Source: Nannocystis bainbridge (GTDB taxonomy: Bacteria; Myxococcota_A; Polyangia; Nannocystales; Nannocystaceae). From it: DNA of 64,000 nucleotides. Position 1 is the first letter of the stretch. Each line of letters starts with the position of its first letter. A program made the position numbers and the translations under genes. The notes under the pieces are model-generated. The model ran no database searches. It was not told the origin of the DNA and saw only the letters and a program-made list of their open reading frames with translations. Location of the stretch: positions 1-64,000 of the forward strand of contig NZ_JAQNDL010000002.1 in the NCBI RefSeq assembly GCF_028368995.1, in the 5' to 3' direction. Positions 1 through 64,000 of this stretch are shown here, one piece after another.

Positions 1-2096
1 TCGTAATGGTGGGAGGAGTCACCTTCGGGCCGCGGCGCGAGGGCCCCGTGGTAGCCGCGGAGCAGCCGCTTCTGGACCATGTCGCGGTGGACATGGATGC
101 GCTCGAGCGCGGCCCGCCGCTCGGCTTCGGTCGGCACCAGCACGAGGATGTCGGCCTCGGGCTCGGCCAGGATCAGGGCCTCGCACAGGGCGATGGTGAC
201 CGGGCGGAAGCCGCAGATCAGCACCCGCTTCAGCGGGAGGTGCGGCTCGCGGGCGAAGGGCGGGGCGTCGGTGACGGTGTGCAGGGCGGCGGCCTCCTGG
301 TCTTCGGACCAGACGGCGCCGTCGGGCTCGCGCCGCAGCGCCTCGGAGAACTCGCGCACGTGGGCGAAGCTGGGGGCGAGCGCGACGAAGCCGTTGCAAG
401 TGGGGGCGATGGCGCCGGCGGGGCGGTCGTCGCCGCCGATGGCGACGCCGAGGTCGGGCATGCCGAGCTCGTCGACCTCTTCGTAGAGGAGGCCGATCGG
501 GACCAGCCGCTGCCGCCGCGGCAACATCCGCGCCCGCCGCGTCAGTTGGTTCATCGCCGCGTGCGGCTCGGCCGCCAGCTGCGGCGGGGTCTCGCAGCTG
601 TAGCTGAGCTCCGGCTGGTCGAAGAAGCAGGTGTAGATCTCGTGGCCGGTGCAGGTCAGCAGTTCGGCGAGCAGCGGGCCGATGCCGGCGGTGCGGCCGA
701 CGCAGGCGAGGAACAGCGCGATCATGCGATCGACGACGACGATGAAGGCCCGCAGCTCGCCGCCGCCCGAGGCCAGCGCGGCCCAGGCGGCCGGGACGTT
801 GCGCTCGTCGAGGATCTCGGCGATGAGCAGCTTGCCGCGCCCGCGCTGGTGGGTGAGGTGGCCGTCGGTGACGCGGGCTGTCCTTCGGGACCTGTTCTTT
901 TGGACCTGTACGTTCGAACCGGTGACGGCGCCCTCCTCGGGGTCGGCGGGGCTCGGGTCGCGCAGGCCCTCGACGATCGCCAGCGAGGCGCGGATGGTCT
1001 CGGCGTCGGGCTCGGCGGCGGAGGTGTCGGCCAGCAGCACGACCCGCTGGGCCACGGCGATGTCGGCGCGGTGCATGAACGCCTCGTCGGTGGCGCTGCC
1101 GTGGCGGTAGACGATGCGTGCCAGCTCGCTGCGGCGCAGGAAATCGGGCCGCTCGGGGCTGGTGCCGACGACGACGTAGCGCGGGCCCATCAGCGCCCGC
1201 CGCACGTTGTCGAGCAGGAGCACGAACCACCAGCGCGACAGCGGCCGCACGTCCTGCGGCAGCAGCTTTTGGTAGTAGCGCATCAGCTCCTCGAGCAGCT
1301 GACGGGTGGCGGCGGTGATGTTGACGATCACCGTGTGCCCGTGCAGGCCGGGCGGCCGCAGCTGGCTCAGCTCCATCATCTCGCGCACGACGTCGCTGCC
1401 TAGACCGATGAGGAAGCTGACGAGGAACAGGCCGGCGACGGTGAGCCACAGGCTGATGATGACGACGCTGGCAGCGGAGGGCGCGGCCATCATGTTGCCG
1501 GGATCCTGGATCTGCCGGAACGCCCACCACAGCTTGGTGAAGAAGTCGTGGTCGTCGCGGTCGACCACGCCGTCCTCGTCGTAGTCGACGCCGCGATCGT
1601 CGACCTCGCTCTGCTGCAGGAACAGCGCGCCCGCGAACGACAGCAGGCCGACGACCATCGCCATGACGACGACCTGCCGGGCCCGCTCGCGCCGCAGCAT
1701 GACGGTGCGCAGGTCCTTCATCAGCGGGGCCCAGTAGCCGAGCAGGACCACGAATCGCAGCAGGCGGAGGCTCCGCATCCACGGCGAGGCACGCGGGTCG
1801 ATCGGCAAGAAGCTGACGAGGGCGACGAGGTCGAGGGCCAGCAGCGCGAGCGCCCCGGGCCGCGGCAACCGCCAGCCGCGCTGCCGCGGGTCGTCGGCGG
1901 TCTCGCGCCGCACGGCCAGCAGGAGTCGTAGCGAGAACTCGAGCGCGAACAGCCCCAGCAGCAGCGGCTCGTACTGCTTGACCCACGGCTCGGGGATCAG
2001 GCTGAAGATGATCGCCGCGCTGAGCAGCAGCCTCACGCCGGCGCTGCCGAGGATCCGGCCGAGGCGCGCGAGTGCGGCGGAGGACCTTTCCGGCAC
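1..2096 (-). CDS. Ion channel: voltage-sensor-like S1-S4, CASTOR/POLLUX-type pore and RCK domains (runs off the left edge)
   Basis: Not in the ORF track because it has no stop in the window. Translated by hand from GTG 2096: MPERSSAALARLGRILG...LFALEFSLR...ALDLVALVSFLP...RSLRLLRF...KLWWAFRQIQDPGNM...GHTVIVN...AEILDERN...KRVLICGFRP. Confidence 0.8.
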   Translation of the reverse strand, partial: MPERSSAALARLGRILGSAGVRLLLSAAIIFSLIPEPWVKQYEPLLLGLFALEFSLRLLLAVRRETADDPRQRGWRLPRPGALALLALDLVALVSFLPIDPRASPWMRSLRLLRFVVLLGYWAPLMKDLRTVMLRRERARQVVVMAMVVGLLSFAGALFLQQSEVDDRGVDYDEDGVVDRDDHDFFTKLWWAFRQIQDPGNMMAAPSAASVVIISLWLTVAGLFLVSFLIGLGSDVVREMMELSQLRPPGLHGHTVIVNITAATRQLLEELMRYYQKLLPQDVRPLSRWWFVLLLDNVRRALMGPRYVVVGTSPERPDFLRRSELARIVYRHGSATDEAFMHRADIAVAQRVVLLADTSAAEPDAETIRASLAIVEGLRDPSPADPEEGAVTGSNVQVQKNRSRRTARVTDGHLTHQRGRGKLLIAEILDERNVPAAWAALASGGGELRAFIVVVDRMIALFLACVGRTAGIGPLLAELLTCTGHEIYTCFFDQPELSYSCETPPQLAAEPHAAMNQLTRRARMLPRRQRLVPIGLLYEEVDELGMPDLGVAIGGDDRPAGAIAPTCNGFVALAPSFAHVREFSEALRREPDGAVWSEDQEAAALHTVTDAPPFAREPHLPLKRVLICGFRPVTIALCEALILAEPEADILVLVPTEAERRAALERIHVHRDMVQKRLLRGYHGALAPRPEGDSSHHY

Positions 2097-2154
2097 GCGG
2101 GGAAAGATAACCGAGGGACTGGCCGAAGGGGCAATCCCGCGCGACACTCAAGTC

Positions 2155-2889
2155 ATGTGCGGCCGCTACACGCTGACGACCCCCGACCTCGAAGCGCTCG
2201 CGCGCGTGGTGCAGGCGGAGATCTCGCCGGAGCTGCGCGAAGCGTACCGCCCGCGCTACAACATCGCGCCGACGCAGGCGACGACGATCGTGTACGCGGC
2301 GCCGGAAGAGGGCCGGCGGCTCGATTTGGGCCTGTGGGGCGTGCACCTCGCGGGCAACCGCCCGGGGGCACAGATCAACGTGCGCGCAGAATCGGCCGCG
2401 ACGGCGCCAGGCTCGCGCGAGCTGTTCGCGCGCGGCCGCTGCGGGGTCCTGGCCGACGGGTTCTACGAGTGGTCAGGCCCGAAGGAGCACCGCCAGCCGC
2501 ACTGGTTCCACACGCCCGGCGGCCGCCTGATCGTGTTCGCGGGCCTCTATCAGGACGTGCGCGACGAGGCGACGGGCGAGGTGACGCGGAGGTTCGCGAT
2601 CCTGACGACGGGGGCGAACCTCACGGTCGGGCGCCACCACGATCGCATGCCGGCGATCGTGCCGCGCGGGCAGCTCGGCCGCTGGCTGGCACCGCTGCCG
2701 CGCACTGCCAACATGGCCGAAAAGACAGCTCTGGCGCACCTGCTGGGCCCGGCGCCCGACGACATGCTGGTCGACTCCCCCGTGTCGACGCGGGTCAACA
2801 GCCCGCGCTTCGACGACCCGAGCTGCCTCGAGCCCGAACCGACGCTGCTCGAGGACGAGAGCGAGGCGCCGCGCGGCCGCTCGAAGTGA
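2155..2889 (+). CDS. SOS response-associated peptidase (SRAP/YedK/HMCES family, abasic-site crosslinking protein)
   Basis: N-terminal MCGRY plus RYNIAPTQ, INVRAE, DGFYEW, HHDRMP and VSTRVNS motifs. Confidence 0.95.
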   Translation: MCGRYTLTTPDLEALARVVQAEISPELREAYRPRYNIAPTQATTIVYAAPEEGRRLDLGLWGVHLAGNRPGAQINVRAESAATAPGSRELFARGRCGVLADGFYEWSGPKEHRQPHWFHTPGGRLIVFAGLYQDVRDEATGEVTRRFAILTTGANLTVGRHHDRMPAIVPRGQLGRWLAPLPRTANMAEKTALAHLLGPAPDDMLVDSPVSTRVNSPRFDDPSCLEPEPTLLEDESEAPRGRSK

Positions 2890-2976
2890 CGGGCGGCGAG
2901 ACATCGCAGGCGCGTCAGGCTGCGAGCTCGGCCGAGGCGCGGCATCACCCGTGGGCTTGCGACCCGGGATGTCGCG

Positions 2977-3290
2977 CCGCGAGCGGGCTCGACCGGCGCG
3001 AGAGCAACATGTCTCTTGCGACATGTGAGCACGCTCGACATTGGGGGAGAGGTGTCGGCGCTCGGTGACTCTCGCGACAAGCGCTCCCGCGAGCGAGCTC
3101 GACCGGGGTGAGGGGCACATGTCTCTTGCGACATGCGAGCGCGCGCTCGAGGGCGAACGCTCGGGGGATGCCGCGCTCGTCGGGGGTCGTCTCACTTTGG
3201 AGGCTGGGGCGCGTGGGCGAGCGCGACCGGCGATCTGCAGTTCGGGGGTGCGCGGGAATCATATGTCCTTCAGGACATGTCTCGAAGAGC
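2977..3290. repeat. Imperfect direct repeat of about 62 bp (period 110) carrying the 14-bp palindrome, plus a third palindrome at 3264
   Basis: ACATGTCTCTTGCGACATG at 3007 and 3117 with shared flanks; TGTCCTTCAGGACA at 3264. Confidence 0.85.
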
Positions 3291-3348
3291 GGTGAGCCTG
3301 GCCACATCGGCGAGATCGGGCGGCCTCTCGCCGCGTTCGGCCCGGGGC

Positions 3349-4344
3349 ATGTCGTCCACGCGCCTGTTCATCCGCGCCCTCGCGCTCGCGTTGCCCTTCT
3401 GCGGCGCCGCCCTCACGTCGCCCGCGATCACGCTGGGCACCTGCGGCGAGCAGGTCGAGCGGATGCGCCGGAGCTTCGCCGACCTGGAAGGGCGGCTCGG
3501 GGGTCCGCACGTGCAGCGCGAGGATTGGCCGTTGCCGGTGTCATCGGCCGGCGCGCCGATGCACGGGGCCGACGTGGGGCCGATCCTTTACGGACCGACC
3601 TCGGACCACGAATGGCCGGCGCTGGTGCAGGCCGTGGCGGCGCTCGAGGACGACCGCCGGCTCCGGCGCGCCAGCGGCGAAACGCGCCCGCCGGAGCCGA
3701 TCTATCTGGCGCTGCGCAGCGATGTCCGCCTCGACAAGCACTGGTCCGCGCTGCAGCGGCTCGCCGGTGAATGGGAGCTGCGGCTGGTGGTCGCCTCGCC
3801 CGAGCCGGCGCTGCCGCGGCCGAGCGCGCCGGCGTGGGTGCGCGAGGCGCTGGCGGGGCGCACGTTGACGGCCCAGGCCGGCTTCGATCGCTTCGAGGAG
3901 CTGCGCGACGTGTGGGCGGCCGCCGATACCTGCCCGGCGACGGTCCACGTCGACACGCGCTTCGGCTTCGGCCCGCGGCAGATGATGCGGCTGTGGGCCG
4001 AGCGGGCCGAGGCGTGTCATTGCTTCTCGATCGACGAGGAGGCGCTGATCGCCGTGGCCTGGCGGGCGTTCGCTCCGCAGGGCGCGCCGCAGCGGTGGGT
4101 GCCGCTGCGGATCGCCGTCAGCGAGGCGGCCCGCCACCGGGCCGAGCGCGAGTACGGGACCGACTCGGTGCATTCGGAGGATCCGACTGCCATGTTGCTG
4201 CCGGGCGCGGCCACCGTGGAGCGGCTGCTCGCCTTGCTCACCGCCGATCGCGCGCCCACCATTCATTTCGGGGCGCCCAATCGCGGGCCGCTGTTCGATC
4301 CGCTGTTTGATTATACCGCCTGGGCCGGCAAGCGCCGGCGGTGA
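3349..4344 (+). CDS. Exported hypothetical protein
   Basis: Signal-like MSSTRLFIRALALALPFCGAALT; GC-rich third codon positions; ends at a hairpin. Confidence 0.6.
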   Translation: MSSTRLFIRALALALPFCGAALTSPAITLGTCGEQVERMRRSFADLEGRLGGPHVQREDWPLPVSSAGAPMHGADVGPILYGPTSDHEWPALVQAVAALEDDRRLRRASGETRPPEPIYLALRSDVRLDKHWSALQRLAGEWELRLVVASPEPALPRPSAPAWVREALAGRTLTAQAGFDRFEELRDVWAAADTCPATVHVDTRFGFGPRQMMRLWAERAEACHCFSIDEEALIAVAWRAFAPQGAPQRWVPLRIAVSEAARHRAEREYGTDSVHSEDPTAMLLPGAATVERLLALLTADRAPTIHFGAPNRGPLFDPLFDYTAWAGKRRR

Positions 4345-4346
4345 GC

Positions 4347-4385
4347 GGTGCGGCGAATCGCAGGCGACCTGCGATTCGCCGCACC
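4347..4385. terminator. Perfect 18-bp hairpin between convergent genes (probable bidirectional terminator)
   Basis: GGTGCGGCGAATCGCAGG-CGA-CCTGCGATTCGCCGCACC. Confidence 0.75.
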
Positions 4386-4397
4386 CGGCGGCCCGCT

Positions 4398-5489
4398 TCA
4401 GTTGTACTCGGTGCCGCCGCTGCGCAGCAGGTACTTCTCGGACACGCTCTTGAGCTGGACCCGGCCGAGGTCGGGGTGACGGCGCTCGAGCTGCGGGCGC
4501 AGGACGATGCCTTCGCGGACGTGGAGGGCCTGGCCGGACACGGTCTCGCGGCCATCGGTGTGTTCAGCCATGGTCGCGCGGTTGAACGGGCCGCGGTAGA
4601 GCACGGGCACGCGCGGCAGCTCGAGCGCGCTGCAGGCGGCCTGCAGGTCGGCGTCGGACAGGAAGCCGCCCTGGCCGTACCAGCCGGTGTAGATGTCGAA
4701 CACGCGGAACCCGAGGTGGCGGTCCTGATCGGTCTTCGAGCCGTAGGCCAGGTCCTGCACGCCGGCGCCGAACACCTCGCCGAGCACGAACACCGGGCGA
4801 CCGGCGGCCAGCTCCTCGGCGAACACTCGCCCGGCGCGGGCCTCGAAGTCGAGGTGGCGGGCGACCCGGAGGTACAGGTTGTGCTGATTCTCGGTGGCGG
4901 CCGGCGTGAAGGCGAGGCCCTTGGCCGCGAGGCCCTTGCTGCTGACGATCAGCGGCCCGTGCTCGCCCGCGGCGTCGTTCGGCACCAGCCCGAGCTGGCA
5001 CCACGTGCCGTGGATCTTCTCGGTGAAGACGACGGGCTCGCCCTCGACGAGGACGTCGGGGAAGGCCTTGACGTTCTCGATGTCGTACTTGACGCAGCGA
5101 TCGGGGCCGGCGCCGTAGACGTGGCCGTTCATGTGCGACGGCACGGCCGGCTCATACTTGAGGATGCCGAGCTCGGCGGTGACGTCCTGGCCTTCGGACC
5201 AGGTCGGGCGGGCCGGGTAGACCAGGCCCTGCGACAGCACCCCGCGCAGCTTGATGGCCTTGACCCGGTTCGTGTCCTTGCCGGACAGCCGCCCCCGCAG
5301 GCCGAGCTCGTCGAGCAGCGGGTCGGGGACGATGGCCTGCTCCGGGATGTACGCGACGAGCTCTCCGCTGGTGAACTGGCCCTTGCGGACGATCGAGCGG
5401 TAGTCACCGACGCGGGCGATCTCGAGGGAATCAGCGTTGTCGTGCGGCTCGATGGCCACACGCACGACGTGGACGGCGAAGCTGGACAT
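4398..5489 (-). CDS. ATP-dependent RNA ligase, DRB0094 (Rnl5-like) family
   Basis: N-terminal IEPHDNADSLEIARVGDYRSIVRKG..YIPE module; nucleotidyltransferase motifs TEKIHGT, GEVFG, FRVFDI, EGIVLR, LKSVSEKYL. Confidence 0.9.
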   Translation of the reverse strand: MSSFAVHVVRVAIEPHDNADSLEIARVGDYRSIVRKGQFTSGELVAYIPEQAIVPDPLLDELGLRGRLSGKDTNRVKAIKLRGVLSQGLVYPARPTWSEGQDVTAELGILKYEPAVPSHMNGHVYGAGPDRCVKYDIENVKAFPDVLVEGEPVVFTEKIHGTWCQLGLVPNDAAGEHGPLIVSSKGLAAKGLAFTPAATENQHNLYLRVARHLDFEARAGRVFAEELAAGRPVFVLGEVFGAGVQDLAYGSKTDQDRHLGFRVFDIYTGWYGQGGFLSDADLQAACSALELPRVPVLYRGPFNRATMAEHTDGRETVSGQALHVREGIVLRPQLERRHPDLGRVQLKSVSEKYLLRSGGTEYN

Positions 5490-5873
5490 GATGCACCTGT
5501 GCTTTCGTGGACGAAGGTCCTGGCAATGCGAGGACACGGCGATACCCGACGTGTGCTCGCCGACGCGGCCGCGCTCGCGCGGTCGGGTCGGAATGTCACG
5601 AGCCGCGGCGGCCCGGACTAAAATCAGCGGACTGTCGCTGGGGCCCGATACGCTCCTGGCACGCGCGCAGCAGCCGTAAAGGCCGGGGCGTACGAGGATG
5701 CGCAAAACAAGCGGCGGGCGGCGAGCGACATGGAGAGACCCAGGGAGGGCGAGAGTATGCCGTGACCGGCCCGGGTGTCAATCCATCATGATCGCGCCAC
5801 CGTCGATTCGGCCGCGGGCGCGAACTCGAACCGCCGGCCTGCGGACGACGGCGGCGAGGGGTCGCGGCCGAGA

Positions 5874-5891
5874 GATGTCCTGAAGGACAGA
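5874..5891. repeat. Single copy of the 14-bp palindrome
   Basis: TGTCCTGAAGGACA at 5876. Confidence 0.7.
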
Positions 5892-5920
5892 TCGGCGGCC
5901 GGCTCGCGCCCGGCGATGAA

Positions 5921-7201
5921 TCATAGCAGTTCGACGCAGCCGTCGGGACCCGGTCTGCCGAGGCCGGGGGCGAGGCCGGCGGCGGTGACGGTGGGGACCA
6001 CGAGCAGGGCGTCGAAGGCGGTGGCCAGCGACTTGTAAGGGTCGTTGTAGCGGCTGGCGTCGACGGGATCGTAGGCGCCCTCGATGGCGCGAATGGCCGG
6101 CTTGCCGCCGAGGCTGCGCTGCAGGCTCGAGCCGCGCAGCAGGGTCGGGACGGCGAGCAGGGCCGGGCCGGCGAGGCCGGCGAACACGGCGTCGAAGCTG
6201 CCCGCACGGGCAGGTGGCAACTCGAGCGGGCACAGGCGGCCGTCGCTGCGCTCGAGCACGGCGCGGCCGCGCACGAACAGGCCGCCGATGGCGACGTAGG
6301 CCCGGCCGTGCCACTGCCGCAGGTACTCGCCGACCGAGGGCGCGCCGCCGGGGACGTCGGCGGCGGCGCGCCGGTTCTCGCCCCAGAAGAACAGCTTGTA
6401 GCCGGGGCCGCCGAGCTGCAGCGCGAGGTCGAGGTTGCGCGCGCGGTGGAACTCGGGGGCGTCGAAGGCCCAGCTCTCGGCCTGGTCGAGCAGCTGCACG
6501 GAGGCCTCGGCCTGCATGCGCGCGCGGGCGTAGGCGGAGGCGGAGCTGCGCTCGACGTAGGCGGGCCGCTGGGCGTCGAAGCGCTTGAGCAGGGCCGCGA
6601 GGCCGGGGCCGTCGCCGCCGCGCAGGATGGCGGTGGCGCGGGCGGCGTGGTCCGGATCGACCAACTCGAGGTAGCCGAGGTAGCCGCGCGCGACGCTGTC
6701 GAGCTCGCCAGGGTCGGTGCCGTGGACGTGCAACATGCCCTTCGGGCCAGCCGCGTTGTGGGCCCGCACGGCGGCGATGAAGTCGCGCAATTCGGCGGTG
6801 CGCAGGGCGGGCTCGTCGAGGTCGAGGAGGATGGCGTCGAGGGCGTCGAGGTCGGGCGCGCCGGCGGCGGTGGCCCAGGCGTCGAGGGCGAAGCCGGCCT
6901 TGATGCTGACGTCGAGGGCGAGGCCGGTGACGCCGTGATCGCGGACGAGGGCGAGGAAGAGGTCGCGCGCGAGGACGACGAACTCGTGCCCGCCGGCGAG
7001 CGGCCGCCCGAGGCCGATGATCCGGGCCTCGGCGAAGCGAGCGTTCAGCGGTTCGAGCGCGGCGGCGGCGATCGGCTGTCCAGGTTGGAGGGCGCCGCGA
7101 GCCGCGAGCGCGTCGAGCTCGGCGCGGGCGTCAGGGCGCAGGTTACGATTGCCGGCGCAGGCGGTGGCGAGGAGGAGGAGAGCGAGGGAGATCCGGCGCA
7201 C
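5921..7201 (-). CDS. Erythromycin-esterase-family lipoprotein, catalytic motifs degenerate
   Basis: Lipobox LLLATAC; ARIIGLG....GHEF, VRDHGVTGLALD, VHGTD, SVGEYLRQWHGRAYVAIG and AFDALLVV follow the Ere fold. Confidence 0.75.
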   Translation of the reverse strand: MRRISLALLLLATACAGNRNLRPDARAELDALAARGALQPGQPIAAAALEPLNARFAEARIIGLGRPLAGGHEFVVLARDLFLALVRDHGVTGLALDVSIKAGFALDAWATAAGAPDLDALDAILLDLDEPALRTAELRDFIAAVRAHNAAGPKGMLHVHGTDPGELDSVARGYLGYLELVDPDHAARATAILRGGDGPGLAALLKRFDAQRPAYVERSSASAYARARMQAEASVQLLDQAESWAFDAPEFHRARNLDLALQLGGPGYKLFFWGENRRAAADVPGGAPSVGEYLRQWHGRAYVAIGGLFVRGRAVLERSDGRLCPLELPPARAGSFDAVFAGLAGPALLAVPTLLRGSSLQRSLGGKPAIRAIEGAYDPVDASRYNDPYKSLATAFDALLVVPTVTAAGLAPGLGRPGPDGCVELL

Positions 7202-7473
7202 GCGCGAGGAAGCTAGCACGGCCCCGCGACACTGGTGAATCGCGGCTCGCGTGCGTGCGAATCCAGGGAGACATGCGGACGAGATCTTGGGGCCGACGTC
7301 AGGCGACGCCAGGAACGGTGGATGTCCGCTGTAGGACGAGGAGGATCCGCCGGGCGCGGCAGCACGATCGTGACACGAGCGCCAGCTCCGGCGACCGTCG
7401 CAGCGAAGCCTCAGGGGAAGGGGCGTGGGGCCGGCTGGTTGACGATCGAACGCGGACGTGTACCATGCCGGCG

Positions 7474-8463
7474 ATGCGACTCTTACGAATGGTTGTCCTG
7501 GTGAGCGTGGCCCTCGCGAGCATGGGCGAGGGCGAAGCAAAGGCGTGCTCCTGCCTGCGGCAGGGCTTCGGCGGCGGCAAGCTCTACGTCGGCGCGGGCG
7601 GCTCGGTGCCGGCGGACGCGGAGGGCTTCGCGTGGACCGGCGACGAGAAGCTGAGCAGCGCGAAGGGTCGCGTGACCGTGGTGCGCGTCGACGGCAAGAA
7701 GAAGGTGCCGGTCAAGCACACGATCGTCGAGAAGGGGCCGGTCGAGGTGATCGTGCCGGCCGCGAAGTTCAAGCCGGGCCAGGTGTTCGAGGTGACGGTG
7801 CGCGAGGGGCCGCTGGCGGCCGAGACCCGCAAGTCGCTCGACCCGGCGGCGGCCGACGTGCCGAAGCCCGAGACGACGACGACCGTGACGATCGCGGCCG
7901 GCCCGCTGGCGCTGCCGCAGGCGACGGTGACGGCGGGGGCGCCGGCGCAGGAGAAGATTCAAGTGGCCCACCCGGCCAGTTGCAGCGCAGAGGTGGCCGC
8001 GGCCACGGCGACCCTCAAGGTCGAGCTGCCGGCCGAGGCCGAGGCGATGCGTGAGTACCTGGTGTACGAGACGCGGGTCGACGGCGCGGTGTGGAACGCC
8101 AGCGCGGGGCTGTGCAATCACGTCGATCCGGGCCGGACGTGGACGGGCGAGGTCGGCACCGACAAGCTGTTCGTGGTCTGCGAGCAGCCCGAGGCGCTGA
8201 AGCCCGGTAAGCACAAGGTCGAGGTCGAGGTGGCTTCGCCCGATCGGGTGCACGTGATCACGACGCCGGCGGTCGAGCTCGAGCTGGCCTGCGCCGCCGC
8301 GCCGGACCCGACCCCGGAGCCGGCCACGCCGCCGCCGGGCTCGGAGCCGCAAGAGCCGCCGCCGGTGGCGAAGAAGGGCTGCAGCGTCGGCAACGACGCC
8401 GGGTTCGCGTGGGTGCTCGGGGTCGGGCTGCTGTTCGCCCGCCGCCGCCGTCGGGCCGCCTGA
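7474..8463 (+). CDS. MYXO-CTERM surface protein
   Basis: Signal peptide ending AKACSC; Pro-rich linker; C-terminal KKGCSVG...AWVLGVGLLFARRRRR. Confidence 0.85.
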   Translation: MRLLRMVVLVSVALASMGEGEAKACSCLRQGFGGGKLYVGAGGSVPADAEGFAWTGDEKLSSAKGRVTVVRVDGKKKVPVKHTIVEKGPVEVIVPAAKFKPGQVFEVTVREGPLAAETRKSLDPAAADVPKPETTTTVTIAAGPLALPQATVTAGAPAQEKIQVAHPASCSAEVAAATATLKVELPAEAEAMREYLVYETRVDGAVWNASAGLCNHVDPGRTWTGEVGTDKLFVVCEQPEALKPGKHKVEVEVASPDRVHVITTPAVELELACAAAPDPTPEPATPPPGSEPQEPPPVAKKGCSVGNDAGFAWVLGVGLLFARRRRRAA

Positions 8464-8530
8464 GCGAGGATGACTCCGCCGCGCCAGGCGGCGGGCTCGT
8501 GAGCGTCGCCCGGCACGAGGGTGCCGGGCG

Positions 8531-8572
8531 GCTGTCCCCGAGGACATGTGCATAGAGACATGTCCGAATGGC
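8531..8572. repeat. Phased 14-bp palindrome array (3 centres)
   Basis: Centres at 8531, 8545, 8559: TGTCCCCGAGGACA TGTGCATAGAGACA TGTCCG. Confidence 0.8.
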
Positions 8573-8835
8573 TTAGTCGTCGGTGAGTGATTCGACGGGT
8601 CCTGGGGCAGGTCGTGATCGACGTGACCTCGAGGACAGATGACGGTCGCCTCGCGGTCGAGGGCGTGAATCGACCTGACCGCGAGGACATGTTGTCGGGC
8701 GGGGTCGCACCGGGCCGCGCGAGACTCGCTGTGCAGGGTCTTCCAGGACGTGCCGGGCGCTGCTCGCTGCGTGCGGGTTCGCGCGCGGGCCGCTCATGAC
8801 AAGGGACGGCGGAGCCGCTATCGTGGCGGGACCTC

Positions 8836-9582
8836 ATGGTCGTGTCGAAGCTCCTGCTCGCTGTCGTGCTCGCTGCTCCGGGCGAAGAGGCGAGCGGTGC
8901 TTCGCCGGCGGCGGTCGACGGCACGGAGGCCGCAACCTCGACGTCGCCGACCCCGGCCGATCCGGCGGCTCCCGGGGCGCTGGTGCCGGCTCCGCCCGCG
9001 ACCCGGCCGGCGGTGGTCGTGAGCTCGCCGGTGCGGCGGGCCAAGACGGGACGCGGGCTGCTGATCGCGGGCGGGGTGCTGACGGGGCTCGGGGTGGTCG
9101 GGCGGATCGGGCTCGAGGTGTTCTGGTCGACCGCGGCGCAGATCGTGCCGAACGATCCGTTCGCGCGCTGGAGCACCGCGAACCTGGTGTTCGTGACCAA
9201 CTGGAACAACCTCATGTTCTTCGGGCCAGGTCTCGGGCTGCTGACCGCGGGGGCGTATCGCCGCGGCGGGCACGAGGCGGGGCTCGGCAAGCTGCGCGAC
9301 GCCCGGCGCATGCGCCTGGTCGGGATCGGGCTGCTCGGCGGCGGGCTCGGGCTGTGGGCGCTGTCGCGGGCGCTGTTCCTGCCGATCGCCGACGCCTGCC
9401 CGAGCAACCGCTGCGCCTATACGACGCTCGAGACGACCTTCTGGGTCGGCGCGGGGGCGATCTTCGCCGGCGCGGCGCACCTGGCCTATGCGACAGGTTA
9501 TTCGCGGGCCGCGGCGCGCGTCCAGGTCGCGCCGAGCCTGGGTCCGGGCTTCGCCGGGCTGGGCCTGACCGGCCGCTTCTGA
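8836..9582 (+). CDS. Exported or membrane hypothetical protein (myxobacterial type)
   Basis: Signal peptide, Pro/Ala linker, Gly-rich hydrophobic segments, C-terminal GLGLTGRF. Confidence 0.7.
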   Translation: MVVSKLLLAVVLAAPGEEASGASPAAVDGTEAATSTSPTPADPAAPGALVPAPPATRPAVVVSSPVRRAKTGRGLLIAGGVLTGLGVVGRIGLEVFWSTAAQIVPNDPFARWSTANLVFVTNWNNLMFFGPGLGLLTAGAYRRGGHEAGLGKLRDARRMRLVGIGLLGGGLGLWALSRALFLPIADACPSNRCAYTTLETTFWVGAGAIFAGAAHLAYATGYSRAAARVQVAPSLGPGFAGLGLTGRF

Positions 9583-9595
9583 CGGAGGAACGCCG

Positions 9596-10882
9596 ATGCA
9601 CGCGCACCGCCTGACGCTCGCCGCCCTCCTGCTGCTCGCCCCGGCCTGCGCCGACGACGAGGTCCCCGGGGACCTCGGCTCGCGGCCGGAGGACGACGTG
9701 ATGCTGATCGACAGCCCGGCGCTGCAGCACCTGGCGGCGGCGCTGCAGGACGGCGAGACGCTGCGCGTGAGCGACCTGTTCTTCGCCGAGCGGCTGCGCT
9801 TCGACGCGGCGCCCGATCCGTCGCCGTTGCTGGCAGCGCAGGCGAGCGAGCACGCCGGATTGCCGCCGCTGGCCGAGCCGGCGACGCTCAAGGTGCTGAC
9901 GTACAACGTCGGGCTGCTGAATCGCTGGTACCCGTTCACCCACGTCGGCGTGCCGTATTACCGCGAGCGCCGGGCCGAGGCGCCGGGGCGGCTGCTCGCC
10001 GACGGCTGGGACGTGCTGTTCTTGCAGGAGGCGTGGGAGCTGGTCGACGTCGAGCGCTTCGCGGCCGAGGCGGAGCGGCAGGGCTATGCGATCTACGCCG
10101 GCAGCAAAGACAAGCACGTGCAGCACGGGCTGGTGATTCTGGTGCGCGAGGCGCTGATCGGCGCGGCGAAGCAGGAGTTCGGGGAGGAGCAATTCGCGGC
10201 CCAGCGGGAGATCGAGCTGTTCCCGGGGCCGGGGATCAAGCGCGGGCTCATCCGCTGGAGCTTCACGCACGCGCCGACCGGGCGGCGGATCCACCTTTAT
10301 GCGACGCACCTGACCGCATTCCCCGAATTGTGGCAGGAGCGCGACGTGCAGGCGCGGGTGCTCGGCGGGCGAGCCAGCAGCCACGACGACGAGGACGTGG
10401 TGCTGATCGGCGGCGACTTCAACGCCGGGCCGTATTACCCCGACGATCGATTCGGCAGCACCGGCGAGGAGGTGCTGTCGGGCTGGTGGCACAACGCGAT
10501 GATGTATCCGCTGATGCTGCACTACGGCGGGCTCTACGACAGCCGCAGCGCGCTGCAGCCGGCCGACGACGTGGCCCGCATGCAGCAGTTGTTGCTGCCG
10601 TTCGCGTTCGCGCCGTACCGCGACGAGCCGCTGGCGGGCCGCTGCGCGAGCATCCCGGCCGACACGTTCACCGGCACCGACTGCAACTCGCTGTACTTCC
10701 AGCAGTACGGGGCGACCGAGTACCCGGCGCGGCTCGACTACATCTTCGTCCGCGACGTCGCGCGGCACGCCCGCGTGGTGGCGACGGCGCTCGAGTACAC
10801 CGAACCGCTCGACTTCGGGGCGGCCGGCGCGTTCGAGCTGTCCGATCATTACGGTCAGTCGGCGACGCTGCAGATCGAATGA
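9596..10882 (+). CDS. Endonuclease/exonuclease/phosphatase (EEP) family lipoprotein
   Basis: Lipobox LAPAC; motifs LTYNV, FLQE, ATHL, GGDFN, RLDYIF, LSDHYG; RBS GGAGG. Confidence 0.9.
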   Translation: MHAHRLTLAALLLLAPACADDEVPGDLGSRPEDDVMLIDSPALQHLAAALQDGETLRVSDLFFAERLRFDAAPDPSPLLAAQASEHAGLPPLAEPATLKVLTYNVGLLNRWYPFTHVGVPYYRERRAEAPGRLLADGWDVLFLQEAWELVDVERFAAEAERQGYAIYAGSKDKHVQHGLVILVREALIGAAKQEFGEEQFAAQREIELFPGPGIKRGLIRWSFTHAPTGRRIHLYATHLTAFPELWQERDVQARVLGGRASSHDDEDVVLIGGDFNAGPYYPDDRFGSTGEEVLSGWWHNAMMYPLMLHYGGLYDSRSALQPADDVARMQQLLLPFAFAPYRDEPLAGRCASIPADTFTGTDCNSLYFQQYGATEYPARLDYIFVRDVARHARVVATALEYTEPLDFGAAGAFELSDHYGQSATLQIE

Positions 10883-10919
10883 AATAGCGCCGCGGGCCCG
10901 CGGGTTGTGCCCCGGCCGC

Positions 10920-11759
10920 ATGCGACCCGCCGGCGTCATCCCCGAGTCGCGCCAGGCCCGGCGCTTCGCCGACTATCTGCGGACGCAGGGCATCGCCGCG
11001 CGGCTGGGCCCGGCGCGCGAGGGCTGGACGGTGTGGGTGATCGAGGAGGAGGCGCTGCCGCGGGCGCGCGACGAGCTGGCGTCGTTTTGCCGCGAGCCGG
11101 GCGCGGCCCGCTTCGCCGTGCCGCGCGAGGCCGTGCGGATCCGCCCCGAGACCCGACGGCGCGAGGCGACCGCCGCGGCGCTGCCCCGGGCGCCGGCGTG
11201 GTGGGCGTGGACGCTGTCGTCGCCGACGCCGTTGACGTGGGCGCTGCTGCTGCTGGCCGCGGTCGCGGCGCTGATGACCCGGCTCGGCGATCCGGCCGCG
11301 CCGCTGCTGACGCGGCTGCTGCCCGCGGCGAGCGGGCTGTCGGCGGGCGCGCCGGGGCCGTGGCTCACCCCCGTGATCGTCCATTCCGGGCCGCTGCACC
11401 TGCTGTTCGTGGCCGCCACGTGGCCCGAGCTGGCGCGCCGGTTCGAGGCCCGGCGCGGCACGCTCGCGCTGGCCGCGGCGGTGATCGGTTTCGGTCTCTT
11501 GGGCAATGTCGTTCAGACCATGTACTTCGGGACAGCTTGCATCGGCCTGTCGACGCCGGTGTTCGGGCTGCTCGGGCTCGCCGCCGCCGAGCGGCGCGGG
11601 GGCGCGGCGCGCGAGGCCGAGGTGGTGCTGGCGGCGGCCTGGCTCGGCGCCTGTCTCTTGGGACTGGTCGGTCCGGTCGGCGGCGCGGCCCACCTGGCGG
11701 CGCTGGCGGGCGGGGCGATCGTCGGCACGGTCGCGGCGCGGCTGCGGGCGCCGGACTGA
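10920..11759 (+). CDS. Rhomboid-family intramembrane protease, GlpG-like, divergent
   Basis: GlpG-type N-domain (QARRFADYLRTQGI); HxxxxHLL; GLS; AAHLAALAGG. Confidence 0.75.
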   Translation: MRPAGVIPESRQARRFADYLRTQGIAARLGPAREGWTVWVIEEEALPRARDELASFCREPGAARFAVPREAVRIRPETRRREATAAALPRAPAWWAWTLSSPTPLTWALLLLAAVAALMTRLGDPAAPLLTRLLPAASGLSAGAPGPWLTPVIVHSGPLHLLFVAATWPELARRFEARRGTLALAAAVIGFGLLGNVVQTMYFGTACIGLSTPVFGLLGLAAAERRGGAAREAEVVLAAAWLGACLLGLVGPVGGAAHLAALAGGAIVGTVAARLRAPD

Positions 11760-11861
11760 GACTTTCGACGGCGATGCTCACCGCGGGACAGCCCGGGCCT
11801 GACGGGCCCGTGCGAGAATTTCGCTGGCGAGGGGGCGGGCCAGCGCCTATTGTCCGAGGGC

Positions 11862-14060
11862 ATGGTCAAGGCGGCGGAGAGCAACCTCGACGGCTTGCGC
11901 GACAAGATCGCCAGTCGATACAGCGACGGCGCCGTGCTGGTCGGCAAGGCCCACGATCTGGCGGCCACGGGCGACGCGGCCGCGGCCCTGCGCGGGGTGG
12001 TCGCGGCCGACATGCTGACCGAGCTGCGCCTCGATCCGCCGGCCCTGGCGGCCGCGATGGTGGCCGACGCGGCGATCTCGGGCGCGATCAAGATCGAGGC
12101 GGTCGGCGAGGCGCTCGGGCCCGACGCGCAGGCGATCGTCGACGGCGTGCGTCGGGTGGCGATGATGCGCTGGGACCGGCCGGCCGGCGACGACGGCGAG
12201 AGCCTGCGCAAGATGTTCATGGCGATCGCCGCTGACGTGCGGGTGGTGATCGTGGCGCTGGCGCTGCGCCTCCGCGACATGCGCTCGCTGCGGAGCCGCG
12301 ACGACGAGGCCGAGCGGCGGCGGATCGCCCGCGAGACGCTCGAGATCTACGCGCCGCTGGCCAACCGCCTCGGCATCTTCCACCTCAAGTGGGAGCTCGA
12401 GGACCTGTGCCTGCGGGAGCTCGAGCCGGACATCTACCGCCAGATCGGCGCGGCCCTGGCGGCCAAGCGGGACGAGCGCGACGGCATGATCCGCGACGCG
12501 ATCCTGACGCTGCAGGCGCGCATCGAGGAGGCCGGCATCCACGGCAAGATCAGCGGCCGGCCCAAGCACATCTACAGCATCTACAAGAAGATGCAGCGCA
12601 AGCGGGTCGCGTTCGCCGAGATCTACGACGTCAGCGCGGTGCGGGTGCTGGTCGACTCGGTGCCCGACTGCTACGCGGTGCTCGGCATCGTCCACGGGCT
12701 GTGGACCCCGATCGCCGGCGAGTTCGACGACTACATCGCCCGCCCCAAGCCCAACGGCTACCAGTCGCTGCACACCGCGATCGTCGGCCCCGGCGGGCGC
12801 TCGCTCGAGGTCCAGATCCGCACCGCCGAGATGCACCAATTCGGCGAGTACGGCGTGGCCGCCCACTGGGCCTACAAAGAGAGCCGCAAGGCCGGGCGCA
12901 TGGCCGACGCCAAGTTCAACTGGCTGCGGCAGCTGATCGACTGGCAGAAGGAGGTCACCGATCCGCACGACATGGTCGAGTCGCTCAAGACCGACATCTT
13001 CCAGGACCAGGTCTACGTGTTCACGCCCGGCGGCGACGTCATCGACCTGCCGGTCGGGGCGACGCCGGTCGACTTCGCCTACCGCGTGCACACCGACGTC
13101 GGCCACCGCTGCCGCGGGGCGCTGGTGAACGGCCAGATCGTGCCGCTGGACCACAAGCTGCAGACCGGCGACCGCATCGAGATCCTGACCCAAAAGACAG
13201 CCCAGCCGAGCCGCGATTGGTTGAGCCCGCAGCTCGGGTATGCGGCCACCTCGAGCGCGCGCCACAAGATCCGGCAGTGGTTCCGCCAGCAGGGCCGCGA
13301 GGCGGCGATCGTGCAGGGCCGCGAGTCGCTCGAGCGCGAGCTGAAGCGCCTCGGCATCGATCGCCCGCGCCACGACGAGTACGTCAAGCTGTTCGCCAAT
13401 CACCACACGCCGGAGGAGCTGTTCTCGGCGATCGGGTTCGGCGACATCGCCACCCAGGCGGTGGCGGCCAAGATCCTCGACGCCGAGCGCGCGCAGCAGG
13501 AGGCGGCCAAGCTGGTGGCCGAGGCGGCCCGCCTGGCCGCGACGGCGACGTCGACGCATTCGGGGTCTGTCCCCGAGGCCAGCCCGAAGCGCCCGCCGAG
13601 CAAGCCGGGGGGCGCCGGCGGGGTCAGCGTCGAGGGCCAGGGCGGAGTGCTGAGCCACCCGGCCCGCTGCTGCACGCCGGTGCCGGGTGACGCGGTGATC
13701 GGCTATATCACCCGCGGCCGCGGCATCGCCATCCACCGCCGCGATTGCCCCAACATCCTCAGCAGCCCCGAGCCCGAGCGCCTGATCGAGATCGCGTGGG
13801 GCAACGAGAACCGCCGCCGCTATCCGGTGACGATCATGATCCAGGGCAGCGACCGTATCGGCCTGCTGCGCGACATCGTCGAGGTGTTCGCCGACCTCGG
13901 CATCAACGTCAGCGGGACGACGGTGACGACGAACAAGAAGGAGCAGTCGGCCTCGATCTCGGCCACGCTCGAGGTGTCAAGCAACGAGCAATTGGTGCGC
14001 GTGCTGACGAAGATCGAGCGGGTCCCGGGGGTCGAACGGGCGCGCCGGCAGGCGGGCTGA
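11862..14060 (+). CDS. relA: (p)ppGpp synthetase, long RSH with degenerate hydrolase domain
   Basis: IYAPLANRLG, KWELED, GRPKHIYSIYKKM, EFDDYIARPKPNGYQSLHT, EVQIRT; TGS (TPVDFAY), ARCCTPVPGD and ACT domains. Confidence 0.95.
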   Translation: MVKAAESNLDGLRDKIASRYSDGAVLVGKAHDLAATGDAAAALRGVVAADMLTELRLDPPALAAAMVADAAISGAIKIEAVGEALGPDAQAIVDGVRRVAMMRWDRPAGDDGESLRKMFMAIAADVRVVIVALALRLRDMRSLRSRDDEAERRRIARETLEIYAPLANRLGIFHLKWELEDLCLRELEPDIYRQIGAALAAKRDERDGMIRDAILTLQARIEEAGIHGKISGRPKHIYSIYKKMQRKRVAFAEIYDVSAVRVLVDSVPDCYAVLGIVHGLWTPIAGEFDDYIARPKPNGYQSLHTAIVGPGGRSLEVQIRTAEMHQFGEYGVAAHWAYKESRKAGRMADAKFNWLRQLIDWQKEVTDPHDMVESLKTDIFQDQVYVFTPGGDVIDLPVGATPVDFAYRVHTDVGHRCRGALVNGQIVPLDHKLQTGDRIEILTQKTAQPSRDWLSPQLGYAATSSARHKIRQWFRQQGREAAIVQGRESLERELKRLGIDRPRHDEYVKLFANHHTPEELFSAIGFGDIATQAVAAKILDAERAQQEAAKLVAEAARLAATATSTHSGSVPEASPKRPPSKPGGAGGVSVEGQGGVLSHPARCCTPVPGDAVIGYITRGRGIAIHRRDCPNILSSPEPERLIEIAWGNENRRRYPVTIMIQGSDRIGLLRDIVEVFADLGINVSGTTVTTNKKEQSASISATLEVSSNEQLVRVLTKIERVPGVERARRQAG

Positions 14061-14332
14061 GCCGAGTTGGCCGGTGCTCCGCCTCCGGCGAGGAGATCCC
14101 CGGCGTTTCCGTCGATTGGTGGCAGGATCGTCGACAGGATCGTGGCCGAAAGGCCAGGCCGCCGGTTCGATGGCCGGCGCCATCCTACGTCGATTCGCCG
14201 TTCGTCCGTCGCTGTCGCGCGGGGTGACGACTGCCACGCGTAATGTCGATGGATAGCGATCGCGGCGCGGGGACGCTTGCGAAGCGGCCGATCCGGCGTG
14301 TATCACCACAGGCGAAGGCGAGGTTTACCCGG

Positions 14333-16033
14333 ATGGCGAAGAAGACGGCGGGGGCGAAGAAGACGGCTGCGAAGGCGACGGCGCGCAAGGCCGCAAGCAA
14401 GACCCAGGCGACGCAGGCGACGACCGGCGCGACGTCGAAGGCCGCGAAGGGCACCTCGGCGAAGCCGGCGGCCGCGAAGGCCAAGTCGGCGAGCAAGAAG
14501 GCGACGAAGGCGAAGCCGGCGGCCGCGAGCAAGAAGCCCGGTAAGAAGGCCAGCAAGAAGGCGGCCGGCGAGGCGACGGCGCCCGCGAAGAAGGCCGCCA
14601 AGAAGTCGGCCAAGTCCGCGAGCAAGGCGAAGGCCGAGCCGAAGGCCGCCAAGGCGACCGGGACCCGGTCGACCAAGAAGGCGAGCAAGGCCGCGAGCAA
14701 GGTGACGAAGGCGTCCGCGGCCCCGTGGATCGCCGGCGGCTCGACGGGCGCGGGCAAGAAGCGCGGCAAGCTGGCGCCGCCGCGCGCGACCGAGGCGAGC
14801 AAGATCGCGGCCCAGGTGATCGAGGCGGCCGCGGCCGCGCTCGGCACGGGCAAGAAGGCGGGCAAGTCCAAGTCCAAGGCCAACGTCGGCGCCGACTACG
14901 GGGCGCCGGCCAAGGGCAAGGGCGGCAAGGGCGGCAAGGGCGGCAAGGGCGGCAAGGGCAAGCAGTCGAGCCTCGCGGCCGACTACGCGACGCCGGTCGT
15001 CGAGCTGGCGGCGAAGAGCAAGAAGGCGGCCAAGAAGGGCGGGCGCAAGGCCGGCGCGGCGCTGGCCAACGCGGTGCAGACGGTCGCCAGCGTGACGAAG
15101 GCGGCGGTCGAGGCCGCGACTTCGACGGTCAAGGCGGTCATCGCCAAGGCCCAGAGCGGGTCCAAGAAGGCGGGCCGCAAGGCCGCCAAGGCGGGCAAGG
15201 CCGCGAGCAAGGCGACGCAGGCGCCGGCGGCCAAGAAGACCGCCAAGAAGACGGCGAAGAAGGCCGCCAAGGCCGGCGCGCCGAAGGCCGCTGCCGCGGG
15301 CAAGCAGGCCGAGGTCGCGGCGCCGCGCAAGGGCACGACCAAGGCCAAGGGCAAGAAGAGCGGGTCGAAGCGGGCCAAGGGCGGCAAGAAGGCGTCCAAG
15401 AGCTCGGACGACTCCGCTAGAAGCCCGCAGCCGGGCGCGGTGAAGGCCGCGCGCGCGACGAAGGTAGCGACGACGCCGGCGACGAAGGTCGCCCGCGACG
15501 GGCAGGCTGCGGGCAAACATAAGGGCAATCCGGCCGCTCGTGCGGCCAAGCTGATCGCCAAGATCGAGGCGGGCGCGAGCGCGGCCGGGGTCAAGCTGCC
15601 GAAAGGCGCCAGCCCGGCCGCGATCGCCAAGCTCGAGCAGACGCTCGGGCTGGTGCTGCCCGACGCGGTCAAGGCCTGGTACCTCGCGCACGACGGAGGC
15701 GGCAGCCGCTTCGAGCTCGAAGAGCGCGAGCTGCTGTCGCTCGAGCGCATCGCCGACGAGTGGAAGATCTGGAAGGACCTGCTCGACAAGGGCGTGTTCG
15801 GCGACAACGCCCACAGCGACCCCGGCCCGGGCGTGCAGCAGAAGTGGTGGATCCCCGAGTGGGTGCCCGTCACCTACGACGGCTCGGGCAACCACGACGT
15901 GGTCGACCTGGCGCCCGGCAAGGGCGGGACGCGCGGGCAGATCCTGTCGTTCTGGCACGACGAGCCGAGCCGCCGGGTGGTGGGTAGCGACTTCCTGTCG
16001 TGGCTCGCCAAGCAGACCTGGGGCGCCGACTGA
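14333..16033 (+). CDS. Histone-H1-like Lys/Ala-rich protein fused to a C-terminal SMI1/KNR4 (SUKH) domain
   Basis: About 400 aa of AKK/PAAKK low complexity, then LPKGASPAAIAKLEQTLGLVLPDAVKAWYLAHDG...WWIPEWVPVTYDGSGNHDVVDLAPG..GQILSFWHD. Confidence 0.85.
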   Translation: MAKKTAGAKKTAAKATARKAASKTQATQATTGATSKAAKGTSAKPAAAKAKSASKKATKAKPAAASKKPGKKASKKAAGEATAPAKKAAKKSAKSASKAKAEPKAAKATGTRSTKKASKAASKVTKASAAPWIAGGSTGAGKKRGKLAPPRATEASKIAAQVIEAAAAALGTGKKAGKSKSKANVGADYGAPAKGKGGKGGKGGKGGKGKQSSLAADYATPVVELAAKSKKAAKKGGRKAGAALANAVQTVASVTKAAVEAATSTVKAVIAKAQSGSKKAGRKAAKAGKAASKATQAPAAKKTAKKTAKKAAKAGAPKAAAAGKQAEVAAPRKGTTKAKGKKSGSKRAKGGKKASKSSDDSARSPQPGAVKAARATKVATTPATKVARDGQAAGKHKGNPAARAAKLIAKIEAGASAAGVKLPKGASPAAIAKLEQTLGLVLPDAVKAWYLAHDGGGSRFELEERELLSLERIADEWKIWKDLLDKGVFGDNAHSDPGPGVQQKWWIPEWVPVTYDGSGNHDVVDLAPGKGGTRGQILSFWHDEPSRRVVGSDFLSWLAKQTWGAD

Positions 16034-16038
16034 TCGGT

Positions 16039-16058
16039 CGCCCGGCGGTCGCCGGGCG
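16039..16058 (+). terminator. Short GC hairpin after the stop codon
   Basis: CGCCCGGC-GGTC-GCCGGGCG; no U-tract. Confidence 0.4.
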
Positions 16059-16060
16059 CG

Positions 16061-16492
16061 CATGACTGTTCGGGTATGTCCGATAGGGCATGCCCGAATG
16101 GGCATGTTCTTCCGGACATGTTCTAAAAAGCATGTCCGGGCGGGCATATGCCCAAATCGTGTCTGTGCGGGCGTGCAGGGCATGTGTGCGTAGGCCTGTC
16201 CGAACGGGCAGGTCCGGACGGACCCGCGTACGAACTGCCCGCGAGTGCTGCGAGCGGGTATGTTCGAAGGGACATGTCCGTGAGTGGCGCGAGAGAACGG
16301 CCATGTTCGAAGGGACATGTACAGACGTGGCCCGTACGCTGACGATGGGCCGCATCCGAAGGGGCAAGCCCGAGTAGGCCTATCGGCGAGCCTCCCGGAG
16401 GGCATGCACGGGAATGATTCGGGCATGACTCGCGCATGCCTGTGCATGACTCGCGCATGCCCGAGCGGGCATGCCCGAAGGGACATGCCCGG
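16061..16492. repeat. Largest 14-bp palindrome array, between convergent genes
   Basis: CATG/TATG-like centres at 16061, 16075, 16089, 16103, 16117, 16131, 16145; further phased runs at 16181-16209, 16259/16273, 16302/16316 and 16456-16484. Confidence 0.9.
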
Positions 16493-17578
16493 TCAGGGGC
16501 GACGGCGCGGGCGCAGCAGGGGCAGGAGCACCAGCAGCCACGCGGGACCCTGCGGGGCGCCGCGGCAGCCGCAGCCCTCGCCCTCGCCCGACGCTTCGGG
16601 CTCGCCGGTCTCCGACGCGGTCGCGCCGCTCGTCGAGAGGTCGACGCCGGTCTCGCCGGAGCTGCCGGTCTCGTCGCCAGAGCTGCTCGAGGTCGGGGCG
16701 CCGTCGCTGTCCGATTCATCGGGGGCGGTCGTGCTGCCGCCCGTCGTCTCGCCCGGATCGCCGGTGGTCGGGGCCATCGGCTCGGGGCAGGCGGGGTTGG
16801 CATCGCCGACGCCGCACTGGTGCTCGTCGAGCAGCCACACCTCGTCGCCGGTGCCCTGGACCAGGATCGGGCGCGCGGCCACGGGCGTGCCCTCGGGCAG
16901 GCCGGCGATCGCGTCGGCCGGCATGATCGCGGCCGTGGCGGGGTCGAAGCGCCAGGCGCCGAGGCTGTCGGGGGCGACGAGGCGGCGAAAGCCCTGATCG
17001 ATCAGCCACAGCGGCTCGGTGGTGCCCTCGGCGAGGGCGAGCTGCGGCGGGCCAGCGACGGTGGCGCCGATCGGCGTGCCGGCGATGGCGAGGTCGGCGA
17101 CCTTCATCAGATCGAAGTAGGTCGAGAAGTGCCACTGGTCGAGGATCGACGGGCCAGCGATGTGGCGCTTGACGTTGCCGACGACCGGCAGCGGCGGGCA
17201 GGTGTAGACGGCCGGCGAGCCCGACAGCTCGAGGTTGGGATCGCCGTTGGTGTCGATGCCGTAGGCGTGCACGGCGTGCGGCTGGCCGTCGAGGCGGCTC
17301 AGCGGGAGGGCGCCGCGGAAGCCGTGCTGGCACTGCTCGCCGCGACAGCCGCCGTCGAGCGGACGATTGGCGGTGAGGGGCACGCCGGTCGCCGCCGGAT
17401 CGCCGGCCGGACCGTCGAAGTAGAGGTGGACGTCGATCGTGGTCGGCGGGGTGTCGGGATCCTGGGCCCAGCCGGACACGCCGCTGCAGTCGGCCGTGAC
17501 GACGCCGACCGGGCCGGCGGCGCTCACGGCGGTCGGCGCGAGGGCGATGAGCCCGAGGACCAGGGCGGACCGGGTCAT
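16493..17578 (-). CDS. MYXO-CTERM surface protein (paralogous to the C-terminal part of 33322-34917)
   Basis: Signal MTRSALVLGLIALAP; GWAQDPD..IDVHLYF domain; C-terminal GCGCR...WLLVLLPLLRPRRR. Confidence 0.85.
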   Translation of the reverse strand: MTRSALVLGLIALAPTAVSAAGPVGVVTADCSGVSGWAQDPDTPPTTIDVHLYFDGPAGDPAATGVPLTANRPLDGGCRGEQCQHGFRGALPLSRLDGQPHAVHAYGIDTNGDPNLELSGSPAVYTCPPLPVVGNVKRHIAGPSILDQWHFSTYFDLMKVADLAIAGTPIGATVAGPPQLALAEGTTEPLWLIDQGFRRLVAPDSLGAWRFDPATAAIMPADAIAGLPEGTPVAARPILVQGTGDEVWLLDEHQCGVGDANPACPEPMAPTTGDPGETTGGSTTAPDESDSDGAPTSSSSGDETGSSGETGVDLSTSGATASETGEPEASGEGEGCGCRGAPQGPAWLLVLLPLLRPRRRP

Positions 17579-17583
17579 CGCGC

Positions 17584-18924
17584 TCACAGGACGACGCCGT
17601 CGATCGGCGCGGTGCCGTCGTCGCCGAACACGGCCCCGTCGAAGCCGAAGCTGCCCTCGACCTCGTAGGCGTCGAGCAGGCTGACGTGGAGGTCGGTCAG
17701 CGGCGGCTGGGCGTCGAGCGGGAAGGCGAGCTTGCGGTTGCCGGTGGCGATCACGCCGGTGCCGCCGAACAACATCGGGCAGTTGTGGCCGTGATCGTGG
17801 CCGTTGCCCTCGCCCATGCTGGCGATGGCGAGCACGATCGTCTCGTCGAGCAGGGTGGCGCCGGTGGTGCCGGGGGTGTCGCGCAAGAGGCCGAGCAAGG
17901 CCCCGAGCTGCTGGTTCTGCCAGGTCTCGACCTTCTCGAGCCGGTCCTTGGCGGCCTGATCGCCGAAGTGCGACAGGGCGTGGTGACCGCCCGGAGCGGC
18001 CAGGAAATCGTGCGAGCGACAGCTGAGGCCGAACTCGATCATGAAGCTCATGATGCGGGTCTGGTCGCACAGGAACGCCAGGCGGATCAGCTGATGGAAG
18101 GCGTCGACGCGGCCGGCGTAGTCGAGCCCGGGCACCGGCGGCTGCGGGTCGGCGGAGCACTCGGCGCCGCTGCTGGCGAGGCTGAGCTCGAGGTCGCGGA
18201 GGGCGTCGAAGTAAGCCTCGAGGGTGGTGCGATCGGCGGCGCCGAGCTGCTGCTGGAGGACGCGCGCGTCGTCGCGGACGAAATCGATGACCGATTGCTT
18301 GGTCTGGCGCCGCAGGTCGGCCGGGGGCCCGGTGAGGCCGTCGACGCCGGCGCCGAACAGGCGCTCGAAGGCGGCGCTCGGATCGATGGTGGCGACCAGC
18401 GGCGAGCCGGGGCCGGTCCACGAGATGCTCTGGGTGAAGGCGCAGGAGGAGCCGCCGACGTCGCACGGGCCGGGCTCGCCGGCGCTCCACTGCAGCGACT
18501 TGAAGCGGGTGTCGGGCGCGAGCTGCTGCACGAGCAGCTGATCGAGCGAGACGCCGTTCTGCATGTGGCCGCTGAGGTCGACGATGTGCCGCCCGGTCAT
18601 GATGGTGCCGGTGCCCATGGCGTGGGCGGCCCCGGGGCTGGCGATGGCGGCGTTGTTGGAGAGGTTCTCGAGCGCGAGGGCGCGGTCGGCGAACGGCTGC
18701 AGCGCGGCCGCCTGGGCCGGGTACACGAGCTGGTTGTCGACGAGCTGCGGGACCCACCACTCGGGCCGGTGACCGTTGGGGAAGTAGTAGACGAGCAGGC
18801 GCGGCTTGGGCCCGGCGGCGCGGGCGGTGCCGACTTCGAACAGCTCGAGCGCGGGCAAGACGAGGCTGGCGGAGCCGACCCCGAGCAACCACCGACGACG
18901 CGAGAATCGTTGAGACACGGGCAT
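17584..18924 (-). CDS. DUF1552 family protein (Tat signal)
   Basis: SRRRWLLG..LVLPALE, YYFPNG, SLDQ, ISW, PSAAFERLFG, AFLCDQTR, HHALSH, TLLDET. Start overlaps the upstream stop (TGATG). Confidence 0.9.
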   Translation of the reverse strand: MPVSQRFSRRRWLLGVGSASLVLPALELFEVGTARAAGPKPRLLVYYFPNGHRPEWWVPQLVDNQLVYPAQAAALQPFADRALALENLSNNAAIASPGAAHAMGTGTIMTGRHIVDLSGHMQNGVSLDQLLVQQLAPDTRFKSLQWSAGEPGPCDVGGSSCAFTQSISWTGPGSPLVATIDPSAAFERLFGAGVDGLTGPPADLRRQTKQSVIDFVRDDARVLQQQLGAADRTTLEAYFDALRDLELSLASSGAECSADPQPPVPGLDYAGRVDAFHQLIRLAFLCDQTRIMSFMIEFGLSCRSHDFLAAPGGHHALSHFGDQAAKDRLEKVETWQNQQLGALLGLLRDTPGTTGATLLDETIVLAIASMGEGNGHDHGHNCPMLFGGTGVIATGNRKLAFPLDAQPPLTDLHVSLLDAYEVEGSFGFDGAVFGDDGTAPIDGVVL

Positions 18925-21068
18925 CACTTCTCTCCGAGAGCGGCCGGCGAGCGGAAGGCCGGGGTGTGGACGATGGCGTCGATCAGCTCGCCGAGGGTGT
19001 GGTCCTCGACGGTCGCGGCGGTGGCGATCTCGTTGAGGTAGGCGGCGTCGAACAGGGCGAGCGGCCGACCGGCGGCGTAGGTGAACAGCTTGCGGGTGAG
19101 GCAGCCGACGAACACCTCGCTGTCGTTGAACAGGCCGGAGAGCTCGGCGGCGCCCTCGAAGGTGCGCCCGTCAGGCAGCTCGCCGAGGTTGTCGAGGTTG
19201 GGGTCGAAGACGGGCTGGGCGACGCCGTCGTACTCCTCGAGGCCGATGCCGAGGACGTCGAGCAGGGCGTGACAGCCGGCGCACGACGGATCGGAGCGGT
19301 GCTGCTCGAGCGCCTCGCGCACCGAGCCGGCGCCGCCGAGGTCGGGCGGCTCGAACACGAGGCCCGGAGGCGGCGGCGCGACCGGGGTGCACAGCAGCTT
19401 CTCGGACAGCCAGCGGCCGCGGCGGATCGGCGAGGAGTGCTCGGCGTCGGAGGTGGCGGTGAGCCAGGCGCCGAGCGAGAGCAGGCCGCCCCGCTCGCCC
19501 TCGCCGACGGGCACGCGCACGACCTCTGCGGAGCCGACCGGCGGGAGGCCGTAGTGGGTGGCCAGGCGATCGTTGCGGTAGGTGAAGTCGGGGTGGATGA
19601 TGGCGGCGACGGGCAAGCCGTTGGTGAAGAAATCGCCGAAGAACCGCTTGGACTCGGCGGTCATGGCGGCCCGCACGTCGTCGTCGAAGCCGGGGAACTT
19701 GTCGGGGCTGGGGCTGAAGCTCTGGAGGTGCCGCGTCGAAAGCCACTGCTCGGCGAAGCCGTCGAGCAGCGCGGCGGCGCGGGGGTCGTCGAGCATGAAG
19801 GCGACGGCCTCGGACAGGCCCTCGTCGGTGGCGAGCCGGCCCTCGGCGGCCATGGCGAACAGCCGGTCGTCGGGCATCGAGCTCCACAGGAAGTACGAGA
19901 GCCGGCTGGCGAGCACGTAGTCGTCGAGCCAGGCGCCCTCGTCGGCGTCCTCGGTGGTGCGGGCGCGGTAGAAGAACCGCGGCGAGAGCATGACGGCGCG
20001 CATGACCAGGCGCAGCGCCTCGTCGGCGGTCTCGCCCTGCTCGCGCAGGCGGGTGAACAGACCGACGAGCTCGGCCTCCTCGGCGGCGTCGAGCGGGCGC
20101 CGCCAGGCGCGGAAGGCGAACTGCTTGACGATCTGGGCGTAACAGTCGAGGTCGCCCTCGCCCTGCGGCGCGCACACGAACACGCGGTCGTGACCTGGCC
20201 CCGGGGCCAGGTCGAGCGAGCGCACGCCGAGCGTGGCGACGAAGATGTTGTTGAAGGTGTTCTCGGCCGGGAGGTTGACCCAGTTGGTCGGGATGACCTC
20301 GATGGTGTGCACGCCGGGCGCGAGCGAGATCGGCTGCACGTGCTCGGCGGGGATCGCCGGCGTGCCCTGGACCGCGAACACCGGCAGGCTGACGCCGTTG
20401 ACGCGCAGGCGCGCCTCGGCGGCGGGGGCCGGGCCGCCGAGGCCGGCGCCGGCGCGCAGGACGATCTGCGCCTCGGTGGCGGCGGGCACGTGGACCTGGA
20501 CGACGAGCACGTTGCCGGTGAGGGCCCACAAGTCGCCGATCGAGTAGCCGGGGGCCGGGACGGCCAGCTGTGCGCCGGTGAAGCTGGCGGCGAAGGCGGG
20601 GCGATCGGCGAGCGCGTCGGCGATGACGGTGCGCGCGGCGGCGTCGTAGGCGTCGAGCAGGGTGGCCGACATGTGAAGCTGGCCGGCCATGTTGTCGAAG
20701 CCGCTGGCCTCGGGATCGGGGCCGAAGGCGTCGGCCGGGCGCAGCGAGGTGCCCAGCAGGTCGCGCACGGTGTTGTTGTATTCGAGCCGGTTGAGCCGGT
20801 GCAGCGGCTGGGCCGGCTGCTCGGGGCCGTCGTCGCCGCCGGTGGTGTCGTCGGGGCCGCCGGTGCCGGGGCCGTCACTGGTGGCGGCGGCGGTGGCTTC
20901 GCTGCCGCCGCTGGTGCCCGCGGTGGCCTGGGCGGGGCCGTCGTCGCGGTAACAGCCGAGGGTCAGCAGGGCGCCGGTCAGGGCCCCGGCGACCAGGCGG
21001 CGTGAAGATGGGAGCCCCGGCGAACGAGCGCGCGCGGGCCGGGACAGCAGGTCGAGGGGTGCAGACAT
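18924..21068 (-). CDS. DUF1587/1595/1592/1588/1585 lipoprotein with CxxCH and a beta-sandwich insert
   Basis: Lipobox LTLGC; LHRLNRLEYNNTVRDLLG, RAWRRP, LASRLSYFLWSSMPD, SSPIRRG, CAGCH, LFTYAAGR. Confidence 0.9.
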   Translation of the reverse strand: MSAPLDLLSRPARARSPGLPSSRRLVAGALTGALLTLGCYRDDGPAQATAGTSGGSEATAAATSDGPGTGGPDDTTGGDDGPEQPAQPLHRLNRLEYNNTVRDLLGTSLRPADAFGPDPEASGFDNMAGQLHMSATLLDAYDAAARTVIADALADRPAFAASFTGAQLAVPAPGYSIGDLWALTGNVLVVQVHVPAATEAQIVLRAGAGLGGPAPAAEARLRVNGVSLPVFAVQGTPAIPAEHVQPISLAPGVHTIEVIPTNWVNLPAENTFNNIFVATLGVRSLDLAPGPGHDRVFVCAPQGEGDLDCYAQIVKQFAFRAWRRPLDAAEEAELVGLFTRLREQGETADEALRLVMRAVMLSPRFFYRARTTEDADEGAWLDDYVLASRLSYFLWSSMPDDRLFAMAAEGRLATDEGLSEAVAFMLDDPRAAALLDGFAEQWLSTRHLQSFSPSPDKFPGFDDDVRAAMTAESKRFFGDFFTNGLPVAAIIHPDFTYRNDRLATHYGLPPVGSAEVVRVPVGEGERGGLLSLGAWLTATSDAEHSSPIRRGRWLSEKLLCTPVAPPPPGLVFEPPDLGGAGSVREALEQHRSDPSCAGCHALLDVLGIGLEEYDGVAQPVFDPNLDNLGELPDGRTFEGAAELSGLFNDSEVFVGCLTRKLFTYAAGRPLALFDAAYLNEIATAATVEDHTLGELIDAIVHTPAFRSPAALGEK

Positions 21069-21185
21069 GGGCGGCGGCGAGGCGTGGGAGACGACCAAAC
21101 TCGACCATAGCCAGGCGCGCGACGGCTGAGAAGAGCGAATCGCGGTTCGCTCGATCGGCCGCACATGGAGGTCCGCGGGTGCGGG

Positions 21186-21320
21186 CGACCTGCGATCTGC
21201 GGGGTCACGCGCGCGGCGACGCGGGCCGAGGCGCGCACGACCTTCGATCTGCGGGGTCACGCGCGCGGCGACGCGGGCCCGAGCGCGATGTGCATCACAC
21301 ACATGTCCCGAGAGACAGGT
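21186..21320. repeat. Tandem duplication (period 52 bp) followed by a 14-bp palindrome copy
   Basis: CGACCTKCGATCTGCGGGGTCACGCGCGCGGCGACGCGGGCC at 21186 and 21238; TGTCCCGAGAGACA at 21304. Confidence 0.8.
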
Positions 21321-21338
21321 GTCGAGAATGCGCCCCGC

Positions 21339-25781
<4,443 letters not shown>

Positions 25782-25954
25782 GGGCCGCGCAGGCGCGGCG
25801 CGGAGAATTGTCCAGGGCGGCGGCAAGGACCCGAGAGCGCGCGGCAGGGGCCCGCGCCGCCGAACAGGGCCGCCCCGCGCGCGCCAGGCTCGACGGGGCG
25901 CGAGCGAGGCGGGCTCGGCTTGATGCCAGCACGGGCCCGCGCGGTCGGCAGTGA

Positions 25955-26262
25955 TATGGCTCTCGGGACAGGTTCTAAAATAGCAGCGATGGAGATGTCC
26001 CTGGGGACAGGCTATGCGAGGATGGTTCTCACGGTGGCGAGAACGCGGCGGCCGGCAGCGACATGTCCTGCGGGACAGGTGATGTGAAGATGACTCTCAC
26101 GGTGGCGAGATCGCAGCGGCCGGCAGCGACATGTCCTGCGAGACAGGCGATGTGAGGATGGCTTTTACGGGCGCGAGCTCGCGGTTACATGTCCATTGGG
26201 ACAGGCGGTGCGAGGATGGAGCGGTCGCTAGAACGGCAACGACATGGCCTCGTGGACAGGCG
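25955..26262. repeat. Higher-order tandem repeat (units about 55-68 bp), each with one 14-bp palindrome
   Basis: ATGTCC-N4-RGACAGG-like units centred at 25994, 26062, 26130, 26188, 26243 (also 25955); the first four are followed by GARGATG. Confidence 0.85.
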
Positions 26263-26398
26263 ACAGGAATGCCGGACCTCCGGCAGCTCGCGGGCTCACG
26301 GCCCGACACCAGGGGACGGTGGCTCGCTCCCATCCTCGACCCGCCGAAGCGTTCGCCGTGGCCTTGCGGATTCCGCGTCGTTTGCGGACAATCTCACC

Positions 26399-27292
26399 GT
26401 GTTTCGCCACCTCTTCGTCGCTTTGGTCGCGCTCTCCGTCGTCGCTTGCGCGGACAATTCCGATCCGCTCGGCAACGTCACGGCCAGCGGTCAGAATCCG
26501 GTCACCGGGCCGCAACCGTCGGGCGGCGGCTCCGGGAATCCGTCCACCGACGATCCCGAGCCCACGGGCGGCGTCACCAGCAGCAGCGGCAGCGAGACCG
26601 ATAGCACCTCCGAGACCTCCGGCACCGGCGGCGGTGAGCCGACCCGCGCCGTCTGCGACGATTATCTCGCGTGCCTTGCCGTGACCCAGCCGGCGAACCT
26701 CCCGGCGGCGCAGATGGGCTTCGGCCCCGACGGCACGTGCTGGGAGGGATCGCAGGAGATGATCGATCAATGCCTCGAGGCCTGCGCGGCCGGCCTGGCC
26801 AGCGGCCACGAGGCCTTCCCGGACCAGCCGAAGTGTTATCCGTGCCAGGAGCACAGCGACTGCCCGGCCGGCGAGCGCTGCGGCGCGCACAAGTGCGGCG
26901 TTCCGGCCTGCGGCGACAGCGTCGTCGACGACGACGAGGTCTGCGACTGGGGCTCGGACAGCTGGTGCTCCGAGAGCTGCCAGGACGGGGACATCAACTG
27001 CAATCCGTTCTCGCACCACGGTTGCCCTGCAGGCATGATCTGCGATCCGGGTGGGGACTTGAACCTCTGCTTCGAGCCGTTCGGGCCGATGGTCGGCGAC
27101 GGCGACATCTGCGACGGCGCCACCTGCGGCCCCGGGCTGGCCTGCGTGCCGGCCAGCTGGACCCAGGGCTGCTCCGGCGCCAACTGCTGCGTCCCCCTCT
27201 GCAACCTCAAGCTGCCCGACGAGTGCACGAACGGCCGCGTCTGCGTCGCCAGCCTCGAATCGACCGAGGTCGGCGCCTGCGAGCTGCCCTGA
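26399..27292 (+). CDS. Cys-rich lipoprotein with Ser/Thr linker
   Basis: GTG start, lipobox SVVAC, CGDSVVDDDEVCD myxobacterial repeat, many cysteines. Confidence 0.8.
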   Translation: MFRHLFVALVALSVVACADNSDPLGNVTASGQNPVTGPQPSGGGSGNPSTDDPEPTGGVTSSSGSETDSTSETSGTGGGEPTRAVCDDYLACLAVTQPANLPAAQMGFGPDGTCWEGSQEMIDQCLEACAAGLASGHEAFPDQPKCYPCQEHSDCPAGERCGAHKCGVPACGDSVVDDDEVCDWGSDSWCSESCQDGDINCNPFSHHGCPAGMICDPGGDLNLCFEPFGPMVGDGDICDGATCGPGLACVPASWTQGCSGANCCVPLCNLKLPDECTNGRVCVASLESTEVGACELP

Positions 27293-27535
27293 TTCGCGGC
27301 GACGTCGTCGCCCCCCCGGGAGAGCGACGCGATCGTCCGGGAGCGACACCGACGACTCCGTCGCGGTCAGCGGTGCCCGCGGATTCAACCCGTGGGCTCG
27401 CGCTCCGCGACCCGCCGCGCGGCTGACAATCCTCTCGAGGAAATGTCCTCACGGAGTGCGCGCTGCGAGGCGTCGAATGGACGATCGACGCCGGCATGTT
27501 CGCCGCGGCTCGAGCTCGCGCCGAGGTGCGGGAGT

Positions 27536-27640
27536 GACATGGTCTTCGGGACAGGCCGCGATCGGCGGCGCGCGGAGGCGTCCTGTCCTCGAGGCAAGAG
27601 CATCTTCAAGAGAGAGAAGATGTCCTCGGGGACATGTCGC
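27536..27640. repeat. 14-bp palindrome copies
   Basis: TGGTCTTCGGGACA at 27540; TGTCCTCGGGGACATGTC at 27621. Confidence 0.7.
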
Positions 27641-27710
27641 GGCGCGGCCTGCGGTCCGCGGGTGGGGGTGGGCGGCGACTCGTTGACAGGCCCGTGAGCC
27701 CGCGGAAACA

Positions 27711-29663
27711 ATGTTCGTCATGGCGGCGAAGCGAGGGCGAGGGAGCTGGGTGCTGGGGCTCGGGCTGGCGGCGTGTGGCGGCGATCCAGCAGCGACGACG
27801 GACGGGTCGACGACCGGGGAGTCGACGAGCGAGGCTTCGACGACGAGCACGAGCGGTGACGAGTCGACGACCGACGTGACGCCGACGACCGGGACCTCGC
27901 CTTCGACCGCGACCGAGACCGGCACGACGACGGGCACGACGGACGCGACGGCGACGACGGACGACCCCACGGGCGAGACCTCGACCACCGGCGAGCCCGG
28001 CCCCGAGCTCGGGCCGCCGGTGCTGCGGATCAACGTCGGTGGCCCGGCGGTCGGCGAGTTCCTGGCCGACGACGGCGACGACTCGCCGTACCGCTTCAGC
28101 CCCGACACCCAGATCTTCGCCGCCGACGCGGTGGTCGCCGGGCCGAGCGTGCCGGCCGACGTGCCGCTCGAGGTGCTCGCCACCGGGCGGATCGAGCCGC
28201 CGGAGCTGATGGGCGGGACCGGTCAGCTCCGCTACTCCTTGCCGGTCGAGCCGGGGCCGTACCAGCTACGGCTGCATTTCTCGGGGCCGTCGCAGGGCGG
28301 CGGGACGCGGCTCGTGCAGCCGTGGATCGACGGGGTGATGGTCGGTGAGCCGATCGACGTGTCGGCGCTGACGGCCGGCGATACCAGCGGGTCGGTGATC
28401 CTTGCGATCGACGCCGACGACTGGCTCGACGTCGAGCTGGTGCGGGTCCCGGGCAGCGAGATGCCGCTGCTCTCGGCGCTCGAGCTGTTCGGCGACGGCG
28501 GGCTGCGCGACGGGCCGGCGGGCGCGGTCCGCCACGTCACGCCGGCGGGCGGCGGCAGCGGCGACAGCCTCGACGACGCGGCCGGGCTCGGGCAACTGCC
28601 GGCGCTGATCGCCGCGTCGTCGCCGGGCGACGAGGTGTGGATCCACGCCGGCGACTACGAGGTCGGCGGCGAGCTGTTCATCACCAGCGGCGGCACGGCG
28701 GAGGCGCCGATCGTGATCCGCGGGGTCGGGGCCGACTGGCACTCGCCGGGGCGGCCGCGGCTGGTAGGCACGCGGGCGAACCCGTGGACGGCCGAGGGCG
28801 CGGTCGGCGGGACCGTGTTTCGCCTGACGGCCGGGGCCGACCACCTGCAGTTCGTCAACCTCGGGTTCGCCGATCAGGGCAACGGCTGCTGGCGGGTGGC
28901 CGAGCCGATCGCGGGGCTGCGGCTCGACAACATCGTCGCCACCAACGTCCACCGCCTGCTCGAGAATTTCGCCGGCGGCGGCCAGACCGACGCGACGATC
29001 ACCGGCCTGGTGATGAAAGACGTGTCGGTCCGCGGCTACGCCCGCGCGGTGACGCGGCTGCAGTACGAGTCGAACGAGCTGCTGCTCGAGGACGTGTTCG
29101 GCGACTCGGAGGCGCAGCCGTTCGAGTCGTTCTCGACCGGGGTGACGCTGTACCAGTCGGCCCACCACGCGACGCTGCGGCGGGCGGTGATGCTGAACCA
29201 CCACCACCTGGGCGGCGACGGCTACTGGAACGCCGATGGCTTCTCGACCGAGCGGGAGAACCACGCGATCCGGTTCGAGGACACGTTCGCGGCCGGCAAC
29301 ACCGACGGCGGCTACGACCTCAAGTCGTCCGACACGACGCTGCTGCGCGCGGTCGCGGCCGACAACAAGCGCAACTTCCGGCTGTGGGGCCAGATCGCCA
29401 TGAACCAGTGCGTCGGCCTCGACCCTCACAAGCGCGGCGGCTCGGGCACGCAGGCCCAGGTCCACGGCAACCCGCAGGGCGAGTTCACGGTCACCGACTC
29501 TCGCTTCGTCGACGCCGACCCCGACACCATCGTGTTCGACCTCGACGAGGACACGGTCGGCACGGTCGCAGGCGGCTGCGTCGAGCACCACCCGGACGCG
29601 ACCTACCAGACGGTCGAGCCGGCGGCCAGCCTGATGGTCGAGGGCGTGGCCGACGGCTGCTGA
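27711..29663 (+). CDS. Lipoprotein with malectin-like domain and right-handed beta-helix (pectin-lyase-like) domain
   Basis: Lipobox GLAAC; Thr-rich linker; LRINVGG..YSLPVEPGPYQLRLHF..PLLSALE; PGDEVWIHAGDY, GTAEAPIVIRG, NADGF, GNTDGGYDLK. Confidence 0.75.
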   Translation: MFVMAAKRGRGSWVLGLGLAACGGDPAATTDGSTTGESTSEASTTSTSGDESTTDVTPTTGTSPSTATETGTTTGTTDATATTDDPTGETSTTGEPGPELGPPVLRINVGGPAVGEFLADDGDDSPYRFSPDTQIFAADAVVAGPSVPADVPLEVLATGRIEPPELMGGTGQLRYSLPVEPGPYQLRLHFSGPSQGGGTRLVQPWIDGVMVGEPIDVSALTAGDTSGSVILAIDADDWLDVELVRVPGSEMPLLSALELFGDGGLRDGPAGAVRHVTPAGGGSGDSLDDAAGLGQLPALIAASSPGDEVWIHAGDYEVGGELFITSGGTAEAPIVIRGVGADWHSPGRPRLVGTRANPWTAEGAVGGTVFRLTAGADHLQFVNLGFADQGNGCWRVAEPIAGLRLDNIVATNVHRLLENFAGGGQTDATITGLVMKDVSVRGYARAVTRLQYESNELLLEDVFGDSEAQPFESFSTGVTLYQSAHHATLRRAVMLNHHHLGGDGYWNADGFSTERENHAIRFEDTFAAGNTDGGYDLKSSDTTLLRAVAADNKRNFRLWGQIAMNQCVGLDPHKRGGSGTQAQVHGNPQGEFTVTDSRFVDADPDTIVFDLDEDTVGTVAGGCVEHHPDATYQTVEPAASLMVEGVADGC

Positions 29664-29675
29664 GGGCGGGTCTTC

Positions 29676-29755
29676 GGGGCATGTCCGCATGGACATGCTC
29701 TCGAGGACATGCTCTCCGGGGCATGGCCTCGGGGACATGCCCGGAAGGACAGGCG
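29676..29755. repeat. Phased 14-bp palindrome array filling a convergent intergenic gap
   Basis: Centres at 29680, 29694, 29708, 29722, 29736, 29750. Confidence 0.9.
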
Positions 29756-29757
29756 GG

Positions 29758-30306
29758 TCAGACCTCGACGATGCGGCCCTGGACCGGGGCGAAGCAGCGG
29801 ACCTTGAGGGCGTCGGCCTCGGCCTTCTGCCCGTCGGCCAGCGGGGCCTCAGAGATCAGCCACACCTGGCCGTCGGGGAACGAGGCGTCGGTGAGGCGCT
29901 TGCGGGCGTCGCCGGCGAGGGCGGCGAGCTGGTGGTCGGTGAGCTCGGCCCCGCGGGCGGCGCACAGGATGGCCAGCGCCGGGGCGGTGCGATCGAGGCG
30001 GCGGCCGATCGCGAACGAGGCGATGCTGAGGCCGCCGAGCGTGTAGCCGGCGATGGCCCGCACCGAAGCGGCCTGCGAGACCGGACCCTCGGCCTTGGCC
30101 GGGCGCGCGCCGGCCATCAGCGCCATCGCGGCGGCGAACAGGCCGGCCATGCCGCCGAACTTGAGGCCGAGCGCGGCGCGGCGCGGCACCCGGCCGCGCA
30201 CCTCGTCGACGGCGGGCGCGACGGGCTTCGGTTCACCCTCGACGCGCACGCCCGCCTGGGAATAGAGCCACGGTACGCAACGGTCGCCGGAGAAGGACTT
30301 GGACAT
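29758..30306 (-). CDS. Hypothetical membrane protein
   Basis: Two hydrophobic segments and GC3 bias; start uncertain. Confidence 0.5.
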   Translation of the reverse strand: MSKSFSGDRCVPWLYSQAGVRVEGEPKPVAPAVDEVRGRVPRRAALGLKFGGMAGLFAAAMALMAGARPAKAEGPVSQAASVRAIAGYTLGGLSIASFAIGRRLDRTAPALAILCAARGAELTDHQLAALAGDARKRLTDASFPDGQVWLISEAPLADGQKAEADALKVRCFAPVQGRIVEV

Positions 30307-30413
30307 GCCGTCAGGTCTAGCAGGTCGAAGCCGGCGGCTGACCTTTCATGTGTGAAACGACGGCGAGGCGAGCGGTCGATCACGGTCGCCGGCGAGCCCG
30401 ACCGTACGTCGCT

Positions 30414-31550
30414 TCAGCGGCGGGCCAGCGCGTGTTCGAGGCTCTGATAGCAGCGCACCTCGGACAGGTCGACGCCGGCGTCGACGATCGTGCGGGCCAG
30501 CGGCGGGCGCACCCCGCTGAGCGCGGCGGCGACGCCCTGGAGCCTGAGCACGCGGACGATCCGCAGCACCCCGGCGGCGGCCTCGGCGTCGTCGACGGCG
30601 GCGCCGGTGAGGTCGACGACGACGCGCTCGACGCGGGCGCGGTCGGTGTGAGCGAGCAGGGCGGCGAGGGCCGCCTCGACGCGCTCGCGGTCGAGGACGC
30701 CGATCAGCGGCAGGGCCAGCACGCCGGCGCCGATGCGGATGACCGGCGCGGCGAGTCGCAGCAGCGCGTCGGCCTGGTCGGCGATCTGCTGGCGGTTGCG
30801 CTCGATCTCCGCGAGGTGGGCCCGGCGCTCGGTGATGTCGCTCTGGGTCACGAGCAGCGCCGGCGCGCCGCTGACCGGATCGAGGCTGCGGCGGACCGCG
30901 GTGTCGAACCAGCGCTCGCCGGTGGTCGTGCGCACGGCGGCGTCGAGGCGCGCGGCGCCGGTCGTCAGGCGGGCGCGCAGCTCGGCGGCCAGGCCCGGGT
31001 CGACGAAGCCGGCCGCGAAGGCGTCGCCGGGCCCGGGCTCGCCGAGCGCGGCGGCGGCGGCCGGGTTGCGCATCAGCACCTCGCCGGCCTCGCTGTAGAG
31101 CGACACGAGCTCGCCGAGGTAGCGCAGGGCCTCGATGCCGCGCCGATCTTGCAGCTCGGCCTCGTGCTCGCCGAGCACGCGGGCCTCGATCAGCATGCCG
31201 AAGCGGGACGCTTCGCCGCGGCGGTCGGCGATCCGCACGCCCTGCTGGCGGCACTCGGCGACGAACGGTTTGGCGTGATCGGGGTAGAGGGTCCAGCGAT
31301 CGACGGCCCGCTCGCCGCGCTCGAGCCGGCGCTGTAGTTGTTCGAGGCGCAGCCGCGAGGTCGGCGAGGGGCCCGGGCCGGCGGCGCTGGCCGCCAGCAG
31401 CTGCTCGCGGTCGGTCGCGCCCCACATCGGCAAGCAGGCGAGGTTGGCCCACCACTGGTGCCCGCGCTCGAAGTCGACGATCCACACCGGCGTGCTGAGC
31501 ACGTCGAACGCCGCCAGGTCCTCGGGGTGGTAGACGGAGTCGGTGGCCAT
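30414..31550 (-). CDS. PAS-like plus STAS domain protein (RsbR-like)
   Basis: PVWIVD..WWANLA; C-terminal LAAPVIRIGAGVLALPLIGVLD...VVVDLTG...LSGVRPPLARTIV. Confidence 0.9.
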   Translation of the reverse strand: MATDSVYHPEDLAAFDVLSTPVWIVDFERGHQWWANLACLPMWGATDREQLLAASAAGPGPSPTSRLRLEQLQRRLERGERAVDRWTLYPDHAKPFVAECRQQGVRIADRRGEASRFGMLIEARVLGEHEAELQDRRGIEALRYLGELVSLYSEAGEVLMRNPAAAAALGEPGPGDAFAAGFVDPGLAAELRARLTTGAARLDAAVRTTTGERWFDTAVRRSLDPVSGAPALLVTQSDITERRAHLAEIERNRQQIADQADALLRLAAPVIRIGAGVLALPLIGVLDRERVEAALAALLAHTDRARVERVVVDLTGAAVDDAEAAAGVLRIVRVLRLQGVAAALSGVRPPLARTIVDAGVDLSEVRCYQSLEHALARR

Positions 31551-31699
31551 GCGGCGGTGTGCGTGCAGGCTAGCGCGTCTGCGACCTGTGCGTGCGGTCT
31601 GCCAGGGCGTACCGGGCATGCGCGAACCCGGGCACGCGCTGGGGCCAAAAGGCGGGGTGGTCGACGCGGGCCGGCGGGGTCGCATGATAGGCTGGCGGA

Positions 31700-33169
31700 A
31701 TGCGCAGACGTCGGCTCCTCGCAATCGTGTCGGCGGTGAGCGTCCTCGGTTGCGGCGACCCGGGGGCGACGAGCGACGCGGGCACGGCGAGCACGACGAC
31801 GGACGCCTCCGGCACGAGCGAGGCGACCGCGGCGACGACCACCACCGACGCGGCGCCGACGACGGGCGAGCCGACCACGACCACCGGCGGCGAGGTCGAC
31901 ATCCGCGAGCAGTTGGCGGCGCTCGACGGCATGACGGTCGACGAGCTGCCGACGTCGGCCGTTGGCTATCGCCTGTTCGCGCTGCGCTTCCGCCAGCCCG
32001 CCGATCACGAGGTCGAGGGCGGGCCGAGCTTCGAGCAGCACATGACCCTGCTGCACCGCGACGTCGCCGCGCCGCTGGTGATCGTCACCGCCGGTTACAC
32101 CATCAAGACCACGACGGCGGCCCTCGGCGAGCCTGCGCTGCTGGTCGCGGCCAATCAGCTGACCGTGGAGCACCGGTTCTTCGCCGGTTCGCGGCCGAGC
32201 GCGCCCGACTGGGACGACCTCGACATCCGCCAGGCCGCCACCGATCACCACCGGATCGCCGCCGCCCTGCACCCGCTGTATTCGGGCCGCTGGCTGGCGA
32301 CCGGGGCGAGCAAGGGCGGGCTGGCGGCGCTTTATTTCCGCCGGTTCTTCCCGGACGACGTCGACGGCACGATCGCCTACGTGGCGCCCTACAGCCTCGA
32401 GGAGTCGGACGGCCGCTACGAGGCGCGGATCGCCACTCTCGGCGACGAGGCCTGTCGCCAGGCCTTGCGCGACGTGCAGCGCGAGGTGTTGCTGCGCCGG
32501 CCGGCGATGCTGGCCCGCATGGCCGAGTCATCGGCGTCGTTCGAACTGTTCGGCGCCGACGAGGTGCTCGAGACGGCCGTGCTCGATCTGCCGTTCGGGT
32601 TCTGGCAGTACCAGCGGGCGAGCCTGTGCGACGCGGTGCCGGGCCCGGCGGCCGACGACGACGCCATCTGGGCGTTCTTGCAGAAAGTCAGCGCGCCGAG
32701 CTCGGACCCCGACCTGCTGCGCTACGAGCCGTATTACTGGCAGGCGGCGACGCAGCTCGGCGGGGTCGCCTGCGACGAATCGTGGGTGGCCGACCTCTTG
32801 CTGTTCCCGGGCTTCAACGTGCCCCGCAATTTCATCGTGCCCGGGCCCGGCAAGACCCCGGCGCCCTTCGACCCGGAGCCCTCGCAGGACGTCGCCGACT
32901 GGCTGGCGACCGAGGGCGAGCGGGTGCTGCTGATCTACGGGGAGAACGATCCGTGGTCGGCCGGCGCGTTCGAGCTCGGCGACGCCAGCGATTCGTATGT
33001 GTTCCACGCGCCGGGCGAGAACCATGGGGCGCTGATCGGCGACCTGGCCGAGGCCGACCGGGCCCAGGCGATCGCGGCGCTGGAGGCGTGGGCGGGCACG
33101 CGGGCGGGTAGCGACAGGCTGGTGCGGCCACGGCCGATGCGCGAGACACTGCGGCAGTTCGGCTGGTGA
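31700..33169 (+). CDS. Serine peptidase lipoprotein, S28/S37 (tripeptidyl aminopeptidase-like)
   Basis: Lipobox VLGC; FRQPADH, VEHRFF, QAATDHH, TGASKGG, YGENDPW, NHG. Confidence 0.9.
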   Translation: MRRRRLLAIVSAVSVLGCGDPGATSDAGTASTTTDASGTSEATAATTTTDAAPTTGEPTTTTGGEVDIREQLAALDGMTVDELPTSAVGYRLFALRFRQPADHEVEGGPSFEQHMTLLHRDVAAPLVIVTAGYTIKTTTAALGEPALLVAANQLTVEHRFFAGSRPSAPDWDDLDIRQAATDHHRIAAALHPLYSGRWLATGASKGGLAALYFRRFFPDDVDGTIAYVAPYSLEESDGRYEARIATLGDEACRQALRDVQREVLLRRPAMLARMAESSASFELFGADEVLETAVLDLPFGFWQYQRASLCDAVPGPAADDDAIWAFLQKVSAPSSDPDLLRYEPYYWQAATQLGGVACDESWVADLLLFPGFNVPRNFIVPGPGKTPAPFDPEPSQDVADWLATEGERVLLIYGENDPWSAGAFELGDASDSYVFHAPGENHGALIGDLAEADRAQAIAALEAWAGTRAGSDRLVRPRPMRETLRQFGW

Positions 33170-33245
33170 GCGCGTCGCGGCGAAGCTCGGCAATGGCGGC
33201 GCGAATCGGGGCAGTCGGAGCGATGATTCGGGTGCCTTGACCGTG

Positions 33246-33296
33246 AAAAAAGCCAGGCGCGAATCATGGCACCAGTGGTGTCATGATTCGCGCCTG
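33246..33296 (-). terminator. Intrinsic terminator for the minus-strand gene ending at 33322
   Basis: About 20-bp stem CAGGCGCGAATCATGGCACC/GGTGTCATGATTCGCGCCTG preceded by A6 on + (U-tract on -). Confidence 0.8.
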
Positions 33297-33321
33297 CAGC
33301 CCAAGAGCGCTGCTCGAGCGA

Positions 33322-34917
33322 TCAGGCCGCGCGGCGGCGGCGGCGGGCCAGGGCGCCGAGCACCAGCAGGCCGAACGCCAGCGGCGGGGTGCCGGCGTCC
33401 GAGCGGCAGCCGCAGCCGCCGGCTTCACCGACGTCCGTGCCGGCGGTGCCGCTGGCGCTGCCGGCCGTGACGCCGGCGTTGCCCGTCGATGCGTCGCCGG
33501 TCGACGCGTCGGTGCTCGCCTCGGAGTCGTTGCCGGTCACGTCACCGCTGCCGCCGGTGGTCGGCGGATCGCCGGTCGGATCGTCGCCGGTGGTGGCGTC
33601 GACCTGGCACTCGGGATCGAGGCTGTCGGGCACGCACTGGCGATCGTCGAGCTGATAGACCTCGGGGCCGGCGCCCTTGACCAGGATCGGCTTGTCCCGC
33701 AGCGGCGTGCCGACCGGGATCGCATAGACCTCGGCGGCCGGGAGCGTGACGACGGTGCCGAGGTCGAGGTCCCAGTTGTCGGCGATCTCGGGGCTCGGGA
33801 TGTGGCGCCGCACGGGGCCGTCCTTGAGCCACACCTCGGGCGAATCATCGTCGGCCCGCATCATCTGCGGCGCCGGCTCGATGGCGATCCACTCGGGGAT
33901 CGCCAGCAACGTCGGATCGTCGACGGTGACCAGATCCCAGAACATGTCGAACTTCCACGCGGTGACGACCGCCGGATCGGCGATGTGGCGGCGCACGCCC
34001 GTCAACGCCGGCGGGGCGCAGGTGAACGACAGCGGGCTCTGGGACAGCTGCGGGTTCTTCTGGCCCTCGATGTCGATGCCGTAGACGTGGACCGGATGGG
34101 TGGCGTTGTCGCGCAGGCTGTTGGGGACGTCGACCTTGTAGCCGTGCGCGCACGAGCCGAGGACCATGCAAAGGTCCTCGCGGTGAATGTTGGCAGAGGT
34201 CGACACGCCGATGCCGGCCGGATCGCCGGCGGGGGCGTTGAAGTAGACGTGGACGTCGATCGACGCGTCGGGCGCGTCGGGGTCCTGGGCCCAGCCGTAG
34301 ACCGTCTCGCAATCGACGGTGTCGAGGTAGCCCTGCGGGGGGATGCTGATGTCGCACACGCCGCCGCCGGGGCCGCCGCCCCACCACTCCCAGTGCCACG
34401 GCTCGCCAGGCACGGTCTCGGTGAAACCGAACGCGCCGCCGTTGGCGTTGAGCCAGTTATAGACGCCGGGGGTGGCGGTGTTGATGTCGAGCGCGTGGCC
34501 GCTCTGGTGATTCGACCAGCCGGGCTTGGCCGCCAGGTTGCAGCTGTTGCAGCTGCAGTTGATGTAGCAGTTGTAGAGGTACTCCTGCTCCGACATGGTG
34601 CGGAAGCCGCTGTTGATGTGCATGTCGACGCCGGCCGCGGCCGCGGCCTCGCGCATGACCCAGTAGGCGTTGGCGGTGTCCTTCTCGACCGGGCGCCCGT
34701 CGATGTGCACGACGGTGATCTCGAACGGGTTGCCGCTCGAGTAGCCGGTGTCCGTGCTCTGACTGCAATCGACCGGCGCCGGGTGCTCGCCGACGTCGGG
34801 CGGGATCGTCAATTCACAGACGTCCGCGTATTCGTGCGGGCCGTCGGCGCGAGCGGTGGACGGGGCCACGCAAAGGGCGGCGAGTACGGCGAGTCGGAGC
34901 GAGGTCGCGGTCGGCAT
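33322..34917 (-). CDS. M15 (VanY-like D-Ala-D-Ala carboxypeptidase) domain protein with MYXO-CTERM
   Basis: INSGFRT, AKPGWSNHQSGHALD (SxHxxGxAxD), EPWHW; C-terminal GCGCR..LAFGLLVLGALARRRRR. Confidence 0.9.
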   Translation of the reverse strand: MPTATSLRLAVLAALCVAPSTARADGPHEYADVCELTIPPDVGEHPAPVDCSQSTDTGYSSGNPFEITVVHIDGRPVEKDTANAYWVMREAAAAAGVDMHINSGFRTMSEQEYLYNCYINCSCNSCNLAAKPGWSNHQSGHALDINTATPGVYNWLNANGGAFGFTETVPGEPWHWEWWGGGPGGGVCDISIPPQGYLDTVDCETVYGWAQDPDAPDASIDVHVYFNAPAGDPAGIGVSTSANIHREDLCMVLGSCAHGYKVDVPNSLRDNATHPVHVYGIDIEGQKNPQLSQSPLSFTCAPPALTGVRRHIADPAVVTAWKFDMFWDLVTVDDPTLLAIPEWIAIEPAPQMMRADDDSPEVWLKDGPVRRHIPSPEIADNWDLDLGTVVTLPAAEVYAIPVGTPLRDKPILVKGAGPEVYQLDDRQCVPDSLDPECQVDATTGDDPTGDPPTTGGSGDVTGNDSEASTDASTGDASTGNAGVTAGSASGTAGTDVGEAGGCGCRSDAGTPPLAFGLLVLGALARRRRRAA

Positions 34918-35257
34918 GGAGGCGCACCGTATCACGGGGCGCGCGGGGACGAGTGGGGACCGCCGACGCGTCGGCAGATGAAGGTCGTCTGGGGCCTGTG
35001 GGCCGCGGGTGGTGCACGACGGCGAGTTCACCCATTGCCCCGAACATGGACCGGGCGCGGGAGCGCGGCGCGAGGCGCAGGCACTGCCGACAGCGCGGAT
35101 GGCTGGCCGCGAAGCGCTCGCCTGTCGGGGCCGGACCTCGCGTGAGCGAGGGCTTCGAAGTCGGTGCTTCGGCGCGCGGTTCCCGTTCGCGCGGCGGGAG
35201 CAGTCGGCCCGGCTCGCGGCGCGGGCGTGGCACCGCGAGCCCGAGACCACCGGGGCC

Positions 35258-35626
35258 ATGCTCAGCAACCTGCGGGTCGACGACGCCCGCTGGAACAGCG
35301 TGATCGTGCCGCGGCAGGCCCGACTGACCCGCCACGATCCGTTCGTGCACGTGCTGCGCGTCGATCCGCCGATCCCGCGCGGCAGGCCGCAGGAGCAGGT
35401 GCTGGGCCCGGGGGTGTTCGCGCCGGAGGAGTTCCGCCGGCGCTTCGAGGCGGCGCGGCGGCAAAGCCGACGGTCGGCGCTCGAGCTGCGGTATCAGGGG
35501 CAGTCGCTGAAGAGCCGCGACCTGGCGGTCGACCTCGGCCTCGTGGGCTTCGCGGCCTCGCTGCCGGCGCGGCCGCTGGAGCAACCGGTCCTGGCGCTGC
35601 GCGGCCCGCAGCACTGTGTGCATTGA
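35258..35626 (+). pseudogene. Possible C-terminal remnant of an HTTM-domain-like membrane protein
   Basis: MLSNLRVDDARWNSVIVP...PQHCVH resembles the tail of such proteins (recalled similarity only); no membrane part upstream. Confidence 0.3.
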
Positions 35627-35671
35627 GCCGGCGACGCGCCGGTCACGGCGGTCGAGTTCGAGGGCGGAAGA

Positions 35672-36199
35672 TCAATCGCCGAGCAGCTCGTCGAGCGCCT
35701 GCCACATCGCGGCGAAGCGGTCGCTGTAGAGCGCCGCGCGGAAGTCGGGCTGCTCGCGGCGATAGACGTCGCGCATGCTCGAGCGCGTGACCGTCGAGTA
35801 ACCGGCGTTGGCGAGGCGGTCGCAGATCTTGACGAAGGTGGCGACGTGGCTGGCGCGGATGCCCGCGTAGTAGCGGGCGTCGGCTCGCTCCTTGCGCGTG
35901 CGGCCCTTCTCATTGGTCAGGGCGTACGCGACCTCGGCGACGGCCTCGTTCGTGGCCTGCTTGACGTCGTTGTAAGTCTGGCGGGCGTCCTCGATGGCGT
36001 CGTGCACCCAGGCGCCGGCGAGGGCGATCGGCCGCTCGTCCTCGGCGAGCAAATGGACGAACTGGAGCGCGTGCTCGACGACCATGCTCAAGTGGGTCGC
36101 GTAGGGCCGGCCGTCGTAGAGGTGATTCGTGTCCGCGTGCGCGCGCGTGGCGTAGTGCTGGGCCGCCTGCACCAGGGGGTGGAGTAGGAGCTCCTTCAT
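35672..36199 (-). CDS. Small HD-domain phosphohydrolase (Mesh1/small alarmone hydrolase-like)
   Basis: RBS GGAGG; ATRAH..Y..PYATHL, AGAWVHDAIED, ALT, VKICDRLAN. Confidence 0.85.
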   Translation of the reverse strand: MKELLLHPLVQAAQHYATRAHADTNHLYDGRPYATHLSMVVEHALQFVHLLAEDERPIALAGAWVHDAIEDARQTYNDVKQATNEAVAEVAYALTNEKGRTRKERADARYYAGIRASHVATFVKICDRLANAGYSTVTRSSMRDVYRREQPDFRAALYSDRFAAMWQALDELLGD

Positions 36200-36261
36200 G
36201 TCCCTCCTCCATACACCCGCGAGGCCGGTCGCTTCAAAGCGCGAGGGAGCTCGCCGCCGCG

Positions 36262-36297
36262 GGTGTCTCTCGGGACAGCTCACGCCTCGTGGACAGT
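36262..36297. repeat. 14-bp palindrome copy between divergent genes
   Basis: TGTCTCTCGGGACA at 36264 (reverse complement of the 21304 copy). Confidence 0.65.
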
Positions 36298-36424
36298 CTG
36301 CAGCGGCTGGGGCGCACCGGCGCGCGGTCGTTCGTCCGCCGGGGTCGAGCGCGGTCGCTGACGCGTCGGCAGATCCGGTTCGCGCGCCCACGAGCGCGTG
36401 CTCCGTGTCATACTGCCGAGCAGC

Positions 36425-38359
36425 ATGCGCGCGATCAGCAGGCTCTCTCTCGTCACTCTATGGGCCGGATCGATGGGGGCCTGTGCCGGGGGAGAGGGCT
36501 CGGAGAGCCGCGGAGGGACTGCCACCGAGACGACCGTCGGCGCGATGACGGCCACCGAGGCGACCGCCGGCACGGCCACCGACGCCCCGACCGGCACCGA
36601 CTCTGCCAGCGGCGCCAGCGAGGGCAGCGGGACCGACTCGGCGACGGTGGGCACGACCGCGACGCCGCCGACGACCACCGATCCGACCACCACCGATGGC
36701 GTCACGACCGACGCGGTCACCTCCACCGACACCGCCTCGACCACCGGTGAGCCGTGCGAACCGGTGCAGTGCTCGCCCGACCTCAAGGGGCTCGAGTGCG
36801 ACGGGCAGATCGTGTCGACCTGCGAGGACGACTCGTACTGCGTCGACGGCGTGTGCACGCCGCTGGCGCCGTGCGAGGCGGCCGCGCTGCTGCAGGGCAG
36901 CGAGGGCTGCGAGTTCTGGGCCGTGAAGACGCAGACCACCAAATCCGGCGGGTGCTTCGCGGCGTTCGTCGCCAACACCTGGGACGAGCCGGTCCACATC
37001 GAGGTCGAGTACGACGGCCAGAGCCTCGACGTCGCCGGCTTCACGCGGATCCCCCAGGGCCAGGGCGAGGGCATCAGCTATGCCCCGTACGATCCGGGGG
37101 CCGGGCTGCCGGTCGGGCAGGTCGCGCTGGTGTTCCTGTCCCGAGGGACAGGTGACAACCCCGACTGCCCGGCCCCCGCGGGCGTGGCGGCCGAGACCGA
37201 GGTGGTCGGGACCGGGCGCGGCAAGGGGTTCCGCATCACCACCGATCGGCCGGTCGCCGCCTATCAGATGCTGCCGTACGGCGGCGGCTCGGTGGCGATC
37301 ACCTCGGCGACGTTGATGCTGCCGACCAGCGTGTGGGACACCAACTACGTGGTCGTCAACGCCTACGCGCAGAGCGTCGCGGTGCCCGCGGCGCGGCCGC
37401 TGTGGGCCATCGTCGCTGGCGAGGACGGCACCGAGGTGACGCTCGATCCGAAGGTCGCCGTCGTCGGCGGCCCCGACGTGGCCGCCGGCGCGGCCGGGGT
37501 GCCGATTCAGTACACCCTCGATCGCGGCGAGACGATCCAGTTCGCGCAGTCGGCCGAGCTGACCGGCTCGCCGCTGGTCGCCAACAAGCCGGTCGGCGTG
37601 TTCGGCGGGGCCAGCTGCTTCAACGTGCCGGTGGGGGCCTCGTACTGCGACGGCGCGCACCAGCAGATCCCGCCGATCAAGGCGCTGGGCAGCGCCTACG
37701 TGGCGGTGCGTTACAAGAACCGGCTGGCGATGGGCGTCGAGGAGACGCCGCCGTGGCGGCTGGTCGGCACGGTCGACGGGACCATGTTGACGTGGGAGCC
37801 GGGCAAGCCGGCCGGCGCGCCCGACACCTTGTCTTTGGGACAGGTCGCCGAATTCGCCGCGGCGGGGCCGTTCACGGTCCGCAGCCAGGACAGCGAGCAC
37901 CCGTTCTATTTCGCCGGCTACATGACCGGCGGGCAGCTCCACGACAACCGCGGCGACCCCGAATGGGTCAACGTGATCCCGTCGGAGCAGTACCTCGATC
38001 GCTACGTGTTCTTCACCGACCCGACCTACTCCGAGACCAGCCTGGTGGTCGTGCGGCGCAAGCAGGACGGCGCCTACGCCGACGTCACGCTCGGCTGCGC
38101 CGGCGTGCTGGACGGCTGGGCGGCGGTCGACGACGAGCACGAGTACACCCGCGTCGACCTGGTGACCGGCAACTTCGAGGACGTCGGCGGGTGCTCGAAC
38201 GGCCGCCACGAGATCTCGAGCGCCAACCCGATCGGCGTGACGGTGTGGGGCTGGGGCTCGCCGGAGTCGGTCGATTTCTACACGCTGAACGTGTCGTACG
38301 CGTACCCGGCAGGGGCGGCGATCCGGCCGATCAACGACGTGACGATCATGCCGCAGTGA
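36425..38359 (+). CDS. IgGFc-binding-protein-N-domain lipoprotein
   Basis: Thr-rich linker; GCEFWAV, ITTDRPVAAYQ, ATLMLPTSVWDTNY, ELTGS..ANKPVGVFGG, GDP....IPSEQYL, SYAYPAG. Confidence 0.85.
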   Translation: MRAISRLSLVTLWAGSMGACAGGEGSESRGGTATETTVGAMTATEATAGTATDAPTGTDSASGASEGSGTDSATVGTTATPPTTTDPTTTDGVTTDAVTSTDTASTTGEPCEPVQCSPDLKGLECDGQIVSTCEDDSYCVDGVCTPLAPCEAAALLQGSEGCEFWAVKTQTTKSGGCFAAFVANTWDEPVHIEVEYDGQSLDVAGFTRIPQGQGEGISYAPYDPGAGLPVGQVALVFLSRGTGDNPDCPAPAGVAAETEVVGTGRGKGFRITTDRPVAAYQMLPYGGGSVAITSATLMLPTSVWDTNYVVVNAYAQSVAVPAARPLWAIVAGEDGTEVTLDPKVAVVGGPDVAAGAAGVPIQYTLDRGETIQFAQSAELTGSPLVANKPVGVFGGASCFNVPVGASYCDGAHQQIPPIKALGSAYVAVRYKNRLAMGVEETPPWRLVGTVDGTMLTWEPGKPAGAPDTLSLGQVAEFAAAGPFTVRSQDSEHPFYFAGYMTGGQLHDNRGDPEWVNVIPSEQYLDRYVFFTDPTYSETSLVVVRRKQDGAYADVTLGCAGVLDGWAAVDDEHEYTRVDLVTGNFEDVGGCSNGRHEISSANPIGVTVWGWGSPESVDFYTLNVSYAYPAGAAIRPINDVTIMPQ

Positions 38360-38436
38360 GCCGCGGGCTCGCGACCTGATGCGCGCGGCCGCGACGAGCG
38401 AGCCGCGCGCGCCGGTTGTCGCGGCGGCGCGGAGAA

Positions 38437-38817
38437 TCAGTTGAGGAGGCGGCCCGGCGGGCGCGGCGGTCGAGGTCGGCCGCGCGAGCGATCGAGCCGG
38501 CCGCGGTCGTAGAGGGCCATGCGGTAGAGGTGCCCGCGCTCGCAGAAGAAGGTGATCGTGCAATAGCCGTCGCCGTGGATCGAGGTCGGCAGATCGATCC
38601 ACGACACGTGAATCGGCTGCGCGTCGAGCTCGGCCAGGCGGTCGCGCACCAGCGGCAGGCCCTCTGCCAGCGCGTCGAGGTCGTGCCAGACGCCGGGTTC
38701 GGCGGCGAACAGGCGGGTCAGGAGCGGCTCGTGGCGCCGCTCGCTGACCAGATCGGCCGCCAGGTCTTCGAGCAGCAGCTCGGCGTCGACGGGTTCGTCG
38801 GGGTCGTGGTCCGTCAA
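38437..38817 (-). CDS. Hypothetical protein
   Basis: Coding-like codon bias (ELLLEDLAADL...GYCTITFFCE); TTG start uncertain. Confidence 0.5.
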   Translation of the reverse strand: MTDHDPDEPVDAELLLEDLAADLVSERRHEPLLTRLFAAEPGVWHDLDALAEGLPLVRDRLAELDAQPIHVSWIDLPTSIHGDGYCTITFFCERGHLYRMALYDRGRLDRSRGRPRPPRPPGRLLN

Positions 38818-39513
38818 TGGAAGCTCAGGGGGCGACCGGCGCGGCCGGTCGCGAGGTCGGGGAGCGGGGCAACGTTCGGGGTGCTGACAATCGTGCGGAG
38901 CTCGCATTGGTGGCGGACGAACTCTCGCAGGAGGGGCCCGGGACGCCGGTCTTCGAGGTTGCCATCGGCCGCCGCCGGGGGCTCGTGCGCGGCCCGGCAG
39001 CCGCGTCCTTGCACCTGCATGCGTCGGCGAAACAGCCGTCGAGACCGCCGAGATCGCACCGCTCGCGGCGGCTCGCACCGGAACCGTTTTTCGTCCTATC
39101 GGAGGTCGAAGCGGGCGGCGTCGGGCCGTGATCGTCGACCGTCGCCGTCGCCGACGTGGGGTCCGTGGTCGTGGTCGCGGTCCGGCCCGATCGGCAGGGG
39201 GCCTTCGCGGGTGCCATCCGATCGTCGCTGCAAGCCGACGCGGGCGGGGGCCCGCGCCGGGGCGTGGCGGTCAAACGGCGTGCTCCGGTCATTGCGTTCG
39301 AGATCTTCGGCAGGACCGGGGCCCGCTTCAAGGCATGCGCGTCGGCGCTCGACCTGTCTCGGGCGAAAGCCGCGGCGGGCGAATGGGTGTGCACCGTTTC
39401 GCACACCGTGCGGAGCATGACGGCAGTGGCAGTCCTGTGCCGCGATTGGGGGGACGCTTTTGTTCGCAGAGGTCCCTGGTTGCCGAGGGGAGCTCGAGGG
39501 TATGTTCCCGCGC

Positions 39514-41619
39514 ATGCGAGTAAGCGATTGTACGAAGCGTCACATCCTTGGTTATTTGCTGGGCGCGGCGCCGGGCCTGGTGCTGCTGAGCGCGTGTCCG
39601 AACACGCCGGCCACCACCACGGATTCCGGCACCGAGACGGAGACCTCCTCGGGCACGGATACGACCGGCTCGATGACGACCACGCCGGACCCGACCGTGC
39701 CGACGACCGGCCCGACGACGACCGAGGGCGGGACCGAGACGACGACCGGGCCGGCCACCGACACTGACACCGACACCGACTCCGACACCGACACCGGCGG
39801 GCCGGGGGTGTGCGGCGACGGCAACGTCGACCCGATGGAGCAGTGTGACAACGGGGCCAACAACGACGACAACGCCGCCTGCACCTCGGAGTGCAAGGAG
39901 AACGTGTGCGGCGACGGCAAGGTCGGCCCCGGCGAGGGCTGCGACGAGGGCCCCGACAACGGCGGCGAGACCTGCAAAGAGAATTGCAGCGTCCCGAGCT
40001 GCGGCGACGGCAACGTCGACCTCAACGAGGAGTGCGACGACGCCAACGACGAGAACGCCGACGAGTGCACCAATACGTGCACCAGCGCGACCTGCGGCGA
40101 CGGCTTCCAGCAGGAGAGCAACACCGAGGAGTGTGACGACGGCGTGGCCAACGGCGCCAACGCGACCTGCACGCCCGAGTGCAAGGCCAACGTCTGCGGC
40201 GACGGCTTCGCGTTCATCGAGGGCGGCGAGCAGTGCGACGCCGGCAAGGACAACGGCGCCAACCAGACCTGCCTCGAGGGCTGCATCCTCAACGTCTGCG
40301 GCGACTCCGACGTCGGCCCGGGCGAGACCTGCGACGACGGCAACACCGACGAGGGCGACGGCTGCGGCCCGAGCTGCACCCTCGAGGGCTGCGGCAACGA
40401 GATCGTCGACGTGATGGAAGGCTGCGACGACGGCGCCAACGGCGACCAGGACGACGGCTGCACCGACCTGTGCCAGCTGCCCAAGTGCGGCGACGAGTTC
40501 GTGCAGGCCAGCCTGATGGAGGAGTGCGACACCGGGGCCGCCAACAGCAACTCCGGCGACTGCACCCTGCAGTGCAAGAACGCCAAGTGCGGCGACGGCA
40601 ACGTCCTCGCCAACGTCGAGCAGTGCGACGACGGGGTCGCCAACGGCGACGACAAGGCGTGCCTCTCGACCTGCGTGTCCGCCAAGTGCGGCGACGGCAA
40701 GGTCCAGGCCGGGGTCGAGCAGTGCGACGACGCCAACATGAGCAACGAGGACGGCTGCACCAACGTGTGCAAGCTGGCGTCCTGCGGCGACGGCTTCATG
40801 CAGGCCGGCGAGCAGTGCGACGACGGCAACATGGACGCGACCGACGCCTGCACCAACGCCTGCAAGCCGGCCGCCTGCGGCGACGGCTTCGTCCAGGCCG
40901 GCGTCGAGGAGTGCGACGACGGCAACCTGACGCTGACCGACGGCTGCGTGGCGATGTGCAAGGCCAACAAGTGCGGCGACGGCCACATCAACATCGGCGT
41001 CGAGCAGTGCGAGGACGGCAACGTCAGCGCCGGCGACGGCTGCAGCCCGACCTGTCAGTTCGAGCAGCCCAACGAGACCGTCAAGAAGAACGCGCTCGGC
41101 CTGGCGATCCCCGACAACGGCTACAACGGCACCATCGCCTCGATGGCCTGCACCACGATGAACGTCAGCGGCGGCGGCAACGGCACGGTCAAGGACGTGA
41201 CGCTGCGGATCGGGATCACCCACCCGTTCATCGGCGACCTGTCGATCAAGGTCGTCAATCCGGCCAACCAGGTCGTGACGGTCATGCTCAGCCCGGGCAT
41301 CATCGAGGCCTTCGACGACGGTGGCTCCTACATCGGCGACGGGACGGACCTGGACGCGGCGTACCCGGTGTTCTTCCGCGACACCGGGACCACCGACGCC
41401 GAGGCGATGGGCGGCACCATCGCCAGCGACAAGGTCGTGTGCAAGGACGACTTCCTCTGCGACTTCAAGCCGAACCCCGGCAAGGGCCCCGGCCCGAACC
41501 TGGCGGCGTTCGCCGGCAGCATGGGCGCCGGCAACTGGCAGGTTTGCGTCGGCGACAACTACGTCAGCGACGCCGGCTCGTTCCAGTCGGCCGAGCTGAC
41601 GGTCGTTTTCAACCAGTGA
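39514..41619 (+). CDS. Lipoprotein with myxobacterial Cys-rich (DUF4215-type) repeats and C-terminal proprotein-convertase P-like domain
   Basis: Lipobox LLSAC; about 12 CGDG....E.CDDG repeats; AIPDN..ITHPFIGDL..LAAFAG..GNW. Confidence 0.9.
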   Translation: MRVSDCTKRHILGYLLGAAPGLVLLSACPNTPATTTDSGTETETSSGTDTTGSMTTTPDPTVPTTGPTTTEGGTETTTGPATDTDTDTDSDTDTGGPGVCGDGNVDPMEQCDNGANNDDNAACTSECKENVCGDGKVGPGEGCDEGPDNGGETCKENCSVPSCGDGNVDLNEECDDANDENADECTNTCTSATCGDGFQQESNTEECDDGVANGANATCTPECKANVCGDGFAFIEGGEQCDAGKDNGANQTCLEGCILNVCGDSDVGPGETCDDGNTDEGDGCGPSCTLEGCGNEIVDVMEGCDDGANGDQDDGCTDLCQLPKCGDEFVQASLMEECDTGAANSNSGDCTLQCKNAKCGDGNVLANVEQCDDGVANGDDKACLSTCVSAKCGDGKVQAGVEQCDDANMSNEDGCTNVCKLASCGDGFMQAGEQCDDGNMDATDACTNACKPAACGDGFVQAGVEECDDGNLTLTDGCVAMCKANKCGDGHINIGVEQCEDGNVSAGDGCSPTCQFEQPNETVKKNALGLAIPDNGYNGTIASMACTTMNVSGGGNGTVKDVTLRIGITHPFIGDLSIKVVNPANQVVTVMLSPGIIEAFDDGGSYIGDGTDLDAAYPVFFRDTGTTDAEAMGGTIASDKVVCKDDFLCDFKPNPGKGPGPNLAAFAGSMGAGNWQVCVGDNYVSDAGSFQSAELTVVFNQ

Positions 41620-41625
41620 ACCGGG

Positions 41626-41653
41626 CGTCGGGGCGGTGAACGCCGCCCCGGCG
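41626..41653 (+). terminator. GC hairpin after the stop codon
   Basis: CGTCGGGGCGG-TGAACG-CCGCCCCGGCG; no U-tract. Confidence 0.45.
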
Positions 41654-41778
41654 AAACGTGTTCCATGTGATCGGCCGATCGCACGCGCGTACCGGCCTCG
41701 TGAGCGGCGTTCAGGGAGGCGGTCCCAGCGCTGCTCTCGGCTTGCTCGTGCCGGCTGTGCGGGCAGGCAAAACGCGCT

Positions 41779-42339
41779 ATGAATGGTGCCGTGACCCGCG
41801 TAGCGAGCCTGGCCTTCGCCTGTCTGGTCGGTTCGACCGGCTGTTGGATGTCGGTGCCGGTGCTGGAGGCTTCGGCCAGCCCGGAGATGGTGCCCGCCGT
41901 GATCGCGCCGGAGTCCGACGCGGCGGTGGCGGTGATGGAAGTCGATGAGTCGATCGACGACTTCGACGGCGGCGACCCCTCGGCGCTGCCGGAGCCGTCG
42001 CGCCAGCTCGAGGTCGAGGCCCAGCTGGTCGAGGCCCGCAGCGCGGCCGCGTGCGGCAAGAACAACGTCGCGGTGGTGATGCGCTACGCGGTGAAGCGGG
42101 TGCTGGCCGGCAACTACGACGAGCGCGACCTGTACGTGGCCCTGCAGTGTCCGGAGATGGGGCTGTCGCCGTGCCGCGGGGGCAAGGGCGCCCGCGTGCG
42201 CGCGATCCGGGCCGGCGACGTGCACCGCCTGCAGCTGGTCCAGGGGACAGGTAGCGGCATGATCGTCGACAGGTTCACGGGCGGCGCGGGCGGCGAACTG
42301 CCGCGCTACCGGGCCCGCTGCGGCGCGGCCGGGGCGTAG
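41779..42339 (+). CDS. Hypothetical (lipo)protein
   Basis: Signal-like SLAFACLVGSTGC; GC3 bias. Start may be GTG 41791. Confidence 0.6.
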   Translation: MNGAVTRVASLAFACLVGSTGCWMSVPVLEASASPEMVPAVIAPESDAAVAVMEVDESIDDFDGGDPSALPEPSRQLEVEAQLVEARSAAACGKNNVAVVMRYAVKRVLAGNYDERDLYVALQCPEMGLSPCRGGKGARVRAIRAGDVHRLQLVQGTGSGMIVDRFTGGAGGELPRYRARCGAAGA

Positions 42340-42363
42340 ACCGGGCGCGCGGAGGCGCGAGCG

Positions 42364-42515
42364 GGCGTGCTCGATCGGGCATGTGCTCGAGAGCATGTCC
42401 GATCGGGCATGTTCCATGGAGCATGCCTCGAGGAACATGATCGAAGAGACAGATGATGTCGCGGGTTGATGGGCGCCACGTCGCCATGGCGCGCGGGACA
42501 TGTCCCATGGGCCTG
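42364..42515. repeat. Phased 14-bp palindrome array (7+3 centres)
   Basis: Centres at 42366, 42380, 42394, 42408, 42422, 42436, 42450; then 42485, 42499, 42513. Confidence 0.9.
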
Positions 42516-42576
42516 GCCTGACGCGCGGGCGCGCGGCGCTTGACGCTGGCGCGCGGCCGGCGATAGCTTCCCGGCC

Positions 42577-43644
42577 ATGCGCACCCCCTCGCCCGTGTGG
42601 CTCGTCGCGCTCGCGCTGGCCTGTCACGAGGACTCCGGCGCCAGCGCGTCCGCGGCTGCGGGCACCGCCCCGACGACGCTGCCCGATCTGACGCTGCCGG
42701 GGACCGCGAGCGAGACGGGCAGCGAGACGGAGCCCTCGTCGGGGACCGCGGACGGATCCAGCACGGCGCCGACGAGCAGCGGCGGCCCGAAGTTCGACCT
42801 CGGCGAGGACGACTCGACCGGGCCCGACGGGGCGCTGTGCCCGTGCGCGCCGAAGCTCGACCTGATCTACGTGCTGTCCGACGACCGCGAGCTGTGGACG
42901 TACGATCCGCTGGCCAACAGCTTCGCCCTGGTCGGGCCGCTCGGCTGCCCCACGACCGACGGCACGTTCTCGATGGGCGTGGGCCGCGACGGGTTCGCGT
43001 GGATCCAGACGACGATCCCGCAGGGCGTCAGCAATTACGTCGGCGACCTGTTCCGCCTCGACGTGACGAACCCGCTGAATTGCGTCGACCCGGGCTACGT
43101 GCCCGGGGCAGAGGGTTGGGTCCACTTCGGCATGGCGTTCGTGTCGGCCAGCGCCGGCGACCCGTGCGACCGGCTGTACGGCCAGCACTGGGACGGCCAG
43201 GCGGGGCTGTGGTCGGAGGGGCCCGGCGCCGGCAAGCTGGGGGTGTTCGACGCGGCGGCGCTGCGGATGGAGACGATCGGAGCGACGAACTACAACGGCG
43301 CGGAGCTGACGGGCACCGGCGACGGCCGGCTCTACGCGTTCGGCGGGGTGCCGCACGCGAAGCTGATCCAGTTCGACAAGCAGACGGCGCAGGCGATCGA
43401 GACGCTGCCGTTCAACAGTTTGCCGCTGACGAACGCGTTCGCGTTCGCGTTCTGGGGCGGTGATTTCTACTTCTTCACGCTCGCCGATCCGGACAGTCCG
43501 TCGAGCCTCAGCAAGGTGACGAAGCTCGACTACGACGACAGCGACAACAGCGGCAAGTCGCTGACGACGGTGAATGCCAATGCGCCGATCCGGATCGTCG
43601 GGGCCGGGGTCTCGACCTGCGCGCCGCTCGAGCCGCCAGGCTAG
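42577..43644 (+). CDS. Myxobacterial lipoprotein, probable beta-propeller
   Basis: Lipobox LALAC; linker with PKFDL; ELTGTGDGRLYAF, AFAFWGGDFYFFT, IVGAGVSTCAP. Confidence 0.8.
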   Translation: MRTPSPVWLVALALACHEDSGASASAAAGTAPTTLPDLTLPGTASETGSETEPSSGTADGSSTAPTSSGGPKFDLGEDDSTGPDGALCPCAPKLDLIYVLSDDRELWTYDPLANSFALVGPLGCPTTDGTFSMGVGRDGFAWIQTTIPQGVSNYVGDLFRLDVTNPLNCVDPGYVPGAEGWVHFGMAFVSASAGDPCDRLYGQHWDGQAGLWSEGPGAGKLGVFDAAALRMETIGATNYNGAELTGTGDGRLYAFGGVPHAKLIQFDKQTAQAIETLPFNSLPLTNAFAFAFWGGDFYFFTLADPDSPSSLSKVTKLDYDDSDNSGKSLTTVNANAPIRIVGAGVSTCAPLEPPG

Positions 43645-43669
43645 GGCGCGGGCGCGCGGCGCTCACGGA

Positions 43670-45403
43670 TCAAGGCGCCGCGGGCGGAGGCTGCTCGGCG
43701 GCCGCATCGGCGGCCGCGGTGGCAGCCGCAGCAGCGGCCGCCGCGGCGGTGCGATCGTGATAGGCCAGCGAGTGGCTCGCCATCTCGGCCATGCGCAGGG
43801 CCATGATGCGTTCGGCCATCACCGCGCCGTCGGCTCCGTGGCGGAGGAGGTGCTCGACCTCGGCTTCGGAGTGGCCGCGGGCGATGATCGTCATGTCGGG
43901 CTTGGCGGCGCGCAGGCGGGCCACGACCTCGCCGGCTTCGAGGGCGTGGGGGATGGCGAGCAGGGCGAGGCGGGCCCCGGCGGGGTTGGTCTCGGCGAGC
44001 ACGCGAGGGTTGGCCGCGTTGCCGCAGATCGCGGCGATGCCGAGGGCCTGGGCGCGGTCGACCAGGTCGGGGTCGGTGTCGAGGACGAGCAGCGGCACCC
44101 CGCGCTCGCTCAGGATCTTGGCGATCGAGCTGCCGACCCGGCCGAAGCCGATCAGCAGGACGAACGGGCCCTCGGGCGGCGGCGGACCGGAGGCGACGAC
44201 CGCCTTTTGCTCGGCCTCGGCGCGGTCGCGGCGGCGCTGCCAGCGATCGAGGGCGGCGAACAGCAGCGGATTGCAGAGGATCGAGAGGATGGCGCCGGCG
44301 AGGACCAGGTCGCGCGCCATCGGCGGCATGATGTCGAGCTCGATGCCGAGGCCGGCGAGGATGAACGAGAACTCGCCGATCTGGGCCAGGCTGGCGGCGA
44401 TCGTCATCGCGGTGCCCAGGGGGTGGCGGAAGGCCAGCACCAGCGCGAGGGCGGCGATCGATTTGCCGATGACGATGATGCCGAAGGTGGCGAGCACCAG
44501 CAGCGGCTCCTCGACGAGGATCCGCGGGTCGAACAGCATGCCGACCGAGACGAAGAACAGCACGGCGAAGGCGTCGCGCAGCGGCAGCGAGTCGCTGGCG
44601 GCCTTGTGGCTGAACTCGGACTCTGCCAGCAGCATGCCGGCGAAGAAGGCGCCGAGGGCCAGCGAGACGTTGAAGAGGATCGCCGCGCCGAGGGCGACGC
44701 CGAGGGCGATCGCCAGGACGCACAGGGTGAACAGCTCGCGCGAGCCGGTCCCGGCGATCTTCTCGAGCGTCCACGGGATGGCGCGCCGACCGACGACGAG
44801 CATGAGGGCGATGAAGCCGGCGACCTTGAGGAGGGTGAGGCCGAGCGAGAGCCACACGTCGCCGCTGCCGCCGTCAGCGGGCGCGCCGGCGATGGCGGGC
44901 ACGAGCACGAGCGCGAGCACCATGGCGAGGTCCTCGACGATGAGCCAGCCGATGGCGATCTTGCCGCGCGGGCTGTCGAGAAGGCGCCGCTCCTCGAGCG
45001 CGCGCAGGAGGACGACGGTGCTGGCGACCGACAGCGCCAGGCCGAACATCAAGCCCGCGCCGGCCGACCAGTCGAGCATCCAGGCCAGGCCGGCGCCGAG
45101 CGCCGTGGCCAGGGCTATCTGGACGACCGCGCCCGGGATCGCGATCGCCTTGACGGCGAGCAGGTCGCGCAGCGAAAAGTGCAGGCCGACCCCGAACATC
45201 AGCAGGATGACGCCGATCTCCGACAGCTCGTTGGCCAGCGCCTGGTCGGCGATGATACCCGGGGTGTACGGGCCGACGACCACGCCCGCGGCGAGGTACC
45301 CGACCAGCGGCGAGAGCCGGAGTCGCGTCGCCAACGAGCCGAGGACGAACGCGACGACCAGACCGGCGGCGATCGTGTCGAGCAGCGGGGTGTGGTGAAG
45401 CAT
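43670..45403 (-). CDS. ybaL: CPA2 K+/H+ antiporter with TrkA-N domain
   Basis: MLHHTPLLDTIAAGL.., VGPYTPG, EIGVILLMFGVGLHFS, GWLIVEDL, PLRDAFAVLFFVSVG, SLAQIGEFSFI, GFGRVG. Confidence 0.9.
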   Translation of the reverse strand: MLHHTPLLDTIAAGLVVAFVLGSLATRLRLSPLVGYLAAGVVVGPYTPGIIADQALANELSEIGVILLMFGVGLHFSLRDLLAVKAIAIPGAVVQIALATALGAGLAWMLDWSAGAGLMFGLALSVASTVVLLRALEERRLLDSPRGKIAIGWLIVEDLAMVLALVLVPAIAGAPADGGSGDVWLSLGLTLLKVAGFIALMLVVGRRAIPWTLEKIAGTGSRELFTLCVLAIALGVALGAAILFNVSLALGAFFAGMLLAESEFSHKAASDSLPLRDAFAVLFFVSVGMLFDPRILVEEPLLVLATFGIIVIGKSIAALALVLAFRHPLGTAMTIAASLAQIGEFSFILAGLGIELDIMPPMARDLVLAGAILSILCNPLLFAALDRWQRRRDRAEAEQKAVVASGPPPPEGPFVLLIGFGRVGSSIAKILSERGVPLLVLDTDPDLVDRAQALGIAAICGNAANPRVLAETNPAGARLALLAIPHALEAGEVVARLRAAKPDMTIIARGHSEAEVEHLLRHGADGAVMAERIMALRMAEMASHSLAYHDRTAAAAAAAAATAAADAAAEQPPPAAP

Positions 45404-45688
45404 CGCTACCTGGCATGCTAACCGCGGCGGTCGGCGCTGCTGACGAGGGCATACGGCAAAAGGCCGGTCACGCTCGCCGCGAATCCGAGTTCGGGCTCGC
45501 AGGACGGGGCCAGGGGCGTCGCGCCGCGCAGGGCCGCGAAGCGGGCTCGGCCGGTCCGGCGCTCGCAGGCCGCGCCGGGCCGGGTCCTGGCAGGCATGTC
45601 ATGTCGCGCGCGGCGGCGATGCAAGACGACGAGCGGTCGACAGGGCTCGTGGGGCGGCTGGATCGCCGGCAGCGCGAGCAGGCGCGCG

Positions 45689-46060
45689 GAGATGTCCTTG
45701 CGGACATGTCATGTCGCGGGCGAGGGCGCGGCGTGGCGGCGGAGCGGAGATGTCCTTGCGGACATGTCATGTCACGGGTGATCGCGGGGCCGTGAGCGCT
45801 CGCGGAGGGAGCCGGGGATGGATGTCCGGAAACGGAGGGGATGTCCCTTGGGACATGCTGGGTCGAAGCGACTCCAGCGCCGGCGCCGGGGCACGCGGCG
45901 AGGGCTCCGCGGGCATGCCATGGCGGTCGCGGCGCTGGCGTGGTGCCAGCGACAGGCAAGCCGGCGGTATATGTCCTTGCGGACACGTCATCGCGCGGGC
46001 GATCGTCGTCGGCCATGGGCAACCGCGTGGACGAGCCGGGATGTCCTTGCGGACATGTCA
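45689..46060. repeat. Dispersed conserved 20-27-bp repeat (palindrome core) with unique spacers
   Basis: ATGTCCTTGCGGACAYGTCA at 45692, 45750, 45971, 46041; variant at 45841. Confidence 0.85.
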
Positions 46061-46324
46061 CGTCCCGGGCCGCAGATGTTGCGGTCGGAGAGCGTCGAGG
46101 CGGCGCGACGGCGGGCCCGACGAGCGCAGAAATGTCCTGGCGGTTCCGCCGAGTCGGGGGGGCGCCCACGCTGTCGTCGGGCGCGCGCGGGCGGCCTTTT
46201 GTCGAGCGCTCGCGGGATCGGCGGGGATCGGCCGGGTCGCGTGGGCGCGGGCGGTGGGCGCGATGGAAGACAGGGCGAGCTCGGCTCCCGGTGCGGCTGG
46301 GCGGCGAGCGGCGATCGCATCGCT

Positions 46325-46405
46325 CCAGGACATGCTCGAATGGTCATGTCCTTGGAGACATGTAGTAGAGGACATGACGATATCGGCATGTCCTTCGGGA
46401 CATTC
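46325..46405. repeat. Phased 14-bp palindrome array (6 centres)
   Basis: Centres at 46331, 46345, 46359, 46373, 46387, 46401. Confidence 0.9.
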
Positions 46406-46421
46406 TGCCCGAGGCCGAGGC

Positions 46422-47942
46422 TCAGGGCGCTTCTTCGCCCTCGAGGCCGTGCGCCAGCGGCAGGGTGAACGTGAACACCGTGCCGGTGTGGTCGCTGGCG
46501 ACCTGCATGCGGCCGTCGTGGGCGTCGACGATGCTGCGGGCGATCGACAGGCCGAGGCCGAGGCCCTTCTTGCCGCCGCGGACCGTCGACCAGAACGGCT
46601 CGAAGATGTGGGGCAGGTCGGCCTCGTCGATGCCGGGCCCGTGGTCGCCGACGGCGAAGCGGACCTGGCCGCCCTCGATCTCGCCGTCGACGGTGACCTC
46701 CTGGCCGGACGCGCTGAACTTGATCGCGTTGTCGAGCAGGTTGCCGAACACCTGGGCGATCCGGGTGCGGTCGCAGAACAGCGGGGCCTGGGCCATGCGC
46801 AGGCGAGCGACCAGGCGCACTCTCTTTTTGTCCGCGAGCGGCTTCTGCAGCGCGAGCGCCTCCTCGACGATCTCGCGGGCGTCGGCGACCTCGCGCTCGA
46901 GCACGGTGGCGCGGCCGGCCTGGGCGCCGGCGAGGTCGAGCAGGTTCTCGGTGAGGCGCTCGATGCGGGCGGCGCTGCGCTGGATGACGGCGACGTTCTC
47001 CTCGGCGTCGCGGAGCTTCTTGACCAGCACGGTGGTGCCGAGGGTGATGGCGCTGAGCGGGTTGCGCAGGTCGTGCGAGACGACGGTGAGCACGTCCTCG
47101 CGGGCCTGGCTGGCGCGCAGGGCCTCGGCGTGTTGGCAGGCGTTGTCGAGGGCGAGGGCGAGCCGGTCGGCGAGGCGGCGCACCAGATCGAGGTCCTCGG
47201 CGTCGAGGCGGCGCGCGGCCAGCAAGCGGACGACACCGAGCGCGCGATCGCGGGCGATCAGCGGCGCGACCAGGCCGGTGCGCAAACCGAGCTCGTGCAG
47301 CGGCGCATCGAGGCGGCCGAGGTCGTCGAAGCCGCGGGCGCGGCTGTCCCGAAGGACATCCAGGGCGTGGTCGTGCAGCGGGAACAGGTCGTGCAGCGGC
47401 CGCTCGTGCAACAGGGCGGCGTCGGCGTGGGCGAGGCCGATCAGGCGCAGCTCGTCCTCGGCCTCGAGCAGCGAGACGAGGGCGACGTCGCCGAGGCGCG
47501 GGGCCAGCAGCTCGGCGCCGAGCTGACCGACGCGGGCGACTTCGAGGGACTCGAGCAGCAGGCGACCGGCGTCGTCGAGCAGCCCGGCGGCGGTTTGGCG
47601 GCGCCGCTCGGCGCCGACGTCGGTGAGCACGGCGACGGCCGCGACCACGGCCCCGGCGCTGTCACGCACCGGCACGGCGCGCACGTGGACGTGGACGACC
47701 TCGCCGCCGGCGGTGACGCGGCGGACATCCTCGTCGATGACGGCGCCGGCGAGGCAGCGCGCGAGCGGGTGATGGCGAGGGTCGTCGGGGAAGTAGGCCA
47801 GGAGGGCCGCCGCGGCGCCGCTGGCGGCCACGGGGGTGCCGTGCGGCGCGGCGGCGACGACGGCGTCGAGGGAGCCGAGGCGGGCGAGGGCGTCGACGAT
47901 CCGGCGCGCGGGATCGGGGAGGACAGCAACGGGCTCGCGCAT
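46422..47942 (-). CDS. Sensor histidine kinase (PAS-like, GAF, HisKA, HATPase)
   Basis: VSHDLRNPL, NLLDNAIKF, DHGPGI, IFEPF, GLGLGL. Confidence 0.95.
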   Translation of the reverse strand: MREPVAVLPDPARRIVDALARLGSLDAVVAAAPHGTPVAASGAAAALLAYFPDDPRHHPLARCLAGAVIDEDVRRVTAGGEVVHVHVRAVPVRDSAGAVVAAVAVLTDVGAERRRQTAAGLLDDAGRLLLESLEVARVGQLGAELLAPRLGDVALVSLLEAEDELRLIGLAHADAALLHERPLHDLFPLHDHALDVLRDSRARGFDDLGRLDAPLHELGLRTGLVAPLIARDRALGVVRLLAARRLDAEDLDLVRRLADRLALALDNACQHAEALRASQAREDVLTVVSHDLRNPLSAITLGTTVLVKKLRDAEENVAVIQRSAARIERLTENLLDLAGAQAGRATVLEREVADAREIVEEALALQKPLADKKRVRLVARLRMAQAPLFCDRTRIAQVFGNLLDNAIKFSASGQEVTVDGEIEGGQVRFAVGDHGPGIDEADLPHIFEPFWSTVRGGKKGLGLGLSIARSIVDAHDGRMQVASDHTGTVFTFTLPLAHGLEGEEAP

Positions 47943-48173
47943 GCCCGAATCAACGTAGCACCCGCAGCGGTCGCTCCCGGCGCCGGTGTGGAGCGGCGCA
48001 CGCGGAGGCTTCGCGGGCGATCGACACAGGCGCTGCGGAGGGGGCGCCGGCCGGTGACGAGCGCCGCGGGGCGCATGGCGATGAGTGTGGGGCGGGGGGA
48101 CTCGTGGCGGTGATGCGAGCAGGATTCGCGGCGGAGGTCGCTCGATGCGATGCGCATCGAGTGGGGTCGCGAA

Positions 48174-49685
48174 TCAGCGGCGATCGTCGCAGTGCTCCGG
48201 CGGGTGGACTTCGGTGGCGGCGCGTGGGGCCACCTCGGGCGCTGCTTCGGGCAGCGGTGGGTCGCTCATGGCGAACGCTGCGAGCACGTGGGCGGTGGCG
48301 CGGGTGTTCTCGAGCAAGGCGTCGCGGCTGTAGTTGTCGCGGTCGTCGCAGCGGGCGTGGTAGCAGGGGTCGTAGGCGACCTCGGCCTCGCCGCCGAACA
48401 GCTGGGCCTCGTGGCTGCTCTTGCGGGCCTCGGCGCCGGTGAACAGGCCGCCGGCGGCGATGTCGTGGCGGATGAAGGCCCAGTAGTCGGAGCGGCCGTC
48501 GAACGCGGTCTCGCGGGTGGGCACGCCGAGGTCGACGAAGTAGTCGGTGAGCGCGGCCTCGATCGCGGCCGAGCCCGGGGGCCCGGCCTTTTGCCACGCC
48601 GAGCCGTCGCCGTCGTAGACGAAGCGGACCGGGTTGGGCGAGGCGATCATGTCGAGGTTGAGGTAGAGCGCGATCGCGGCGCGAGCCTCCGCGGACATGG
48701 ACTCGACGTGGTGGATCGAGCCGAGCAGGCCGAGCTCCTCGGCGCCCCAGAAGGCGAAGCGGACCTGATGGCGCAGATCACAGCGCGGCAGGGCGCCGGC
48801 GATGCCGAGCAGCGCGGCGACGCCGGAGCCGTTGTCGTTGACGCCGGGGCCGGCCGGCACCGAATCGAGGTGGGCGCCGAGCATGACGACGCGGCCGCTG
48901 GCGGTCGGCGCGGTGTCGGCGATCACGTTGAAGCTCTCGCGCACGACGGCCTCGGCGGCGATGACGAGGCGCAGCCGCAGGTCGCTCGGCTGCGCCAGCG
49001 CCTCGCCGAGCGCGTAGGGCACGGCGACGACGGGCAGGGTGGTGCCGGGGTCGAGGCGGGCCGTGAACAGGGGCAGGCGCTCGGGGATGTCGCCTTGATT
49101 GAAGTAGACGACCGCGGCGGCGCCGGCCGCGACGGCGTGGTCGACCTTCTGCTGGTGGGTGCAGCCGCCGCGCTGCAGGAGGGCGATGCTGCCGGGGAAG
49201 AAGCCGGCGAAGTCCTCGGGCTGGCAGCCGCTGGTGGATTTATTATCTGGCCCGAGAGACAGGTCGACGGGGAGCACGGGCCCGGCGACGTCGCCGCTGG
49301 CCGAGAAGGCGGCGACGCGGAAATCGACGCCGGCCTCGTACTCGGGGCCGGGCGCGTCGGGCCAGTGGAGGCGCGGCGGGGCCAGCAGGACGAAATCGTC
49401 GAAGGTGAAGGGCTCGCGGCGCACGGTCAGGCCAGCGGCGAGCAGCTTCTCGGCGACGTACTCGACGGAGGCCGCGAAGCCGTCGGTGCCGGCGGCGCGG
49501 GTGTCGGCGTGGACCTGGCCGAGGTCGGCGAGGGCGAGCAGGTGCAACTCGAGCGTGACGAGGTCGATCGTCTCGGCGAGCGGCGCGGGGCAGCCGGCCG
49601 GTTCGCCGCTCGGCGAGCCCGAACAGGCAGGGGCGGCCAGCGCGAGGGCGAGCGCGAGGGGCCGGATCCGTGGCTCGCGGCGCAC
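48174..49685 (-). CDS. M28 aminopeptidase lipoprotein with PA domain
   Basis: Lipobox AAPAC; IALLQRGGC, GAHLDSV, NDNGSG, WGAEELG, LNLDM, RSDY, CYH. Confidence 0.95.
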   Translation of the reverse strand: MRREPRIRPLALALALAAPACSGSPSGEPAGCPAPLAETIDLVTLELHLLALADLGQVHADTRAAGTDGFAASVEYVAEKLLAAGLTVRREPFTFDDFVLLAPPRLHWPDAPGPEYEAGVDFRVAAFSASGDVAGPVLPVDLSLGPDNKSTSGCQPEDFAGFFPGSIALLQRGGCTHQQKVDHAVAAGAAAVVYFNQGDIPERLPLFTARLDPGTTLPVVAVPYALGEALAQPSDLRLRLVIAAEAVVRESFNVIADTAPTASGRVVMLGAHLDSVPAGPGVNDNGSGVAALLGIAGALPRCDLRHQVRFAFWGAEELGLLGSIHHVESMSAEARAAIALYLNLDMIASPNPVRFVYDGDGSAWQKAGPPGSAAIEAALTDYFVDLGVPTRETAFDGRSDYWAFIRHDIAAGGLFTGAEARKSSHEAQLFGGEAEVAYDPCYHARCDDRDNYSRDALLENTRATAHVLAAFAMSDPPLPEAAPEVAPRAATEVHPPEHCDDRR

Positions 49686-49922
49686 GCGATCAGGATAGCG
49701 CATCCGGCACGCGGCACGCGGGCGCGGGCGCACGAAGGGTCGCGGCTCGGCGATGAACGTGGTCCGAGTGTCAGGGCAGCGCGCCCGTAGATCGGCGAGC
49801 GGCACGGCGGCGCGGAGGGTCGGTGAAATCGCGCGGACTGCCGGGGCCACGCATCGCGGGGCCGCGTGCAGCACGGCGGCGCGGGTCGTCGGCGGATGGG
49901 CGCGGAGCCGCGGCGCAGCGCG

Positions 49923-50858
49923 TCACGGGCCGGTCCACACGTAGCCGGCGACGGCCTCGTACTGGTAGCCGAACATCGCCACCGCGCTGTCGCGCTCGCC
50001 CTCGCTGGTCGTGTAGAAGTGGTCGCCCTTGCCGTAGAGGCGGAACAGCGGGACCGCGCCGCACTGCGGGTCGGTGGCGATGTGGCCGAGCGGGCCCTCG
50101 GGCGTGGCCGCGTTCTCGCAGGTCGCGCTGGTGGTGTAGAAGCGGCGGCCGTCGCCCTTGAGGCAGCGGTAGAACGGGACCAGGCCGGTGCCGGGGGCCG
50201 CGTAGAGGAAGAAGAAGTTGAGCGACTCGGGGCTGAAGTCGCCGGACATCGCCTCGGCGGCGTCGACCGTATAGAAGTGGCCGAGCGTCGGGCTCGAGCT
50301 GCGGTGGACGCCGACGCGGCAGCCGGGCAGGGCGCCCTCGTCGCACACGCCGTCGCAGTTGTCGTCGAACACGTTGCACGCCTCGGCCTTGTCGGGCTTG
50401 CAGACCAGGCCGCACATCTGCCCGGGCGCGAGCTGCTGCTCGCAGCCGTTGTTCGGATCGGCGTCGCAGTCGAACCAGCCGTCGTCGCACTCGCCGAGGG
50501 CGCACTGGCCCGCGCTGCAGGCCGACGTGGCCCGCGGGATCACGCAGCTGATGCCGCACTTGCCGCAATTGGCGGGGTCGGTCATGAGGTCGACGCACTG
50601 CACGCCGCAGGTGATCAGTGGGTCGCACACGAGCGGCGGGTCGTCGACGCCACTGCCGCTCGTGGAGCTGCTGGTGTCGCCCGTGGAGGTCGGCGGGGCG
50701 TCGGTGGTGCCGGTGGTGCCGGGCTCGCCGGTGCTCGTCTCGGTGCCGGTCGCGTCGGGCCCGGTCGGGGTCGAGGCGGTCGAGCTGTCGGCCCGGCCGT
50801 CGTCGCCGCAGGCGGGCAGGAGCGTCAGCGCGACGAAGAGACATGTCCCGGAGGACAT
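49923..50858 (-). CDS. Cys-rich lipoprotein with putative metal-binding repeat and C-terminal DUF5648-like repeats
   Basis: Lipobox LLPAC; DPANCGKCG, EACNVFDDNCDGVCDEG, HFYT repeats, GYQYEAVAGYVW. Confidence 0.8.
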   Translation of the reverse strand: MSSGTCLFVALTLLPACGDDGRADSSTASTPTGPDATGTETSTGEPGTTGTTDAPPTSTGDTSSSTSGSGVDDPPLVCDPLITCGVQCVDLMTDPANCGKCGISCVIPRATSACSAGQCALGECDDGWFDCDADPNNGCEQQLAPGQMCGLVCKPDKAEACNVFDDNCDGVCDEGALPGCRVGVHRSSSPTLGHFYTVDAAEAMSGDFSPESLNFFFLYAAPGTGLVPFYRCLKGDGRRFYTTSATCENAATPEGPLGHIATDPQCGAVPLFRLYGKGDHFYTTSEGERDSAVAMFGYQYEAVAGYVWTGP

Positions 50859-50910
50859 GGCGCGAGCACCATGGCGTGATGGCCATGTCCCGGAGGACAT
50901 GGCACATGCG
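50840..50910. repeat. Phased 14-bp array overlapping a translation start
   Basis: CATG at 50842, 50856, 50870, 50884, 50898; CATGTCCCGGAGGACATGG occurs twice. Confidence 0.9.
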
Positions 50911-50947
50911 CCAGGTCGAAGCAGCGGGGTCCCGCGGGGCATGGCGC

Positions 50948-52330
50948 TCAGGCCAGGATCCCGGTGAGGTGCTCGGTGGTCTCGCCGCCGTTGAAGCCGT
51001 AGCTGGGGGTGTCGATGCCGAGCGCGCGCAGGATGGTGACGTGGACCTTGCAGAGGTTGCCGCCCTGCTCGCGGTAGTGGTAGCCGCGGACCAGCTTGCC
51101 GCCGGCGCCGCCGGCCAGGACCACCGGCATCTCGGCGGTGCTGTGCTTGTAGCCCTCGCCGTACTCGGACGCCCCGTAGACGCAGGCGCGGTCGAGCACG
51201 CTGACGCCCATCGGGTCGACGGCGGCGGCGAGGTGGTCGAGCAGGCGGGCGAACGCCAGCATCTGGTACTCGGTGATGCTGCGGACGTGCTCCCACTGAC
51301 CGTCGTGGCAGACCTGGTGCATCCCGTTGGGCACGCCGAGGTTGTTGAACACGTGGGTGGTGGCCGGCGAGCTCAGCATGAACGAGAACACGCGGGTGAG
51401 GCCGCAGTTGAGCGCGGCGGCCAGCAGCCCGGCCATGATGTCGGTGCGGGCGACGACGTCGGCCGAGTCGCCGGGGGCGGCGGGGATGATGTCACATGTC
51501 CCGGAGGACAGATCGAGGCGGCGCTGGACCTCGCGCAGGTGGTCGAGGTGGGCCTCGAGCCGCTGCTTGTCGGTGCCGCCGAGGCGGCCGCGCAGGCCCT
51601 CGGCGTCGGCCATGACGGCGTCGATGAGGGTGACGCGGCGGGTCAGCGCCATCAGGTCGGCCGGCACGTCGAACAGCATCGAGTAGAGCTGCGCGGGGCT
51701 GTGGATCGCCCCGACCGGCGAGTCGGGGCCGGTGAACGAGATGGCGTTCCAGTGGCCGTAGTCGTGGAAGCGGGCCTCGCTGACGCCGAGGCACAGCGAA
51801 CGGAACCGCGAAGGCGTGTTGCCGTAGAACTGCTCGTGACCGGCGATGTACTGGTCGAGGGTCGGCCGCAGGCAGGTCAGGGTGTGCGACGGGTGATCGA
51901 AGCCCTCGGGGCGGATGCGGTCGCCGGTCATCGCCACCATGAAGCCGCGCATGTGGCCGTCGCTCTGGCCGTTGTCGGGCTGCGGGACCTCGGTCTTGGG
52001 CTCGAGGCCGGTGGCGACGCTGACCTTGTGGGCGGCGAGCGGCGTGAGCAGCGGCGAGGGCGTGAAGTCGGCGCCGAGCGTGGGCGGGGTCCAGACGTCG
52101 CCGCCGGGGCTGTTGGCGCCCTGATCGGCGCCGTGCCCGGCGTGCCACGGGACGCCGTTGGCCCAGTAGAACAGGCCGAAGATCGGGTCGCTGCTCGGGT
52201 CGGCGGCGCGGGCCTCCTCGGCGAACATCGCCTCGAGCGGCGGCAGGGCGAGGGCCACGGCGGCGCCGCCGACGGCCCCGCGCAGGACGGTGCGGCGGGA
52301 GATGGGCGGTTTGCGGATCAGGAAGGTCAT
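50948..52330 (-). CDS. DUF1552 family protein (Tat signal)
   Basis: ISRRTVLRG..ALALPPLEAM, FYWANG, TLDQ, RLEAHLDHLREV, ALNCGLTRV, VVLAGGAGG. ATGA overlap with the upstream gene. Confidence 0.9.
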   Translation of the reverse strand: MTFLIRKPPISRRTVLRGAVGGAAVALALPPLEAMFAEEARAADPSSDPIFGLFYWANGVPWHAGHGADQGANSPGGDVWTPPTLGADFTPSPLLTPLAAHKVSVATGLEPKTEVPQPDNGQSDGHMRGFMVAMTGDRIRPEGFDHPSHTLTCLRPTLDQYIAGHEQFYGNTPSRFRSLCLGVSEARFHDYGHWNAISFTGPDSPVGAIHSPAQLYSMLFDVPADLMALTRRVTLIDAVMADAEGLRGRLGGTDKQRLEAHLDHLREVQRRLDLSSGTCDIIPAAPGDSADVVARTDIMAGLLAAALNCGLTRVFSFMLSSPATTHVFNNLGVPNGMHQVCHDGQWEHVRSITEYQMLAFARLLDHLAAAVDPMGVSVLDRACVYGASEYGEGYKHSTAEMPVVLAGGAGGKLVRGYHYREQGGNLCKVHVTILRALGIDTPSYGFNGGETTEHLTGILA

Positions 52331-54051
52331 GCGTCGGTCTCCTCGGAGACGGTGCGGAAGGCCTCGCTGACGACGAGGTCGAGCAGCAGCTGCTTGAAGC
52401 GGTGGTCGGCCTTGATGAAGCGCTGCTCGAGCGCGTCGAGGGCCGGGAACTCGGACAGCGCAGGCAGGCGGCCGGTGGCGTGGCGGTACAGCTGGTTGAC
52501 GATGCAGCGACCGACGCGCGGGTCGGTCTTGAGCGCCTCGGCGAGGTCGCGCGCGCCGTCCAGCGGGATGCCGTCGAGGTTGCCGCTGGCGTCGACCGGG
52601 TAGCCGTTGTCGAGCGTGCGGTAGCCGCCGACCGAGTCGAAGTGCTCGAACAGGAACCCGGGCGGGTCGATGATCGAGTGACAGCCGGCGCACACCGGAT
52701 CCTTCTGGTGCTGCTCGAGCTTCTCGCGCACGGTCTGGGCGTCCATGTCCTCGTCGTCGCCGAGGTCGGTGTCGACGTCGCCGGGCGGCGGCGGGATGAC
52801 CTGACACAGCACCCGCTCGCGCACGTACTTGCCGCGGTTGGTCGGCGAGGTGATGGTCTCGTGCGCGTTCATGGTGAGGAAGGCGCCGAGCGTGAGGATG
52901 CCGGCGCGCGGGCCGTCGACGGGCAGGTCGACCGGGACGAAGGTGATCGGCGAGGCGCCCTCGGCCTCGATGTCGTAGAGCGCGGCCAGCTCGGCGTTGA
53001 CGAAGGTGTGGCGGGTGCTGAACAGCTGGCGGATGTCGCTGTCGCTGCGGTGGATCAGGTCGTCGACGAGCAGCTGGACCTCGGTGCGCATCGACGCGGT
53101 CATGGTCGGGCTGAACATCGGCCAGCGCGCGGGGTCGCGGGCGACGTGGTCGAGGCGCGCGAGGTCGAGGTACTGGGCGAAGAACTCCTGCAGGGCGACG
53201 CGGGCGCGCGGGTCCTCGAGCAGGCGCTCGGCCTCGGCGACGAGGCCGGCCTCGGTGTGGAGGTCGCCGCTGCCGGCGGCGTCGAGCAGGACGTCGTCGG
53301 GCGGGCCGTTCCACAGCAGGAAGGACAGGCGCGTCGCCATCTCCCAGCCGGTGAAGCGCAGCCGCGTCGGGTCGTTCGGGTCGGGCTCGCCGAGCTCGAC
53401 GCGGTACAGGAAATGCGGCGACTGCAGGACGCCGGCGACCGCGAATTGCAGGCCGCGCCAGGCGTCGCCCTCGGCCAGCTGGGTGGCGACGTCGGTCCAG
53501 CGGGCCTGCTCGGCGCCGGTCAGCGGGCGGCGATAAGCGCGGCGGCCGAAGCTGGCGAGGAAGTTCTGCACGCAGCCGTCGCCGGGCGACAGCGGGACGC
53601 AGCCGACCAGCGCCTCGCGTCGGGCCTGATCGGTGAAGACGGCCCGCGCGAGGGCGTCGGCGGCCTCCTCGTACTGCTGCACCCCGAGTTCGGAGATGAA
53701 AGTGCTGGTCGCGCCGATGTTGTAGAAGAGGTACGGGTTGGTGTCGGGCTCGAGCGGCAGGCCGGGCAGGCCGGGGCCGAGCAGGTGGGCGATCGCGTTG
53801 CGGTACTGCGAGGCGGTGAGGCGCGGCAGGACCGGCTCGGCCGGCTCGAAGGCCTCGGGCGAGTCGCCGCTGTCGCTGTCGCTGCCGCCGGTGTCGGTCG
53901 GATCGCCGGAGCCGACGGTGGCGTCGGTGCCGGCCGACTCACCGCTGCTGCTCGCGGGCTGGTCGCTGTCCCGGGCGCTGTTGTCGTCATAGCAGGCGCT
54001 GGCGAGCACGAGCAGCGCACCGGCGATTCCGAGCCGAGGGAACCTCACCAT
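52327..54051 (-). CDS. DUF1587/1595/1592/1588/1585 lipoprotein with CxxCH
   Basis: Lipobox LASAC; RLTASQYRN, RAYRRP, QSPHFLYR, MATRLSFLLW, TSPTNRG, CAGCH. Confidence 0.9.
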   Translation of the reverse strand: MVRFPRLGIAGALLVLASACYDDNSARDSDQPASSSGESAGTDATVGSGDPTDTGGSDSDSGDSPEAFEPAEPVLPRLTASQYRNAIAHLLGPGLPGLPLEPDTNPYLFYNIGATSTFISELGVQQYEEAADALARAVFTDQARREALVGCVPLSPGDGCVQNFLASFGRRAYRRPLTGAEQARWTDVATQLAEGDAWRGLQFAVAGVLQSPHFLYRVELGEPDPNDPTRLRFTGWEMATRLSFLLWNGPPDDVLLDAAGSGDLHTEAGLVAEAERLLEDPRARVALQEFFAQYLDLARLDHVARDPARWPMFSPTMTASMRTEVQLLVDDLIHRSDSDIRQLFSTRHTFVNAELAALYDIEAEGASPITFVPVDLPVDGPRAGILTLGAFLTMNAHETITSPTNRGKYVRERVLCQVIPPPPGDVDTDLGDDEDMDAQTVREKLEQHQKDPVCAGCHSIIDPPGFLFEHFDSVGGYRTLDNGYPVDASGNLDGIPLDGARDLAEALKTDPRVGRCIVNQLYRHATGRLPALSEFPALDALEQRFIKADHRFKQLLLDLVVSEAFRTVSEETDA

Positions 54052-54111
54052 ACAGTCGGAGGTTCTATCACGATTCGCTGCGGGCCCGCCGGCCCGCGCG
54101 TGCGGACGCTA

Positions 54112-54130
54112 CTGTCCCTTGGGACAGGTC
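54112..54130. repeat. 14-bp palindrome copy upstream of the DUF1592 gene
   Basis: TGTCCCTTGGGACA at 54114. Confidence 0.7.
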
Positions 54131-54314
54131 CTTGCGGGGGCGGCCGGCGACGCGTTCGCGGGCCGGGCGGGCGCGATGGCTCGCGGAGCCGGGTCGGTTC
54201 CGAGCGCCGCGGCGGCCCGGTCGTTCGCGGCTGGCGGCGGCGCGCCTCGCAGGTCCTTCGCGCGCCTTTACGAGGCCGCGCTGCGCCGGGCGGGCGAACT
54301 CGACTTCGCGGACG

Positions 54315-56456
54315 TCAGCCGGCGTAGCTGAGGAACTTCGGATCGACCGCCGGGCCCTTTTGCAGGATCTCGGTCGCCTGCTCGACCGCCTCGCGGCCGC
54401 CCGCGAAGGTGACGACCTCGCCGAGCGCCAGCTTGTGGCGGGTGATCGGCTGCGGGACCTCGGTGCCGTCGGGGCGGTGGATGGTGAGGATGGCGACGCC
54501 GGTGCGCAGGCGCAGGTTGAGCTGCGAAAGGCTGCGACCGAGGCCGGCGCTGGTCTCGACGATCTGCACCGCGGTCATGCCGGGCAGGCCGGGGAGAATC
54601 TCCTCGACGGTGGGCTCGGGGGGCTCGATGATCGCCGGCGAGCCGTGGTGCGACTCAGCGGCCCTGCGGCTCTGGCGGCCGAGCATCTCGACCACCAGCT
54701 CGGCGCCGGCGCGCACGTGGCCCTGGAGGTTCTTGATGCTGCGCCAGGCGTTGACGGCGAGGGCGAGGATGATGAGGGCGAACACCGCGAAGGTGGAGCC
54801 CGGGGGCACGAACGGCTGGGTGATGGCGACCAGCGGCAGGCCGACGGCGAGGCCGAGCGCGAGCTGGAACACGACGATGATGAGGTTGCGCGGGGCGGCG
54901 CCGAGGTCGGGCCGGGACGTGCCGTCGTTCGGGCGCTCGGGCATGACGATGCGCGCGAGGATGTTGGCGAGGTTGACGCTCTGGCGGATGACGCCGACGA
55001 AGAAGATCGCTGCGACCACGAGGGTGACGCCGGTGAAGGCGGGCCCGACCAGCCACTCCGGCAGGGTGAAGCGGTCGTGCAGCGCCTCGACCACGCGCTT
55101 TTGGACCAGACGCGCGCCGGCGAGGCTGGCGATCAGCAGCGCCGCGTCGACGCCGAGCAGGATGATCGTGCGGCGGATCCGCTGCCAGGTCGAGACCGTG
55201 CCGCGGGCCGACTTGAGCTGCTCGATCCACGTCTCGTAGAAGGTGACGAACGTCTGCAAGCGGGCCGGCAGGCGGCGGTCGACCGCGTCGGCGACCCGCT
55301 CGGAGTTGCGGACCATCCACGGGGTCGTGAGCGAGGTGAGCAGCGAGACGGCGACGGCGACCGGATAGATGAAGCTGCCGGTGGCGCCGCGGGCGATGCC
55401 GAGGCCGGCGATGATGAACGAGAACTCGCCGATCTGGGCCAGGCTCATGCCGGAGCGGACCGAGTGCTTGATGCCGTTGCCGGTGAGGAAGGCGCCGAGC
55501 GCCACGCCGAAGGTCTTGCCGACCAGGACCAGCGCGGTGAGCACGAGCACCGGCAGCCAGTGGGTGGCGACGTCCATCGGGTTGATCGACAGGCCGACGG
55601 CGATAAAGAAGATGGCGGCGAAGATGTCGCGCAGCGGCTGGACCAGGTGCTCGACCTTGCCGCCCTCGCCCGACTCGGACACCAGCATGCCGGCGAGGAA
55701 GGCCCCGAGCGCGACCGAGTAGCCGGCCTCGGCGGCGAGCGTGGCCATGGTGAAGCACACGGCGATGCCGGCGATCAGGGTGGTCTCGGAGCGGCTGAGG
55801 CGGACGACGCCGCGGATGAAGCGCGGCACGACGAGCAGGCCGATGGCCAGCAGCGCGAGCAGGAACCCGAGCAGCTTGCCGATCTCGAGCGCGAACTCGC
55901 CGGTGGTGAGGCCCTCGCCGGACGACACGGCGGTGAGCACGGCGAGCAGGAGGATGGCGATGATGTCCTCGAACACGAGGATGCCGAACACGACCTCGGC
56001 GAAGCCGCCCTTGAGCTTCTGCTCCTCGAAGGCCTTGGCGACCAGCATGGTCGAGGAGATGCCGGCGCAGGCGCCGACGAACAGCGACTCGATCGGGGTG
56101 AAGCCCAGCAGCCGCGCGGCGACGAAGCCGAGGCTCAGCATGAGGCCGACCTCGACGACGGCGGTGAAGCCGGCGACGAGGCCGATCCGGGCGATCTTGC
56201 GCAGGTTGAACTCGAGGCCGATGGTGAACATCAGCAGGATGACGCCGAGTTCAGAGAGGCTGTGGGTGAGCTCCGCGCCGCCCTCGCCGCCCAGCACGAT
56301 CCCGGGGACGTGCGGGCCGAGGAGGATGCCGGCGAGCAAATAGCCGAGCACCGGCGGCTGCTTGAGGCGCTGCGAGATCAGGCTCGTGACGGCGGCTGTG
56401 CTGAGGACGATGCTCAGATCGCGGAGATGGTCGGCGAAGCCGGCTGCGGCGCTCAT
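54315..56456 (-). CDS. CPA2 cation:proton antiporter with C-terminal TrkA-C domain
   Basis: QPPVLGYLLAG, LGVILLMFTIGLEF, ISST, ILVFED, LGAFLAG, PLRDIF, LAQIGEFSFI, GRSLSQLNLRLRTG. Confidence 0.9.
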   Translation of the reverse strand: MSAAAGFADHLRDLSIVLSTAAVTSLISQRLKQPPVLGYLLAGILLGPHVPGIVLGGEGGAELTHSLSELGVILLMFTIGLEFNLRKIARIGLVAGFTAVVEVGLMLSLGFVAARLLGFTPIESLFVGACAGISSTMLVAKAFEEQKLKGGFAEVVFGILVFEDIIAILLLAVLTAVSSGEGLTTGEFALEIGKLLGFLLALLAIGLLVVPRFIRGVVRLSRSETTLIAGIAVCFTMATLAAEAGYSVALGAFLAGMLVSESGEGGKVEHLVQPLRDIFAAIFFIAVGLSINPMDVATHWLPVLVLTALVLVGKTFGVALGAFLTGNGIKHSVRSGMSLAQIGEFSFIIAGLGIARGATGSFIYPVAVAVSLLTSLTTPWMVRNSERVADAVDRRLPARLQTFVTFYETWIEQLKSARGTVSTWQRIRRTIILLGVDAALLIASLAGARLVQKRVVEALHDRFTLPEWLVGPAFTGVTLVVAAIFFVGVIRQSVNLANILARIVMPERPNDGTSRPDLGAAPRNLIIVVFQLALGLAVGLPLVAITQPFVPPGSTFAVFALIILALAVNAWRSIKNLQGHVRAGAELVVEMLGRQSRRAAESHHGSPAIIEPPEPTVEEILPGLPGMTAVQIVETSAGLGRSLSQLNLRLRTGVAILTIHRPDGTEVPQPITRHKLALGEVVTFAGGREAVEQATEILQKGPAVDPKFLSYAG

Positions 56457-56572
56457 GATGTGACCGCAAGAATACCCCAGGACGGGGCGGACTCGCGGCG
56501 GTCCCGCGTCCGCGTCCGGCGCCGCGCTGGCGGTGCGGGGGGTCGTGGTATGGTCGCAGGCCGGTCGCCCCC

Positions 56573-58630
56573 ATGTCGTCGACACCGGTTCCGCGGCCGA
56601 CCCGCCGTCTCCAGGCCGCTCGCCTCCTCGGTCTCGCGGCCGTCGGCGTGCTCGGGATGATCGTCACCGACGCGCCGTTCGGTCACTTCGGTGCGTCGAG
56701 TCAGGTGACCCTGCTCGGGGCGATCTACGCCGGGGTGCTGGTCGCGCTGTCGGGCCTGTTTTCCCTTGCGGCGCTGCAAGGTCGGCGGTGGGCGACCTGG
56801 GGTTCGTTCATCCTGCTGTCGCTGAACATCGGCGCGTTCCTGCCGGCGATGATCCACGACTTCCCGGTCGCCGGCTCGGTGATGCTGTGGAGCGTCGTCC
56901 ACGTCGCCAACGAGTTCTTCGTCGCCGACACGCGCACGCACCGGGTCCGCCGGCAAGAGCAGAAGGCGACGCCGGACGCGGTGTGGATCCAGCGCTACGG
57001 GGCGGCGGCGCGGCACATCCTGGCGGTGTCGCTGATGGCCAACCTGGCGATCGTCGGCTTCGAGATCGCGGCGTCGTGGGTGGCCGACATGACGTGCCTG
57101 GTGCTCGGCCTCGGGGTCACGGCGCTGACCGGGCCGTTCATGCTGGCGGTGGTGCGCGAGCGGCCGCGCTACCTGATCTGGCTGGCGCTGGTGCTGCTGG
57201 GGGTGCCGTGGGGGACGACGCCGCTGAACGCGGTGCTGGTGGGGCTGACGCTGTACCAGATCGTCGCGTTCGCGGTCGTGCTGGCCCGCGGGCCGCTGTT
57301 CGACGACCTCGTGCAGAGCTTCCTGCACCGGCCGGCGCTGCTGCTGCTGTCGACGTTCGGGACGATGGCGGTGACCGGGGCGCTGGTGCTGAGCTTCCCG
57401 GCGTCGGCCCGCGGCGCGCCGCTGTCGTTCATCGACGCGCTGTTCACCGCGACCAGCGCGGCCTGCATCACCGGCCTGATGGTGCTCGACACGGCGACCA
57501 CGTTCTCGGCGTTCGGCCAGGCGGTGATCCTGATCCTGATCCAGCTCGGCGGGCTCGGGATCATGGTGCTCTCGACGTTCGCGACCATCCTGCTCGGCGG
57601 CCGGCTGGCGCTGCGCAGCGAGCAGGCGCTCGAGGAGATCCTCGACATCCAGAGCCCGGGGGCGGCCTACGAGCTGGCGAGCTTCATCGTCGTGGCGACG
57701 CTGGCGCTCGAGGGGCTCGGTGCGGCGATCCTGGCGCTGCGGTTCTCGCAGGCCGGGATGGGTGTGCTCGACGCGATCTGGTACGGGGTGTTCCACTCCG
57801 TCGGGGCGTTCTGCCACGCCGGCTTCGCGCTGTGGCCGGACTCGCTGATCTCGCTGCAGGAGGACCCGGTGGTGCTGACGGTGATCATGGCGCTGGTGGT
57901 GGTCGGCAGCGTCGGCTTCTCGGTGCTGGCGGCGCTGTGGTTGCGCGCCCGCGGGGTCCACCGCCGCTTCTCGCTGCAGACGCGGGTGGTGCTGTGGATG
58001 ACGCTGGCGCTGATCGTGGTCGGGACGCTGCTCTTCGCGCTGCTCGAGTGGGACGCGACGCTGGCGGGGATGTCGACGTTCGACAAGTGGATGAACGCGC
58101 TCTTCCAGTCGATCACGCTGCGCTCGGGCGGGTTCAACTCGGTCGACTTCACCGGCGTCGAGCAGGCGACGATCGCGGTGATGATCGTGTGGATGTTCAT
58201 CGGCGCGGCCCCGGGCGGGACCGGCGGCGGGATCAAGGTGACGACCCTGGCGGTGCTGGCGGCGGCGTTCCCGGCCCTGCTCTACAACCAACCGCGCGCA
58301 GTGCTGATGCGCCGCGCGATCCCCAACGAGATCGTCTACCGCGCGGCGACCATCGTCACGGTGGCCGGGCTCATCACCGCGATCGCGGTGATCATCATGC
58401 TGGCGACCCACAAGCTGCCGTTCGCCCACGTGGTGTTCGAGGTGGTCAGCGCGGTCGGGACGGTGGGCCTGTCGCTCGGGATCACCGAAAACCTGCACGC
58501 GATCGGCAAGTGGGTCCTGATCGTGCTGATGTTCATCGGCCGGGTCGGGCCGACGTCGCTGGCGCTGGCCCTGGGGGCGCAGAAGACCGGCCGGGTGACG
58601 TTCCCCGAGGGCCGGCTGATGGTCGGGTAA
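56573..58630 (+). CDS. TrkH/KtrB potassium uptake protein with extra N-terminal membrane domain
   Basis: Four pore loops ATSAACITGL, AFCHAGF, TLRSGGF, SAVGTVGLS; QLGGLG; MFIGAAPGGTGGGIK; MFIGRVGP. Confidence 0.9.
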   Translation: MSSTPVPRPTRRLQAARLLGLAAVGVLGMIVTDAPFGHFGASSQVTLLGAIYAGVLVALSGLFSLAALQGRRWATWGSFILLSLNIGAFLPAMIHDFPVAGSVMLWSVVHVANEFFVADTRTHRVRRQEQKATPDAVWIQRYGAAARHILAVSLMANLAIVGFEIAASWVADMTCLVLGLGVTALTGPFMLAVVRERPRYLIWLALVLLGVPWGTTPLNAVLVGLTLYQIVAFAVVLARGPLFDDLVQSFLHRPALLLLSTFGTMAVTGALVLSFPASARGAPLSFIDALFTATSAACITGLMVLDTATTFSAFGQAVILILIQLGGLGIMVLSTFATILLGGRLALRSEQALEEILDIQSPGAAYELASFIVVATLALEGLGAAILALRFSQAGMGVLDAIWYGVFHSVGAFCHAGFALWPDSLISLQEDPVVLTVIMALVVVGSVGFSVLAALWLRARGVHRRFSLQTRVVLWMTLALIVVGTLLFALLEWDATLAGMSTFDKWMNALFQSITLRSGGFNSVDFTGVEQATIAVMIVWMFIGAAPGGTGGGIKVTTLAVLAAAFPALLYNQPRAVLMRRAIPNEIVYRAATIVTVAGLITAIAVIIMLATHKLPFAHVVFEVVSAVGTVGLSLGITENLHAIGKWVLIVLMFIGRVGPTSLALALGAQKTGRVTFPEGRLMVG

Positions 58631-58632
58631 CG

Positions 58633-58708
58633 GCTGGCCGAAAGGGCATGTCCTTTCGGACATGGCCATTCGGGCATGCGCGTTTGGGCATGTCTGAACG
58701 GGCAGGTT
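58633..58708. repeat. Phased 14-bp array filling a convergent intergenic gap
   Basis: Centres at 58633, 58647, 58661, 58675, 58689, 58703. Confidence 0.9.
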
Positions 58709-58712
58709 CAGA

Positions 58713-59360
58713 TCAGTTCGGCAGGCAGGGGATGAGGACGCCGTCGTTGCTGATGACGCAGGTGCTGCCCGCGGGGCACTCGGGCGCTTCGGGGCTGCCC
58801 TCGCACAGAGGGACGCACACGGGACCGAGGGTGTCGGGGTCGGTGCCGAGGCAGATCGATTGCGCGTCGCAGGAGTCGATGAGGCGCGTCGGGTGGGGCT
58901 CGATGGTGCACGGCTCGCCGACGCCGTCAGGGTCGGGGTCGAGCGGGACGCAGGCGGTCGTGTGCCAGGGGGCGCCCTCCTCGCTGCTGGCGGGGACGCA
59001 CTTCTCGCCACTGGGACAGTTCTGCAGGAAGGGGTTGCAGGTGCTGCAGCGGGCCTGCTGTTCGCCGAGGCCGGCGACGCAGTTGCCGACGTCGGGCGGG
59101 GTGATGAAGGTGCCGCCCTCGCTGCTGGTGGCGGCGGTGCCTGGATCGGGCTCGACCGAGGTGGTGGTCGGCGCGGCGGTGGTGCTGGTCGCGGTGGTGG
59201 TGGTCGTCGTTGAAGGGCCGGTTGTCGTGGTGAGGCCGCCCGTGCTGTCCGGATTGCTGTCAGTGCCGTCGGTGGTGGACATCGGCGCCTGGGGGCCGCA
59301 GGCGACGGTGAGGAGCGCGAGGGCGAAGGGTAGAGCCAGGGCGGAAGCAGGCGAGGTCAC
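58713..59360 (-). CDS. Cys-rich lipoprotein with Thr-rich linker
   Basis: Lipobox LTVAC; CNPFLQNCPSGEKC..., CVPLC. Confidence 0.8.
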   Translation of the reverse strand: MTSPASALALPFALALLTVACGPQAPMSTTDGTDSNPDSTGGLTTTTGPSTTTTTTATSTTAAPTTTSVEPDPGTAATSSEGGTFITPPDVGNCVAGLGEQQARCSTCNPFLQNCPSGEKCVPASSEEGAPWHTTACVPLDPDPDGVGEPCTIEPHPTRLIDSCDAQSICLGTDPDTLGPVCVPLCEGSPEAPECPAGSTCVISNDGVLIPCLPN

Positions 59361-59417
59361 GCAGCGAGCGTAGCAACGGCCGGGCCGGATGGCCGGGATT
59401 TTTCGCGGCGGCGCGAG

Positions 59418-59536
59418 GGTGTGCGTGAGGAGATGTCTCGAAGGAGATGTCTCTCGAGACATTTGATTGTCAGGGCCGGTCGGCGAGGCGCTCGCAGTCG
59501 CGATCGGCGGACTCGCGGCATGTCTCGAAGGACAGG
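59418..59536. repeat. 14-bp palindrome array and copy
   Basis: Centres at 59418, 59432, 59446, 59460; then 59519/59533. Confidence 0.8.
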
Positions 59537-59790
59537 TCATCGGGCTCGTCCGCGTGTAGCGGATCGGTCGCGTCACCCGTGGTCGGGTCGGCGGTGGTGC
59601 CGGTGGTCGAGGTGGTGGTCTCGTCGTCGGTGGTCGTGGCCGATTCGACGGTGATGGTGGTATCGAAGGTGGTCGACCAGGTGTGCTCGTCGAGGTGCTG
59701 GTGCTGGTGCTGGTGCTGGTATCGAAGGTGGTCTCGAGGGGCGCTGACAGAGGTGCGCAGGCGCGAGGTGGCGCTCGGGCGGCGGCGTAG
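59470..59790 (-). pseudogene. Frameshifted Ser/Thr-rich linker relic
   Basis: LETTFDTSTSTSTSTSTST in one frame, then STTFDTTITVESATTTDDETTT...DPTTG in another; TGGTGC hexamer run near 59695-59720. Confidence 0.4.
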
Positions 59791-59795
59791 GGCGA

Positions 59796-61334
59796 TCACT
59801 CGCCGTCGAGCAGGGCGCGGAGCTCGGGGTCGTCGCGGGCGACCGGGCGGATCAATTGGTCGAGACGCTCGCGTTGCCACCAGTCGGCGCTGCCGCGCGG
59901 GGCGAACCAGTAGCGGTAGACCTCGACGCGGACGAACCGCGGGGAACCGCCGGCGAACTGCGGGGGATCGGCGAACAGGCTCAGGACGGTCGGCTCGCCG
60001 GCGAGCAGGCGATCGAGGAGGTTGAACAGCCAGGTCTCGCGCGCGAGGGTGCCGTTGCCGGCGACGTCGAGCGCGGCGAACCACATGAGCCAGTCGAGGC
60101 GGCGATGGTACGGGGAGATCCAGCACGGCCGCCGATCGACGGGGCCGGGCTTGCACGGGAGTTGATAGGGGCGCCAGGTGGCGGTGTCGTCGGGGACGGC
60201 GGCGTCGGTGCCTTCGATCTGCAGCTCGTGGCGGACGGTGCTGATGCTGCCGAAGGCGCCGTAGGTGTTGACGAGATGCAGGCGATCGAAGGATGCGTTC
60301 ATCTGCTGGCGCCGGCCGGCGAGGTTGGCGACGACGTCGAGGCTGAGCCAGGCGACGACGAGGGCGTAACTGGCGGCGGTGACGACGGCGGCGCGGGTGG
60401 GGCGAGCTTCGAGATCGCCGAGGCGCGCGCGCAGGCGGGCGGGGACGAGGCGGCGCAGGGTGGCGTCGTCGAGGCAAGCGAGCAGCGGGACGAGGGTGAG
60501 CCAGTTGAGGAAGGAGAGGTTGCCGCTGACGATGAGGGTCAGCTGAAAGGCGATCATGCCGAGCGCGGCGAGCAGCCGCAGGCGTCGCGGGCCGAACACG
60601 AACCACGGCAGCACGAGCTCGGCGAGGTGGTTGAAGACGACGCCGGCGCGCAGGACCACGGGCGGCAGGTGGTGGAGGTAGAAGCTGAGAGGGTTCGGGA
60701 TCGGCTGGGTCTCGAAGTGGCTCTCGAGACAGGTGAGCTCGGCCCAGCACGGGTCGCCGCGCAGCTTGATGAGGCCGGAGCCGAGCATGATGCGGAAGGC
60801 GAGCCAGCGCAGCAGGACGATGGCGAGGTAAGCAGGCGGGCGATCGCCGGCGAGCGGCCGCACGCGCCAGAGCGGGCCCAGGAGGGCGCACAGCAGCGTC
60901 GTCTCGAGCAGCTGGATCTCCCAGCCGAAGGCGTACCAGCGGCCGCCGACGTGGACGATCGAGAGGTACAGGGCCCACAGGACGAGCAGGAGGATCGCGC
61001 TCTCGCAGCCGAGCAGCAGGAGGATCGAGAGCACGAGGCCGACGACGCTGACGGCCTGCAGGGCGGCGTCGGAGATGTCGAAGTAGAACAGGGTCGGGCG
61101 GGCGAAGAAGTCGTCGACGGGGCCCGCCGGGGTGATGCCGGCGGCGCCGACGAGCGGGACGAGCTGGGTGACGGCGGTGGCGAACGCGGCGACGAACACG
61201 AGGCCGAGCAGGCGCAGGACGACGAAGCGGGTCAGGACGTAGTTGCCCTCGCTACGCGGGCCGGAGACGAGCCGGCGAAGCCGCGAGACGAGGCGCTGCC
61301 CCGGTGTCTCGAGCTCACGCGGATCGGGCTCCAT
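59796..61334 (-). CDS. Lipase maturation factor (LMF) family membrane protein
   Basis: LRLLGLVF, WYAFGWEIQLLE, RWLAFRIMLGSGLIKLRGD, HFETQPIPNP, SGNLSFLN, NTYGAF, CKPG, SPYHRRLDWLMWFAA. Confidence 0.95.
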   Translation of the reverse strand: MEPDPRELETPGQRLVSRLRRLVSGPRSEGNYVLTRFVVLRLLGLVFVAAFATAVTQLVPLVGAAGITPAGPVDDFFARPTLFYFDISDAALQAVSVVGLVLSILLLLGCESAILLLVLWALYLSIVHVGGRWYAFGWEIQLLETTLLCALLGPLWRVRPLAGDRPPAYLAIVLLRWLAFRIMLGSGLIKLRGDPCWAELTCLESHFETQPIPNPLSFYLHHLPPVVLRAGVVFNHLAELVLPWFVFGPRRLRLLAALGMIAFQLTLIVSGNLSFLNWLTLVPLLACLDDATLRRLVPARLRARLGDLEARPTRAAVVTAASYALVVAWLSLDVVANLAGRRQQMNASFDRLHLVNTYGAFGSISTVRHELQIEGTDAAVPDDTATWRPYQLPCKPGPVDRRPCWISPYHRRLDWLMWFAALDVAGNGTLARETWLFNLLDRLLAGEPTVLSLFADPPQFAGGSPRFVRVEVYRYWFAPRGSADWWQRERLDQLIRPVARDDPELRALLDGE

Positions 61335-61489
61335 CGCTCGCGCAGGCTAGCGCAGTTGCTTCGACGCGCGTGGACGGGGCGGTCGCGCGGGGCGAGGGTC
61401 GGCCGCGCGTGGGCCGGGGCGCTCGCTCGCTGACGACGAGGCGCAGGGACCGCGAGGCGGGTCGACGAGCGTGCGGGCGCCGGGGAATG

Positions 61490-61510
61490 ATATGTCCGAA
61501 GAGACAGGTA
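61490..61510. repeat. 14-bp palindrome copy between divergent genes
   Basis: TGTCCGAAGAGACA at 61494. Confidence 0.7.
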
Positions 61511-61596
61511 ACGCATCCACCGGGGCGGCTCCGCGCGTGCAGACCGATGGCCAAGCGCGGGGGCTTGGGCGTAGGCTGCGAGCAGCGAGGGGACGA

Positions 61597-62343
61597 ATGA
61601 GACTGAAGGACAAGATCGCGGTCATCACGGGCGGCAACAGCGGGATCGGGCTGGCGATCGCCAAGGCGTTCGTGCGCGAGGGGGCGAAGGTGGCGATCGC
61701 GGGGCGCAGCGCGTCGTCGCTGCACGCGGCCCAGCAGGAGCTCGGCGCCGATGCGCTGGCGGTCGAGGCCGACGTGACCCGCGTCGCCGACCTCGAGCGG
61801 CTGTACGCCGCGGTGAAGGAGAAGTTCGGCCGCGTCGACGTCGTGGTCGCCAACGCCGGCCGCAGCGTGATGGGCCCGGTCGACGCGATCGACGAGGCGT
61901 CGTTCGACATGTTGCTCGACACCAACATCAAGGGCGTGTTCTTCACGGTGCAGAAGGCGCTGCCGCTGATGACGGCCGGCGGCTCGGTGGTCCTGATCGC
62001 GTCGGGGCTGCACCAGAAGGCGACGCCGTACATGTCCGTGTACGGGGCGACCAAGGCGGCGGTGCGACAGTTCGCCCGCACCTTCGCGGTCGAGCTGGCG
62101 CCGCGGAAGATCCGCGTCAACGCGCTCAGCCCCGGCCTCACCGAGACGCCGATCCTCGTCAACATGGGCCTCGACGAGGCCACCATCGCCCACGTCAAGG
62201 CCTCGACCCACGGCGCCTCGCCGCTCGGCCGCAGCGGTACGCCCGAGGAGATCGCCAACGCGGCGGTGTTCCTCGCGTCCGACGAGTCGTCGTTCATGAC
62301 CGCGTCCGACGTGGTGGCCGACGGCGGCTACTCGATGGTGTAG
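61597..62343 (+). CDS. SDR family oxidoreductase
   Basis: TGGNSGIG, ANAG, YGATK, IRVNALSPG. Confidence 0.95.
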   Translation: MRLKDKIAVITGGNSGIGLAIAKAFVREGAKVAIAGRSASSLHAAQQELGADALAVEADVTRVADLERLYAAVKEKFGRVDVVVANAGRSVMGPVDAIDEASFDMLLDTNIKGVFFTVQKALPLMTAGGSVVLIASGLHQKATPYMSVYGATKAAVRQFARTFAVELAPRKIRVNALSPGLTETPILVNMGLDEATIAHVKASTHGASPLGRSGTPEEIANAAVFLASDESSFMTASDVVADGGYSMV

Positions 62344-62472
62344 TCGAAGGCGTGTCTGCCTGGCCTAACGGTCAGGCGGCCATTTACCTGGCCTTCGGGT
62401 CAGGTTGACGCTGTCGCTTCGCCGTCCGGGAGGTCGAGCGCCGCGTCGGGCCGCATGCCCGGCCACACTGAC

Positions 62473-62853
62473 TCAAGCGAGGCCGAGGATCGCCGTGAGG
62501 CGGGCGATGAGCTGCTCCTCGGTCACGGTGATCTTGCCGTCGGCGCGGGCGAGCTCGATGAGGTTGACCAGCACGGCGCTGCGCTGCTTCTCGCTCATCT
62601 GCTCCTTCATGAGGTGGGCGTAGGTCTCGACCTGCGCCAGCCGCTCCTCGTCGCTGCCGATGCCGTTGACCCACGCGGCGGTCTCGACGAGCACGTGCGA
62701 GATCTGCTCGTTGGTGGCGTCGGGCAGCCAGCCGTGCAGCACCCGCGCGATGGTGTCGATCTCTTCGTGGCTCAGCTCGCCGTCGGTGACGTGGCTGAAG
62801 GTGAGGTACACGAAGGCGAGGATGTGCAGGGCGGACGGGTTCTGCGGCTTCAT
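62473..62853 (-). CDS. TerB-family (tellurite-resistance-like) protein
   Basis: VTDGELSHEE and ARADGKITVTE duplicated motifs. Confidence 0.85.
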   Translation of the reverse strand: MKPQNPSALHILAFVYLTFSHVTDGELSHEEIDTIARVLHGWLPDATNEQISHVLVETAAWVNGIGSDEERLAQVETYAHLMKEQMSEKQRSAVLVNLIELARADGKITVTEEQLIARLTAILGLA

Positions 62854-62921
62854 CGTCGCCGACGATACCGCAAGCGTTGTCGGATGACCGGGGCCTGCGC
62901 GGCGCGAAGATGCGCGCCGGC

Positions 62922-63533
62922 TCAGTGGTGATGGTGGCCGAACACTTCGGCGCCGCCGTCGTGGGCGCCCGGCGCGAGCTCCATCGGCCGGTTGTTGCTG
63001 CGCGCGAACTGGACCGCCTCGCGCAGGCGCTCGAACAGGTACCGGTGGTTGGGCAGGCCGTAGAGGAGCAGGCTCGGGTGGGTCTGGTCGGTGCCGATCA
63101 GGGTGATCTTGGCGTTGTCGAAGATCCGGTCGAGTACGCTTTGCTCGTAGCGGACGTCGAGCACGCGCCACAGCTCGAGCGAGTCGAGCCGGCGGGTGAT
63201 GACGCCCTTCTGGAACTCGACCCGGCGGCGCGAGATCTTGTAGCGGGTGGTGATGTGCTGCAGGTACGCCCACAGCAGCATCGGCGTGCCGATCAGCGCC
63301 AGCAGCCACATCGGCTTGTCCTTCAGGGCCTCGATCTGCAGCAAGCCGAAGGCGATGCCGCCGCCGAGGATGCAGACGCCCACCCACCACATATAGGTGC
63401 CGAAGTTGGCGCTGTGCTTGGCGATGCCCTCGAAGAAGAGCTCGTCGGTGGCCTGCGCCGGCGAGGAGCCGAGCGGCGGCTGCGCTTGCGGAGGCACGCC
63501 AGGGGGGGGAGGGTTGGCCTGGGGCTCTTGCAT
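62922..63533 (-). CDS. Membrane protein with bacterial PH (bPH_2) domain
   Basis: Two TM helices, then TRYKISRRRV..KGVITRRLDSLEL.RV.DV..EQSVLDRIF. Confidence 0.85.
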   Translation of the reverse strand: MQEPQANPPPPGVPPQAQPPLGSSPAQATDELFFEGIAKHSANFGTYMWWVGVCILGGGIAFGLLQIEALKDKPMWLLALIGTPMLLWAYLQHITTRYKISRRRVEFQKGVITRRLDSLELWRVLDVRYEQSVLDRIFDNAKITLIGTDQTHPSLLLYGLPNHRYLFERLREAVQFARSNNRPMELAPGAHDGGAEVFGHHHH

Positions 63534-63591
63534 GCGCCAAGGGTTGCACGACGACCGGGGCCGGCGCAATCGCCCGCGCCCGGCCGCCCGC

Positions 63592-64000
63592 TCAGCTGGT
63601 CTTCGGGGCAGGTTCGAGGTCGAGCGTGGGGTCGAACCGGCGCCCGTCGGCGAGGGTCACGGGCGTGGCGCCGTGGGCGACGCCGTGCTCGCGCAGGGTG
63701 TCGTCGACGAGCTGCGCGACCTGGCCGACCAGGGCGGTGCAAAAGGCGTGGCGAGCGGGGCCGAGGAACTCGCCGTGCGGGGCGGTGAGGTGGTTGCACA
63801 CGAGGTCGGGGCTGCTGCCGCGATCGAGCTCGGCCTCGACGCGGGCGAGGTAGCGGCTCATGGCGGCCCGCAAAGCCGGCGTAACCTTGCCGGTCGGGTC
63901 GGGGTCGCCGAGGAATTCGCCGAGCAGCAGTTGACCGGCCACGACCGCACCGCAGGTGCCCTGGCCGGTGATCCCGCCGCGGCGCAGCGATTGATAGGCA
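63592..64000 (-). CDS. C-GCAxxG-C-C family putative redox protein (N-terminus beyond the right edge)
   Basis: Frame stays open to the edge: ..GGITGQGTCGAVVAG..VCNHL..FCTALV. Confidence 0.7.
   Translation of the reverse strand, partial: AYQSLRRGGITGQGTCGAVVAGQLLLGEFLGDPDPTGKVTPALRAAMSRYLARVEAELDRGSSPDLVCNHLTAPHGEFLGPARHAFCTALVGQVAQLVDDTLREHGVAHGATPVTLADGRRFDPTLDLEPAPKTS

What the first reader, a model, noticed from the sequence alone, without database searches (positions are those of the whole stretch)
879..61510. Highly iterated 14-bp palindrome (TGTCY-N4-RGACA) in phased tandem arrays: candidate undescribed chromosome-wide element
Seen: about 31 exact TGTC-N6-GACA copies by hand count (e.g. 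3010, 3120, 3264, 5876, 8533, 21304, 25996, 26064, 27621, 29682, 45693, 46389, 50844, 54114, 58649, 59521, 61494) plus many Y/R variants. A rough base-composition estimate at about 72% GC gives about 0.4 per 64 kb. Units abut head-to-tail, so CATG recurs every 14 bp in runs of 5-7. The central 4 nt vary freely, so length and phase are conserved rather than sequence, unlike a slippage minisatellite. Arrays occur every few kb in convergent, tandem and divergent gaps, regardless of gene function. Inference: a site for an abundant cooperative or polymerising DNA-binding protein (nucleoid organisation or segregation, by analogy to matS, Noc/SlmA sites or cyanobacterial HIP1), or a REP-like stem-tetraloop element. 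I recognise no described element with this geometry.
Basis: partly seen in the sequence, partly recalled or inferred. Interest (0 to 1): 0.92.

Follow-up and report, generated by a model that had tools for sequence, protein, structure and literature searches.

The report
Phased 14-bp palindrome arrays at gene ends
Nannocystis myxobacteria carry thousands of copies of one short DNA palindrome, mostly as strictly 14-base-phased arrays that begin right at stop codons and fill most gaps between converging genes, and this looks like an undescribed, selectively maintained gene-end signal whose reader is still unknown.

Summary
TGTC-N6-GACA occurs 33 times in the window against 0.74 expected. It occurs 3,663 times in the 11.05-Mb genome, against 29-175 for every other spacing from 0 to 19.

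The unit is 14 bp: a core GGRCATGYCC plus 4 free bases. It forms 1,835 phased arrays of 3-12 units, most often 5-6. A further 1,051 perfect isolated sites occur, many of them inside genes.

Arrays are not placed "regardless of gap type". 54-56% of convergent gaps of 50-400 bp hold one, against 0% of divergent gaps of 50-150 bp. They start at or within a few bases of stop codons.

Arrays sit at the same positions in five Nannocystis species. Their cores are conserved and their spacers scrambled. Almost no two arrays share sequence. Base-pair covariation is absent. No RAYT transposase gene and no downstream U-tract were found.

My best reading, at 0.42, is a two-fold-symmetric site read as double-stranded DNA by a dimeric protein that binds cooperatively on arrays and marks transcription-unit ends. 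An RNA 3'-end hairpin element (0.30) and a molecular-drive or REP-like element (0.18) remain open. I found no description of it in the searched literature.

The parts
16049..16146 (.). 7-unit phased array in the convergent gap between the SUKH-domain gene (14333-16033, +) and gene 16493-17587 (-). Further short phased runs lie at 16400-16491.
   Evidence: The orthologous gap holds 7, 6 and 7 units in G007, G005 and G001.
29668..29751 (.). 6-unit phased array that fills the 94-bp convergent gap between 27876-29663 (+) and 29758-30249 (-).
   Evidence: There are 5-6 units at the same place in G007, G005, G010 and G001, and only about 1.5 units in G003. Cores are kept and spacers differ.
42368..42451 (.). 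6-unit array starting 29 bp after the stop of 41848-42339 (+), in a tandem gap.
   Evidence: There are 7, 5, 5 and 5 units in the four relatives.
46319..46402 (.). 6-unit array ending 19 bp before the stop (46422) of the histidine-kinase gene 46422-47942 (-).
   Evidence: The relatives have only 2-3 units here, next to a small converging gene that G000 lacks. So unit number does change between species.
58635..58704 (.). 5-unit array beginning 5 bp after the TAA stop of the TrkH gene (56648-58630, +), in a convergent gap.
   Evidence: In G005 and G010 the first unit overlaps the last codons and the stop codon of the orthologous gene.
8533..8574 (.). 3-unit array downstream of 7489-8463 (+).
   Evidence: There are 4 units in all four relatives, where the TGA stop forms the first three bases of unit 1.
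50844..50913 (.). Five units in phase (two perfect, three degenerate) between the stop of 50948-52330 (-) and the start of 49923-50858 (-).
59420..59461 (.). 3-unit array between 58713-59360 (-) and 59470-59799 (-).
3264..3277 (.). Isolated perfect site upstream of gene 3349-4344. It is conserved in four relatives, with a different spacer in each.
54113..54126 (.). Isolated 18-bp palindrome (CTGTCC-N4-GGACAG) between 52327-54051 (-) and 54315-56456 (-). It is conserved in four relatives and the spacer varies.
51497..51510 (.). Perfect site inside the DUF1552 gene 50948-52330 (-), conserved in four relatives.
47345..47358 (.). Perfect site inside the histidine-kinase gene, conserved in four relatives.
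37137..37150 (.). Perfect 18-bp site inside gene 36545-38359 (+). It is conserved, with one core change in three relatives.
80..93 (.). Imperfect site inside gene 1-2096 (-). It is a perfect TGTCC-N4-GGACA in all four relatives.
25996..26203 (.). Four sites (25996, 26064, 26132, 26190) carried by a 68-bp tandem repeat in a divergent gap.
45693..46055 (.). Four copies of a longer local repeat, each with the same unit TGTCCTTGCGGACA. This is a recent local duplication, unlike the arrays.

Best explanation
The 14-bp unit is a two-fold-symmetric recognition site. In full it is AC[C/A]TGTCC-N4-GGACA[G/T]GT. In arrays, neighbouring sites overlap through ACATGT, which gives a GGRCATGYCC core every 14 bp. 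The site is read on double-stranded DNA by a dimeric sequence-specific protein.

Isolated perfect sites, in genes and in gaps, would be strong single sites. At gene ends, 3-12 weaker units in exact phase (mean 7.8 of 10 core matches) would be occupied cooperatively. Each dimer is rotated about 120 degrees from the last, and 3 units equal 42 bp, or about 4 helical turns. The resulting nucleoprotein block would mark the end of a transcription unit and act in both directions, as a roadblock terminator, an insulator or a supercoil barrier between converging genes.

Shown: the anatomy, the placement, the conservation pattern, and the absence of pairing selection and of copy-paste spread.
For: 1. 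No pairing selection. Across 5,363 array units, Watson-Crick frequency at every mirrored position equals the product of the marginals. This holds across the spacer and across CATG (mutual information 0.001-0.023). It also holds at 3,663 anchored sites (for example T/A at positions 4/9, 127 observed against 101 expected).

2. Symmetry with respect to transcription. Units in tandem gaps, oriented by gene direction, are mirror-symmetric at 5 of 7 position pairs and differ by at most 5.5 points at the others. Asymmetric-flank sites inside genes show 235 against 229 for the two orientations.

3. Selection on half-sites only. At orthologous arrays in five species, core identity is 0.91 (3,340 positions) and spacer identity 0.71 (1,336 positions), while third codon positions are 0.86-0.93 identical. 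Isolated sites keep both half-sites and change the spacer.

4. Not copied around. Of 6,000 two-unit 28-mers, 5,947 are distinct. Most of the 21 long-range duplicates lie in repeated regions at contig ends.

5. Sites inside genes. 772 perfect units lie in called genes and 617 lie deep in confident ones, spread evenly along genes. Their codon phases (440/267/65) follow GC3 constraints, so they arose by point mutation. Rearranged controls give 2-16 genome-wide.

6. Placement at unit ends. 54-56% of convergent gaps of 50-400 bp hold an array, against 0-3% of divergent gaps under 400 bp. The median distance from stop to array is 19 bp, against 174 bp from array to the next start.

7. The 5-4-5 geometry is that of known dimeric operators. 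The array unit fits ATGT-N8-ACAT, the PadR consensus (PMC4517056, passages).

8. The exact palindrome is also enriched, mostly as single sites, in two sister genera: 67-696 per genome in 12 of 12 genomes, against controls of 0-10. Two-unit phased runs are rare there: 5 in G071 and 0 in four other genomes, against 114 in G000. This fits an older protein-site pair whose sites multiplied into arrays in Nannocystis.
Against: - No binding protein was found. The one family tested by name, PadR (PF03551), has no match in this genome.
- Arrays begin at the stop codon. In 93 of 819 cases TGA is the first three bases of unit 1. That is awkward for a roadblock, which would stall polymerase before the stop.
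- The RNA of every array tested folds far better than shuffles (z -4.1 to -8.4, 8 of 8).
- The sense strand shows a small excess of G.U over C.A (1,050 against 897) and of T at position 2 (p about 1e-6). This could reflect weak RNA-level selection.
- REP elements have the same gap-type bias and are widely thought to act as RNA (PMC3733652, passages).
- The core-versus-spacer contrast uses only units that BLAST aligned. It could be inflated by register slips. I checked only the 29668 array by eye against anchors on both sides.
Confidence: 0.42

Rival explanations
1. RNA-level element. The arrays are transcribed as 3' UTRs and fold into runs of short hairpins (CAUGUCC-N4-GGACAUG, or longer foldbacks). 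These terminate transcription without a U-tract and/or protect the mRNA 3' end. They work in both orientations in convergent gaps. The conserved core would be read by a sequence-specific RNA-binding protein or RNase.
For: - Arrays lie directly downstream of stop codons and are rare in divergent gaps.
- All 8 array RNAs tested fold with z from -4.1 to -8.4.
- G.U slightly exceeds C.A on the sense strand (1,050 against 897).
- A minority of arrays have complementary spacers two units apart, giving long stems (6 of 6 complementary in 1.8% of pairs against 0.5% at random).
- REPs with the same distribution are interpreted this way (PMC3733652, passages).
Against: - No compensatory covariation appears at any mirrored position.
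- Using the per-position pairing frequencies, I estimate that only about 18% of units could pair at all five core positions.
- C.A mismatches on the sense strand are nearly as common as G.U.
- There is no U-tract: TTTT occurs within 15 nt downstream in 1.5% of 331 arrays.
- In this 72% GC genome the best 80-nt window of any gap folds to about -40 kcal/mol with or without an array, so arrays add no measurable stability.
- 617 conserved perfect sites deep inside genes, with no orientation bias, are not explained.
- Hairpins would not need a conserved sequence.
Confidence: 0.3
2. A product of molecular drive rather than host function. One version is an uptake-signal-like sequence (as DUS/USS in Neisseria and Haemophilus). 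A second is a site favoured by biased repair, as proposed for the cyanobacterial HIP1 palindrome. A third is an old REP-like mobile family that has lost its transposase. Under any of these it accumulates wherever it is tolerated, mainly 3' gaps, and drive keeps the core constant.
For: - It is lineage-restricted: 333-2,090 exact sites in 8 of 8 Nannocystis genomes, 67-696 in two sister genera, and background levels in 12 other genera of the family.
- There are thousands of copies, both in genes and in gaps.
- Enrichment at gene ends as inverted half-sites resembles DUS/USS pairs (recalled, not tested).
- REPs inside genes are known (PMC3733652, abstract).
- Unit number changes between species at some loci.
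Against: - No Y1/RAYT transposase was found (0 matches to PF01797; genome 90% complete).
- There is no GTAG or CGTC tag in the consensus.
- Arrays are all different in sequence, so there is no recent copy-paste.
- The TGTCC half-site alone is not over-represented among 5-mers of the same composition (rank 13 of 30), unlike uptake words.
- Drive does not explain exact 14-bp phasing, the preferred size of 5-6 units, or why 0% of short divergent gaps carry arrays.
- None were found in 2.9 million viral contigs.
Confidence: 0.18
3. An ordinary slippage minisatellite or a chance compositional pattern.
For: Simple 14-bp tandem repeats with identical spacers and a similar core do exist elsewhere. Examples are an alphaproteobacterial MAG and a Nocardiopsis contig.
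Against: - The excess over every control is 50-fold to several-hundred-fold.
- Spacers of adjacent units are unrelated.
- Arrays are conserved at orthologous sites across species whose third codon positions are only 86-93% identical.
Confidence: 0.01

Closest known systems
REP / BIME elements (repetitive extragenic palindromes; GTAG- and CGTC-tagged superfamilies, PMC3733652)
   Same: Both are high-copy short palindromic units, often clustered. Both are concentrated between convergent and same-direction genes, downstream of coding regions, with some copies inside genes, and both are lineage-specific (PMC3733652 passages).
   Different: - The unit is 14 bp (18-20 bp when isolated), not 20-40 bp.
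- Units abut in one exact phase instead of alternating orientation with variable linkers.
- There is no GTAG/CGTC tag and no RAYT gene.
- There is no pairing covariation and little G.U bias.
- Only a 10-bp core is shared, and each array is otherwise unique.
Tandem operator arrays bound cooperatively by dimers (MetJ met-boxes, Fur-box hexamer arrays, omega-repressor heptads); recalled, not tested here
   Same: These also have short symmetric boxes abutting head to tail in a fixed register, with weak individual boxes compensated by number. This is the 'works like' model for the arrays.
   Different: Those arrays sit in promoters of a regulon, tens of sites per genome. Here there are about 1,800 arrays at gene 3' ends, almost none in short divergent (promoter) gaps, and the period is 14 bp.
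CRP/FNR-type and PadR-type 5-4-5 / ATGT-N8-ACAT operators
   Same: The geometry matches: two 4-5-bp half-sites with a free centre, 14 bp overall. The array unit ATGTCC-N4-GGACAT fits ATGT-N8-ACAT (PMC4517056, passages).
   Different: No PadR-family protein is detectable in this genome. Isolated sites prefer C/G rather than A/T next to TGTCC. The copy number is thousands. The MrpC site of Myxococcus (recalled as GTGTC-N8-GACAC) has a different spacing, and k=8 is not enriched here (29 against about 74).
Hyper-abundant genomic words: cyanobacterial HIP1 palindrome and DUS/USS uptake sequences (recalled)
   Same: These are also lineage-specific, present in thousands of copies, found inside genes as well as between them, and conserved among related species.
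   Different: HIP1 and DUS/USS do not form phased tandem arrays. DUS/USS are asymmetric words enriched on their own, whereas here only the paired, correctly spaced palindrome is enriched.

Membership tests
REP / BIME (REP-RAYT systems) | High-copy extragenic units lying mostly between convergent and same-direction genes | tested here: met
   There are 1,835 arrays of 3 or more units. Of the 1,011 arrays with 4 or more units, 481 are in convergent gaps, 331 tandem, 33 divergent and 166 genic.
REP / BIME (REP-RAYT systems) | Imperfect palindrome whose stem pairing is maintained (compensatory or G.U changes) | tested here: not met
   Watson-Crick frequency equals the marginal expectation at all mirrored positions. 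G.U against C.A on the sense strand is 1,050 against 897.
REP / BIME (REP-RAYT systems) | GTAG or CGTC tetranucleotide tag at one end (PMC3733652) | tested here: not met
   The position tables of the unit and 30-bp flanks show no such tag.
REP / BIME (REP-RAYT systems) | Associated Y1 (IS200/IS605-type) RAYT transposase gene | tested here: not met
   PF01797 gives 0 matches in the window's own genome (90.5% complete). The control search hits 6 of 14 reference genomes.
MITE / REPIN-type mobile repeats | Copies share sequence along their whole length | tested here: not met
   5,947 of 6,000 two-unit 28-mers are distinct. Most long-range duplicates lie at contig-end repeats.
Slippage minisatellite / VNTR | Adjacent units are near-identical, including the variable part | tested here: not met
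   Identity between adjacent spacers is 0.30-0.33, against 0.26-0.29 expected.
Intrinsic (Rho-independent) terminator | Stable hairpin followed by a U-tract | tested here: not met
   Hairpin potential is present. TTTT within 15 nt downstream occurs in only 1.5% of 331 arrays.
PadR-family operator | ATGT-N8-ACAT site together with a PadR-family regulator in the genome | tested here: not met
   The site geometry fits, but PF03551 has 0 matches in this genome while hitting 14 of 14 control genomes.
DNA uptake sequences (DUS/USS) | Biased uptake of motif-bearing DNA by a competence receptor | not testable with these tools
   Only the genomic signature could be compared. The half-site alone is not enriched, while the paired palindrome is.
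Known RNA families (Rfam 15) | Match to a curated covariance model | tested here: not met
   There are 0 matches at gathering score in the 64-kb window on either strand.

The most novel reading that the evidence does not exclude
Nannocystis uses a protein-based punctuation system. A dimeric DNA-binding protein polymerises on phased 14-bp arrays placed at stop codons and so defines the ends of most transcription units, in both directions. This would replace or supplement RNA-hairpin terminators in a 72% GC genome. The same protein would use about a thousand isolated high-affinity sites, many inside genes, for chromosome-wide organisation.
Probability: 0.3. Interest if true: 0.88.

Novelty: new variant of a known kind. 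Interest (0 to 1): 0.72.

Why it matters
About 1% of an 11-Mb genome (7,835 units of 14 bp) is devoted to one phased motif. More than half of the convergent gaps of 50-400 bp carry it.

How transcription units end in very GC-rich bacteria that lack U-tract terminators is an open question. This lineage offers a sharply defined, sequence-specific candidate signal. It can be tested directly with 3'-end mapping, reporter constructs and a pull-down.

The evolutionary pattern is also unusual for bacterial repeats. Arrays stay at orthologous loci with selected 10-bp cores and free 4-bp spacers. Each array is otherwise unique, and there are conserved copies inside genes. This pattern separates sequence recognition from hairpin formation more cleanly than REP elements do.

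In practice the arrays mark gene ends for annotation, and they give a lineage marker for Nannocystis and two sister genera in metagenomes.

Tried and rejected
- RAYT/Y1 transposase: none in the window's own genome.
- PadR-family regulator, suggested by the ATGT-N8-ACAT geometry: none.
- Rfam families in the window: none.
- RNA-seq evidence: no RNA holder was listed for window 27600-31600, so transcript ends could not be examined and read laying was not used.
- Fold stability of gaps with and without arrays: no difference. The median best 80-nt window is about -41 in convergent gaps either way, and -37 for random genomic sequence. MFE is uninformative at this GC content.
- Whole-array foldback, or spacer complementarity between neighbouring units: only a small tail at offset 2 and none at offset 1 or across CATG.
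- Nucleation site plus weak flanks: unit quality is uniform along arrays, and the number of strong units per array is close to the permutation null.
- Regional (ori/ter) bias: arrays are present at 9-70 per full 250-kb bin on all contigs.
- An analogous element with a different motif in another genus of the family: in 200 kb of G024 the strongest gapped palindrome reaches z=5, against z=67 in 200 kb of G000. The 41 kb of G022 is too little to judge.
- Phage origin: 0 matches in viral contigs.
- Hits outside the family: an alphaproteobacterial MAG and a Nocardiopsis contig are plain minisatellites with identical spacers, so they are not the same thing.
- Autoregulated small regulator next to a perfect site: 126 perfect 18-bp sites lie within 200 bp upstream of a called start, 38 of them before genes of 260 aa or fewer. 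I did not annotate these.
- Literature: searches found no description of such arrays in Nannocystis or other myxobacteria. One search failed on a term and was not repeated.
- Earlier findings of this scan: nothing for this genome or sequence. A word search returned other phased gene-end repeats in unrelated genomes.
- Gene calls are my own crude GC3-based caller (7,888 genes). Starts are imprecise, so distances to starts and the 'genic' class are approximate. Stop positions are exact.


Full report
**Observation**

The pattern TGTC-N6-GACA has 33 exact matches in the window. Dinucleotide shuffles give a mean of 0.74 and a maximum of 3. The window is contig C3:1-64000 of an 11.05-Mb, 71.5% GC assembly in 5 contigs.

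- Genome-wide, TGTC-Nk-GACA is found 3,663 times at k=6 and 984 times at k=20 (one unit further). Every other k from 0 to 24 gives 29-175.
- The sharper form TGTCC-N4-GGACA occurs 1,987 times. Seven controls with the same half-sites rearranged or respaced give 2-16.
- CATG-to-CATG distances peak at 14, 28, 42 and 56 bp (3,736, 2,073, 1,586 and 751), over a background of roughly 60-480. Five other tetramers show only codon periodicity.
- I chained units in exact phase, requiring each unit to match at least 6 of 10 core positions and one unit at least 8. This gives 1,835 arrays of 3 or more units at period 14, against 2-17 at periods 12, 13, 15 and 16.
- The length distribution has a shoulder at 5-6 units (285, 346 and 242 arrays with 4, 5 and 6 units).

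**Anatomy**

In 5,363 units from arrays of 4 or more units, the consensus is T.88 G.95 [T.55/C.29] C.77 C.77 - N4 - G.74 G.73 [A.58/G.25] C.96 A.87.

- The four central positions carry 0.04-0.13 bits each.
- Because units abut, the conserved block is GGRCATGYCC every 14 bp.
- Units in arrays are degenerate. They average 7.8 of 10 matches, only 4-8% are perfect, and quality is uniform along the array.

A second class is the isolated site. There are 1,051 perfect units outside any chain. Their flanks extend the palindrome to AC[C]TGTCC-N4-GGACA[G]GT, with C/G rather than A/T preferred at the junction. In an array, A/T at the junction is forced by the overlap of neighbouring 20-bp sites through ACATGT.

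**No sign of selected base pairing or of slippage**

- At every mirrored pair of positions, the observed Watson-Crick frequency equals the product of the marginals. This holds both across the spacer and across CATG, with mutual information 0.001-0.023.
- At 3,663 sites anchored on TGTC/GACA, the free mirrored positions show no compensation. T/A at positions 4/9 is 127 observed against 101 expected.
- Adjacent units are barely more alike in the spacer than chance.
- Spacers two units apart are fully complementary in 1.8% of pairs, against 0.5% at random. This is a small subclass of longer foldbacks.
- The central dinucleotide has strong neighbour preferences: CG, TC/GA and AA/TT are favoured and TA, AC/GT and AG/CT disfavoured. 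I did not separate this from genomic dinucleotide bias.

**Placement**

I used a crude GC3-based gene caller of my own: 7,888 genes, 82% coding, exact stops and approximate starts.

- Arrays of 4 or more units fall in convergent gaps (481), tandem gaps (331), divergent gaps (33) and called genes (166). 34% of all convergent gaps carry one, against 7.8% of tandem and 2.2% of divergent gaps.
- Binned by gap length, 54-56% of convergent gaps of 50-400 bp hold an array of 3 or more units. The figure is 0% for divergent gaps of 50-150 bp and 3% for those of 150-400 bp.
- In tandem gaps the array lies a median 19 bp after the upstream stop (first quartile 2 bp) and 174 bp before the next start. In convergent gaps both sides are close, at 14 and 22 bp.
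- Among 819 array ends within reach of a stop codon, the commonest arrangement (93 cases) has the stop codon as the first three bases of unit 1. This is usually TGA taking the place of TGY. The next commonest are 2-7 bases after the stop.
- There is no downstream T-run. TTTT occurs within 15 nt in 1.5% of 331 arrays. Arrays are 59% GC in a 71.5% GC genome.
- Arrays occur on all contigs and on both signs of GC skew, at 9-70 per full 250-kb bin.
- The window's genes are unrelated housekeeping and envelope genes, including RelA/SpoT, a P-type ATPase, TrkH, Na/H exchangers, peptidases and a histidine kinase.

The statement that they occur regardless of gap type does not.

**Sites inside genes**

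- 772 perfect units lie in called genes, and 617 lie at least 90 bp from either end of confident genes. They are spread evenly along gene length.
- Their codon phases are 440, 267 and 65. That is the order expected if A/T of the motif avoids third positions.
- These sites therefore arose by point substitution within coding constraints, at about 60 times the frequency of control arrangements.
- Sites with asymmetric flanks show no orientation preference relative to the gene (235 against 229). In tandem gaps the figures are 213 against 161.

**Taxonomic range**

- A three-CATG phased pattern is present in 8 of 10 other genomes of the same genus and in 0 of 30 genomes of 30 other genera.
- I read three of the four loci from records not labelled Nannocystis. 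Two are plain minisatellites with identical spacers, in an alphaproteobacterial MAG and a Nocardiopsis contig. One myxobacterial MAG has the true pattern after a stop codon. I did not inspect the fourth, L053, labelled as an uncultured Polyangiaceae MAG.
- Across 60 other genomes of the family, the exact single palindrome gives 333-2,090 per genome in the 7 other Nannocystis genomes sampled (G000 itself has 1,987), 87-169 in 5 of 5 genomes of genus g2, 67-696 in 7 of 7 genomes of g4, and 5-20 in g32. The remaining 12 genera give 0-11, with reversed-pattern controls of 0-10.
- Two-unit phased runs number 114 in G000, 5 in one g4 genome (G071) and 0 in four other g2/g4 genomes. The G071 cases are 3-4-unit arrays directly after stop codons.
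- In 200 kb of another genus (G024), no gapped palindrome stands out (best z=5, against 67 for the same test on 200 kb of G000).
- None were found in viral contigs.

**Evolution at orthologous loci**

The window is syntenic with four other Nannocystis genomes, at 74-94% identity over the aligned blocks.

| Gap | Units in G000 / G007 / G005 / G010 / G001 |
|---|---|
| After 8463 | 3 / 4 / 4 / 4 / 4 |
| After 16033 | 7 / 7 / 6 / not mapped / 7 |
| 29663-29757 | 6 / 5 / 5 / 6 / 5 |
| After 42339 | 6 / 7 / 5 / 5 / 5 |
| After 58630 | 5 / not mapped / 4 / not mapped / not mapped |

- In the alignment of the 29668 array, which is anchored by the two converging stop codons, the GACATG cores line up and the spacers differ between species. 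A sixth genome, G003, has only about 1.5 units.
- Over all ten genome pairs, core positions of aligned array units are 0.91 identical (3,340 positions) and spacers 0.71 (1,336 positions). Third codon positions are 0.86-0.93 identical. The caveat is that only BLAST-aligned units were counted, so register slips could exaggerate the contrast.
- Isolated sites behave the same way. The sites at 3264, 54113, 51497, 47345, 37137, 50886 and 80 keep both half-sites in the relatives that align there, while the four central bases change.
- Some loci gain or lose units. 46319 has 6 units in G000 and 2-3 in relatives. G007 and G010 have 6 and 4 units in a gap where G000 has none.
- Arrays are not copies of one another. 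5,947 of 6,000 two-unit 28-mers are unique, and most of the 21 long-range duplicates lie in large repeats at contig ends.

**What this implies**

The cores are kept by selection, or by some continuing directional process. The spacers drift, and the arrays did not spread by recent copy-paste.

The constraint acts on each half-site independently and almost equally on both strands. That is the signature of recognition of duplex DNA by a two-fold-symmetric reader, not of a stem that must pair. The geometry (two 5-8-bp half-sites, 4 free bases) is that of dimeric helix-turn-helix operators. The array unit fits the PadR consensus ATGT-N8-ACAT (PMC4517056, passages), but no PadR-family protein is found here.

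Arrays of overlapping weak sites in one register resemble cooperative operator arrays such as MetJ, Fur and omega (recalled). A 14-bp period places successive dimers about 120 degrees apart, with 3 units per 4 helical turns (my inference).

Placement says the job concerns the ends of transcription units and must work in both directions. I therefore rank a protein-bound gene-end boundary first (0.42).

**What speaks for the RNA rival (0.30)**

- The placement is exactly that of REPs, which are read as RNA elements (PMC3733652, passages).
- All 8 array RNAs I folded are far more stable than shuffles (z -4.1 to -8.4).
- The sense strand has slightly more G.U than C.A (1,050 against 897) and more T at position 2. 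Transcription-associated C-to-T bias could also cause this.
- An array that starts at the stop codon is more natural for an RNA element than for a roadblock.

Against it:
- There is no covariation.
- By my estimate, about 18% of units could pair fully.
- There is no U-tract.
- There is no gain in fold stability over other gaps in this GC-rich genome.
- The conserved, orientation-free sites inside genes are not explained.

**The drive / selfish rival (0.18)**

This would explain the lineage restriction and the sites inside genes. It does not explain the exact phase, the preferred array size, the uniqueness of arrays or the near-absence from divergent gaps. No RAYT gene is present.

**Comparison with known systems**

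The closest known kind is REP/BIME. It shares copy number, clustering, 3'-end placement and lineage specificity. Three defining features fail when tested: maintained pairing, the GTAG/CGTC tag and RAYT association. So I do not file the element as a REP.

It is not a MITE/REPIN, a minisatellite, a canonical intrinsic terminator or a known Rfam family.

My searches were: Nannocystis with repeat and intergenic; myxobacteria with 'repetitive extragenic palindromic'; Nannocystis with palindrom; and REP/RAYT terms. They returned no description of it. In PMC3733652, a term search of the text found no mention of myxobacteria. Subscription literature and supplements were not searched.

**Verdict**

The element is real, abundant, selectively maintained and apparently undescribed. 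I class it as a new variant of the extragenic-palindrome kind. The evidence favours a DNA-level reader but does not prove one.

Noticed in passing
window 26006-26182 (sites at 25996, 26064, 26132, 26190): A 68-bp tandem repeat (2.6 copies, 84% matches) in a divergent gap. Each copy carries one ACATGTCC-N4-GGACAGG site plus a second palindrome (TCTCACGGTGGCGAGA). This is the only place in the window where sites are spaced by 68 bp rather than 14 bp.
   Followed up: partly
window 45693-46055: Four copies of a longer local repeat (GATGTCCTTGCGGACATGTCATGTCNCGGG...), all with the identical spacer TTGC, in a 1-kb gap. This is a recent local duplication, which contrasts with the unique spacers of the arrays.
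   Followed up: partly
window 879-920 and 11493-11534: Two 3-unit phased runs inside confident genes (gene 1-2096 on the minus strand, and the rhomboid gene). Both are conserved in relatives. I did not resolve whether they are functional sites or coding coincidences.
   Followed up: partly
window 40679-41044: A 93-96-bp tandem repeat (2.6-3.8 copies) inside gene 39556-41619. It corresponds to repeated DUF4215 cysteine-rich domains.
   Followed up: no
G000 contig ends (C1 about 4.516-4.534 Mb, C2 about 0-2 kb and 3.02-3.03 Mb, C5 about 711-717 kb): Large repeated regions shared between contig ends carry identical arrays. They probably explain why the assembly breaks there.
   Followed up: no
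window 46180-46420 against G007, G005, G010 and G001: The relatives encode a small converging membrane-protein-like gene ending just before the array. G000 lacks it and has a longer array (6 units against 2-3).
   Followed up: partly
L042 (alphaproteobacterial MAG) and L064 (Nocardiopsis): Simple 14-bp minisatellites, (GGCATGTCCCGCGG)n and (GGGCATGTCCGGGC)n, with identical spacers. One follows a stop codon. They resemble the Nannocystis unit superficially but are ordinary slippage repeats.
   Followed up: yes
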